DNA of 64,000 nt. It comes from Isurus oxyrinchus. Lineage: Eukaryota. The DNA lies in assembly GCA_026770705.1 (NCBI GenBank), contig JANJGN010000035.1, forward strand, positions 7,564,001 to 7,628,000, read 5' to 3'. The position numbers and the translations under genes are program-made. The notes beneath the pieces were generated by a model. The model had not been told where the DNA came from. It saw only the letters and a list, made by a program, of their open reading frames with translations, and ran no database searches. Positions 1-64,000 of the stretch are shown piece by piece; position 1 is the stretch's first letter, and every line of letters begins with the position of its first letter.

Positions 1-443
1 GAAACGCAGACTTGGTGAACGCGTCTGATAGCAGCTGCTTTCAACCCACAAGCAGATCTTTGGTTTCCTGGCTCTTCCAAATACCATCATATATTTCCCA
101 CTCTATTGCAGATTTCTTTATTTTACCTGCCACGCTCTTGCAACAATACCCAACGCAATCCCAAAAAGAAATAACAACATTTTCATATCTTTCCTAGCGA
201 TTTCTAAGTCAGTTATTGCGTCATACAGGCGGAAACATTCGAAGTTTGCGATTTAAAATGCATCCACTAATGGTACACTTTGCACAGTATTTGTGCAGGC
301 GAGATTGCTCTTCTGGGAATTTACAAGGCAAAGCACTACGTATCAGCTTCCAATGTCGAGACCCCAGACATCTTCAGGATTGTCTTCACGCCTCCCTCCA
401 ACAAACTTCACCTTCCAACCCCCACCACCCCCCATCAAGACAC

Positions 444-478
444 AAAGACACACATACAAAGACACACACACATACAAA

Positions 479-514
<36 letters not shown>
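444..514. repeat. (CA)n microsatellite with imperfect CAAAGACACACA units
   Basis: Pure CA run at 481-513, preceded by degenerate units. It explains the THTHTH/VCVCVC ORFs. Confidence 0.97.
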
Positions 515-515
<1 letters not shown>

Positions 516-639
516 GCAGAAACATATTTCACCGTCTTAAAGAAAGAATGGAGTGAGCAAGCCAGAATCTACGGAACATTTACCCCAAATTCGATTATGT
601 TGAAAAAGATGGAATGCATTCTGAAAGAAATAGTGTAGT

Positions 640-1310
640 AGCACAACGTTTAGAAAGTGATAGAATCAAGCAGATCAAAAGAAATTTTATAAAAAGGGGA
701 ATCGTGATTGAAACATTTGTTAAAATTCATTGAGAATGTGGCAAGGAGTTTGGATGAAAACTAACCAGGAGATTAAATTTATCTAAATTGACAAAACTCA
801 TCTGGCAATGCAACCACATCAATGGTTGCCACAAGCCTTTCAGAGCACATCATTCAGGCGTGATATATCTGCATCGCTATGGTTCCTTATAGCTAACAGG
901 AAACAGAGATTCGGCATAGTTGAATCATGTTCAATTAGTAAACTGTAGCTGGTGGAGTGCCAGAAGAATCAGTGCTGTCCCCTCAAGTATTTGTTTTTTT
1001 CTATTAAATACTTGGGAAACAGGAGCAACATGTGGAAGTCAAATCTGAAGTAAACATGAAGATTGTTAGCCGAACACAATTGCAGGCGAATAGAAATTAA
1101 AATATAAATGTTAAGTGACTGGGCAATTAGGAGGTATTCAATATAGGTGCATTCCATACGGAAACTAAAATGACATCAACAAAGTTGTGTGAAGTAGTAA
1201 GAATAAAATGCATTTTAACTGAATATTGCAATGGAACAAGGACTTGAAGCTCCATACGTCATGAGGGACATTGGATTCGTGTTAACCAGTCAAGTGGTAA
1301 ACATTATATC
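640..1310 (+). mobile_element. Degenerate CR1 LINE ORF2 (RT) fragment
   Basis: Decayed equivalents of the QHGF-KGKSCLTNL, VDVIYLDF and GVPQGSVL motifs (e.g. ggagtgccagaagaatcagtgctg near 955-975). Many stops. Confidence 0.75.
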
Positions 1311-1469
1311 ATACTCTTGACTTTAGCATTTTTGAATACGCATGGGCTCAGACGAAGCATGAAGTGAGCCACCAGAACCAGCTTTAAAGCGTCTAACCTT
1401 CGACTTCAGCCACTGCATGTGTCTGGCTGGTCAAGCATGTTTGCGCTCAATTATGTTTCTGTTGATTAA

Positions 1470-2050
1470 GAAATGAGGATGTTGTTGAATGTCAAGGCAG
1501 GACCTTAATATTCTCTCATATAGGGGAAAATCATTGTCTTACGCTTTCTTGTGGAAATACTATTTGTCAGATTTCAGCCAGAGGTCGAATATTGGCAAAG
1601 TTTTCCTGCAAGTAAATCCTAAGTGCTTCATTAACTGAGGAGCTACCATTGGCATTGCGCACTGGTAAATCATTATTAAATTTTTACATTTTGAGGTAAT
1701 GTTGCAGAGAATGTTAATTGCTGAACCAACTGAAGGTGGTTTGGTCTAGCACACCATGTTGAGGAAGTTCGGATCGGTATATTGAGTTGCGATATTTGGC
1801 CCAAGAAAATCTTAACCATTCTCCTTTGTGCTAGGCTTGAATGTAGTCAGTGGTGACTTTTCTACTGATTTTCATCGGGCTCAGCTTTTCTGGAGTTCCC
1901 TGATGCCAAAAGCGGTCAAACACACACAAGGACATGGGCTTGCATCTCACATATTGAATACTGTTTCTTTGTCACTTATGAAACAATACTGTAATGCAGT
2001 CAGGAGCATAATGGCACTGACAGGTACAAAACACTGAGCAAGTTGTTGTG
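1470..2050 (-). mobile_element. Degenerate CR1/L2-like LINE RT fragment (same family as 10.85-12.5 kb)
   Basis: 1620-1770 resembles the minus-strand GVPQGSVLGPTIF...MFADD segment that is better preserved at 11680-11830. Confidence 0.6.
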
Positions 2051-3559
2051 TGAGTTCTGTTTGACTGCACTATCTTGAATGCACTAGATATGATCTTAGC
2101 TAATGATACCAGTGGACAAGTTGATCCAAGTGTGGAACACACTTTGATAGATGCCTACTTTTGTTTTTGTTTAGAAACGTGGAGGGTGCCCAATAAACAG
2201 ATTCACAGAGATGAGCTAATGAACATTCTAATGAAATAAAAGAAGACATTACAATCAAGAAAATAATATAATACTAATTCACCCATAAATCTACCTTTAC
2301 AGATACATACAGATTTGGAAGGTTGGCAGAAGTGAACTCAAATGTTCATAGCAAGTAAATAGTCCATTAAACTGCTAGGCGACCTGTGGCCAGGCACACC
2401 ACACTCTGAAACCAAGTGACAAATGCCACCTCAGGCAGATTCTATGGATCTTTCCTTAACTGAACATACATGATTGAGATACCGCGAGCCAACAAGTCTC
2501 ACTGAACTCCGCCTTGCAGATCATGAGGTGCAATCTCCACTGTGCAAGAAATCGCTCTAGGATCATTTCCAAAACACTTTAGCTCTGATGCCTTTCTCAA
2601 CGGTGCGCCCTAGGCATTCAAAATCACTGTCCGATATTATTGCCCGGTGGTTCACCATCTGCATTCAAACCTCCTTCAGACCACTGCCTCTCACTGACTT
2701 AGCCGTCAAAAGTACACCATAGATGCCTTTGCCATGGCACGCATTTATAAAGCTTCAGCTGTCGTTTTAGCATTCTCAAAAGCCGTTCCTGCTTTAAGTT
2801 TTGCTTCCTGCAGCTTCCATTTCGTTACATTTGAAGCCTGAAACCATCACCTGCCTCCTGCTGTTTACTTCACCGAAAACGTCACTTTCCCACATTCCTC
2901 TCCGACATTTTCTTAGAAGGTCTGCTTGGGATTTTCACCTGCTCCACTCTCCTGGGTGTGGTAGCTTTCCTCTGCAGGTTGAGACTTGATATATAACCAC
3001 TTGGTCTAGATTCCATTCTGTCAGCTGCCTTCAACTAGTTGAGTTCAATCTGCTTTACTTTTGTTCCTCTCTATATGTGTTTGTGTGGGTCATGCCTCTG
3101 TGGACCCCTGCTGCTAGGCAACAATACAAGTTTTAAAAGTGCTGTTATAAAAATATTTTTATCTTTCTTTTGACCTTTTATTATAGTCGTAAAAGGCAAA
3201 TGACTAATGCAGGCTTACAACCAGTTTTAGACCTGCTGTTGCCCTAAGCAATGAAAGCAGATCCCAGTTTTCATAATTTATCGTGACTCCAAACTTCAAG
3301 TAGGCTTTTTCTTAACGGACTGGTGTAGAAATCGACATTCAATATAAAAGATATGCCTTATTCTTACCACACTACTTACTTTGACAGAGTCTATTTCTTG
3401 AGTGTTTTGATTTAGCTGTTAAGGACCGAGACTGGACTTTGCTTGATTGTTTTTGTTGCTCTTTTGGTAGAGAGGGCGCATTGGAAAATGTATTTTATTT
3501 CTTCATTGTCGGTCAGATAATGATGATATACATACCATGATATGGACATGCGAATGAGG

Positions 3560-4990
3560 AGCAAGTGTCGGCCATTCAATCTTTCGAGCATAACCATTCA
3601 ATTAATGAGATCATGGCAAAACTGTTAGTAACTTGAAATAGTCATCCCACCCACCCCGCAAAGCCTATTAAGCTCTTGATGCCAGGATTCTACCCACATC
3701 TGCTTTACGATTATTCAAACACGGCTTCAACCATCTTTTCACAAAGTGGGTTCCAAAGATTTTCTTGCCTCCGAGTGAAAATAAAACGCTTCATCGCTGT
3801 TCAGAATGGCAATCCCCTTCTTTTTAGACAGTGAACCCTGGTTCTTGATGCTCCCAGAGGAAGAAACATTGTCTCCACATCCGCCCCTTCAAGGCCCCTG
3901 AGAAACTTATATTTTTTTTCATCAAGCGGCCTCTTATTCTTCAAAACGCCAGCAGAAAGAAGCCATTACTGTCCGAGCATTACCCATATGACAACCCACC
4001 GACTCCAGGTATTTGTCTGGTAAACGCATTCTGAACTGTTTCCAATGTATACTCATTGTTTTTGAAATAAGGTGAACAACACTGTATGCAGCGCAGCAAA
4101 TGTGACATTACTAGTGCACAGTACAACCGAAGCATAACCTCCCTACTTTTGATTTCAATTACTCTCGCAATACATGTTAACATTTGATTAGCTTTCCTGA
4201 TTACATGCAGCATTTGATAATCTGCTTTGGAACAACTGCCTAGTTTTGGAGCAGAACACTTCAGGACTGTGGGTGTGATCATTAAAGGGTGCAAACGTTT
4301 TCAGCTATTCAGAGCATTCAGTTTTTTACTGATGTTACGCTGAATAATTCAACTAATTTAAATAGAGATATTTTTGGTGTTTCAGATCTGAGGTTAATGA
4401 CGAGCTGGATCATCCATTTGACACTTCTGGATGAATATTTTTTTAAATGCTTAAGGATCGTTTTTCGGATTCAAAAGTTCGGTTCTTCAATTATTGAGGA
4501 TTGCCGTGCTTACCTGACTCCCTGCCACCAGCACTTCCATCCTCCCTCTGTTATTCCTTTAATTCTGCACCAGGGATCATGACTATATGTGACATAGCTG
4601 CAAATCTTTGCGATGATCTGTTGGTTGTTGGATAGCTAAGATATGTTAAACTTGGTTGCCCACTGCTCCGTTTGCAAAGTTGTTTCTATTGTTTCCACTA
4701 TCGATGGCACCTGTTGTCTACATAGGCAGTGGGCTTATGGTCACAACTACTTTCTACAGCCATTTCAACTTCCACGAATATCCTGGTTTCCCCGGGAGTA
4801 TGTTTATGTTCATCCTGCCCTCCACAGCGGGTTGTTCCCTCCGGTCGGTTACACTAGGTTTGATTGAGCTCCTTTAAATTCTGTTCTTCCCTTACTTATT
4901 GTTCCAAAGATATTAACTGCTGGCATAGGCACTTCAGTAACCGCCAATACTGTCTTTAGAAGATCCCATATCGCCTCTACATTTTAATTC
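3560..4990 (-). mobile_element. CR1 LINE 3' end and ORF2 fragments
   Basis: ORF 3980-4294 reads IRKANQML..KSREVMLRLYCALVMSHL..CIQ..SPY..TLETVQ..FTR.IPG..GLSY, the CR1 C-terminus. A CR1-type 3' UTR lies near 3560-3620. Confidence 0.85.
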
Positions 4991-5024
4991 CCCTCCAGTT
5001 AGTCGCATTGCACTCATATAGTAT

Positions 5025-5630
5025 ATAAAAGCAAAGTAGTGCAGATGTTGTCAATTTCGGTAAAAACTGAAAGAGTTGGAAAAACTCACAGGTCAGACAG
5101 GATCTGTGGGTGGAGCCTGAGTGATTGGACGGGGGGGGGGGGGGGTGTTGTTGAGGAACAGAGTTAACTTTTGCAGTCTGTCTGACTGTTATCCGGAGAT
5201 AAATCGAAGTAACAATGTGAAGGAATTCATGCTGTTTAACGAATCGGGTGTGAGGGCTGGTGCAGCCAGATAGGTCATGGATAGGTGATGACTCAAAAGA
5301 GATCGACAAAGGTGTTGCTGTCACAAGACAACGTGAATGTTAACGGTATTGGTGAAGAATAAACAGGTTCTGATCGTGGCGTAAATGTAGAAGAGCAGAA
5401 TGTTAGTGGGAGATCAACGGTCAAGGCTCCGAGAAAGTACAACCTAGAAACAAATCACAGATCGCCCTGTCAGGGCGGACGTTTGCTGTTGTTTGACGAC
5501 AAAGGAAAACAACATAAATAAATAAAAATCTACATGTTTGAAGATAGAGGAGAGAGTTCATTGTCTGAAGTTACCTTTCCTCTCCATCAGCTCTTATGAA
5601 GTAATGCCAGAACCCCAGTTTTTGTTTACT
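5025..5630. mobile_element. Penelope-like / non-autonomous chondrichthyan repeat remnant
   Basis: Terminus aaaagcaaagtagtgcagatgttg...aaaactcacaggtcagacaggatctgtgg...gagttaac. Related termini occur at ~14500-14570, ~48340-48460 and ~50710-50770. Confidence 0.55.
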
Positions 5631-6739
5631 GTAGGTGACATAAGTATGGTGGCTAACATGTTCACCTGCAATTTCCAAGTTTTACGTATTGAATTATTTA
5701 CAGCTATGTTTAATGTCCTGTTCATTTATTCCAAATTTCCCAATCATTGGGGATGTTAGGTGCCTGTGCAGCACCTAGCTGACCCATCAGGGTTAGGACC
5801 TAACATAACTGGCGAAAAACATCTGCTTTGACTGGGCTCAATTTGATGATGTTCTAACACATACTGATTTTCTGCTTCCACATGAGCTTGCTTTCCGGAT
5901 TTAAACATTAAAGATATTACCATGTGGGAGAAAACTCCGCTGCATCCAAAATCCGATGTGGCTTAAGTTGTAAACGATAATTTATCCCTCCAGATTCCGT
6001 TAGGTTAAGTAAATAACATTAACAAATCCTCTAACGGTCATGCCTTTAAGTTTGAAAATATGGTATGTAACTGTCCTATTATTTCGTTGATAGCAAACCA
6101 GGTAGAAGGAGGGTCATTTTGTGAACTTTCTGGGTCTCCATCTACCTCACTTTCACTCTCCCTTTCGTTCCACCCTATACTTACAACCTGATATACCTGC
6201 CCTTTCCTACCATTCTTGATACAATGGTATCATTTTAACATCTTGATAATGCATAGCCAATTACCTTTTTGTACAACCTTGGGCAAATGTCAAATCATTT
6301 TTGTTTGCTAACACTATTAACTACCAGGTATACACGGATGAAATTCGCTTTCAGAAGCTGCACATTTAATAACAATAACACAAAGCATTCACACCTGGTT
6401 GTAATTTCTGTGTCATTGCTTATTTATTGCCCATGCTTTCATCTTTGTTTAAGAATCCTAAAGCTGTCCTTGAGCAACATTGCAGGCTCTCATGTGCCTT
6501 TCCTGGAACACAGAGTGATAATTTAACAGAAGAATGCTTCTTCTCTCCTAAAAAAAAACTACTTTTCTTTGATAAATTTTTGGGTCCTCCTAACTCATAT
6601 CCGTAAATTAATTTAAAATGCTTAAAGAAAGTAGATTGATTTGGTGAATCATGGTCCACAAATAAACCAACATCCAATGCTTTCCGCCACTCATGGGAAT
6701 ATTCATGACAACATGCTTTGACAATCGTTTTGATACTTT

Positions 6740-7800
6740 GGCGGTGCCTCTCTAAACAATCGGTGTTTCTGTAGGCTCCTGCAGCTCCTTCAAAGTTTCA
6801 CCATTTTTTTTATATTGCATGTTGCTTCAACCAAAATGCATTACCTCACACTTCTGCCCTTTGAAATTCACCTGCCACCTAACTTGTCAATGCCTCTTGA
6901 ATTTGATCCCATCCTGCCATGGTTCACAAAACTCCCAAGCTTCGCATCATTCGCTGCATTTGAAATTCTCTCAGGCAAACCAAGATCTCGAAACTAAATA
7001 TCAGGAAAAGCAAGGGCCGCAACGCCTATCCATGTGGCACTCCACTAGATCATCTTTCGATGCCGAAAAATATCTATTGTCCATTACTCTCTGCTTACTA
7101 CTTTTCAGCCAGTGCTGCATTCACTACACGACCGTCCCTTTTATTCCAGGGGCAATAACTTTTTGTCGCAAATTATTTGTATGACCTGTTTGAAATGTAT
7201 TTTCGGAGTCCATATACACCACATCAACAGCATCACCCTCATCCAACTTTTCTGTCAGCTCAACAAAAAAAAACCCTGCAAATTTCTGAATCACGATTTC
7301 TCCATTAGAATTCCAAGCTGGCTCTTTCTTTGCAAGTCATCTTTTGCCAAGTGACTACTAATTCTATTCTGAACCATGCTAACAACTGAAATTGAATTGG
7401 CTGTAATGGCCGGACTGATCCTTGAAATCTTTCCTGAACAAAAGTGTATTTTCTGCATATCTCCTGTTCTATGGCAGCACACCTGAGTCTAAGCAAGACT
7501 GGAAGATTATGCCCATTCTTCTGGACATTCTACTCTCACTTCCGTAGATATGCTGGGATGAATATTGCCTAGCCCCGGTGCATTGCCAATTTGAAGTACC
7601 AAGAGTCTATTCAACACTTCCCCCTTATTCATTTGACATCTTCTCGTGACTGAGTTCGCCGTATGTAATTAGGACCTGGGTAGCAACTATCACATTTGTA
7701 ATAACGGATGTAAAGTTTCCATTTAATACCTCAGCCATTAACCCTTCAGTTCTTGTAAATTTTCCTTGAGGTTTTTATTCGGCCCTAGTCCTCCTACATA
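6740..7800 (-). mobile_element. Degenerate CR1 RT fragment
   Basis: The reverse strand of 7010-7050 gives SGVPHG*ALRPLLFLI (cf. SGVPQGSVLGPLLFLI). Flanking RT motifs are decayed. Confidence 0.75.
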
Positions 7801-7899
7801 CTTCTGTATTTAGCTGAACAGTTTCAAAATGAAACCTTGACCAATCAGGAACACTGATAGAACCATGCATCGGTAAATTGTTTCTGCTTTGCCAATATG

Positions 7900-10600
7900 A
7901 TCTACATGTCTCCAAATGACCTGATCTTCCAGTTTCACATGGCAGGGAAGAGGTCCTGTTACTGTGCTTATTTAACCAAACAACCAGATGGATCCTTCTT
8001 CAGAATTCTTCAAACATACCTTATAACCTACATTAAATGCTATGTTACGATTCTGACAACCTTACCCATTTCAGTAACTTTCCTGAATCATTTCTGCCCG
8101 CCCCTTACGACTCAGGTAGGAATCGTCAGACTAAATTTCGATCGGAGTCGACGATCGATCAACAATTAAGCAGACATGGCACGTCTCGATGTTTGAGGCG
8201 TTGTTCTATAATGGACAATAAAAGTTTAGTCGCTATAGAATCTCAAGCCAATTTCTTCATTACAGACATGAATGTGTTAACCGCTCCCTCTGCCAATACA
8301 TTTGAAGAAGGGTTGCACCGTCAACTTTTTGCTGAGTCTGAACATTAACTTTGAAAAGTCGGTGAAACACAGCACTCATAACTACGGTTGCAATGCCAAA
8401 AACGATCACTGCTGGTTGTGCATTACTGTGAAAATGTGTTATAACTTGCCAATTGTAGAAAAATATGTCAGCAACTCACTCTAGATATGTTTATCCATTT
8501 TGAGTGTACACATACGATAAGTAGAAAAATTGCTCACATATAAGATCCCACATAGTGGATGTGTGCACCCATTCATGGCGGTCTTGGCCACTTACAAGGA
8601 TGTAATGGAACTGTTGAAGTCAACTTTTACACTTTGTGACGCTGCATGGAACTTCGCAAAAAAGTTCTCTATTACTCAATCCATCCCAGGCCACTACAGA
8701 TTGCTGTATTTTCTGACCTTTATTCAAGAAATACTTGGAAGAGCCTTGTGAAGTTCAGTTCAGGCAACAATGGCTTTCGTCCTTTTGGAGGAACAATCAC
8801 TCGTGTTCTCCATGTTAAGATACCTTCCTGGCTGTTTGTATTGTATCATCTCAAAAAATGATTCCATTTCACATAATCCCTGTTCTCGTGACCAACAATG
8901 AAGAACTTCTACTCGTACTTTGGATAAGATTTCGTCCCCTCTTTCCCAATCCCTCATCTATCTAGCATATATCATTGATGAATCCAGAAAGGTTCAATAA
9001 TAAAAATAATTCTTGAGGAACTGGACCACCCTCACCGTTTACCTGCATGGGAAGCGAATTAATGCATCAGCGTTTGCAATTTGACTTCAGGGCCTTCGAA
9101 TGAAATTATCCTCAAACGCTTGCAAGCTGAATGGTACTATTTTACTTGGTCTCTTCTTTTGACGACATCCTTCTTTCTGACAATGAATTATTTCTGACTT
9201 CACTATTATCAGGATTATTCTCAGACTTAAGATCAACTTGAGTAAACTCAATGGTTGAGTTTTCTAGAATTTCATCATCTGTCTGCTGCTTAAAAAATAT
9301 GCAACTTTACACCAAAGCCTTCTTGTTTGTTCTTTGTTGATTTTTCAGCTCTTCTATATGTTTTGCATTGGGGGATTGCCTGTTGGGAAATTAAGCATTG
9401 CCGTGTCTTCTCTGTCAATTGATCCTTCACCTTACTTGGGAAGTTCAGAGCTCACATTGTTTCCCTTCAAACTTTATCAGATACATATTCTTAGACAGGA
9501 TTGTGGAAACTGATAGTGCATAAAGGTATTTCGGCCGTTTTTCACATTGTTCTGCAATATCTGTGATAACTCAATGTTCCTTTCCCTCAGACAGTTTCAT
9601 GCAATACCAACTACAAACATTATGGGTAATTTCAAGGTTTGAACTCGGCAGTTTACAGTGCCTTCACATGTACTCCTGAACTGTTCGCCTTCTCCAATGA
9701 AAATTTTAAACTCAGAATCTGTTTCTTCGAAATTTAGTTTACATTCCCTTGTGGTTCAAGTATTTAATCAAATGCTCACGTATCAAACTAGAGGATTAGT
9801 GGATGCTCCTTCATTCAACATTATATTAAGCTGCCTCTCATTCGCTCTCCTGTCTAATAAATAGGCCATGTATTTCCTTTGTTTAAATTACACAACAAAT
9901 AAATAACTGAATCTATTTCTTCAGGCTTTCCAAGGCGTTAGCTCTCATTGGCTTTTTAAATTTTGTTTGAGGGTCTGCCTTATTCAATCTTTACAATATA
10001 TCATGAGGTGCCGTTCCGAAGACAGAAAATCATTCTCTTTATTTAAACTGTGCTTCATTTCAAGGTTGTTTTCTTCCACCTCTGTTACTTTTATGATATG
10101 TTTGGGTGGTACGTTTTTTTTTTATAACCTAGCGATGTCTGCTCCCGCTTCTGAGCAAACTACTCTTTTACATTTACAGTCTTTTTGTCTGAGACACTCG
10201 ACCCAACGCGGAAAAAAAACACCACGTTGCGCTCTCTGTATGCCTTTCCAGCCCCGCTCTGCACCTAACATGGCTAGAGGAATTTCCAATGCCTTCTGAA
10301 AATTCAATTTTTGTTCACAGACTCATCCTTTCTGAATTACAACTTCATTTATGCCACAAACCAAAAGACATCTATGCATATCATTGATAGATGTACCAAA
10401 CACGGAATATTGTTTTATCCATTTCAGGTTTGACATTAAAAAGGGAATTCTGTCCTGCGGTGCTCCATTGCTTGAATTAACTTGTAAATGTTGCATCATT
10501 ACTGAAACTGTTACCTAGTACTGATACTTTACGAGATTCATTAAGCCATCAAGACATTTCGAATCTGGCCACTGGGCATTACTATGAAGAAGAGAGTTAA
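7900..10600 (-). mobile_element. Gypsy/Ty3 LTR retrotransposon pol remnant (RT-RNase H-integrase)
   Basis: Minus-strand translations: IANADAL (~9060-9080), ILTWRTRVIVPPKGRKPLLPEL (~8760-8820), WPGMD, VPLHPCKWP, and PSSNVLAEGAVNTF (cf. SSNGLAERAVQTF, ~8270-8310). Multiple stops and frameshifts. Confidence 0.85.
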
Positions 10601-10849
10601 TTAAGTTAATGCGTTAATTCCACACATGGGTAAGAGAATCACATGCTTCTGCTCTTTCATCACAATCTTGTCAGCCATAACGGAGAAGGGGAGGTGTTGA
10701 ACATAAAGAGATCAGTCACATCAGGCTGGTGTGATAGCTGCCAATCTTCCAAATTGTGGCATGCTCTGTGCGGATTGCTTTGCCGATTAGGATTGGAAAT
10801 TTTATTCACTTACAATTACCGTACAAGGTTTCTGCTCATTCAAAAGAAT

Positions 10850-12500
10850 TGAGCTTGGCTCGCAGAGCCAGCATGTATTCCAGAACGCTACTTTCCATTG
10901 AAAAGTTTTTGGTGAGCTGTCTTATTAAGCTGCTGCAGTCCATGTGGTGGAAGGACACTCTCAGTATAATTAGGAGTGGAGTTAGAGGATTCTGAGCCAG
11001 TAACAGTGAAGGAATGGGGATGCATATGCAATTCAGGATGTTGTGTCACGTTGAGTGTAACTTGGAATAGTTTTTCCTGTCTATCTGATGCCCTTATCGA
11101 GCTAGATTCTAGAGGTCGTCAGTTTGCACGTTGCTGTCGAAAGGGTCTTGGTGAATTCTTACAGTGCATCTTCTCGATGACACACACTGCTGCTAAGCAG
11201 TGCCTGTGGAGAAGGGAGTGAACGTTTGTGGATGTGCTACAAATCCAGCTGGCTGATTTCTTCTGGATGGCGTAAAGCTTCCTCAGTCTTATGGGAGCAG
11301 CACAGATCCAGGCAGGTGGGAAAGATTCTACAGACTCCTGACATGTGCATTGTGGACAGTGGACAGGCTCCGCTGATTCAGAAGGTGAATTATTTGTCAC
11401 AGCATTCCTAAGCTCTGAAATGATCCTGTAGCTACAGCATTTATACTGCTGTTTCAGATCTGTTTCAGCTCAATATTACCACCCAGCTGTTTGATAGTGG
11501 GGGAATTCAGTGCTCGAACTACCACTGAACACTATTGAGCTATGGTTGTTGCCTCTGTTGCCGCAGAGAGCCATTTCTTGACACTTGTGATTTGTGAAAT
11601 TTGATTGCCATTTGTCAGAACCAGCCTAGATTTTGTCCAAGTATTTTTGCATTTGGACAAAGGATGCTTCGGTATCTGAGGAGTCGCAAATGCTGCTGAA
11701 CGTTGGGCCATCATCTGGGAACATTCCTCCTTCCAACCTTATGATGGAAGGAAGGTAATTGATGAAGGAGCGGAACATGGTTGGGCCGGGAACAGCACCC
11801 TGAATAACTCAAGCAATGACGTTTCTGGAGTTGAGATGTCAGACCTCTAAAAACTACAACCTTCTTCGTTTGTTCTAGTTATGACTCCAACCAACGGAGA
11901 GCTTTCCTCTGATTCCCATTGTCTCGAGTATTGGTCAAATGCTGCCACGTTTGCAAGGGCAATCACCCTCACCAACCTCGAGAGTTTGGCTCGTTTGTCC
12001 TTATTTTTCCCAAGGCTGAAATGGGGCCAAGGCCTGAAGGGTCCTGGTGGAACGCATACTCGGCGTCATTTATTACATTTAAAGAACTGCTGATGACATT
12101 TCCTTACTTTGCTATTGTTGAGAATAGACTGATGGAGCGCTACTTGGCCGTGTTCAATCAGTCCTGTTTTTCGTGTACATGACATACCTATGCAATTTTA
12201 CACAAAGCCAGTTAGAATGCAGTCTAGTAGCTGTACGGAACAGTTTGTCTAGTGACCTGGCAAGTCCTGGAGTACCAGCCTTCAGCGCTATTACTGGAAA
12301 GTTGTCAGGGCCCATAGCATTTCCAGTATTCCATGCTTTTAGCCATTCCTTGATATCAAGTGGGGTGAAATGAATTGGCTGAAGACTGGCATCCGCGATG
12401 CTGGGGACATGCGTTGGACACCGAGATGCATCATGCACTCGGCACTTCTGGCTGAAGATTGCAGGAAGTTCTTCAGCCTTATCTGCGGCACTGTTGTACC
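10850..12500 (-). mobile_element. CR1/L2-like LINE, 3' half (RT to 3' end)
   Basis: ORF 12154-12438 reads DASLQPIHFTPLDIKEWLKA..AMGPDNFPVIALK..P.LA..L.KLF. The RT core at 11700-11830 is on the reverse strand. Confidence 0.85.
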
Positions 12501-12739
12501 GGTCTTCTCCATCATTATGGATGCCTGACGTGCTTTACACATTGCATGCATCTTGTTCACTTTAACCAGTATAATTGCACGTTGTGGCTTGTTTATTGTC
12601 ACATTAGGCAATTAAATGCACATTTAAATAACGACGGCGTGTTCCCGACATTTTGACCCACATGGCAGTAGGATTGTCTAAAACGAGCATCATGAAATCG
12701 GGACGGCCGCCCGACCTAATCACTGCCTTTGAACATAAG

Positions 12740-13210
12740 GGGAATTTTGGTGATGATTGCACAATGTTCAGCACTATTCCCGACTCCTCGGTTACTCAAG
12801 CAGTCCATGTACAAATTCTGCAGGGACTGGACAATATTCAGTCTAGCCTCAAAAGTGCCAAGTAATATGCGCACCACATAAGTGTCAGACAACAAACTTC
12901 TCCAACAATAAAGAGGCTAACTATTGTCCCATGAATTTCAATGACATTACCTACGCTGAAAAAAATCACTATTAACATTCTGGGTATTACTACTGACCAG
13001 GAACAAGTCTGGACTCGCCATGCAAATGTTATTGTCAGACTAGAAGGTTACAGGTTAAACCTGCGACGAGTAACTCAACTCTGAACTCCCAAAATCCTGT
13101 CCACCATCTACAACGTACAAGATGGTATGATGATTAAATGTGCTGCACTTCCCAGCTTAAGTGCATTTGCAGTAGACATCAAAATGCTGAACATAAAACA
13201 GGCTTAAACA
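12740..13210 (+). mobile_element. CR1/L2-like LINE RT C-terminal fragment
   Basis: FGDDCTMFSTIPDSSVTQAVHVQILQGLDNIQ (cf. FADDCTMFSTI...). Confidence 0.8.
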
Positions 13211-15422
13211 CTCCCGGGGCTTAGGCTAAGTCAGCGTTAAGAACATTTTTTTTCTGTTCATTCTTATTTCTGTCGCCACAGGCCCTAAAGAGCTGCCAGT
13301 CACTCCATTGTCTCAGAAGCAGGACACGCACCCGAGTGATGGCGGGGTCACGCTTGAAGTCAATTAACTATCGAACAGGAAAAAAAAAATGGGAAAGCAA
13401 AATATTCAGTTGCTTTCCGTGCAAAATATTTGCATATTTTGTTCTATTTGAAACACGAGGACTATTCCACATGGTTATTAATAGCCCCCGGGCATGTTAA
13501 TTCCATTTGTTGCGCTTCTGACCAAACCGTTGCTCCTTTCCACAAAGATTCCCAATAACTTTCCTGTCTAATAAATCTTCCTTTCCATCAACCCTCACAA
13601 TAAACAAACACGTCGAGACTATTCCAACAAACTCCAGTGTGTTGCTGTACCAAGCATACCTGTAGTTCTGCGCCAGAATCAGCATTATGAATGGACATTT
13701 GCACAGATGAATGTCCCTCTTGATCTGTCCATTCACTCTCAACACCCCTGATTCATCTCAGGGAACTATCCATTCTCCCTCAAAATCCCTTTCTCATCTC
13801 AGGGCAACTTAAATGGCAAGGCATCAGATGCAACAAATATCATTTTGCACTCTCGATTTCGGACATAAGACATCCTTATCAACCATTACAAATTAACCAA
13901 CAATCAACGTGAACTTAAATATCATTTTCCTTTACCAGTTACACTAGTATGCGTGTTGTTCATATGTTGTCCGTTTTACAACTGGAGAATAAACACAGTT
14001 TGGTTGAAATATTCCTGGACACCTCAATCCATTCAGCAAGAGTACCCTGAGCTTCAAGTTTTTCTGAGATTTTTTTTTTTATCACCATTATTGTTCGTTG
14101 AATCTGTCATTGGTTTCTTACACTCTTCTACTGCTCCCAAATAAATGCTCAGGAACTGCACCGATCTTGCAATTCATCACTTTACATGATTCCTGACTCA
14201 GCATCTTGTTCAACATTTTGAGATCATAACCCCAGCCACAATATTTTAGAATAGGATCTGCAGTATTTTTTCTGGTACTTCCTACATAAAGTACATCTGA
14301 AACCATATTTTATTCTGCTAATGGTGTTCCATTAACAACCTATTTAGCATTAAACCATTACCCTGTTTGCCAATTTATCTCTCCAGCTTCCACATCCCAC
14401 AGAGGAAAGCTTTTGGAAACCTGTGCACACCCCACCTTTCCTCACTTCTGCACATGCAACTAAATGACTATTTACATTTTTGCATCTTGAATACTTAAGT
14501 CAATTTCCTCTGCATACGCTACTGATCTTCTGACTGTTAACAGCATTTAATGTTTTCATCCTGTATTTCAATAAAGCCAGGATTATTTCAGGGCACAATG
14601 TTTTAGGGCCTTTGTTCTATATGTCACTCGTTACCTGTTAGTGTGCATGCAGCACTACCGATGCAGATTTAGTCTGTCCATAAAATGTGATGTATTATCC
14701 CCTGACGTGTTTTTTTGACGCAAAAGTGGTGTAGAATCATTCTGTGCAGGGTGTATGCTATCACAAATCATCACTGTCCTAATTCGATTATAGTTGACCT
14801 GAGTGTTCAATGGGGAATTGCAGATGATATTTTAAAACTATAGGAAGCTCCTGTACATGAACTGGAGATAAAAAAAAAAAATAATATAAGTACTTGGACC
14901 TGTACATTTCATTTTTAAAAATTAAACAGGTTTATTAAACAAGATTTCCATTTTATAAAGCGATTTTGACATTATGCCATTATGCCAACTGTACTCCTAT
15001 TTAACTAAAATACCTGCTCCTTCAATCTCCTTAGTGAAGACGCACGAAGCAGCTATTGAGAACCCTGCTAAGTTTTCAGCATGTCGGCACAAGTTATCAT
15101 TTATGCCTCTGCTACCCTCCACCCATTCCATTGTTATTCTCTTGGTCCTAACGCTCTGGCAAAACAGTATGGGTTTTTCTTTGCTTTTACCAGACAACAT
15201 TTATTTCAAATTCTCACTACCTTCCCATTACCTTGTTTTTAGTTCTCGCCTGACGTTCCTCCACTCCCACTTCCCGAAAGTGAAAAATGATTAATTTGAC
15301 GGCCAACATGATCTGTGCAGGCTTGGGCGGCCAAAGGGCCTGTTCTTGTGCTGTACATTATTTTGTTCTTCTTTGTCACAGCTTCCCGTTGTTGAATACT
15401 AACCAAATGACAAAACCTAATA

Positions 15423-16049
15423 CTAAGGGGCCTGATTGTCCTCAGTAACTACGTGAACAGTTAACATTTCCACAGCCTGATGTGCGGCAATATCTGCAGC
15501 TCGGCCTCCACATAACTCTTTGCCAAGCTCGTAAATAAGCTGATCATACTACATATATGGTTGTTTTGGATTGCAATGGAAACGAAGAGCCCTCAATTTC
15601 TGCAGCAAAGGCACATCAACTGCCTTATCATCATCATTATGTTCATTAAATTTACTTTTCCGTAATTAATTTATAGTTCTCATGTTCAGCTAACTCCCGT
15701 AACACTGTGGGCTAAACAGAACTCAATGCAGACTATATTTTTCATGTAGTTCGAGAGATGTAACAGGGGTAACACATTGCCTCTATCAAGATAATTAACA
15801 GCAAGGGGATTAGAATCTGAGGAGTAAAGATGGCTCATACAGAGGTGATTCCTGAAAGCAATTCTGGACACAATCTTTATGAAAAACCTGGGCAATATTC
15901 GCCAGTACATTTTGTACAATATAGGTCAATAAAAAAAAAAAAACGTCCAATCAAAGTATTTGTTCGGCAAGTGAGCAGTGTGCTTTGGAAAAAAAAGCGG
16001 TACAATAAGTATACTTTTAATTCTGTTACTGACTGGGAAATCCGGTTCA
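15423..16049 (-). pseudogene. Terminal exon encoding a decayed SEFIR/TIR domain
   Basis: After acceptor ttcattcag: VNRISQSVTELKVYLLY...IVQNVLANIAQVFHKDC...YLDRGNVLPLLHLSNYMK...VLRELAEHENYKLIT...DVPLLQKLRALRF..PKQPYM*YDQLIYELGKEL...*. The box order matches SEFIR (RKVFIIYS, VVLKFAQFL..C, F.PV.F, DVP). At least three frameshifts and one in-frame stop. Confidence 0.65.
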
Positions 16050-16249
16050 CTGAATGAAATTGTCTTATCGTATACATTTCAAAGATGTCTGAACGTGTTA
16101 CATTGTCATAGAGATAGAATAATCCTGAAAATTAGTAAAGTTAACCGAGATATGAAAACAAAGTCAAAGCAGAACACCTATTAATTCAGATAGTTCACTG
16201 CCTAGATAATTCAGGACATTTTTTTTTTCCAAACATCAACTGAACTTAA

Positions 16250-16350
16250 TCCTTTTCCCTTGCAATCTGTTTTGATTTATGTTCTGTTTATGATCAAAAT
16301 TACAGTGAGGGTATAGACTAATTCCTAGCACAGTATTATGTTTCGCTTTG
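16250..16350 (-). pseudogene. Transmembrane-like exon of the IL-17R-like pseudogene
   Basis: Acceptor ctgtag. It reads HNTVLGISLY/LTVILII..KGK across a frameshift. The donor appears mutated to ttaagt. Confidence 0.5.
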
Positions 16351-16769
16351 CTACAGATTAAATCGAAGGTTGAAGTAACGATGGCAATATGATAACACGT
16401 TCCATACAAAGCAATAAATGTTGCTGTGAAATAGCAAATTGTAAACAAAAATAACATTCTATTTTAAAATTACCTATTTGGTGCTGTTTTCTGCACAGAT
16501 TGCTGTGTGCACATGAGACTGAAGGTAGTTTTTTAAAAAAATAATCGATTTGGCAATACTGACGTTTAACAAGGGTGCATTCCGTGAACTGCAGAAAGCT
16601 TAACACTGGCTTAAACAAATAAATTGAAATTGACATCAAAACTATAGAACAAAGTAAGAGTTGGCATTTACTGAGGGCAATTATGTTTTTATATACTGGA
16701 GGGGAACTATCGCTGGTAATCAGTGCAGCAGTTCATTGTCCTTCAACAGTTTAGGCCTTCCTTTTAATT

Positions 16770-17070
16770 CATTGGTGTGATATGGGCGCCGCTGGCAGGC
16801 CCAGCATTAATTGCCCTTCTGGAACTGCCAATTGGAATGTGGTAGTGAATTACCTTTTTCAACAGCTAAAGTACATGTAGTGTAGATACATCCACAGTGT
16901 CTGTTAAGAACGGTGTTCCAGGCTTTTGAACAACTGGCAGTGAGGAAAAGCTGAAATATTTCCAATTCACTGTATTGAGTGGCAGTGAGGGATTCTTCCA
17001 GGTGGTGTTTTCGCCATGTTTCTACTGCCCATGTCCTTCTAGAGCATAGCGGCTGTGGGTTCTTTTTTTT
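16770..17070 (-). mobile_element. 3' end of CR1/L2-like LINE (or related SINE)
   Basis: gatatgggcgccgctggcaggcccagcattaattgccctt... parallels the end of the element at 10855-10900. Confidence 0.65.
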
Positions 17071-17689
17071 TAAGAAAAACATATTGGAAATAAGCTTAAA
17101 GTCATTGATCAGATATCATATTTTTGCATAAATAAGTAACTATTAGTTTCATGAGGTGGCGCAAAATTGATGATATTCAATCGGCCAGCAGTTGCATTTT
17201 GCGTCTGACACGAATTTAACTGAAAATAATTAAATATTCGTCAACTTGTAGAAAGTGTCGCCGAAAGGACAATACCCGTTTAACGACAGAGCGAGAGACA
17301 AATGTACACCCTTTGTATACATATCCATGTGTTAATGACCTTAAAGAAGGGGGAGAGACGTCGAAGTCACAGCAGAGGCCACAGAGGAAAGCGGGTAATG
17401 TTAGAGTTACAATGCAGCTGAAAGGGGCCGCATTGAGCGAGAGTCGTTGAGATCCAGCTGCGATATCCATTTGAATGATTTTCAGAGCGCACAGTTTGAA
17501 CCCAGTTTAATCGTATGACATCACAGGGAAGCTGGTAGCTTATTGTTGAATGAAGATTTTCTATGCATCTTCTCTGAGCTCCTAAATTTCAGTCGGGTAA
17601 GTGGAACGTATTTTCAATAACAAGATTATAAGCACAAGCAGGAATAGACTCATTTATTAAAGAAAAACTCAATAGTTGCTTCAAACACA

Positions 17690-18700
17690 TAAAGTATCGC
17701 CGGCCAGGTGATGTGTTCTGACATCAGTATGCGGATTCACGAGGATTACTAAGTGATACGGGTCAACAAATTCTGAAATAAGCTTCTGAGGCTTAAGGAT
17801 ATTTGGCTCAGGCCTATTGAGGTGGAAAAAAAAGAGCTACCAAAACTGTAATTATGCAGGGAGGGTGAACGCTACCAGGGCAATTTAATTCAGGACACAG
17901 TCTCAACTATCAGACTTGAGATTTTGGAATTGCCGTATGGCCAGGGAAAGTTAGCTGTAACTGTGAAAGAGGCATGTACGTAAAACCAACAGGTACTAGT
18001 TGTGGGAGTTCAGCCATTACATTTGCACAAGTTCAAGATTCTTGTGACTTGCATGGGTGAGAGCGAAGTGGGTTTCGGGGGAGTCTATGGAGGGGGGGGG
18101 GGGGAATGGGGGCGAGTGCAGATGGCGCCGGGATGATGACCATTCTGGCCATGACTTGGTGCTAATTGAAGAAAATTTTTGTCGTGGAGGCAGTATAGTC
18201 AATGGAATTGGAACAGTTTTGTGTAGCTGACAAAGAGAGACCAGACATAGCGATGCCTATCCATTGCCAGCGTTCCGAACTTCTGTTTGAGGCTAAGAAG
18301 TTGCATGCAACGGGATTTGAAGCATTCAATTGATGTAGGTAACGTAGGTACAGGGAACATGGATCACACTGGGTAAGAGGTTCTGAATTGGGGGTGTGAA
18401 TAGATGAGGCAAATTTCAGTAAAACCTTCTCAAATGCTATAAATTCTTAAATGTTACCTGAGTCAGAAGAAAATTCAGACGATCAATGAGATCAGACAGT
18501 TGAAATAATTTAGCAATGATAACTGTGGATCCAATAGACTTTGATTCTTGGGATACTGGCACCAATACGGGAGAAATTGGGAGCTGTACCACTGTGTCAT
18601 TCTTCAGCTTAACCGGGCTGGACCCAGTCTCCCCGTGAGTCTTACAACCGGGAAGCCAAACATTGTTTATACAAAAAATGGTAGAGCGGTTTTGCTGGGC
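17690..18700 (+). mobile_element. CR1 ORF1 (SGNH/GDSL esterase-like) remnant
   Basis: ~18180-18290 translates like VVGDSIVRGID..C...R...CLPGA, followed by a decayed WHQYG..WELY..LHLN.AG motif. Confidence 0.7.
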
Positions 18701-19329
18701 GACTTTCACGTGAGGGCAAATGTGGTAACTCAAAGGAAAAGGACAACGTAAGGCAGCGAGATTGTCATAACTGTATTTAGAACAAAAAATTGAGGAGGAA
18801 GGGGCTGTACGTAGAAAGGTACGATTGCAACAAAAAGATTTGCAGAAACCAAGCAAAAACAGAACTAGGGGATGTGCAAATGACTGCTCATGCCATTGCG
18901 ACCTTAACAATTTGCATGTTTTTTGGAAAGACGGAATTCAGAATGTTTAAGAAGCTGAAAGTGTGTATTCCTTATTTCAAGCCTTCAGCTGAGTGGCATC
19001 AGCGTATCAAAGGCGTTGAAAATGTCACTTTACCAGCAGGTGTATATACACAGCAGTTTCAGAGACAGTTGGAGTTGTTGCGTAACCCATTGCCTTGGTG
19101 TTATTTTTGGGCGTCGTCCTCCACAGACACAATGTAAACCTTCCTTTGTAAAAGCACACCTATCATATATGCACAAATAAGCAAGCAAAATGATCCGTCC
19201 AAAGTTCTCGTTGGAAATGTACAGCAAGATATAAAATAACTTCAACAGTTTAAATGTAGCAACATCCTTCTAGCCCTTCATAAAGCACATCGACATTTTA
19301 ACTCAATTCATTAACCCATACTGGAGGCT

Positions 19330-21800
19330 GAATATTCAATGTAATTTGCATTTTGGAAAGACAGGAAAGAAGAAAAGAACTTTTTGGAGTTGATCCCCTA
19401 ATTAATTATGACATTAATGCAGTAGGAATGGATCAACTTAGTTCTCAAGATCAACATGAAGAATCAGTTTGCGGTAGCAATAAAAAAAACAAAGTGAAAG
19501 ATTTATTTCTGGGCTTAATTTTAGGTTGTTTAGCAACTGTAAGAATGGGTACCTTGAAATAGATTATTGGAGCTTCTCAGAAAGGAAATGGAATTACCAT
19601 GGTTTAAAAAATAAAGGAACCTGCATTAAAATAGACATACAGATTGGCAAACTTAAATAAGAGGATAAGTTCACGGTTCGGTTTTTAGAAAAGTTATTGG
19701 AGCAGTACGATAAGCTGTAAATCAGAGAGTCAGATATTCCGGACCTTGTGATGGGCATTTAGGCAGGTGTGCCTAATGAACCCAGAATAGTCATAACATG
19801 ACGAAATGTCTTGTTTAATTTTATGGAAGAAAGGACAGGGTCTAAGGCTAGTGTTTTAAACTTATTCGAGGCCAATAAAAGGCTAAGAAGACTAAAGAGA
19901 ACTGCGAAAATAGATTAACTTGTAGGTCAATAGAAATCTAGTGATAGTCATTTGACTGAATTACTTTAATGTTCATTAAGGTATATGCCATTGAAAAATA
20001 AATATTATTTGGAATATAGCCAATGTAACTCCGCTATTCAAAAATTGAAGGAGACAGAAAACAGTGACCCATTGCACAGCTAGCCAAATATCTGCCACTG
20101 GGAAAACTAAAAGCAAATGCGAAGGAGTTTATAGCCTGGAACTTGGAACATCCTAATGGATTCATCCCGGGCAAAAGGGTTTTATTAAAGCAATATCATG
20201 TTTTTTGCAATTCATTTGAGTCCTTTGAGGAAGTAAGAATTATTGCAGTTAAAGGGCACGTGTGATCTGATGAACATCGATTTCCAAAAGGAAATTGAAT
20301 TTATGCCCCCTCAAACTCCAGTACAAATAAAAAGAGGTCATGGGTAAGGGGGAAATATATTATTCTTGGCAGGGAGTAACTATTGTCATTGAAAACATTG
20401 GAATGCTGCGGGGTTAAGTAATTTGCTCTCAAGTATTTACATTATCCATTAATGACATGGATGTAGGGAGAGGATGTTTCCTAGCCAAATGTGAATTTAT
20501 TACTAAGGTAGGTAGCAAAACACGTTGCCAGCAGCATTTTGAATTTGCAAAGGGACAGGTGCAAGGAATGAACAGATATTTGGCAGATAGGACATAATGT
20601 GAAAATATGAACATTTTCATTTTCACAGAGAATGCAAAAGCAGAATACTATTTATCTGGATAGAGATGGTACAAGTCAATTATGTAGAAGGAACAGGGTG
20701 TGCTGTTAGATGAATCACAGAAATCTTAGTGCATATATACAATTGAGTGGAAGGCAAATGGAATGACGTAATTTACTGCGAGTGGAATAAAATAGAAAAT
20801 TAAGATAAGTTTAACTGCAACTGTAGAGTGCCTGGGTTGGGTCGCATCTGAAAATGTGTCTATCGTTTTTGCAATTAAAAAAAAAGCAGATGTGTCGAAG
20901 TTTTATTTAGAATGGCGGGGGTTCCCGTCCCCAATGCGACAAATTGGCAGAGTGCGCATCCTACCAAAACTGACTGCCCCTCAGCGAATTTTTGCTCCAA
21001 TGTGCCTTAACCGGCTGCAGGTGGGAACACTGCTCTCAGTCGGGAGGCAGTTTACATTAAAGATGCCGGACATCCTGAAACGCCCTGTTCCGACATGGGC
21101 AGAGGCTGCCAGGGAGAGGATTGGGAATGCATGCCGTCGCTGGAGCCTTATTTCTGGGCTTACATGAACAGATATTGTTTGTTTGTCTAAGGGCGGGGAT
21201 GGAATTCGGGGGCCTTCGGTGTTTTTGAAGGGGTGCTTGGCCGAGGTGTAGGGGCGGAGGGATGCTTGGTGTTAACTTGACCGAAAGGAGTTTGCACCCA
21301 ATATTAAAAGCAATTTTTTGAAGAAGACCTCGCCCAACTCCACCATCACCAACTGCTGCCTAAATATTTTAGGGTGTGCATAAAACCCCTGAAGTCCCCT
21401 GGCGAGCCTGAAAATTGAGAGCCTGTGAGACCAGCATTAAGTATTCAGGATATTGGCCACTTTAGGACGTCAGTTGGGGCAAGGCCGAAACCGCACCAGC
21501 GCATGAATAAAATTGCCCAAAACTCGGGGTGGGCAGGAATCTAGCGGGAATTCCAATCGAGGAAATTGGCGATCAGTCCAGCATGAAAAACAGCCGGAAA
21601 GGCAGCTTATGAAAGGGGATGTAATTGTGTTCGGAGTAGTTCAGATATTGTGTATTCGACTTAGTGCTAGGATAGGAGTCGTATATTATGCAAAAATGAT
21701 GAACAGGCTTGGCCTCTATACGTTGGAGTTGAGAGGAACATAAGTGACGTTATTAAATAATCTAAGAACCTAAGTGTACCTCACAGTATAGAAACGGTGA
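19330..21800 (+). mobile_element. Highly degenerate CR1 ORF2, interrupted by an insertion at ~20900-21600
   Basis: Decayed EN-RT motifs (QHGF-K-KSC at ~20170-20200, DFQK at ~20275). The element resumes at ~21610 with RLGLYTLELR. Confidence 0.7.
20900..21600. mobile_element. GC-rich non-autonomous DNA transposon (Harbinger/MITE-like)
   Basis: An abrupt GC-rich block inside the CR1 C-terminal coding region. Its ends resemble chondrichthyan Harbinger-derived elements. Confidence 0.45.
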
Positions 21801-21809
21801 GGACACAGA

Positions 21810-24800
21810 AAAACAGAAGTTTAACAGCACATAAGGAGGCCATTCGGCCAAGCGCATCGGCACCGGATCTCTAAGTGAGCATAATGACCTTGTGCCATTG
21901 TCCTGCCTTTTATCTGTATACCTGCGCATTGTTTATTCACAAGTGAGCAGCAAACAACCTCTTGAATGCAATGATTCGACGTGCTTGAACCACGTTTCCA
22001 AGCATTGAATTCCAGACCAGACTCCTTCGTTGTGTGAAAAAATATGCTTTTCTCACACCACATTTGTTTCTTTTGCAAATCACTTTAAATCTGAACCCTC
22101 TCTCTTTTCATTATTTACGAGCGGCAACAGCTTCACCTTACTGGCTCTGTCCAGATCCCACATCATTTTGAAGATATCTATAAAATCTCATCTAAGTGTT
22201 CTGCTTTCCAAAGAGAACAATCCCAATGTACCCAATCTCTCCCCATAGCCGAAATTTTTCATTGCTGGAAACATGCCTGTAAGCCTCATGTGGACTGTCT
22301 TCAAAATGTTCATGTCTTTCCTCTAAATTGGCGCCCAGGATTGAGCACAATATTCCAGCTAACATCTAACCAGTTCTTTATATAAATGTACGTTAATCTC
22401 CCGTCTCTTGTATGCTATTAGCCAATTAATAAAGCCCAGGGTAGTTAATGCTTTATATGAACATCAGAACTAGGAGCATGAGTAGGCAGTTCAGCCCCTT
22501 AAGCCCGGCCCCCAATTAATTTTGATTATGGTTTATTTCATTTCTGACTCAACTCCAATTTCCAGTCCTCCCCCCATAACCCTTCAACAAATTATTAACT
22601 AAAAACTTGTCTATCTCCTGCTTACATTTATTCAGCGTTCCACGTCCACTACACTCTGTGGTAGTGAATTCGATAGATTTAAGACTATTTGAGAAAAGTA
22701 ATTGTTCCTCATCTCTGATTTAAATCTACCACCTTATAGCTTAAATATATGGCCTCTTGTTCTAGAATGCCCCAGAAGGGCATCCACCCCACATTTCCTT
22801 TGTCGATCTCGTTAATCATCTTGTATACCTCAAATATATCTCCCCTCATGTTTTTAAATTCGCGTGAATATAGGCCTAAACTGCTCAATGTCTCCACATA
22901 AGACAAGCCCCGCATTCTATTGAATCAATCAAATGAACCTCCTCTGATCAGCCTCCAATATGACTCCATCCCTACTCAGGTAAGAGGGCCAAAACTGTGT
23001 GGAGTACTCCTGGTGCGGTCTCGCCAATGCCTTGTACAGTTGTAACAACAATTCCCTATTTTCATACTCAATTCATTTAGCAATAAATGCCAAAATTCCA
23101 TTTGCCTTCCTTATTATCTGCAGTATCTGCATCTTAACTTTCTGCGAATCATGCATGAGGACAACGATATACCTCTGCTCTGAAGTGTTCTGAAGTTTTC
23201 TCTCCATTTAAATTATCAGTCAACTTTTTATTCTTCCGACCAAAATGAATAATGTTACACTTATCAAAGTTAATCTCCATCTGCCAAATTTTTGCCCCTT
23301 CACCCAACTGCCCATGTCCATTCGCAGATTTCTTATTTCTTCATTGCAATTTGCTTTCCCACCCAATTTGGTTCCATCTGCAAACTTAGCTTCAGCTCCT
23401 TCTCGCCCTGAATCCAATTCGTTAACATAGATTGGAAAAAGTTGGAGCCCAAAGGTCAAGCTCTATGTCACCCCACTTGGCACCGCTTGACATCCCGAAA
23501 AAATCCCATTCATTTCGCCTTTCTGCTTTCTGGTGGTTAGCCAAATCCTCTGTGTAAATTATCTAAATTAAAATTATTGCAAGAATTTTTTATGAACATT
23601 ATTTTATGAATGTGTTTATGAACTGCTCTCTCAACCAGTCCGGCAAACTTCAATGATCTGCACAATTATACAGCGATGTATTTTTGCTCCTCTACCCTCT
23701 TGAAATGTTACCTTTTATTTTACTTTGCCATTCCATGTTCCACCTAACACAAAGCAGCACATCACGCTTATCTGCATTGACCTTAATCTGCCAAGTACCT
23801 GCCCACTCCACCACTTGTCTATATTGTTTGGAAGCTCAATTCTGTCACGAAAAGCTATGGATGCAATATCAAATCCTGCAGAACTCCACAAATAACCTTC
23901 CTCCAACACGGAAAATATCTATTGACCATTACACTTTGCTTCCTATTTTTCTGCTAAAGTCCCTTCTATTCCATGAGCAATAATTATTCTCACATTTTGT
24001 TGCATGGCACTGTAGCAAGCGCCTTTTGAAGATCCATTTGCACCTCTCTAAGTCCATTATCCTCATCGATTTTTTCAGCTACGTCTTCAAAACCTCGGGT
24101 ATGCTAGTTAAATAACAGTTTCCCTTTTGAGTTCCATGCTGGCACTTCCTAAGCAACCCATATTATTCCAAAATCACAAATGACTGTTTCAAGAAATCTT
24201 GTCCAAGACAGAAGTTAAACTCGTTGGCCTTTAATTGCTTGGCTTAACCTAGCATACATCTTTAAGCAAGGATTAGTGTTTGCAGTTCTCCAGTCCTTTG
24301 GCAACTCCACTGAGTCAAAGGAAGATTGAAAGATTATGGCCAGTGCCCGTGCAAATACCAATCTCAGATCACCCTATATTGTTGTTTGCAACACACCCGG
24401 TCCTGCTACATGGTTAGTCTATTCAGCATTTCCTCCTTAACGATTTGGAATCCTTCTGATGACATAGTTTCCACGTCTGGCACCATGGCGTGGTGAGAAT
24501 GTAACCCCTTGTTAAAGACAATTGCATAGTGCTCATTTGATGCTGCAGTCATCGTTCGTTTGTGCATGTGCAAATGTTGTTTTTGATCCCTAATTGGCCC
24601 CACTCCTCCTTTTCACAACTTATTACTGTTTAAATGCCTACAGAAGATTATGTTGGCTCCATCTCATAATCCCTCTTCGTCTCTGTATTCTATGTTTCCA
24701 TGTCTGCACTGAACCTTCTGTATCGCTGCTGGTTCTTAATCCTATTTTCTATCTGACATCGTTATAAGTGCACCTTTCATTCCTGACCTGAAAAAGAACA

Positions 24801-26400
24801 TCAATTTTCATCTAGGAAGATCGGCATTTGTTCGTCAAACCTTTCATTTCATTAGAATATACCTTGACTGTGCCCGGAACAATTCTATTTTGTTTTGTTC
24901 CAGTCTATCTGGACTACCGTCCATTTCTACCATAGCACTAAAATGAAGACTACAATGAGCACTGTCTCCTCAATGCTCCTCCACTGACATTTGATCCAAT
25001 TCACCAGCCAGATGTCAAAGAACCTAGTCCAACAATTTGTCTTTTTACTTTTTGGATAGGGTATGTGCTTCTGTTGAACATTCTTCTGAACACAATCTAG
25101 GACATTTTAATTCTCTCCATCATTTAAACAACCTCTGCCCTCGTCTACATTCGTGTAATTAAAATCACCCATTGTGTCTACTCTATAATACATGTATCTC
25201 GCTGTAATTTATCTGCAGACCTGGTGTTCTGTGCCATATTCACTCTTTGGTTGTCTCGAGAGTATAATGGGCAATGTTTTGCATGTTTACTGTTCCTCAG
25301 CTCAATCAAGTCGATATTGTCCTTGAACGGTCTGGGATATCCTCCTTCTCCTGCACTGCAATGCATTCCTTTCCCAATAACGCCATTCTCTTTCCTTCAT
25401 TTCCTATGCTTTCGGAACAACTTGTAACCAGGAATATCACACCCAGTTCTAGCCGTTCTTCAGCCAGGACACTGTTATCGCCAAAACAGCCTATACTCAC
25501 GAGACAATCCGCACCTCTAGCTCCCAAAAATAATTTCTCCCCCGTGAATTCACGTGCATGCATATTAACCATGAGTTAAATTTTGTTTATTTCTCCCATA
25601 CCCTGGCTTTATTTATTATCCTGCTTTTGTCTGAAAGAGTGCTACCTGTCCTGTCCAGTATTTTGTGCACCCTGGTATTTTGATCTACTATTTCCTCTTA
25701 GCTCCATCACCACTGCTGCGTGATTTGTGAACGCTCCCAAAACCACTAGCAAAAGGCCCACAAGGTACTCCAACCCAGCGTTATTCAGGTGCAGACCATC
25801 AGACTTCAACAGATTCCTTCTCCCCCATTTCCAGTCCCAGTGTGCAAGGGATCTAAAAACATTCCCCTCCTGCTCCATCTTTCCAGCCAGTCATTCATTT
25901 GCCGTATCCTCCTATTTCTGTTCTTATTGGCACAAGGCACTGGAATTCACCTGGTGATCAATACAATTGAGTTAATAGTTGCTAAGTTCCTGGCTACCAA
26001 AAATATGATTGCAGGTCCAAATCCCCCTTCCGACCATATAACTTTTCCCATTGTAGATCCCGACCTTAGCGCTGAGCCCCACACCACCCCCCAACACCCC
26101 CACCCTGCAGAATGTCCTGCAGCCGCTCCATGACATTCTTGACTTTGGCTGCAGGGAGGCAACTTTACACCCTGGAGTAACGCCCTCCACCAAAGAAATG
26201 CTAGCCTGCTCAATTAACCAATGAATCCAACATTGTTGTTGCTATTCATTTTTTTATCCTCCCCTCCTGTACAGCCAAGCCGCGAGTGGTGCCACAAACG
26301 TGGGCCTGACTGCACTGGACTGAGGAACAGAAAACCGATTTCCGAGCGGACCCCAGGGCGCTCCTTCACGATTTATCTACATCTTTTTGGAATTCATCGC
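21810..26400 (-). mobile_element. Near full-length CR1 LINE (ORF1-EN-RT-3' end) with a nested CR1
   Basis: ORF1 motif FRSLAHWDWKWGRRNLLKSDGLHLN at 25642-25878; EN/RT fragments at 23600-25500; 3' UTR at 21810-21900. Confidence 0.88.
22460..23550 (-). mobile_element. 5'-truncated CR1 inserted into the older CR1
   Basis: ORFs read IYVNELDSG..AKFADGTKLGG and MRGLSYVETLSSLGLYS..RGDIFEVYKMI. It has its own 3' tail at 22460-22520. Confidence 0.9.
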
Positions 26401-28074
26401 ACTCATCAATGCTGCCCTGTCTCCAGTCGCTTCATATTTAGTTCTGATGCAATGATTTTTTATATGTGGACTGATGCATGTCTGCAGCCAACTGAAATGG
26501 CAATTTTGTCCACTGTCTCAGAGCAGCTTTACCCCACACACTTAGGCGTGAAGAACATTGAAAATGCATACTTATCACGATAATCCCAAGCTTTCAGAAA
26601 GAGCAATGTGGCATACATTGACCTCACAATGGTTGGCTTTCTATTATTAATCCTGATCGTATGTCGTACTGTTTTGGCAGGGAAATGCTGTCTTCTCTAT
26701 GTTTTTACTTCAAATATCTGCATCTGAACGGTAATGAAACAAATATTATCAGGCACCTGGCGAACTGACAATGGCTGCCTTCTAATTCATGTATCAGCGC
26801 CTCCATGCAAAGTGATTTAGCTGCTTGGGTCTTAGTTGCCTTTTCCCACTCTATCCTGAATTATCCCTGAATTATATAGCCAGCAGACATTTCCATTTGC
26901 CTACGGTGCAGCTATTCCACAATTAAGATTCAACAATGTTCGTCAATAGTGTGGTAGGGGGCGGTGGATGTGGTGGTTGTTCTCATGAAGATGACCCAAA
27001 TGCTTATATAAGCCATATACATGAAATCAAGAAATTATTAATTCAGAGCAATTGGGAGAAAGTTAGAGAAGTAATTAAAAATAATCAGTAAAACGATCAA
27101 AGCCACTGATACTTGCTGAGAATGCCAAATGATAACTTGTTTTACTGCTCATAATCAACATTTTGTATTGTGAAAACAAGAGAACGAACATCTGGTCCAA
27201 ACGTCATAGATTCTCTCAAAACGTTTTTTTTTACTTATTAACAAGAAGAAGAACACACTTAAGCTGAAAACATTAAGCTATATACTTAAAACAGCCTTAG
27301 CATAAATTATCATGCCCCCACCTCTGCAATCACTTCCCCAGGCTCCAGCGTCACCCGACTCTCCACCCCCACTCCCAGTCCCCCCCCAAAAAAAACAAAC
27401 ACTTGGTGAGAACACAGAATTAAACTACCTGTTAAACTGGCTGAAAACACCTCCCTCACAGGTTATTAGCCATGAAAATCGTTTAGTATTACTGAAGGCA
27501 AAATGACTAACTTTACAACAAGGTATATCACACGACATCTGAATCTCTTCAACTCTCCAGTTGGCATCGATAAGAGTTTAGACATAAAGCTGTATGAAAA
27601 CCAATATGTGTTTTGGCTTGAACATGGGTGGATGCATGAAATGCACACATTTTGCTCGTCGAGTGCATATGTCAGGCTGCTTCCAAAAACAGTCATACAA
27701 CTCAGCTCATCGTCTTTCATTAAATATGTTTACCCCGACAAGTTAGATTCAAATATACCAAACACGTCTTTGAAGTTAAATTTCCCGGAGTGAAAAAATA
27801 TTTAATGCCACTTCGGGCAAAATAAAATTTACTAAACATCTTTTTTTCACTTTTAAAGAATTTGTATTTTCTAAAATTCCCTTCCAAAATCAAAAAGCTG
27901 TACAATCAATTCACTTCCTGTCGGGTTATGCTCAGTGTTTATAAAACAACGTTTTTTCCAGTAAATCCACTGCACCAGAACCTCTAATGTATAATGCATA
28001 CAACTAACACCTTTACCTGCATTCCTCAAACCAGCTGTCATAACTAACCATCCACTAGTTAGTTAATTATGGGT

Positions 28075-28088
28075 GCACACACGTGCGT

Positions 28089-28124
<36 letters not shown>

Positions 28125-28136
28125 ACACACACACAT
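28075..28136. repeat. (CA)n microsatellite
   Basis: Direct CA run. Confidence 0.97.
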
Positions 28137-28145
28137 AACCCTACT

Positions 28146-28525
28146 TCCAGATTATTACCAGAGTCCCCAAGAAATTAAAAAGTAACGTCCATTTGAACTG
28201 AAATGTCATATTGCAAAAGTATGTTTTTATTTTCACAAACATATTTTGCATCAATTACACATGGCTGGAGAAGGGAATGTCACTGCAAAAATGCTTACCT
28301 CCACAGAACACATCAATCGATGGTGTACCTGCAGGAAGCATGAAAAAAAATGTTTTTTTTTAAGAATAAATTTCATTCTAGTCTATTTGCAATTTTCCAG
28401 CTTGCCAACTGTTTTCAATATAAAATGTTGACAGCACGTCTGCACTGACATTCCCTTGTCCAGCCACATGTATAATTTCTAAATTGAACGTTTGCAGTAG
28501 TACACTACACTGGAGCAATCTGGAT
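28146..28525. mobile_element. MITE-like element with long imperfect inverted repeats
   Basis: 28253-28296 (aattacacatggctggagaagggaatgtcactgcaaaaatgctt) is the near reverse complement of 28432-28478. A weaker outer pairing exists (ccagatt..ccag). Confidence 0.7.
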
Positions 28526-28579
28526 TTTTAATTTCAATTTTTTTCCAGAAAGTTCAAAGATGATGGTTAGCAGATAGAA

Positions 28580-29080
28580 CTGTCCCTGAAGGGTAATTTG
28601 CAACACATAAAATTGAAAAGGCTTCAATTCTCGAAACATAGTATAGTTGCTTAATTATTTCTTCTGATGCACATTCAACTTCTGTGAGAACAACACCACC
28701 CCCCCACCCCCACCCCCCACCCTCCACCACCACCGCCACCACCACAACTGTTTCCTCTTGTCCAAGTTCATTTTCTCGTAACAATTTAGCACAATAATCA
28801 CTGGCATCAACAACCATCTTAACCTATGTTCTATAATCAGTTGCTGCTAGAACAGGTGTAGTAATTAGTACATCTTTCAAGATTTCAGATGCAGTCTGAC
28901 ACGGACATGTCCATTACAACTTCCACTTCTTTTTCTGTAACACAGTCAGAGATGTAGCTACACTGCTGAAAATTGGCATGAACCTCCAATGAAATCCACT
29001 CATTACCAGAAATCTGAAAGCTTCTCGTTCCCTTGTAGGCACTGGTATAAATTGTTGGAGAGTACCAATCTAACAGTGAA
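28580..29080 (-). mobile_element. Gypsy pol fragment (RT-RNase H linker)
   Basis: MPIFSSVATSLTVLQKK..WTCPCQTASEILKDVLITTPVLAATDY..VKMVVDASD. Confidence 0.85.
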
Positions 29081-29099
29081 TCAGCAGATGAAACGAAAT

Positions 29100-30980
29100 G
29101 TTATAAAGAGAAGGAAAGGATAAAACAAACAAACAAAAAAAAAAACCTGGATCCGAATGCACGTAGCATCTGACACAGAACAGATGAATTTAAAGTGTAC
29201 ATAGAAATAACTAATTGTGATCGGATAGCCATTACGGAAACATGTTTTCAAAAGGAGATGGGTTGGGACCTCAATATTGATCAGCATACGGTATTTAGGA
29301 AGCAAAGGAAGCGAAGAAATGGTGGAGATGTGGCTGTACTAATTAAAGATAATATTAGCACAATAGAGAGGGGTGATCGAAGTTCAGGAAAAGAGGATTT
29401 GGCAAAGGTTTTGGAAGAGATGATAAAAGTTAAAGGCAGGAACTTACTTATAGGAAAATTGTCCTTGCCCCCTAACAGGAACGAAATGGTAGGGTTGTGC
29501 ATAAAGGAAGCACTAATATGAGGTTGTCAGAAAAGGCACGCTGGTAATCATGGGAGATTTTAATTTACATATCGAAGATAAAAGTCAGATGAGCAAAGAT
29601 AGTCCAGATGAGGAGCTCATTGTTGTTTTCCTGGATAGTTTAACCGAACTGAAAGTTTTGGAGCCGACAACTGAGCAGGTTTTATTAGGCCTGTTATTGT
29701 GGAAAGAAGTCTGAATATTTAATGATCGCACAGTGAAAGCGCCCCTATGTAGCAGTGACCATAATATGAATTAATTTAATTTGCAGTTTGAGGGAGAAAG
29801 AGGTGGGCCTGAAATTACATTTTAAATATGTAAAAAGTAATACTATGAGGGCATGAAAGCTGTGCTGGTGAAAACAAATTGACAATACAGGTTAACAGAT
29901 AGCTGAATAGAGATGCAGTGTTTGATACTTAAGGGGAGATATCAGAATTCAAAGTGTAGGTGCATTCGACTGAGTAAGAACATATGCAACGGCAGGACAC
30001 AGCATCCGTGATAACTTGAAAGGTTAAATATCGTGCCAAATTTAAGGAAAACGCATACGAGTTTAGAAATATACGTGGAAGACCATAAGATTGGACAGAA
30101 CATAAGGAACAGCAAAGAGTAACAGAGAGACTAATAAAGGAGGGGGATATTGGAATATGGGAGAAAGCTAGGCAGAAAAAAAAGATGGTAAGTAAGAATA
30201 TTGGTAAATATTTTAAAAAGAAACAAGCGATCAAAGTGAGCGTTGGTGCTGTAGAAGGTCAGTTTAGAAAATTGGTCAAAGAAAACAAGGAGGTCGTAGA
30301 TGAATTGAACAGATGTTTTGCATCAGCTTTCACGATAGAAGATATTAGTAACAGTGCAGCTCCAGGTAAAAAAAAAAAACTGTAAACGGAACTGGGGAAG
30401 GCAGCCAGGAAGATTACAGCTAGAAAAGCATTGGAACTGAGCAAATTTTTCGTGCTGCCAACTGTCAAAGACCCGGGTACTGACGGACTTAATCATGCGT
30501 TTTAAAAGAAATGTGTAGCGAGATAGTTGATGCATCGGTTTTATTTTTCCAAAACACATTAGATTGGGGGAAGTTTGCTTTAAATTCGATGATAACAACA
30601 GTTACTCCATTTGTCAAAATGAGCGGGAGGCAGAAAGTAGCATTTTACAGTCCAGTTACCTTCACAAATGTCTTTGGTAACATATCAAAAGTCACTGACA
30701 AATAAGTAATAGTAGGGCTCTTGGATAAGCTCAAGCTAATCAGGCCGGGTCAGCAAGCTGTTGGACTGGGGATCTGTGTTTTTCCAACGTATTGGAATTC
30801 GTTGTGGAAGTAACATGTGCTTTGGATAAAGTGGAACCGATAGATGCAAGTATGTGATAGGTTATTGGCGGTAGTTGGGAAGCAGATACCACTTTACAAT
30901 TAGATCAGCCATGATAATCTTAAATGGCGGAGTGGGCATGAGGCCAAATCTTGCTCATTGATCATATGTTGGTCTGTTAA
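29100..30980 (+). mobile_element. CR1 ORF2 (APE endonuclease to RT start) plus 3' tail fragment
   Basis: IAITETCF...VFRK.R..RNGGDVAVLIK, VIMGDFN, PLCSSDHN and EVVDELNRCFASAFT. Confidence 0.9.
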
Positions 30981-31049
30981 GCCATTAAACACAGCCCAGC
31001 GAATGTATGAGCTTTTAGGACGATGCTGACATAAATGTTGAGAGGACGA

Positions 31050-31570
31050 TAACATTCAAGGTCCCATTAGATATATGGGGGTGCTTAGACTCCAAAGATG
31101 CCAACCTTATGCCTTTCATTAACGAGATGCAGCCTTCATATACAGGAAGGCATTCCATTCATTTTGTTTGTTCTTTGACTGCAAATGACAATATCATTCC
31201 TGTTAGCTCGAAGAATTTTTTTGGCATCCGCAGCGATGAGTACATATTAACGAGTCTTTGAAGCTATAGCTTATCAGTCTCACTGCCCAACGCCACACAA
31301 AGGCTCATACATCATCTGCATGCGTTGATATTGAGCAACAGGGGTTACCGAGTTACAGCGTGGCCACTAACGTCTACTGAGAACTAAATGCCAATTTAGA
31401 AGAGCGTTGTGAAGCCTGTCACTGGCAAGGTGTGCGGCCTTCAATCAGACTTTGGACTTCTGAAGATGCACTGCAGTTTAGCTGGATCGGGTAGATCCCT
31501 TCATTATGCCCCCCACAGGTGCCCAGTATGTCAAGGTGGTACGCAACGTGCTCAGAATCCTACAGAAGAG
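31050..31570 (+). mobile_element. Harbinger/PIF (HARBI1-type) transposase remnant
   Basis: ILSNRGY..TAWPLT...FGLLKMH..L..SGRSLHYAP (cf. LLGDxGY..WLLTP..FGxLKxRFRCL..SGG.L.Y.P). Confidence 0.7.
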
Positions 31571-31999
31571 CAAGAATTACTACAATGAGGATAACTGGGA
31601 GCTTGATGCCCCCTCTGATAGAAGAAATAAAGAACGTAATGACATTGGCATTTTTTGTAGAAAGCCCTTAGGGAACGTCGCAATAGCTCATAGGGTATGT
31701 GCAATTGAGCTACAGGGTGCTCAAATGGAGGCTTGTTTCACTACCACCTTAAAAAAGGAATCCATGCACTTCAATAAATCTTCAGCACATTGCTCTTTAG
31801 CATGTCGTAAATGACCAACACACTAACAGTGAGAACATAAGCTTGCTCTGATCAGATGCTGCAGTTTCGAGCACTGGAAGAGACAATTTAAAAATAATAG
31901 CTTGGTCTTGGATGAGATGCATTCCATGTTCACCTTGTTCTTAAAGTTTAATTTTAAATCAGATATTTAAGAGGAAAGGTATGTAATCCATGGATAAAT

Positions 32000-32350
32000 T
32001 ATACTCGGTGAATTTGACATAGTCTTTAAGGTAATGTAACGTTCTTGATATTAGAAATAAAGGACATTGGCACGTTCCATTTTCAACCTCAATTTAGGAA
32101 TTAGCAAATGAGATCCAGGCCATTCATGATTAAGGAAAAAAAAATCATGCAAATTGTGTTGTACATACATATTTTGCCCACAAAAAAGGTTGATGAAAGC
32201 TAAAATAGTCATTTTAATTGTGAAATAAATGCTTAACTTTTGCCAGCAACGTTATTAATGAGTATACAGCCGTGGTGGCTGGCTGGAGAAATGACATAAT
32301 AAAACCGATTAGCACAAAATTGAGAAGTCCATGTCCGAAGGACAATGACT
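32000..32350 (+). mobile_element. Degenerate CR1 3' end
   Basis: Weak similarity to the CR1 C-terminus (RG.L...FK..., RGH...K). Confidence 0.45.
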
Positions 32351-35300
32351 GGTTAATCACAATTGAAAATGGCTCTTATGTCTTGAATGGTATGCTGCTG
32401 CCTTTCACCTTCTATTGCGCGCCCCACTAAATTTAGAGCAACAGTCCAAGACCCAAGTGAGGAGGAATTCCAAGTGGCTGTCAACTTCTGTTTTGTACAG
32501 GCTAAGGCTTGGATGGCAAGCTAGCTTGATAACCCAAACGCCCATTCAATTCATTGTTCTGCTTTTCACCTTATGGCCTACGCAACGAGAGGGGTGATTA
32601 ACAAGTTTACAAATCGTCAGGAACTGGTGTTGTAACCTCCCTGTACACTTGGCCGCCATTTCAAAAACAGGAGAATAATCCCTCGAAAAACTGACAAATT
32701 GGATTCAGATAAATCAGTATCCGATCATTCCAAAATGCTTAAAATGGAACAGGAGTGCGAACGGAAATTACGTATGAAACCAGGGCTGAAAAATTGCATG
32801 GGGTATGTGTTTTTAATTGTTGGGCAGGGAAGACGCTGGAAGCAGAGATGCAGATCATATCGTGTATTCAGGCTGGTTCTGACCGGCTGCTTGTGTTGTA
32901 CAATACAACAGATTGGCGAGGAACGTGATTAACAGCAGCATATCGAAACAGCAGAGAAAACGTTAGTGAAGAGAGAAGAGAGATTTAACAACAATTAACA
33001 TTGGTATAAGTCAAATATTTCGCTTAACCTGAAAGGGTTTACCCTTCATCTCAGTTTGTGTCATAAAACAAAAAAAAAGATACATGAAGCTCAATAAAAT
33101 GCCCGGTACATTGCAGAAAGGGAGCAACGATTTTAATGCACAGCATCTTTTTGTTTTGAGAAATCGTAGTGTTTTTTTTTAATGATTTTCTTAGTTATCA
33201 GAGAATTATAGGAAACTGGACTCTGCTGGTGAAAATATTCGCTTTGTTTATCATTATTATGTTTCTAATCTTATTACTGAAATTTTGATATCGGTAATTA
33301 TGGAATACACGAACAAACATGGGCAACCTGGTCAGCTCGTTTAATTGCGATGCTATCCAATAGACAATTTTACGCTACAACTTGTGTTGTATAACAAGCG
33401 CACTCACAAAAAAAAATATGCAATCCGTGTTGCAAGTAGTAAAAACTTGGTGAGTTGTTACATATTATACAACCTTTCAGTTAGCTCATGCATATCTTGC
33501 GTTCTTCTCCGGTATACAACCAGTCCAAAATTGATGAGATAAATATTCTCGCAGTGTTCATGAATGCACAATATTCACAACGTCTGATATGAACGAGAAA
33601 CACTGCCAAAAATTCTCAGGATTGCAAAATGTTGTCTCATGTGTTCACTGGAGAACGATTCATTTACGTTCTGCATCACTCTTTGCTATAGTTAAATTTT
33701 GGTGAGATATTATTTAATACGTATTTTACTGTTGGATTGCTCAAAATGCATTTTGTAACTTGCAGGGTTGCACTGTTCAGCAATAATGCGAGAACACCAC
33801 AGACCTCTCCTAAATTTCCTCATGTCGGCATTTCTACTCGGAGCACTATTTGAAATCATTGTGATATTTTGCATTTTAAAGCACAGCAAATGCAATTTTG
33901 ATCCAATTAAACAAAGGACAAACAGCAGAGTTTTCTGCACTAATGACGCAGCATGTACGAACAATGGCACATAATCTGTGTTTAAAGTTGAGGCAAGTAC
34001 ATGTCTCATTTCGAGCAGTTGAACACAGCAGATTGATGAGCAATGATTAACGCAGGTGCAACCGTTTTTTCTTAGCAATTTTCCGTAAACCTGCCAGCAT
34101 GCAAATTCATACATAAGAATCAAGAAAAACTCCTGATTTTGATTTGAAGAGGTGTGAGTTGGGGAGGGGAAGTGGGGGGTGGGCGGGATGTGTACCTGCT
34201 ACATATTTTTAGCGCACCTGCTGAGGTCAATGTGTTCCAGAGGCGGAATAGTAGATGTTTGCTTTTCTTAGAGAGAGTTCTTGACCTTTCCACCTGGAGA
34301 GTGAGTGCAAGCACGCAGAAAAACTGTAATTTTAGAAAGCGACAGCTAAAATTATAGTATACACATTGTCTGCGTCCTGAAGTGCAGAAATGTCTATGCA
34401 TGTATTAACATTTTGCATTCCTTAGTAACTTATCATGCAGGGTTTATTTTCTGCATTGAGAAGATTACTGCGGGGTTGTGAGCCTAATGCAGGATATAGG
34501 CTTGGGAACTAAACATTGTTCACACACCACCCTGTGCAAAAAATGATACTTGATGGTCAGCCGCTGCCAACTGCGGCTTCTGCTCCAACCAGCTAACCAT
34601 TTCCAAGTTATCACAATAAATGTCGTTCCAAATCTCGAAGTTGCGTTAAAAAAAAAAGTTTGTCATTGTTTACATTGCATCAGTAACTAATTTCCCATTG
34701 TACAAGGTCGAAACAATAGGCAAGTTTCCATTTCAATAGTTCGGAGAAAAGTTTGGAGAGCATGCTCGAACATTACGCTCTCCGTGAAATAGGGACATTA
34801 TTTTCCTACGTGATTTTTTTTTTATAAAGAAACTATTTAGTTTTCATATAATTCAGTTGCATTGATTAAAATATCTATTTTTGCCTGCCACCACTTTTAC
34901 CTCTGTTAAGAACAATTGAGACTCTGAAAAACAAAAAGCTGCTTTATTGATAAACCTCGCTCTTTATGCTACTTTAGTTTGGCGTCGACAATCAGTAGTC
35001 TCCGCAAAATCCGCTTGCTGCAGAATTCTCTATCCAGTCTTCATTTATTAAATCTATTGTCTTTATTTTCTTCTCTATGTCCACACCATGTTGTATTGGC
35101 AGTACTGTTTCACAGTGCATGTAAAATTAAGGGTTTAGATGAGCTTCAAAATTTAGATTTAGAAGGCTTATACCATAAGCTCTGCCAAGAGTTCTGTCTA
35201 AGTCGGGCTATTTTTATTCGTCATGAATGCCCTGCTTAACTTAGAAAGATTCACTGAATAAATCCCGTTGTCTCTCCATAAAGTAGCCACAAACTTTAAT

Positions 35301-35579
35301 TCTGCATAAAATTCGGTGAAACGTTTTGGAACAATTTTACCGATAAGAATAATATTATTTTCCGAGTGATGCCAGGGCACGAAAAAAGTCGAAATATCTT
35401 AAATTGTTTTCAATACACACACCCAGTGAAGTGTTAATGTGTTTCCCTGAGTATTATTTCCCGTCAATGCACTGATATCAATCTCAAATGACAAATGTCG
35501 ATCTCAGAATCAGGATTGATGTGCCAATGAGAAGCATATGTATTTAATGCATGCATTATTTTATTCCCTTGGCTTTAAG

Positions 35580-37244
35580 CACAAAAAATATATGCGTGAA
35601 AAGATTAAGGGTCTGGGAGCCCTTGTCAGCGGAGGAAAATAATGCCATAGGGCATGCCTCCTGGCTAAGTGTTACACTACCATAGTGATTTTTGCCTCAC
35701 CGCGTGAGCGGTAAAAAGAAGAATGTGAAGTGAAGGCCCGCAGGAGAATGCGTGCAGAGATACTGAGGAAATACATCAATCAACATAAGGCATTTGTACT
35801 CCATCAACTTTTGCCCAACACCTGTTGCAAAACAAGACAGTCTTGGACAACAGTGATAATTGGCACTGGTGGGATTGGGAAATGCACCCTGATTCAGAAG
35901 ATGATCCTTTATTTTGCCAGTGAGAAAATATACAAACTGTTTTCATTTATTTTTCTTTTTACCTTTTCTTTCTTAAATTTAGCAAATGGCAGAACCACTC
36001 TATCTAAACTCATTATGGATTCCTACCCTCACTTCAGATATCAGTTGGAGCGTCTGTGGCAGGCACCCTCAAAACTATTGTCTGTGTTTGATGATTTAAA
36101 CCGAATTGAGAAAAAAATCGATTTCGTTGATGCCAAGAGCAACATTGATCACCTAAAATGCTGCTTAGATCCAGAGTTCTATTGTGAAGTTTGTGAGATT
36201 GTGTGCTGCCTCAGACAAGGGAACTTGTTGATAGGCTGTTCAGTATTGATCCCAACACAGCCGTATAAAGTGGAGCTACTTGCAAAAGCAAAAATTCATC
36301 AAACGGTCGAGATTGTGGGATTTGAACCTGATCATTTTAAACATATTTTCGCCAATGTTATTGAGATGTGAAATTTGTGAGAGATGTAACCGAATACTTT
36401 GAACAAAATGAGACTTTGTAGACCCTGTGCTGGAACCGTCTGTACTGTTCAGTCCTTAATTCATTTCTAGCGTTACATCTGACACAAGGGTCAGACAGTG
36501 GATCTCTTTTCCTCATGACCAGAACACGGGTCTTCTTTGCCTATGTCACCAGTCATTTAGAGAGATCTGGCTGTGATCGGGTAATCGCTGTCAAACATTT
36601 GTTTCAATTGGGTGAGATGGCCTACAAGGGGATTTGTAGCCAAAATATTATTTTTTCACAGCGAGCAGTTAAATCACCAAGAACCAGGGCTTCAAATGTT
36701 ATCCTGGCTTTTATGTTGGAGATTCGAGACGAAGTTTGTGGCAGCCTTGCACACACATTCACTCATCCAATTTTGCAAGACTTTATCGCTGCACTTATGA
36801 ACTGTCATAGAACAGTAGTAAATGAACTGATCAGACTAATCAGTGAATCAAACATGTACATTGACGACAGATTTAATTGAACAGCTTGACCGCCAAATGG
36901 GCGAAATTAGCACCAAAACAGAATCACGAATATCGGATTGGCACAAGGAAGATGTGAAACCACTCCTTCCAAACATCGAAGCCGGGAAAACCTTAAGTAG
37001 TCTCTTAAAGATGTTCTATTGTTTGTTTGAATGTGGCGACACCGAAATGATGGTGGCCGCTTTAAAATCGTTGAAGACAATAACATTCAGACAGTTTCCT
37101 CCTAAATACTCTAACTGTGTGGTTCTGTCAACTGTGCTGATTTATGTGGAGCGGATGGAAGAGCTAAATTTCGCTTGTTTGTTGTATCGAAGCTTTTGGA
37201 ATCCATCAGCTGGAGCCCTTGCTACCCGAATGCAAAATTCTCAG
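35580..37244 (+). pseudogene. NACHT-HD1-WHD-HD2 exon
   Basis: Walker A GTGGIGKCT; FSFIFLFTF; Walker B LLSVFDDLN; LL.GCSVLIPTQP; EIVGF; LGEMAYKG; HTFTHPILQDFIAAL; YCLFE; ends CIEAFGIHQLEPLLPECKIL at ag|gtacat. In-frame TAA at 35640 and 35712, frameshifts near 36340, 36655/36685 and 37175, and a deletion near 36878. Confidence 0.93.
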
Positions 37245-37989
37245 GTACATCACTAAAATTATTAAATAACATTATAAATAGTAAATATTTAATGTGTTCT
37301 GCTAATAGAGAAAGCTAAATGTCAACACATCTAATATTGATAAAACTGAGAAGCACAATCTGGTTACACTCTGTTGCGTCGAAGGGAAAGGCTACAATAA
37401 GAACATGAAAGTGACTGTGCGGGTTGTACGTGAGTGCCCCATAGTTGTGTGTTTTGTTCTAAAAAGTAGATCAGATTCGATGTTGGCTCCATCATGTTTG
37501 AATCTGTTGCACTTTTCAGAAAACCTATCTAGCTACAGTAATATGTCAGTTATAATACTTTTTATTGCAATGGCAGATCCATATTTAAGATAAAGGAAGA
37601 TGGTTCAAACAAGCTGGTTATCTCAAGAACAAAATATTGCCTTAAGAGTTCCTTAGAATAATTCCCAAAGGAGGCATTTCTTTTTTTGCTTCATCAATGA
37701 CTTCCCTCCATAATACAGATAGAATTAGGGATGTCAGCGGGTGTTTGCGCAGTGTCCACTAACATTGGATTCTTGAATGGTATTGAGGTTATCTGTACAA
37801 CGTAAACTCTTTGGCTGATAAGCGGCAAATAACTCGTGCCACAACAAATGCAAGCAATTATTGGTTCTAAAAATAAATAAACCAACGTTACCCTTAAAAT
37901 ATTGAACTCTTTGCCATCACTGCATTTCAGGCCATCAAAACTTTGATGGTAATTATTCACCATAAGCTTAACTGGAACATATATATAAT

Positions 37990-38540
37990 TATGTTGGACC
38001 AAGTAGATAAACTGGGGCTAGAACATTTTGGCATGCAACACACCATTTGGCTCCCAAACGCCTTTCCACCATCTGCAGGGCTCAATTCAGGAATGTAATG
38101 GAATGTTCTTCAATTGTTCAGATGATGACGTCTCAGACTAAACAGAACGTTCAAACCATCCATTAAAAAAAATCATATTCCAGGCCAAAGAAGGCCTTAT
38201 CATTGTCGCTCCATTGGTCACCTTGAAAAAGTCAGTCCCTCAAACACCAATGGCATAGTGGCAGCAGAGTGCAACAAATAAAAGATGCACTGCAACAGCT
38301 CGCCATGCCTCTTCAAACACTGCCTCCCAAACTCTCGACAGCTGGCAAATCAATAGATGCAAATGTGTGCGAAAAGAATACACTGCAAGTTCGCCCCTAA
38401 GCAACTCATCATTCAAATTCGCACGATAAATTATTCCATTGTTGCCTCTGCGTCAAAATCCTGCTGTTCCATTTAGCATAGGGTGTGCCCCAGCCTGACA
38501 GATATAAAAGTTTGAAGAAAATGTTTTATCACCAACTTTT
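37990..38540 (+). mobile_element. CR1/L2-like LINE 3' fragment in NLR intron
   Basis: ctcccaaacgcctttccaccatctgcagggctcaattcaggaatgtaatggaat matches the reverse of 11310-11360. Confidence 0.7.
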
Positions 38541-39017
38541 GAATCGAAATTACAAATAGGCATGGGAAAAAAACATTATGTTTTTTTTTTCATTCACGCT
38601 CACATTGCACATCTAGTTGGATTTTTTTTTTGTTGATTTCCCATTGTCACAGCCCACGCTTACCAATTTTCTGGGAAATTGCCATGGTAAACTATGATAG
38701 AATGCAGACAAGGAAATTGTAAGTAAATGACATACATTCCGCCCTTCTCCAAATACATCCAACCGTTTTGTAGGTGCGTTCATCCTGACCACGGACATTA
38801 TAACTGCTACAGTGCAAGGTAAGTGCACCCTGAGATCGTCACTGATTTTACCAACTGTTTTGCCAGTCAGAAATATATCTATATACCTTCATTTGAATGA
38901 CAGGTCCAACTTGCACATTAGCTAGACCCAGTATTCCCTGTGAATAGTCAATAGTGAAAATGGTCTTTATGCTGAAATGTGCCCTGTTAATTTTTGATTT
39001 CATGTTTTCGTGCCTAG

Positions 39018-39103
39018 ACTCAATGATGACAAATTAGAGATTCGGGTTTGAAAAGGATCTCAGCAGTTCTGAAGAGAAGTGATTGCAAAATACAAAAGCT
39101 GGA
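39018..39103 (+). pseudogene. RI-like LRR exon
   Basis: cctag|LNDDKL/DSGLKRISAVLKRSDCKIQKL. It is 86 nt (consistent with a 1-nt deletion), and the donor is mutated to TTGAGT. Confidence 0.85.
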
Positions 39104-40192
39104 TTGAGTATTTGAGATTAAAATATAGAGGAGCACAATTGTATACTCTTCTTCAGAAGACTATCAGTTATCAATTAGTAATGAAGAGCAAAAATGAATT
39201 TTGGAATTGCTTCAAAATGTAAATTGTTTAGAAAGATTGTGTATTGATAAAAGAAAACAATACTTTACCTCGCCCCTAACCCATCTCTCTGTCTCTCTCT
39301 TTTACTACCTTGCTCCCCCACCATCTCTATCCTTTCCAATCTCTGTCACTCACAGACACAAACACGCATATTGATAAAACATGGCAGATTATGTGTGCCA
39401 GATATCTAAAATGAATGGCAGAAACTTGAAATAGCTGCCACATTAGTTTTGCAATCAGCATATTACGTAGAGTTCCTTGCCTTGAATTCAGTACTAATAA
39501 GCCAACGAGACGCATAGGTATTTTTTTAAAAAACAAAATTAAAATTCTACTAATAGAATAAAAGGTTACAAACAATTCAAAGGTCTACAAATCATTACTA
39601 TAAGAACTATTAACGCCACTAAAAATCTGCCTGCCAATTACACCTCTGTTATATCAATAATAAAGAGATGAATAGATGCAAAGAGTTTTAAGCAGAAAAA
39701 GCAACTCGATACCCTCGATAGGAAGATTCGAAACGTTTTTTTTTTTCCCCAGCTTTGCCTCCTTAATGCACCGAGGCTGGAAGTTTTTTGTTAGGGCTTA
39801 AAATTATTTCCCCTCCTTAGACAGAAACTCATCTTCTTTACACATGTTTCTCCGTTTTACACATGAACACCACTGTGCCACTATTTATTTCCCACCGTAC
39901 TTTTCTCACAAGATAAATCATTTAAAGCATTCATATTATAAGTATACTTTTGGGGGGGGGGGGGGGGGCACCGTTTGCATTAACTTGTTAGCTGAGGACT
40001 AAAATCTTACCTTCATTGCTGAAATTCAGGCTAACCTAAATTATTTAATAATGCAAATGTTTTCCACACCTCATGTTCTAAAACTGCAGCCATATTTACA
40101 TATTTAGCATTTCAAACCTAGCTTCCCCTTTGAAGTCTCAAAAGTTCCAGACCAAATGCCTCCAAATGAGTTAATACTACCGATCACCACAG

Positions 40193-40194
<2 letters not shown>

Positions 40195-40249
<55 letters not shown>

Positions 40250-40256
40250 TACACAT
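40195..40256. repeat. (CA)n microsatellite
   Basis: Direct CA run. Confidence 0.97.
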
Positions 40257-40459
40257 GTGGACACAGGTAAACTAATTGAAACCTCACTATTAACCCACTT
40301 TTACTAAACATCACAACAATACTATGAAAATTAAAATACTTTCACGACTCAAACACATAATGAAACACAAAACACGATTTTGTAAATTCGCAGACATTAT
40401 TTGCAATTTCTATGCAGTTAAACATGCACCATTAATGTGATCCATTTTTTAATCACTGG

Positions 40460-40651
40460 AAGTAAAAACTTAATGGTCTCACAGATGATTCTGGCAATGC
40501 GCGTTTTCTCTCTCCGTGCAATCAGTTCGTTGCCAGAACTGGATCTTAGTAATGTTAATATGGATTCCGAGCAGGCCAGTCAACTTACTGACAAATCTGT
40601 TCCTGCATTGAATCTCCTCATTCAGAATCAGGACTACTTGACAGAAATCAG
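40460..40651 (+). pseudogene. LRR exon
   Basis: NGLTDDSG/..SLRAISSLPELDLSN...LTDKSVPALNLLIQNQDYLTEI, donor ag|gtgagt. The 5' boundary is uncertain. Confidence 0.8.
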
Positions 40652-41599
40652 GTGAGTGCAATGTTGAAGAATTATTAATTAAATGTTTATCCAACATTTA
40701 TATATCTCGCTTGCATGTACATTTTAATAGTCTTTTAATGGAAAATGAATTATTTTAGCGAGAGGAGGTGGTGGTGGATATGTCTGTTTCAAGTCAATGG
40801 TTTCAATGACATCACGGTAAAGTTACTGCATTCGAAATCCAGTGATCTGGAACAAAGTATCCACATTATGAGTTGCAACATATCAAGGCAGTAAGGCAGC
40901 TTACTTAAGGAATGTCAAGAAACATTCCGTCTCAAGAACAATGATCTTGGACGTACCAGAATGTTGAAACATAATAGTAATCTGAGCTAGAGAGTTGCTC
41001 GTTCTGAATTTAATTTTGCATGGGCTCCAATTCATTGTGTTCATTAATTGAATTGAAATGAAAAGAGCACTCATGGTGCCGCGGACGGGAGGTGAGGTTG
41101 AGGTGGGGGGGGGCGTGGGGGGGTGCGGTGGGGGTGTGGGAGGGGGAGGTCGCTGGTCGTGATGTGTGGTGTTAGGGTCTTGGCAGGCACTGAGCAGAAT
41201 TGTTCTCTACTGCTGGTCGTTTGCATATTTTATTCAAAATGCACAGTAATATGGTTGTCTCGCAACAGCTGCCTGAAAAATTCCATTTAGCTAAAGAAAA
41301 AGTATGACTGAGATGGTCGCGTTTTGGCAAAGTCAATGGACAGCAAGCAAGTTGACAAGGCGAATGAGCACCACGCAACCCATCAAATCACTCCCTCCCA
41401 CCCCTACCATTCTCACCTGCTGCAACCACCTCCCCACCACTCTTCACTCCCAGACCCAACACCCGCCTGCATAACCATTAGAGTTGTTGTAATTTGAATT
41501 CATTTGATTAATATGTCGAATTGTGGCCAATGCAGCATTAATTTCAGTACTAGCGACATGAAGCTATCCTCGATTTTTCCCAAACCGTATCTGGCTCTT

Positions 41600-42350
41600 T
41601 CTACCGGTTGGGAAGCAAATCTGCCATTCTTACCTGGATTGTCTACAAGTGATACCAGACGCAGGGCAATGTGGACCACAGAAGCAATAAATGGTGCCCT
41701 TCACAGTGACGTCCACATCTTCCAGCCGACCCTGAAAATTCCTTCTCTCCAACATCTGTTAACTATTGACAAAACAAAGAAAAGAGTGCTGTACAAATAT
41801 ATTAATGAATAACAGGCTGACAGGATTATTCCACTGCAGCAGACCAAACGTGGAAAATGTTTTCCTGTCAGCACTTTCCCGTGACATTGAAATGACGGAC
41901 GATCCAACTATGTTCACAAAGTGATACATAATATGGAAGGAGGCAGTTAGGAGATTCTTCGAAATTGTCTCGGGATACCATGAAGTTGCTTGCTGTCGGG
42001 GCAAGCACAGGAAAGGCAACAGTAGTGCCATAAAATGGTTGCAGCAAAAATGGGGAACATACAGCTCGTTCTGTCTGTGATGGCTATCTGCCAGAGCAAT
42101 AATTCTTAATTATTACCAATTAAAACAATCAATGAAGTGGGAATCAGTCTTCCTCCCTCTTGAACGCGATAAAAAGAACCGTGAGTCTAATAGGTTTGGA
42201 GGGACTTCAGTTTCCATTACCAAACGAAGCCCAGTCGCAGTCTTACTTCCCGACCTGGCTAAGCAGGAATAACATATCATCTAGACTGTGCCTGTGGGAT
42301 TTGATGAGATTTCCTCCTGAGTGACAACTTGCTAGATTTGTTTTAATCAG
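41600..42350 (+). mobile_element. Possible R4/Dong-like (restriction-like endonuclease) non-LTR remnant
   Basis: Decayed W...INGAL..IDK, AADQT, EIVSGY....RKGN (cf. HIVSGC..RHN) and L.PDL motifs in order. Confidence 0.4.
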
Positions 42351-42379
42351 CAATAAACCGCATAAATTTAGTGTTCAGA

Positions 42380-43100
42380 GTGATCAACCTCCAATTTCGT
42401 ATGGAAAGAGGGAAACATTTACGTATTGAGGACATCCTGCAGGTTGTTGTGTGGCAGTGTCAATATGCCATATGTGATAGTTTGAAACGGATCTGCCATC
42501 TCAGTTCTCGCAATCCATGGTACATTGCAGGCCAGCGGCAGAGCTATATTAGTGATCATTCATCAACAGCACGTTCATGTACCATACCGTATCTTTTTAA
42601 TCATTGCAGCTAACCAAGCCTGATACTATGAGCAGTGTCGGAGTGCATACCATTAGTATGAACAGGGATAGTTTAACCTAAGAACCCAGCCTAGTAAAGC
42701 AACAGCACATCACTACAATCACAATATCTAAACACCATTTGATAGAAAATGCTACAGAAAACAATGGCGAAGTCCGTGCAAAGCTCTGTAGCCCTGCCCA
42801 TTCCACCTGCGTATCATAATCGACGTTGAATCAATAACCATATAGTAATGGTCGACACATATCTGCACTCTCAATTTCTGTTATCAAAGAACATCCTTGC
42901 CAAATGGCTGCGTGGAATTATTGCAACCCTCATCAGCTAGATGTACGGAGTTTATGATCCATCACCATACTTGAAGTTCCCATCATCCTGCTAAATAGGT
43001 GATATTAAGAAACAACTTAAAGGCTTGAATGCAGGAGATGCCCTGACAAATTTGACACGTTATCACTTTAGACTTTACTTCAGGCAACAACCACAAGTCT
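42380..43100 (+). mobile_element. CR1/L2-like LINE ORF2 (post-endonuclease) fragment
   Basis: EDILQVVVWQCQYAICDSLK.D (cf. EDTLHRVVWHYHRAKWDRFRTDL). Confidence 0.65.
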
Positions 43101-44599
43101 TACTTCACTGTTCATTTCACGTTGTATGCCAAGCAAACACGTGAACAAAGTCCGTTACTTACGGCCTACAAAGTGCCCAGTCTACCTCAGATGAAACCAA
43201 GGGCAAAATAGCTAAAAAAAAAGAGAAACAAGCGTTTCACCCGGCTACTATATAGTAGCAAACTGAGTGGTATTTGCCACTAACATGAATTTGTTGTCAA
43301 GACAAAAAACAAACTGTTCTACCTGTCTCACAAACTCCCTGCCATTGCAGTTATGTAGGCCTTACGACCCTAATATTCGTGGATGATATCAAGCAGCATG
43401 TCCGTCCTGCCGTTCGCAATGGACAAAGTACAGACTGCACCCAACCAGCCTGCACGTGCATAACTCGTTAAAAACTTTGAGAATTAGATGTGATTCCGCA
43501 ATTGAGCAACATTTGCGAAATAATCATCAATGTGCTTAAAATTACTATGATAACGTGTTTAGCATTGTCAGTGTGGCACGCAGTGTGGTGCATTGGTCTG
43601 TGCTGGATACTATTTACATAATTGCATACGGTCATGTTTCTTGTGGGAAGAAAGAAGATGCACACACATTGCACATATTTCAGCTAAACAAATTAAGTAG
43701 TAGCCATTCGCTGCTTCACTCCTCACTGCAATGCCATGACAAATCACAATCAATGGTTTAAATTTTAAACCATTCTTGGCAGCTACCTGTCTGTCATCAT
43801 TAACCTGTGCATTCTCCATGGCAACACATCCACTATCAGTGTCTGAATGCCAATCAACCAGCACTCTTTCATCATAAAGTATAAATACTTGCTTCCGCTG
43901 GGATTCGTATTCTGGTCATTCTCCTGATGAATAGAAGAGAGAAAAAAACGACATCACAAATGAAGCCTCATGATGTTTGGAGGTCATATTGTCTAACCTA
44001 CTTCTGTGCAGTTTTAAATATTTAAAATCACTTTGAAACTCAGAATATGAATGGATTTGAAACTCACATATCAAACCTAATATGACCTCTTAAAAGAAGT
44101 GCTGGAAAACATACAGGTTTGGCCCTATAAGTCGCAAGCAAACTGCTGCCACATTAGTGCGAGTAAGTGAGTTTCCCATGAAGGAAACTAACTCTGCTTG
44201 TTGTTAAACTGCATTCCATTCGTCGGACCCTCCACTACAATATTCTGATGCTTACCATTAAAGAGAAGCTTATCTGAATCAAGTCTATAAAAAAAATTCC
44301 TAAAGTGAAGGAATTTGTCAGGGAAATCTGTGCCCAGAAACTCACCACCAAATTTCATAAAAGCCTGCAGTGCATCTATAAGGTACAATGTAACTGTGTA
44401 ACGAATACGCAGCAGTTTGCTGATAGAGTTCAGAGTTTAGAGTTAAAAAGCTACAGTCCATGTGGGGAAAAGCATATGGCTTGATTAAACACCTAATCCA
44501 CTCAGGTAATCTTTGCATCCTCCACCATTGGCTACAGTTCATGCATTGTGCACTTTCTACAAGGTGCATTACAGGGTCTCGCCTGTTCAGCTACTGCAA

Positions 44600-44860
44600 A
44601 TCATAACAGACCTATAAACTAAAACAGCAGAAGCCATGACATACAGGAGCCAATCGATCTTCCATTTCCCCTCAAAGCAAATCTGATTTCGGATTTTGAA
44701 TGGATGTGTTCCTTCACTGAAGACGTGTAAAAACCCCGAAACTCCCTTCAAAAAGCATTGTGGGAGTACTTGTCCCAGAAGGATTCAACCATGCTTCTCA
44801 CTAACTTCTTACGACGGGAATTAAGGATGAGTATTAAGACTTGCCTTGACAGCATTGCTT
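44600..44860 (+). mobile_element. CR1/L2-like LINE 3' end
   Basis: aactcccttcaaaaagcattgtgggagtac...ggaattaaggatg, the typical 3' terminus of this family. Confidence 0.6.
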
Positions 44861-45004
44861 CTAAAATTTGAGGCTGCAGATACAGAAAACCCATGTGGGC
44901 ATTTATTTTTGAAGTTCATAATATTACTATGTTTTATGCATAGAATATTCGACACATTATTGAGACCTATATTCTCTATGATAGTTTTCCTTCATTTTTT
45001 TCAG

Positions 45005-45197
45005 TTTGAGAGGCAATCAGTTCTCAGAAGAAAAGCATAAAGCTTTGAATTCGGGCAATGAATCAGTGCACTTGACAGTAATTAGGAATGAATGTCTGCT
45101 TATGTTTTGCTTTGCACATATTTTGATTAAATGCTTTACGAGATGGTCCCTGAACAATGGTTCCTTTACTGAACACTTTGTCGTGATGAGCTGTTAA
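45005..45197 (+). pseudogene. Terminal LRR-cap exon of the NLR
   Basis: Strong acceptor ttttttcag. In phase 2 it reads LRGNQFSEEKHKAL...LTV, resembling NLR last exons (L..NQFS..G...L). Confidence 0.65.
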
Positions 45198-45287
45198 GAG
45201 AAAAAAAGAAATGAGAAACGAAGGTTAAAAAAATACAATTCCGACTCTTTCACTTTGCTCCTTTCCCATCTGAACGGCTGAATTAGT

Positions 45288-45780
45288 TCAGTCTTGCGAG
45301 TTGAAAGTTGCCATGTTATTCCATATTTTTGCTACTCTTTTTTTCACCATTGGAGATATGACATTTCGCGTTATTGGTGACCATATTGGCATTGGCATAG
45401 CTGCCGATCTGAGCACTTCGGTTTGGTCAGCAAGTGTGAGCATGAGTTCCTGGCAGCTGGCCTTTTTAGTTTGCCATCCCACTCTCAATAGACAGTCTAT
45501 GCCCTCAGCCAGTTAATCAATGGATCTAAGTAAAAGCTCAAGGGATACAGTTGATGTTTTGATGCCCTGGAGCAACTTTTAGATCAATCATTTGAGGTTA
45601 TGGAAATGGGTCCCCAATATTCAGTCAGCACTTGCCGCGAGTTCCTCGAATGTAGCCAAGGAGACTACCTCATTTGTTGTTTCAGTGAACTAAGATCAGA
45701 GATTTAGTTTTCAGGTGTCTGGTTCAGCAATTTTGCAACTTCCTATTCAAAGGCGACAATATGACCACAACTTCTAAGAC
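45288..45780 (-). pseudogene. Terminal exon, amphipathic four-helix bundle (FAT / GIT-PBS / ABL-FABD-like)
   Basis: Acceptor tttttattccag. It reads ..TFEELAASAD*ILGTHFHNLK*LI*KLLQGIKTSTVSLELLLRSID*LAEGIDCLLRVG..CQELMLTLADQTEVLRSAA..MVKKRVAKIWNNMATF..*. Confidence 0.55.
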
Positions 45781-45871
45781 CTGGAATAAAAATCAATAAG
45801 TTTCATGTTTGTCCAATAGTAATTGGGTTCCATACATTTTCTTCTTATGACATGCATTTTTTAAACATTAC

Positions 45872-47190
45872 CTTCGTTTTCCTAAGTAATAACAAAACTG
45901 CTGATCACTTTGCTGTAGAGCAGTAGAGTTCACTTTGTTAAGACATCCCAGAAACAGTTCACTATATTTCGTACGGAATGAGATCTGCACCGTTGGGCCT
46001 GTTATCTTCCGAATGACACAATGAGCTGATGTATGTGCTGGCTTCCCGTGGTACTTTCTGAAAGCAAAAGCTTGCTTTGAATGGATTGTATACACTCAGC
46101 ACTGCATTATAATGTTAACTTCAACAATGAACCTTCAGAATTGAATGCTTGAATTAAAAGGACAACATTGATATTAATGCATTTCAGGTAATGTTCTCAC
46201 CCTCCCCACCCCTCTCCACGCCATGCTATTATAAATGGCTCCAATTAATGAAGCTGCCAGTCATGCTGCCAGTCCAACGCGAGTTCCATAGCGTTATGTC
46301 ACATAACAGATGTTCAAGCTGTCCAGAGTGGAAATAATTTCAAGCCGACCCATTTCCAACTTACAGCAATGTGATTGCCTTTATTGAACCACCCCGCTGA
46401 TCACTTTTTACTCCTTGCCCGCAGATGTCTCTGTTCTTTCCATTTTGTTCAATAATCATTTAATAATTGAAATCCGTTGCTCTGTGCCTTTTGTGCTTTC
46501 CAGAATTGGGTTCAGTCAACAAACGCAATTTCGGGGATTCCTTCCTCTGGTAACGACCGTGCGAAGCCTCCATTGTCTTAAAAGCTGCTAGGGATCATTT
46601 TGTCGACTTGAACAAAAGCTCTCACCACTTGCTTTCTGCTGGCTAACACTATACCTCCCCTTCCCTTGCTTTACACAGCAACTGCTCTCTGTCTTTCCTC
46701 CTCTCTCTCTCTCTCTCTATCTGTCTATTTTTCTCTCTCTCAGACACATATAACACACACACAAAACCCCCAATCTTTCCCAAAGGAATAAACGGTGAGA
46801 CGCCATGGTTTAAGGCATGTAAAGTCACAGAACATATAAATTCAACATCGACTTTTTGTTGTTTGCGCAAGAACTTCTGAGTCCGCATGTCAGCCAGGGT
46901 TAATTACAGCTATTTTTATGCCATCAATTTTAAATCTAATGCATTACTGTGAACAGTTTTGCACTAGCCCCATGTCCCCAAGAGAACAAGTTCACATATT
47001 CTTATTGACGATCAGAACTAATAGGAGGACAGATACCACGGTCATCATCCCATTTCAACGCCACAAAATAAGTATATGTTAATCCAAGCAAAAGCCTTAC
47101 TACTCCCCGCATTTCAAACCACAGTTGCAAACCAGGGTTCATATTCGATTGTTAGCTTCGCTTTTTTTCTAATCAATCACAGGAAATCAT
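45872..47190 (-). pseudogene. C-terminal SNX17/SNX27-type FERM exons
   Basis: 47190-47101 DDFL*LIRKKAKLTIEYEPWFATV (F1); ~47060-46800 ..FLRKQQKVDVEFI..HG (F2); donor at 46365; 46057-45872 HQLIVSFGR/GPTVQISFRTKYSELFLGCLNKV (F3; cf. SNX27 IFTPYFNYMHECFERV). Confidence 0.55.
46682..46762. repeat. (CT)n/(CA)n compound microsatellite
   Basis: Direct dinucleotide runs. Confidence 0.85.
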
Positions 47191-47199
47191 CTGAGGCTT

Positions 47200-47580
47200 A
47201 AGGATGCATATGGCTTTCAATGTGAAGAAGTGTGAGGTGATCCATTCCGGTCAGATGAAAGTGAAGGGGGGGGGGGGGGGGGGGGGGGGGGGGAAACAGC
47301 TTGCAACTCTAAAGGAGGGGCAGGAGAAGAGGAATCAGTGTGTTTACGTGCTTCAAACGTTGAAGGCTCAGGGAAGCTTTAGCCTAAATTTGATAAATAT
47401 GCAGTAAACTAGGTTCATCAACAGCAGAGGTTATGCTGAATGCATTTCGTTTAAATGCTGGCTTTAGCTGCAGTGTTGAGTCCAGTTCTGGGCTTGACAC
47501 TTTAGAATGGATGTGAAGGCATTGGGCAGAGTGCAGACTAGGTTTATAAAAATGTTTCCAGCAGTGACAATGTCAGTTAA
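47200..47580 (+). mobile_element. CR1 fragment with poly-G expansion
   Basis: MAFNVKKCEVIH.G, then L..CVQFW-like motifs; G-run at ~47266-47293. Confidence 0.8.
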
Positions 47581-47831
47581 AAGCTCAGCATAATCTCGAT
47601 GTGTCCTGTACGCTATCCTTCTATGTTAAGGGCACTACATGCTCTAGTAAATGCTCTATCCCGCTCACCTTCCACCTGCAAAGATCTATGCACATAAGCA
47701 CACAGATCCCGCTGCTGCTGCACCACCGGAATAATGTTTCACCTTATTTTGTATTCATTCTAACTGTATCCCTTAGTTAACTCTTTCCCAGTTGTTTCTA
47801 AGTGTTTCGTGGCAGCCCAGTGTTCCGATAC

Positions 47832-50800
47832 CCTTCGTTATTAAAGGTTCAGGCTTATAGATCTGTCAAGATATTTTAGTTGAATCAGTCATTTTCACAG
47901 CTGTATTACAAAAATTAAATTAATTTCCGCTGTCGTCTTTCTTATCAAATTTAGCAGCTCCACTTGCCTTTTCTCAACATCACTTGGGATGCAAAACACT
48001 TAAAGCACCAGATCTTTTCCCTCTGAATCTCAACACTTTCAAAGGATCACTTCGTCATTTTTTGTACAGTCACAATCGTAGAAAATAAACCAAAGTTCAA
48101 ATTAAGTTATTTTATAGAAGGTCCAGCAACCGGCATTGATTCCCTGCATCGATAGATTTTTTATGAAAATAAACTTGGGAAAGGTTATCGCCATCACATA
48201 CCACCACTAATGTTAGAACTAAAAACACACAGGCCAGCCATGATCTTCTAGAATGACAAAATAGTCTCAACTACTTCTGCTCCTTATCGTATGTTGGTAT
48301 GTTCCTAAGTAACATTACTCTAATATGTTAAAATATAGGGAAAAATCCCGTGGATGCTGCTAATCTGAAGAAAAGTAAACAATAAAATAAAGAATTCTGT
48401 TAAGACAAAATAAGTCTTTCAGCATCAATGTAGACAGAAACCGAGTTAACGTTTATAGACCAAAACAGAAGCTTGGCACAGAAGAGGCCATACAGAGTCG
48501 AAACGTGGGATAAATAACACAGTTCGGCGGGAGAGGCGTGGCCTGCATCTGGAAATCCATAGCAACGTCGTGGCCTGCGTTCAAACTTGCCATGTGATAT
48601 TCTAATTTATTCAATTGCCAATAGGGGGCGTATTTAATGCCGACAGCGTTTGATCACGCTTTTCAAGTAGCGCTTTAGGGTAGGCTTCTGGCCTCAGTGG
48701 TGATTTGCCGTGAGCCGGAACGCGGTCAGAGCCCCTGGCACAAAGGTGTGTCAGGCGACCTCGAAAATATCAACACTCTGCCCAGTAATGCAGCATTTTT
48801 AAACAGGAGATATTTGTTGTCCTTTAAGGTATGTGTGTATTTTTGCAATTACTGTTGTAGCCATTTTTTGAACATTGTGCAGAGGTGCCTTCCTTTTTGA
48901 CCATTAACTGTTTTCCCACATGTTTACATAGAGGAATTGCCTTCTTGTGGCATGTTTCCCTAAAGATGTGTCCATACCATTGAATCGAATGGAATGGCAA
49001 GGGAGAGGTGTCAAACCAAACCCTATATTTAATAAGGACACGCTGCGTAGCCTCCTCCCCGCTTCTTCAAACCTACAGAATTAACTAATGCCATCCATGC
49101 GACCAGCTCCGTGGCCTTCCACTCATCTGCCCTCAGTGCCAGATAAATGGTCACCACTTTCTTCTAGGGTATCCCTTGTCTGGATGGAGAGAGATTATGA
49201 ATGCAGCAACGGCCTACATCTGTGACCTGCGCACATAATGCACGGTACTGTCATATTCAAAAATCTATAAAGGCAGCTGAGTCAAATTTTCCAGAGGCGA
49301 TCGTCTATCCTAATATGGCCCTGGTGCTTCCAGGATTGTCATTGTATCTCCTCTCCGAATCTGTTCCAAATGTCTACAGATGTCTTATGAGGCACATATT
49401 CAATGCTAGTCCCCCACAAGGCATCCCCCTTGGACATCAGGACCACCAAATAAATCTGGCACCTCTGTGTTCCATAGCAATCGTGGCTGTTCCCGGGCAC
49501 CTGGTGCCTACAAGCACTATCTTCCAAAAATGATCACAGATCAGCCTGACGTTCAGAGAATGGTAGCCCTTCCTTTTAATCAAGGTACAGGCTGTCAAGT
49601 ATGAGCCCCACTGTGGATGCGCCCAATGCCCAAGTTTCACTGTACCTTGCATCCCCATTGGCTCTTTCAATTTACTTTGGTTGCCTATTGTTTCACAGAT
49701 GTACGTCCCTTCCAGTGTAGGCATAGCGTTAGAGAAGACCTTAATACAGTCGCATTGAAAAGGTGGCGGTAATGCACTGCTGTTTGCGCATGCTGCCTGA
49801 ATGGGACCTGTCATGAAGAAGTTCAGCGTAGCATTACAGTTAATTGCGGCTGCATTCCAGAACATCATCCCCCAACTGCAAACCCACCAACCACTCCCCC
49901 AAAACCTACGGTGTTGGAGAAGATCTCCCCTATCAGCCTTTCAAAGAATGGTGTCTCTGAGAATCTTGAAAGCCTAAGCATTCTCTTGCATTAGTTTTGT
50001 GACGTTTGCAGATAGCTCAAACCCTGTGGGAGCTGTGTAGGACGTTCTGCTCCCCCGCTGAGAATACTTAACTGCTCATGACTCTCATCTCCCTCTCAGG
50101 ACTCTCTTGCCCTTTCATACAGAACCAGTGCATCCTAAATGCCCTGTTCTTCCCAGCTTCCTCTCACTCTCCTCTCCATCTTTCTCTCACTGCAGGTTGT
50201 GTCTGCACCCGGGAACACAATCCCCATCTCACTCAACTAATTTCAACCCCGAGAAAATGTCCAGGAACTAATTATGTCAAGCAGTGCAGCAGCCTCTAGG
50301 TTATATGATTTTATATTTTTTTCCTGCGGTCGTTCAATGAACTAACCACAGCTGTTACAGCATCTACTCATTCCTTAAGTGAGACACGGTGCGCTGTGCA
50401 ATTGTTGATCTCGCCCCAACATCATTCCCCTTAAAAAAAACACACAGCGAGAATCTAACTCAAATGTACTATAGCGTTTGCATTGTTTTATGCCGTCAAT
50501 TAGGGCGTTAAGGGCTATGAATATACCGTTACTTGAGATTTGCATAACGCGATAGGGGTTCCATGTTTTAAGCTGGCCCGCATGCCGTCATACACAGAAG
50601 TGGCATGATGGCGTCGGGAATGTCGCCAAAGTTCATCACACTCGATAATGCATCTCCAGATGTGCGAAACACTCCTGCTTTGCAATCATATTGTTCTGCC
50701 CACTAACTCTTTCTTTTCCACAAATGCTGCCAGACATCTGAGTAATACGAGCTTTTTATGCATTTTTTATGTCTCTCGTATATTAATTTCAGTGAACGAA

Positions 50801-51013
50801 GATGGGAATATTTCACCTTTGAATATGTTAAGATTTAAAATATATATGTATCTGTACTATGAACTATTCCAGCAATTGATGCTTTAAGCGTTACTATTTG
50901 ATTCATCTTTAATGATGATCACTGTCTATTCTGAATGGCAGGCAATGTGCTCCTTCTAAAGCTACCCTCTTGATACTAATTTTTTCACAATCTTCCTCCA
51001 TATATCATTCCCT
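47832..51013 (-). pseudogene. PDZ domain split over two exons (51013-50895 and 48077-47832)
   Basis: ISIKRVALEGAHCLPFRIDS, then IVTVQK../EGKDLVL*V..IP......VELLNLIRKTTAEIN. The acceptor of the second exon is mutated (tctac). Confidence 0.55.
48500..50640 (-). mobile_element. Harbinger/PIF DNA transposon with decayed HARBI1-type transposase
   Basis: ORF 49437-49868 reads IKRKGYHSLNVRLICDH...RCPG; PGNSHDC in another frame; DKGYP at ~49170-49185; GC-rich ends. Confidence 0.85.
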
Positions 51014-51156
51014 CTAATAGCCATAAGATATTTGTCTCCAAATATCACTCATAGCATCCATACCCAATTTTGTACGACATAGGGGAGCATCTGTCTCTCC
51101 CTTTCTGCGATCTCACTCATTGTAACCAATGTTCTGTTCATTATCACTCTTCTTAC

Positions 51157-51803
51157 CTCTGTCGTTTTCTGTGAGTTTGCAAACAGTGGCTTACTACTAG
51201 TCTCTTGATTGTGAAAACATTCATAATCTTCTGCCATTATTTCAGCGATCCTTACTTGCTAAATTTACGGTGTTGCACATGAGCCATTTTGTTCGAAGGT
51301 TCTCTATTTCTTCTGGTTCAACATTTTCCTCAGCAACGCCACACTTTTTTTTCAATGCCCAGTCAAAAGCTCAGAGATCGTTGGAACCACGTAAAGCAAT
51401 ACCGTTTTGTTCTCAAATTTAAAGAAATTCTGGTTCTTACCCTCCCTTAAATTTCTGAAATGTTTTCCGCACAACTTTGTCACTAACTCTTCGGAATTCA
51501 GGTCAGCAGATTGGCCCCGATGACAGTCCTTCCACTGAAAGACTTCAATAAAACTCTAATGCATTGACCAGACACACAGACTGAAGTAAAACAGCTTCAC
51601 TTGATGTTGGCTATCACCGATTTTTAGCATCTTTCTTAAATGACACAACGCCCATGCAAAATCATTCGTGGCAGAGCATGGTCAAGAATTGAATAATAAT
51701 TCAGAAGATTGAAAGCTGGAATCGTCATCAATATGTACATCCACGCCGATATTAGGTAATCTAAGCGTATTTCTGACCAATTCAAATGACATTGCTTCTG
51801 CGC
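51157..51803 (-). pseudogene. RGS-like domain exons (51803-51441 and ~51390-51157)
   Basis: A 363-nt phase1-1 exon with only two stops: AMSFELV...FYFSLCVW...LNSEELVTKLCGKHF. The next exon reads ..QVRIAEIMAEDYECF (cf. RGS Q..I..LME.DSY.RF). Donors are gtaaga. Confidence 0.55.
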
Positions 51804-52324
51804 CTGCACAGAATTGTTCGATTCTCAATTCTGCAGTATCCCTGCAATTGGATACGTACTGTCGGGCCGACGTCGGGCATGTTGATGTTGGGCAGCTTTA
51901 CCGACGAGATTGTGGCGGTTTTGCACAGTACTGCAGGCTGATGGGCTGAAAAATCAGAAAACTTCAGCATAATGTAACTAACTTGGGATGCTTAGGATAG
52001 GGTTTTATGGCCCACGTCAGAGTACCTCAATGCAGTGGTTTGCTTTTTACAACGTTAGCGTAAGAAATCTGGTAGGTCAGCCCAACACCTACCCATCAAC
52101 CCTCAGCTGACCCTCATGATCTTGTGGCGGAAAAAGAGTCCTTCGTACACCTGTTCATAAGCCGTTTGAGTCGGTAATGTAGTCCACCTGAGTGTATGGT
52201 TATCCCTTTGCCGAAAGAACACATACGATTGGGGGCTGAGGGTGGGGGGGGAGTTGGGTTGTGTGGTAGGCCGCTGGCCAACGCACAACCTTAGCAGCTG
52301 AACTGAAAGGCATGAATGAAGTAC

Positions 52325-54535
52325 CGCAATATTTGGTTGTGGACATCTTAGGTCTTCCGCAAGCATGACCCACAACTTTCTTTCACTTGGCAAAATATGC
52401 GATCCTGCTCACATGCCAAACTTTCCATCCTTGGCCAGCTGCAATGTTCCACTGAAGTCCAATGCAAAATGCAGGAACAATACCTCACATTCTCATAATG
52501 CACTATGCAGCCTTCCCAGCTTAAAACGGATTGCAACAACTTCAGTTCATGAACAATCTCCTCTGTCTTCAAACTTTTTAAATATTTTTATTTGTTTTAA
52601 TATTTTGTGCAATTAGTTAGTTTTATTCATTAAATCATTGCATTCTCTTTTAAAATTAGTTTTTTCCTTTTTGCCTTAAAAACGCTCCACCACCCACAAC
52701 CACAGCAACACCACCCGCCCACATCTACTGCCAACAACCCGCGAGAACAGTGGCATCTGCCAATTGTTTTATCTTCTCTTGAAGAAATTGCTGACCCTTG
52801 TTCTACAATTAACACTTTCTAACTTCTCAAACTTATGCTACTATCAAAATCTACTTTAGAATTCGCCACTGCAGGTGACAATTTATTTGTTTTATGCGGT
52901 ACATCTATGTTAGTCTCTCCTCCACCCCCACCTATAGATGATGTTCTACCCTGCTTTACCTATTCCAACACCAAAAACAGCCCCCGCCCCGCAACAAGCC
53001 ACCCCCACACCCATCCACGTGCAACAGTACTAATTCCATCTTATTTTTTTTTTAGCTCGGAAATCTCATCACAAACGAAAGTATCGATTTGTGAAATCTC
53101 GCCTTTTCCAAGCATGGACGGTGAAACCTCTGTTAAAGGAGGATATCCAGGGGAAATGTTCGATCGTGAATTGATGACCGTTACCAGTGATACGATGAAA
53201 TTTTGGAACAGATCGTGTGTCCTCTAAATGTTTTGATCACCTGTAAACTAAGCCAGGATGCCCTCAGTTCCTTCATCGAGGTCATTAATGTCTAAAGTAA
53301 AAGGTTGTGATCCCAACTCTGACACATGCTGAACTCCACTAGTCATCGGCCGCAATCCTGAGAAGGACCCCTTATCCCCACTCTCTGCCTCCTGCCAGTG
53401 GATTAATCTTCTATCCATGCTAATACCTTGCCATTAACACCATGGGCTCTTATCTTACTGAGCAGCCTCCTGTTCTTGTCAAAGGCCTCCTGAAAGTGCA
53501 AATGCATAACATCCATTGACTCTCCTTTGTGTAACATATTTGTTAAATCCTCAAAGAATTCTAACAGATTTGCCAGTCATGACTTGTCCTTGATGAAACC
53601 ATGATGATTCTGGCCAAATTTACAATGAACTTCCAAGTATTTGAAATCTCATCCTTAATAATGGACTCGAAAATCTTACCAACGACCAACATCAGTCTAA
53701 TCAGCCTGTAATTTCCTGTCTTTTGCCTCAATCCCTACTTAACCAGGGGGGTCACATTAGCGATTCTCCAGTCCTCGGGGACCCTCCCTGGCTCCAGTGA
53801 TTCCGGAAAAATCACCACTAATGCATCCACTATCTCTTCAGTTAGCTCCTTCAGAACAGTTCGAGCTTGTGCGTATGAGCCTGTGAATATGTGCATGTGA
53901 ATGTTTGTGCTTGTGTCTGTGCCTTGTGAGCGCATTGTTTCACAGAGCATGCACATTGTCTCAGGAGTGTACGGAGTTTCAAAATAGTCGATATTCCGTG
54001 AAATGTTCCCGCAATATAGCAAGGTGTCAGAGCAATTTCAGCATCATTTCCTGGGTCATAATCCTGTCAGGTTAGGTTAGGTTTTCACATTGTGCCTGTC
54101 TCATGCAAAGTTTGTATAGGGTTTAACAAAATATTCTTGGCAACAAGGGCACATTTATTTTTTGTTGTGCTTTGGTTTTAAAATTGGTCTATGGCATTCA
54201 AAAAATCATAGGCAGTATTTGAAAATGCATGTTAACTGGAATAGAAAGTGAAAAATTCCATGTTGCTCTCTCCTTGATCAGAGTGGCCTGGTTGGACAAA
54301 ATGTTGCCGGAAAAGTGTCCCCAAATAAAAGGAACAGACTAGCAACAACATTTTAATTGGCCCCTAATCTTATGACAAAGTTGTAGTGTGATAGCAGAGA
54401 TTAGGGCGATCCTCGCCTGCAATGCAAACACAAATAAAGCCATTTTGCACTTTGTTGTAATAGTTACCGGAAATCTTCAAGTCTAGCTCGCTGATATCTC
54501 TGTAACATGCTCTCTCTGAGAAAGGAAAACCCTTG
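52325..54535 (-). pseudogene. Second FERM domain exons
   Basis: 54535-54468 RVFLSQREHVTEI; from 54416 LQLCHKI/GAN*NVVASLFLLF..RPL; exon from 53223; ~52870 FLQEKIKQLADATVLA; ~52645-52325 LKTEEIVHELKLLQSVLSWEGCIV. Confidence 0.5.
53240..53860 (-). mobile_element. CR1 RT fragment (comparatively well preserved)
   Basis: LKELTEEIVDALVVIFPESLEPGRVPEDWRIANVTPL, with HGFIKDKS..NLLEFFE and SGVQ downstream. Confidence 0.92.
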
Positions 54536-54590
54536 CTAGACAAAAAAGCGAAATAAGCAGCAGCAAAATTTTAAAAAAATATTGTTCAAC

Positions 54591-56722
54591 CTCACAACTA
54601 AACATTGACAGTTTTGGAGGGCCACCTTGTGTCATTAACAATGGTCGACAAGGAATGTGCGGTGACATGAATGAAAATCTATGCACATAACTCTGTATGC
54701 GGGTTTGGTGCAATTGACCTATTTTATGTCACGTGCCTGTGTGTGTGTGTGTCTCTGCTTCTGTGTGTTTGTGTGTAGACGTTTATAAAGGGGTAGAATT
54801 CATGCCATAGAGTTATAATTTCGCAGGTCGTATTTCTTTATTTTAATGCTGCTCGAAGTCATTTTTTTTCTTACGTAGTAAATTACATGTTAGGCTTACA
54901 CACCTGGTGTTCGGAATCTTTTATTATAAGTTACAAATTTAGATGTTTGTAGAGCAATATGGTGGTCTAATTTAAATTTTCATCTTTGCTTCAGATTGGG
55001 GAGCACTGGGGCTGTGAATTACAGCACCTGATTCACAGTGATAATCAATGTAGAGAGCTTTACGATCAACAGGATCTTGACAAAATGCATATGGGGACCA
55101 AAATCCCCTAAATGTAATATAACGTATTGCGGTGCAGAAATGACCTGTCAAGACTTGTCTTCGATTGATGTCGTCAAAGGAAAATTAAAGGCGTATATGG
55201 TACTTCCTGGATTTTCACAAATCTGCCAGGGTATAACATATGTGCTACAAAAAGTGCACAGCACATTATCTCTTGCCATAATCCGGAAAGGCTCACCCAC
55301 TGTCACACCCACCCACAATCTCATGCAATCACGCACATAACTTATATTCCTCTTATTCATATGTCATCCATTCACTGCACTGAATACCTTATGGTCTTCA
55401 AAATGGAGATGGCCTTCAAAAATGATGAAGTATCGGTAGCAGCATTGTAGGCAGCTAATTGATCAGAAAATCAATAGATTGCGTCATATTTAGCAGTGCT
55501 ATCACGTTGGACCTGACAATAGTGGTGTAATATGAAATAGCAAATTGTACAAGGAATCTCAACGAACATCTGCAACCTCCTACATGGCAGGTATCAGCAC
55601 GTTAGTAAAAAAAAAATGTTGCTGCATTCGGGCCTATTTTCTGCTTGATGTATCAAGGGCATGATATAATTCAGCCTCTTATGATACCAGTTTCCACTAG
55701 TTCTGGTTACATATAGCAGGTATCAAGTACTAAAGGAAATCATTTGATATATCAAGTGTCAAGGTTCCAAAAAAAAAGCTTGGGACGTCGAAAAGCTGTC
55801 TCAGTTCAAGGAAACAAGTCATTAACCAACAATGTGGAAAATTTAATAGGCATGATCTTCCGAAGAAGAGCAGAACAAATCCGAATACATCAATTTTCAC
55901 CCGAAATATTGAGCATATGTTATCAACAAAGTCATGAAAATTATCATTAACAATGCATTCAAGCGGACAATCCATTAAATCAGCTGATGTTCTGCCAGGA
56001 CAACTCTACTCCGGACATCATTGTAGACTAGGTCTAACCACTCGCCCAAAGTCCAGGATTACATAGGTAAATTTTGTGTTACTGGCCCTCATACCAAGGC
56101 AGCAATTGACCCAGAGTGTGCCTTCAACTGATTGCTGCGTTGATATTTTTATCTCAATGAGAATCAGAGTAAAAATTTCTTGTGGCTCAAGTCAAGTATA
56201 TTAAAAAGGGGAAGAAAGTTTTTGATTGTTGAATGACAATTATCTCAAGTCCAACATATCACTTCAGTTGTTCTTTCGGGCAGTGCCTTATGCCAACCAT
56301 TATCGGTATACTTTGTCTGCCACCCGTCTTGCCTCTTTATATCAGAGCGAACGGAAGTCGTTTTTTATTGCATCGTGTCCAGTACATCAAAATTAACCCA
56401 AATTGTAAGGAAGCCCATGCATAAATGCACAACAAAAAACAAATTTGCACTTAATTTAGTATTTAAAGTGATGTAATAACATATTTCCACACAAAACAAG
56501 AAAAGTACCATGTGAGTAAAAAATTGAGTCTAAGTAGCGCCTATTGACACTGCAAGGTATTATCATCACCGATTGGTCGGCCATAACTTTTTTGCATATC
56601 ACCAATAAAAATAATCTTAACTGGCAACGTAAAAATATAACTCTGTCTACCGTTCTTCCCCCTATAAAAATAAAGGAAACACTGGTCCGTTCACCCCTTG
56701 ACTCTACAAATTGCGCCAAAGC
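54591..56722 (-). pseudogene. First FERM domain exons (FRMD8/KRIT1-like F1)
   Basis: 56722-56509 VSFIFIGGRTV; ~56400 TIWVNFDVLDT; to 55901 WLDLVYNDVRSRVVL....IVRLNALLM; 55729-55513 YLIP....W....ELYHAL..SS...ARMQ..FFLLTC*YLP...QMF; 55454-55388 plus 55244-55145 KAISILKTIS|TYVIPW; from 54718 RVMCIDFHS. This is the canonical F1-F2-F3 order. Confidence 0.7.
54738..54776. repeat. (TG)n microsatellite, imperfect
   Basis: Direct TG runs. Confidence 0.85.
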
Positions 56723-58444
56723 CTAAATTACACTTTGCTTTGGAATGACATGCTTCCCATGTGGCTGCCTTTCCAAGAACTCTCACGAAAGCTGTTATCA
56801 TTAAGTGACGAGAATTCCACTTCAACGACACGCCATCTGCAACGTTGAACAACTTCCTACAACCCAGTTGTGCTGTGGCTGTAGTGTGTACCTCAACGGA
56901 ATGTTTGAAACGTGAAAGATGCCGAAATGTGTCGGGGAACTGCTACTTATATATTTAATCCAAAATGGCTTCAGTGTGTATCAGGATTCAGGATTTATTA
57001 TGAATCTACAGGGTCTGGCTGAGTTCAACAGACAATAAGGTCATGAGGACAAAAAGCAATTATATCGCACCATTATCATGATATTTGCATTAACAATCCA
57101 TCTGCAAGCGTTATCAAACACAATTTGCCACTGGTGAACGATAAGAGGCAATAATGGAATCTTAAGGTTTTTTTTCCAGAATGCTGAATACCAGGCCGAA
57201 ATGGTGGAGTGAAGAAAATCGGAAATACTTAAAATGCCCGAATTCTGTGAACAGTGAGATCTCGGGAGGTTTAGGTCTGTAGACGCTCACATCAGTATGA
57301 AGAGACAAGGTTCTATGGGGATTAGAAAAGCATAAGTATTCCAAGTTTATACCTGGCTTAAAACAAGATCCAACGTCTGTTACCGGGCAAAAGGTTGATC
57401 GGGTGATTCGGAGCTCGTGAGGCTATCAAAGACGGCTGCAATTTGCAAAGACTTCACGTTTGTGAATGTTACCTTTAGGTAGTCCTGCCTGGCGTACAAC
57501 AGACAAGTGTCGATTCTATTTGTTATGTCCGACACGTGAATTTTCGAGACAGGGTAGTTGAGGTAAAGGGGCAATCAACATTGTCTTTTCACGTCAAAAT
57601 AAGTGGCCTCAATGGTGATGCGGAAATGTAATACGAAGCTCACACTAAGAAGAATTCCAATAACATGGGGTTCACCAGGAGATCCTTCTTACGTATAGGT
57701 TTGCAGTCGATTGGTGAGGGGAAAAAAAGCTTGCAACGGCATTATAATTCAAAGCCTTCTACCTTGCCAATCGTGATTTATTTGTATCATGCAAACAATC
57801 ATTAACTATACAGCCTGTGTTGATGTTAAACGAGGTAGCATGTGGGATCTGGAGGAATCATAATGCCTTTTTTGTTAATTCACGGTGTATCAGAAGTTAC
57901 TCAGATATTTTTTTTTGTCTATACAATGGATTCAGGTCATGCAACAAGTATATGGGTTATTGACATTTAAAATGGCGAGGCCACTTATGCAATAAATATC
58001 TATGTCTTAACAGGTTTTGAAAAACACCACTTCTTAAAACTTTAGCCAAGTTTTCGTTTTATTTCACACTGTGTTAGAATTCTTGCAGATGTTTACCTGG
58101 TGAAAAAGCCTGACAAGTTACAGGCTGATGTGTGTAAGTTTCGTCTTGTGTTAGGAGTTTCCCACGTTTGTATATGTTGGAACAATCCCTCACAGCCAGT
58201 TGAACTCCAACTTAACAGTGTTGCTTTTGTGTCAATTTTGAATAAGTTTGTCATGTGCATCGTTATCTAATGCCTTTTGATCACACGAATATACAACACG
58301 TACATGATTGCATCCAATAACCGTTAGAATTCACCATAAGCTTTTCCTAGAGCAAAAGCCATCAGCACCACACCAATGAAAAGGAACCACCAGGGCACAA
58401 TACAATTTTAATGAAATTTCACTGTAGCAAAACTGCTTAAATTA

Positions 58445-59645
58445 GCCTATGCTGTTGACGAGGTGTACATCGAATTTGGAAAGGCTTTCAATACAGTGCC
58501 ACACAAAATACTTTTGAGAAAAGTTATAGCTCATGTAACAAAAGGGACAAAAGCAGTGTGGATAGAAAATTGTTTGAGCAATAGGAAACAGGGTGTAATG
58601 GTCAACCAATATTTTTCTGGTCGGAGGAAGGTGTGTCTTGAATTTTCCCAAGGATTTGTACTGCGGCCCTTGCTTTTCCTGATTTATATTAATGATCCAA
58701 GCCCTAGATTGTACGTGACAATTTCAACGTTTGCAAAAGAAGCAAAACTTAAACGCATTGTCAAATGTGAGGGAAACAGCCTTGAATGTCAAAATTACCT
58801 ACACAAGTTGTTGGAGTGGGCTGATTTGTGGCAGATGAAGTTTATTGCGGAGAAGCGTGAGGTAATTCAATTTGGTAGGAAGAAAATAGAGAGACAATAT
58901 TAAATAGAGGGTACATGTTTAAAGGTGTATGGGGTTAGAGAAGCCTGGAAGTAAATGTGCATATATTATTGAAGTTGGCAGAACAGGGTGGGGGGGGGGG
59001 GGGGGGAGCACTTAGAAAGAACCCTGGTTGTTAATAATCGGGCATTGAATACAAGGGTAGGGAGGATAACCTGAGTTTATATGGGGCCCATTTAGAAACA
59101 AGTTGGAGAATCATGTATAGTTCTGTGTGCCACGTTATGGAAAAAGTTTTTTTGTATTATATAAATTTCTCAAGAGGTTTCCGGGAATGTCTCCAGGGAT
59201 GAGAAGCTTGAGTAACGAAGAAAGATTGGTGAAACTGGGACTGTTTTGCTAGGAGTGGAGAAGGCCAGTAGGATAATTTATAGCGGTGTTCAAAATCAGG
59301 ATGGAGTTGGAAAGAGGACAAAGGGAGAAGCTTTTCTGTTTGTCAAGCGATCAATAATGAGAGGGCACAGAGTTAAAGTGATTTGCAAAAGAAGAAATGT
59401 GATACAAGAAAAGAAAAACAAAACACTTAGAGTGTGGCTCGAGTCCCGAATTTTCAGACTGGAAGTCTGGTAATGTCAGGTTCAATCGAAACATAAAAGA
59501 AGGCATTAGATGATTATCTGATTAGTTGCAATGCATAATTTTACCGGGGGAAACAGAGAAAATGCTTTAAATTCTATTGCTCGCTTGGAGAGCCGGTGCA
59601 AACACAATTGTCCTTCTGTGTTGTAACATGTCTGTGGCTCTGTGA
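58445..59645 (+). mobile_element. 5'-truncated CR1 LINE (RT to 3' end)
   Basis: ORF 58463-58903 reads YIEFGKAFNTVPHKILL..QGFVLRPLLFLIYIND..WADLWQMKF; the 3' UTR ends in tctgtg repeats. Confidence 0.92.
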
Positions 59646-62440
59646 TTCAAACTTTAAAACAGCTAGAGGGCCTTTCAAATCAAAATGTGCTTTTTAATGT
59701 TTATGGAAGAAAGACATTCCTCACGAAGTTACAGGCAACCGCATTAGCTCATGAACAAAAATGGTGCTACATGAAATCATTGAAACTTGCAATCTGAGAA
59801 TGTAGCATCTTTCACTTCTGAAATGAATCATTACGACCGTGGAATAGCAAACCACGAGCTGAGGCACTCCATCTGATTTCCTCAGTCAGTTTTAGAAGTG
59901 ACAAGGTGCATATGTACAAACACAATCTCTCCTAGGTCATTAGGATCTTGAAGTCAAAAAATCTTCAGCCAACTCCTACTTCAGGACTCTCAAAAGGCCT
60001 GCGCATCTTTTGCAAATCTTAAATAAAAACTTTGCACTTTATCAATCAGCAACTCCCTAATCTTCCTGTCTTCATTGCTACATTGTTCTAACTTCTAACA
60101 AACGGGTGCACACAGACACATAGTGAAGCAGTGTCCGCCCTACTCTCAGAGACCAATATGAACACGAGTATGATTTTGCAAACTGCCAAAGTTAAACTTT
60201 CTCTATTCGGTAAAAAGAAAAAAAAACATTTGTTTGTTCCCTTATTGATGAAATTTTCTCAAAATCAAAGGGTACATAACTGCATTTGATGTTCTTTTTA
60301 ATTTTTGGTTGGCAGCTCTTCACACCCAAGGCAATCCAATGAAACATGGGTATCGTTTGGAAGCTAACAATGTCATGCATAAAAATTTAAAAAAGAGGTA
60401 TTTTCTGTGAGAATACTCACTGGTCCATTTTTTTTCTTGAAGAAACCATCAAACAGAAGTAAAATGCATGCGCCCCATAATACAATTAAAGTTGAGTATC
60501 CCCCGTCTAGAAGAAATAAAACGCCTTACAGAAATAAGCTTTTTTTTCGCAACCCTAACATAATGCAACAGGTTGTAACATTATAAAGAGCTTGACGACT
60601 ATCCCACTATATGCTTAGAGATTAATGATTATATGATTTTTGGCCTAGTTATTACTTTTCAGCTGAGGGAGTTTGATAATGATTTTATTCATTTCAAAAA
60701 TTATCTTAACCACCTCCTTTGCAACTATGTGTCACTGAAATTGAACTTTACGCAATCACTTTTGTTTACATTTGGTCAATTCCACTTTCTGATGTTCTAA
60801 CGTGCTTTCAGGGAATAGTGTTCGTTGCTGCAGCTTTACAACCTAACTTTGGACTCTTCTTTTTGTCTCTCCATTCACAATCAAAACCTATATCTCCTTG
60901 TTTTCATCATTAGTTTTCTAACATCGTTCATGTGCTATGTCTTCATTATTATTTCATACTAGTTAGCACATTTTAAAACTGTCATTCCGCTTTTTGACTG
61001 AGGCTGATGAACTTAGAACTTAAACAATATACACATATCAGGCAGATCTTCTGATACTTTCAGCACTTAGTTAATCAGAATATCAATATCAGAATCACGT
61101 TTATATAAAATCATTATTTAATTTGTTTCAAATCAGTCAACTACACTTGTAAAACTTCACTTTCAGAAGGATTTTCTGACATCACTGCATGATGCAATAA
61201 CTTCTAGACAGCCATCTCATTTCAAATAAGGTACCCAGCCATCCCATAGGTAAATAACGAACACGTCGACAGAAAAAAAGCGCATTAGCCTACCTACATA
61301 TCAAATGAATTTTATAGAATGGACTGTGGAAATAATTCCGAACAAAATTAATCAATACTTAATTATGCACCCTGTTTTTCGTTTATTTATTTGTAGACAA
61401 ATTCATTTGAGTTGCTATCATCAGTGCTGCGTTGATTTATTCTCTCATATAACTAGGAACATAGTTCCTGCCTCACCAAGCAACATTTGTGAGGCTTCTT
61501 CATGAGAAAGAAAACAGTTATAATTCAATCTCCCCAAATAAACTCAATCAGCAAACATAGGAAATCATTTCGGCTTGTCATAGGCTTTCCTTCCCTACTA
61601 TATTTTATTCTCTGAAGGGGCATTCTCAACTGCCAAAACGTCAGAACTGAAGTGCTTTTTATTTTTAATGGCAGAACTATCTATAACCCCCTTCAAATCA
61701 AACTAGTCCAACATACGTTTCACTTGTCTAACCAGAGGAGTGGCTGCGTCCTTAAACATGCTGCGAGTGTCACAAAAACGTTTAGATTCTCTCTGAGTTC
61801 CACGACTGGGGCATTTTTCTAATATGTGTGTGAGTGAGTTCATTATCGACATCTGCAATTTTTGCAGTATTATATATTTACATTCTGTACCTGTATAGTA
61901 CATATATACATGCTTCCAAATGAGAAGTTATTCCCATGGGGTTACATTTTGTTTAACTCTACCACCACAACCAGTTCCCCAATGTTATTAAAGTCTTGTT
62001 CAATATTCAGTGACATTCGCATGCTGCAAATATCTACGTCATTTTGTCTGGCAAATAACGCTAGGATTTTATTGTGTTGCTCCTTCAAATTTGAAAAAAA
62101 TAATGTCAGTAATATTGAGATAGAAAATAATAAGCAATGAGAACAACATTATTGCACGGTCTTAGTAATCTGATTGTTCCTCTAAAAGACGTGTTTACAC
62201 ATTATAACATATTCGCACGGAAATAAAAAAAACTGAAGAAGCGTTTTTTTTTTTCTTATATATTTCCTGGGATGTTTTCATGGTTAGCAAATTGCCCACC
62301 TATAATTAAACTTTGCTAGGTTGGTGGTGCGGTGCTTTCTTAAAACTTGTTCTGATTAAGTAAGTAACATAGGCAGAAGACCTGATGAGGTTAATCATCA
62401 GTTGGGCTGAAGTGATGGAGAACTAAGTAGGCTCCTCATT

Positions 62441-62628
62441 NNNNNNNNNNNNNNNNNNNNNNNNNNNNNNNNNNNNNNNNNNNNNNNNNNNNNNNNNNNN
62501 NNNNNNNNNNNNNNNNNNNNNNNNNNNNNNNNNNNNNNNNNNNNNNNNNNNNNNNNNNNNNNNNNNNNNNNNNNNNNNNNNNNNNNNNNNNNNNNNNNNN
62601 NNNNNNNNNNNNNNNNNNNNNNNNNNNN
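62441..62628. other. Assembly gap (188 N) adjoining a (GA)n/(GATA)n repeat
   Basis: A run of N followed by agagagagag and gatagataga. Confidence 0.99.
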
Positions 62629-64000
62629 ATAGAGAGAGAGAGATAACAGTACAAAAAGAAGTTGGATAGATAGATAGATGTAAATAAGTTGCGAGAGAGA
62701 CATATACCTTTTCCTAGTGTAACAAAAAATAAAGATACATGTCTGAGATGCTTCCTTTTCATCAATCTAATATCTCGATTGAGAATGCTTCAGTGGAGAG
62801 GTACTTTAATGAACTGTCAATACTGCTGTTGCTGATGATTCCTGTTAAACATATTAAAAGTCCCATTCAATCGTTTCTTTCAAAAGATATATGGTAGACA
62901 ATGATCAAAAACGGATAAATCACTCTTGCTGCAATACGTTGTCTTAACAGTTGCGAAACCTCAGCGAATGCAACGGCCATTTCGTATGCAATTCATTGTG
63001 ATCTACTCAGTTGATGAACTTCAAACGATAGCTCACATGCCCTAAACATAGGTTAGCTATTTGTCCATTTAGAGTTGATTTCAGACCCAATATAGCCGAA
63101 GCAACGAGCACGTAATTTCCCTTCCTAAGGCAGTTACAATCGTAGGCAGTTACAATCGTGGCACGCACTTCAAACAGAATGCATTTCACTCTCAAGGGCT
63201 CAAAGTCCGTTGGGAAAACTTAGCATCTAGTCCATTTCCATTTCCAAAAAAGCTAATCCATCATGCAAAATCTCACTTCCAGAAAAAACAATATTGATAA
63301 TTTGGCTGTTTTTTTTTTGCCTCTCAGGTCATCTTTAGTGGTATGAACGAGCTGCAAACAAGGATCTGCCAGGAATTTTAAATTGAAATTTTCCTTACTG
63401 TATCCAGTAGAGCTAAATGGCCAGTGGATGGACAAGGTGCGGATTGTTCTGAACTGGATGAATACACACTGGAGGTTTTTCTTGGTCTGTTATGCTGTGG
63501 AAAGAATACTATCAAATTAATCATGATAGAGTTGGAGGTGGCGATAGGATTGTAAATACCAGTCGATTCATTGGCAACAGAGCCGAAATTGCTTCCTCTT
63601 GTAACACAAAAAATGCTTCAATAGGGTCTGATGCTCTGATTTAAAATAACCTTAACCATAGGATCGCGAGTTGAAGTGGTTATGAGGCTGATGACCCTGA
63701 TTTTAAAAGTTTCAAAAACCAGCAAGATCTTGCTACCTTTTTTAAAAAAAATTGCCAGTACCATGAGCAACGTGGAAGGTCAAAGTGCAATGAAATGCAC
63801 AAAGGCCCATTAGATATCTAAGGCACAGCCCTTGTCCATGGAGACTATATGTCTGCAAGGGTTAACTTGACACTGGCTCATGTGTTCAAGCACACGAGAT
63901 TGCAATCCAGGAAAAATAAAATGCACCCGACGTCAAAACCCACGAGAAAAAGTTAGAGACCTGTGACATGACTTGAATGCAAGCTCTTTGAAGCTGTAAT

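Follow-up and report, generated by a model that had tools for sequence, protein, structure and literature searches.

A dead, intron-bearing NLR gene beside two probably dead loci in a 64-kb window of the Isurus oxyrinchus genome

The window analysed here is a stretch of 64,000 nt from Isurus oxyrinchus; all coordinates are positions in it, and XP_078390055.1, an intact NLRP3-like protein of the basking shark, was used as the NLR reference throughout. The NLR locus (35572-45090, plus strand) was found by tblastn and junction reading to be a dead gene that retains three introns of ~1.8, 1.4 and 4.4 kb. Its four exons are colinear with XP_078390055.1 at ~75% identity over 675 codons in tblastn and frameshift-aware alignments. 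Against this reference, the NACHT-WH-HD2 exon (35572..37244; 418 of 556 codons identical) contains all four in-frame stops (35642, 35714, 36364 and 36421) and five of the seven frameshifts (36343, 36653, 36688, 36875 and 37176), the one at 36875 coinciding with a deletion of ~14 codons; its acceptor reads TG for AG at 35570-35571 and its GT donor at 37245 is intact. LRR exon 1 (39018..39103; 26/31 codons identical) has a frameshift at 39038 and a TT donor at 39104, which homology places exactly at the end of the exon. LRR exon 2 (40462..40651; 44/62 codons identical) has a frameshift at 40493, a damaged 5' junction at ~40460-40465 and an intact donor, and the last exon (45005..45090; 22/26 codons identical) ends in a terminal stop that is out of register near 45085. 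The TG acceptor, the damaged junction and the displaced stop add to the lesions already listed for this gene. The NLR locus is proven to be a non-processed pseudogene.

The NACHT domain was recognised by Pfam in this locus (E 2.7e-17, 63.6 bits against a cutoff of 26.7) and a Walker A-like motif is located at 35862. Matches to NOD2_WH (E 1.3e-4) and NLRC4_HD2 (E 0.0075) were also observed, both under the curated cutoffs, and the three 3' exons match the LRR region of XP_078390055.1. The NACHT, winged-helix, HD2 and LRR exons are thus colinear in both copies, whereas the window copy differs in its four stops, at least seven frameshifts and three splice or junction lesions, and in that no counterpart of residues 1-47 was found upstream, in 28000-36200 (best scores 26-32). 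These residues may be fast-evolving or mispredicted. Neither PYD nor CARD was present among the Pfam matches listed for XP_078390055.1 (five of ten families).

A total of 165 of the 675 aligned codons differ from XP_078390055.1 (161 missense and 4 nonsense) and a single base change suffices for 147 of them. The missense changes have a mean BLOSUM62 score of -0.48, whereas neutral simulations gave -0.35 to -0.38; along the gene, identity stays even (73-78% by region). The amino-acid changes relative to the basking-shark protein therefore look unselected. Against the NACHT profile, XP_078390055.1 scores 111 bits and the window copy 64, which assigns a large share of the damage to the window copy. 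Four stops were observed where 8.5-10.2 would be expected if all divergence were neutral (P=0.025-0.075), a deficit which indicates that part of the divergence accumulated under constraint. Because the replacements are neutral-like, consensus or sequencing error is excluded for the NLR. More generally, the notion that the genes are intact and their lesions are consensus errors of the assembly is extremely improbable: some frameshifts do fall in base runs (36653, 36688 and T runs at ~15940-15990) and the window contains one 188-N gap, but nonsense changes, missense changes of neutral spectrum, the ~14-codon deletion and substituted splice dinucleotides all argue against it.

Between the window start and the NLR, a candidate IL-17R-like locus was read on the minus strand. 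Its last exon (15423..16123), presumably SEFIR-like, ends with TAG at 15423-15425, has a motif at 16017 and contains several frameshifts in T runs; at least four breaks are needed to read it, compared with 7.7 in shuffles (P=0.022). A candidate transmembrane exon (16250..16360) was placed by eye, with the donor TTAAGT at 16249 and an uncertain 5' boundary. Three candidate extracellular exons follow: 17277..17581, which we take to be a second FnIII-like exon, with a 73-codon open stretch (17370-17588), a motif at 17357 and no match in PDB; a short, weak one at 26622..26722 with AG/GT flanks set by eye; and 27472..27785, with a CGG acceptor at 27785-27787, an uncertain 3' boundary and no match in the Atlas. 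Throughout 15423-27787 the SEFIR, FnIII-like and transmembrane assignments are presumed from the motifs and layout of IL-17 receptors.

Searches for SEFIR in 15423..16123 were empty in three of three frames against Pfam and in one frame against PDB, the frames being fragmented, and a word-indexed homologue search with the SEFIR-like tail gave no match among 21 candidates. Likewise, Pfam returned no relevant family for 108 stop-free pieces of the minus strand at 15.3-28.2 kb, and no IL-17R match for the FnIII-like domains or transmembrane helix was obtained in Pfam, Atlas or PDB searches of the candidate exons. A weak PDB match of exon 27472..27785 to complement factor H (E 0.018) was taken as chance. 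The candidate order of extracellular exons, hydrophobic exon and long last exon with a SEFIR-like strand motif at its start would resemble that of the IL-17 receptor family (SEFIR; IL17RA/RB/RD type). Compared with IL17RA, the exons are fewer and larger than those we assume for mammals, and there is no Pfam or PDB sequence match.

The third candidate locus, also on the minus strand, occupies 45291-63596; its PDZ, FERM and RGS calls are candidate assignments presumed from motifs. Four 5' or PDZ-like exons (63558-63596, 63399-63494, 62300-62381 and 61946-62090, the last with a CAA acceptor at 62091) have no Pfam or PDB support. Five FERM-like exons (59838-60202, 57383-57645, 55513-55729, ~54418-54530 and 51779-51945) contain presumed motifs at 57448, 55729 and 51847 in FERM order, likewise without Pfam, PDB or Atlas support; for example, a stop-free piece of this region retrieved only bacterial clusters from the Atlas at 0.77-0.81, which is chance level. 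Two RGS-like exons (47968-48077 and 47580-47742, together 47580..48077) carry presumed RGS motifs at 48049 and 47630, the latter a frequent chance pattern (9 in each shuffled window). The first of them has a TAC acceptor at 48078 and a GC donor, and no RGS box was found by Pfam in their stop-read-through frames. The second lacks a donor and is abutted by a truncated LINE fragment on the plus strand (47190..47575), presumably CR1-like, which resembles a repeat at 22260-22361 (tblastx E 4e-4). A 186-nt exon (45872..46057) with clean AG/GT ends and a single open frame gave no Pfam match.

The last exon of this locus (45291..45780) has an AG acceptor and an amphipathic, helical-bundle-like frame at 45366-45689. 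This frame matched a designed coiled coil in PDB (E 8.5e-5) and was folded from the single sequence as all-helix (pLDDT 63.5), with generic bundle matches only (best Z 8.9, rmsd 2.4, 72 aligned). The helical tail gave no match among 542 candidates in a word-indexed homologue search, and one frame of 45291-46250 gave none by phmmer against 1.84 billion representatives, a query left only partly in frame by a probable intron at 45781-45871. The single-sequence fold of 57383-57646 was unusable (pLDDT 46.4; best Z 4.9, rmsd 3.1, 74 aligned), and no weight was given to the FERM chain of SNX17 that Foldseek placed 23rd (E 4.5); neither fold excludes any family. No relevant Pfam family was found in 124 stop-free pieces of the minus strand at 44.5-63.8 kb.

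The closest comparison is with the PDZ-FERM scaffolds FRMPD1/3/4 and the PDZ-bearing RGS proteins RGS3 and RGS12, which the candidate locus would resemble in its presumed PDZ and then FERM motifs and in a helical C-terminus. It differs in the RGS-like segment that comes after the FERM-like part. We know of no vertebrate protein with both PDZ-FERM and RGS, and a literature search for a FERM and RGS architecture retrieved RGS12 and sorting nexin titles only. It is possible, although we consider it doubtful, that 45291-63596 is what remains of a vertebrate scaffold gene not yet described, whose product combined PDZ, FERM and RGS domains with a helical bundle at the C-terminus of the same chain. 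Such a protein might have been a membrane adaptor ending G-alpha signalling at PDZ-bound receptors. Its gene, with an NLR and a divergent IL-17 receptor as neighbours, would then belong to an ancient immune-signalling region of a shark microchromosome, and unannotated intact copies may persist in other cartilaginous fishes. This possible architecture is the newest element of the locus.

The preliminary description had named all three genes and called each of them intron-bearing, non-processed and disabled by stops, frameshifts and broken splice sites. For the NLR, the label (reference and Pfam NACHT), the three introns and the lesions are all borne out by comparison with XP_078390055.1. The IL-17R-like and PDZ/FERM/RGS-like labels have no Pfam, PDB, Atlas or protein support and come only from motifs in the expected order; their introns, read by eye, make a non-processed origin plausible only, and their disablements are assigned to loci without database-confirmed gene identity. 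All five cited splice defects (TT at 39104, TT at 16249, CGG at 27785, TAC at 48078 and CAA at 62091) were verified in the sequence as written; homology anchors 39104 alone, and the remaining four are near-consensus sites chosen by eye. Near-consensus splice sites are frequent in AT-rich DNA.

Elsewhere, Pfam found no relevant family in 135 stop-free pieces from 1-15.4 kb and 28-35.6 kb, taken from both strands. A weak LINE endonuclease match was the sole exception in the searches of stop-free pieces. Seven PDB sequence queries gave five empty results besides the designed coiled coil and the weak factor H match, Rfam gave no match, and self-tblastx was too noisy to be used as a measure of repeat coverage. 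Literature searches showed no description of the locus.

That the NLR is the sole real pseudogene, with one or both flanking 'genes' being patterns read into intronic or repeat DNA and no block at all, is unlikely. Such a reading agrees with the empty Pfam, PDB-sequence, Atlas and homologue searches for both flanking loci, and with PDZ/FERM/RGS-like exons that do not exceed background in openness (16 events against 17.9, P=0.33; 20 against 23.2, P=0.18, in the first set of 12 exons). The exon set was revised after this first result, when one exon was divided around a likely intron, several boundaries were shifted and two IL-17R-like exons were added. Against it, the IL-17R-like exons were observed to be more open than non-exon background (7 events against 12.0, P=0.018, with selection bias present), most candidate exons have AG/GT-like ends and pyrimidine tracts, and the frame at 45366-45689 is amphipathic. 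In addition, presumed FERM and RGS motifs lie on one strand in domain order, two of them occurring a single time where a shuffled window contains 0.15-0.17, with patterns that were composed after viewing the sequence.

In a reference-free count, breaks per 100 codons were 0.89 for the NLR, 1.38 for the IL-17R-like and 1.97 for the PDZ/FERM/RGS-like locus, with a background of 2.2-2.5. The IL-17R-like load is compatible with that of the NLR (7 against 5.9 expected, P=0.39). The PDZ/FERM/RGS-like load is above it (16 against 8.5 +/- 3.1, P=0.021, 13 exons) and compatible with a double load (P=0.35); this excess weakens to P=0.081 if exon 59838-60202 is left out and to P=0.28 when the last exon is dropped as well. 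Because the exon boundaries of this locus were set by eye, non-coding DNA inside them would mimic extra decay. Its decay seems roughly double that of the NLR. The earlier claim that the genes are dead to a similar degree thus holds within about a factor of two, closely for the IL-17R-like locus and less clearly for the third (P=0.021-0.28, depending on the exons kept). The further step to coordinated decay was not supported, as the third locus appears to carry about twice the NLR load and an intact relative was found for the NLR only. In a collection that includes basking-shark RefSeq proteins, the NLR had one intact relative (~75% identity) and the searched pieces of either flanking locus had none; these empty searches weigh little, since the queries were short and single-frame and the NLR search itself returned one relative.

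A smaller but real chance is given to the block being a copy made by segmental duplication of autosomal DNA, in which the three genes became redundant or were broken at copying and decayed jointly while an intact copy stayed elsewhere in the genome. The neutral-like NLR replacements, uniform across domains, the agreement of IL-17R-like and NLR loads (P=0.39) and the lack of a match to residues 1-47, as a truncated copy might show, would fit this origin. However, the flanking pieces lack an intact relative near 75% identity, the third locus looks more decayed, and the NLR stop deficit points to divergence partly under constraint. No internal duplicate of any of the three genes was found within the window.

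The gene for XP_078390055.1 sits on a basking-shark sequence of 12,244,460 bp, and Table 3 of PMC13044535 gives 12.24 Mb for chromosome 35 and 19.44 Mb for the X of that assembly, so that the sequence was rejected as the X. The intact NLR was matched to autosome 35 and not to the X, a match by size only, for one gene and in another species. This argues against a Y gametologue, whose intact partner would lie on the X. A non-recombining Y or neo-Y, carrying these genes as gametologues or as a moved autosomal segment decayed by Y degeneration, is very unlikely. In PMC11406177, shark Y chromosomes are described as highly decayed with many autosome-derived segments, and 10.1101/2025.02.26.637739 reports neo-Y chromosomes from autosome fusions, a precedent that comes from Myliobatiform rays, whereas ~75% identity to a lamniform protein despite the decay would point to a shark. 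Decayed sequence is a likeness to degenerated shark Y chromosomes, on which autosomal segments can land; those (PMC11406177; 10.1101/2025.03.13.642935) are satellite-rich and nearly gene-free, whereas here the intact relative maps by size to an autosome. Satellite DNA makes up about 51% of the bamboo-shark Y (PMC11406177), whereas satellite arrays are absent from the window, which has microsatellites and short arrays only (15 rows). The terms IL17R, FRMPD, FERM, NACHT and NLRP gave no match in two supplementary files of PMC11406177. The suggestion of a sex chromosome in the preliminary description is weakened by the autosomal assignment and by the lack of satellite arrays. If true, Y linkage would represent a dated autosome-to-Y transposition, and the evidence leans against it.

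We favour, at about an even chance of being right, a dead intron-bearing NLR and two likely dead neighbours that were lost one by one, in place, on a small shark autosome. Each gene would have become dispensable as immune and signalling genes turned over by birth and death, ending purifying selection, after which LINE insertions would build up alongside point mutations and small indels. Lineage-specific NLR expansion with birth-death turnover is described for sharks in PMC8455134. The PDZ-FERM-RGS-like gene was probably the first to die, as suggested by its roughly double load, the LINE fragment joined to an exon and the failure to find an intact relative; the NLR would have been the last, dying no earlier than about the time its lineage diverged from the one keeping the intact copy. 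A single event would be unnecessary, and the block, judged from its sequence, would now have no protein-coding function.

Several observations weigh against staggered loss. The IL-17R-like load is compatible with the NLR load, as a shared death date predicts, and the excess of the third locus falls to P=0.081-0.28 when exons are dropped. Furthermore, three unrelated adjacent dead genes are less expected under independent loss, and the even, neutral-like NLR divergence also fits a copy dead from birth.

Kept introns, neutral-like substitutions, stops, frameshifts, decayed splice sites and LINE insertions are features that the window shares with unitary or duplicated non-processed pseudogenes, from which it differs in having three unrelated genes adjoining. 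Clusters of non-processed pseudogenes are already known, and the death of an NLR is unremarkable given the fast turnover of the family. If the PDZ-FERM-RGS reading is true, the architecture, of which our searches gave no intact example, hints at a lost or unannotated vertebrate gene family. Intact orthologues would date the three adjoining losses and thereby distinguish joint from piecemeal death of gene blocks on shark microchromosomes.

The NACHT-LRR gene (NLR) on the forward strand is a pseudogene. Of the 760 candidates in a search with the open stretch at 35715-36368, one proved to be a relative: the basking-shark NLRP3-like protein XP_078390055.1 (741 aa, 72% identity), which maps onto four exons in 35572-45090. 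The frameshift-aware alignment of the two covers 675 codons and contains four stops and seven frameshifts, one of which accompanies a deletion of about 14 codons. The preliminary description had cited five splice defects in three neighbouring genes and all five are present in the sequence as written: TT donors at 39104 (the first LRR exon of the NLR) and 16249, and damaged acceptors at 27785, 48078 and 62091. Three further NLR lesions, all on the forward strand, were absent from that list: a TG acceptor of the big exon (35570-35571), a damaged junction at about 40460-40465 and a terminal stop out of register at about 45085. Residues 1-47 of the reference found no match in 28000-35570, upstream of the big exon; this 5' end may be lost, it may be present but unrecognisable, or the reference may be mispredicted there.

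The NLR lesions are the product of neutral decay and not of assembly error. A total of 165 codons differ from the reference, by one base change in 147 cases, two in 17 and three in 1, and the BLOSUM62 score averages -0.48 over the 161 missense changes, as against -0.35 to -0.38 under simulated neutral mutation. Identity was 73-78% in all five regions, and the NACHT profile score is 64 bits in the window, down from 111 in the intact protein. Consensus errors as the source of the lesions are extremely unlikely. From the stops alone, the neutral distance since death is about 0.05 (0.012-0.14). Entirely neutral divergence should have produced 8.5-10.2 stops, more than the four observed (P=0.025-0.075), and therefore part of the divergence arose while the reading frame was still protected.

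Three dead genes had been proposed here. Death is proven for the NLR against its reference, while for its two minus-strand neighbours the gene status and labels are plausible from sequence. The IL-17R-like candidate (27785 to 15423) has five candidate exons and the PDZ/FERM/RGS-like candidate (63596 to 45291) has thirteen, all placed by eye, and most of them carry AG/GT-like ends. What we take to be IL-17R motifs (17357 and 16017), FERM motifs (57448, 55729 and 51847) and RGS motifs (48049 and 47630) are found on the expected strand and in the expected domain order. These matches serve as a lead and not as a test because the patterns were drawn up post hoc, from sequence already inspected, and two of them are frequent by chance (1.6 and 9 matches per shuffled window). 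Pieces or frames of the candidate exons gave the labels no support in Pfam, PDB sequence, Atlas or protein searches. The only positive signals at these loci are the residual openness of the IL-17R-like exons and an amphipathic pattern at 45366-45689, which matches a designed coiled coil among PDB sequences (E 8.5e-5) and gives a predicted helical model (pLDDT 63.5). That one or both neighbours are not genes at all is considered quite unlikely.

Several other features were noticed at these loci. The stretch at 27469-27729 (minus strand) weakly matches complement factor H modules among PDB sequences (E 0.018), probably by chance, although this exon could possibly be CCP-like instead of FnIII-like. 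At 47190-47575 on the forward strand, a fragment truncated at both ends, presumably CR1-like, abuts the candidate second RGS-like exon at the expected donor position, which suggests that a deletion may have removed the donor. A 188-N gap (62441-62628) adjoins a CT/AT microsatellite within a candidate intron of the PDZ/FERM/RGS-like gene and could conceal an exon. About 200 bp separate the last NLR exon (45005-45090, forward) from the candidate 3' end of this neighbour (45291-45780, minus); the two genes lie tail to tail, such that their 3' UTRs would have overlapped.

As a reference-free measure of decay, we determined the minimum number of stops plus frameshifts that a continuous reading of each exon set has to pass, where picking the candidate exons by eye may bias the counts in either direction. 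The NLR requires 6 breaks over its 2027 nt, or 0.89 per 100 codons, against a background of 16.8. The corresponding figures are 7 breaks over 1527 nt (1.38 per 100 codons) against 12.0 (P=0.018) for the IL-17R-like locus and 16 over 2440 nt (1.97 per 100 codons) against 17.9 (P=0.33) for the PDZ/FERM/RGS-like locus; the previous exon set gave 6, 5 and 20 respectively. When the NLR's own lesion rate was applied to each flanking set in simulation, the IL-17R-like locus fitted (expected 5.9 +/- 2.4, P=0.39), and the PDZ/FERM/RGS-like locus did not (expected 8.5 +/- 3.1, P=0.021) and fitted twice that rate (P=0.35). This excess gave P=0.081 without the worst exon and P=0.28 without the last exon as well. 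The claim that the three had decayed to a similar degree is thus correct to within about a factor of two. We lean towards the PDZ/FERM/RGS-like gene being an older loss than the other two. A segmental duplicate that was dead from birth would account for the evenly spread, neutral divergence seen in the NLR and for the matching load of the IL-17R-like locus. Under that reading each of the three genes should have an intact relative at close to 75% identity, and the searched pieces, short single-frame queries of limited reach, found none; we consider it rather unlikely.

A sex-chromosome origin had also been proposed. The intact basking-shark NLR record sits on a 12,244,460-bp sequence, and Table 3 of PMC13044535 gives 12.24 Mb for chromosome 35 and 19.44 Mb for X, so that the record matches chromosome 35, by length only. 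The shark X is also described as ancient and conserved (10.1101/2025.02.26.637739), which makes it unlikely that the block is an X-Y gametologue. Satellite DNA reportedly forms about 51% of the bamboo-shark Y, which also carries autosomal segments (PMC11406177). No satellite arrays were found within the window, but a transposed autosomal segment is conceivable. Y linkage of the block is very unlikely.

The one protein that could be identified in the window matches a basking-shark record, which makes a shark source very likely, probably one near the lamniforms. The window has a GC content of about 40%, with CA/CT microsatellites and decayed LINE fragments. The latter lie at 58415-59600, which includes a LINE-derived reverse transcriptase (58415-58900, Pfam E 7e-8), and at 21860-24600, 6800-7800, 11100-13100 and 29170-30400, with 60-70% pairwise identity where matching; young, near-identical repeats were not found in the window. 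No gene was found in 1-15400, where stop-free pieces of at least 55 aa gave no convincing Pfam family, and Rfam had no match anywhere in the window. A 125-codon open stretch at 6423-6797 (minus strand), without a Pfam match at E 0.01, resembles a decayed Gypsy-type integrase in its motifs.

Side-by-side non-processed pseudogenes are a known class. To our knowledge, no vertebrate protein has FERM and RGS together, and a literature search for such proteins surfaced only work on RGS12 and sorting nexins. The boldest reading, a doubtful one drawn from the motifs above, is that the PDZ/FERM/RGS-like locus is what remains of a so far undescribed scaffold that joined PDZ, FERM and RGS. Small shark chromosomes are described as more gene-dense, with elevated synonymous rates (PMC10620051), and shark NLRs as having undergone lineage-specific expansion in birth-and-death fashion (PMC8455134). 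The most likely history, to which we give an even chance, is a staggered loss of the three genes in place on a small autosome, where each would have become dispensable, selection would have been lifted and lesions would have built up, with the NLR the last of the three to be lost.
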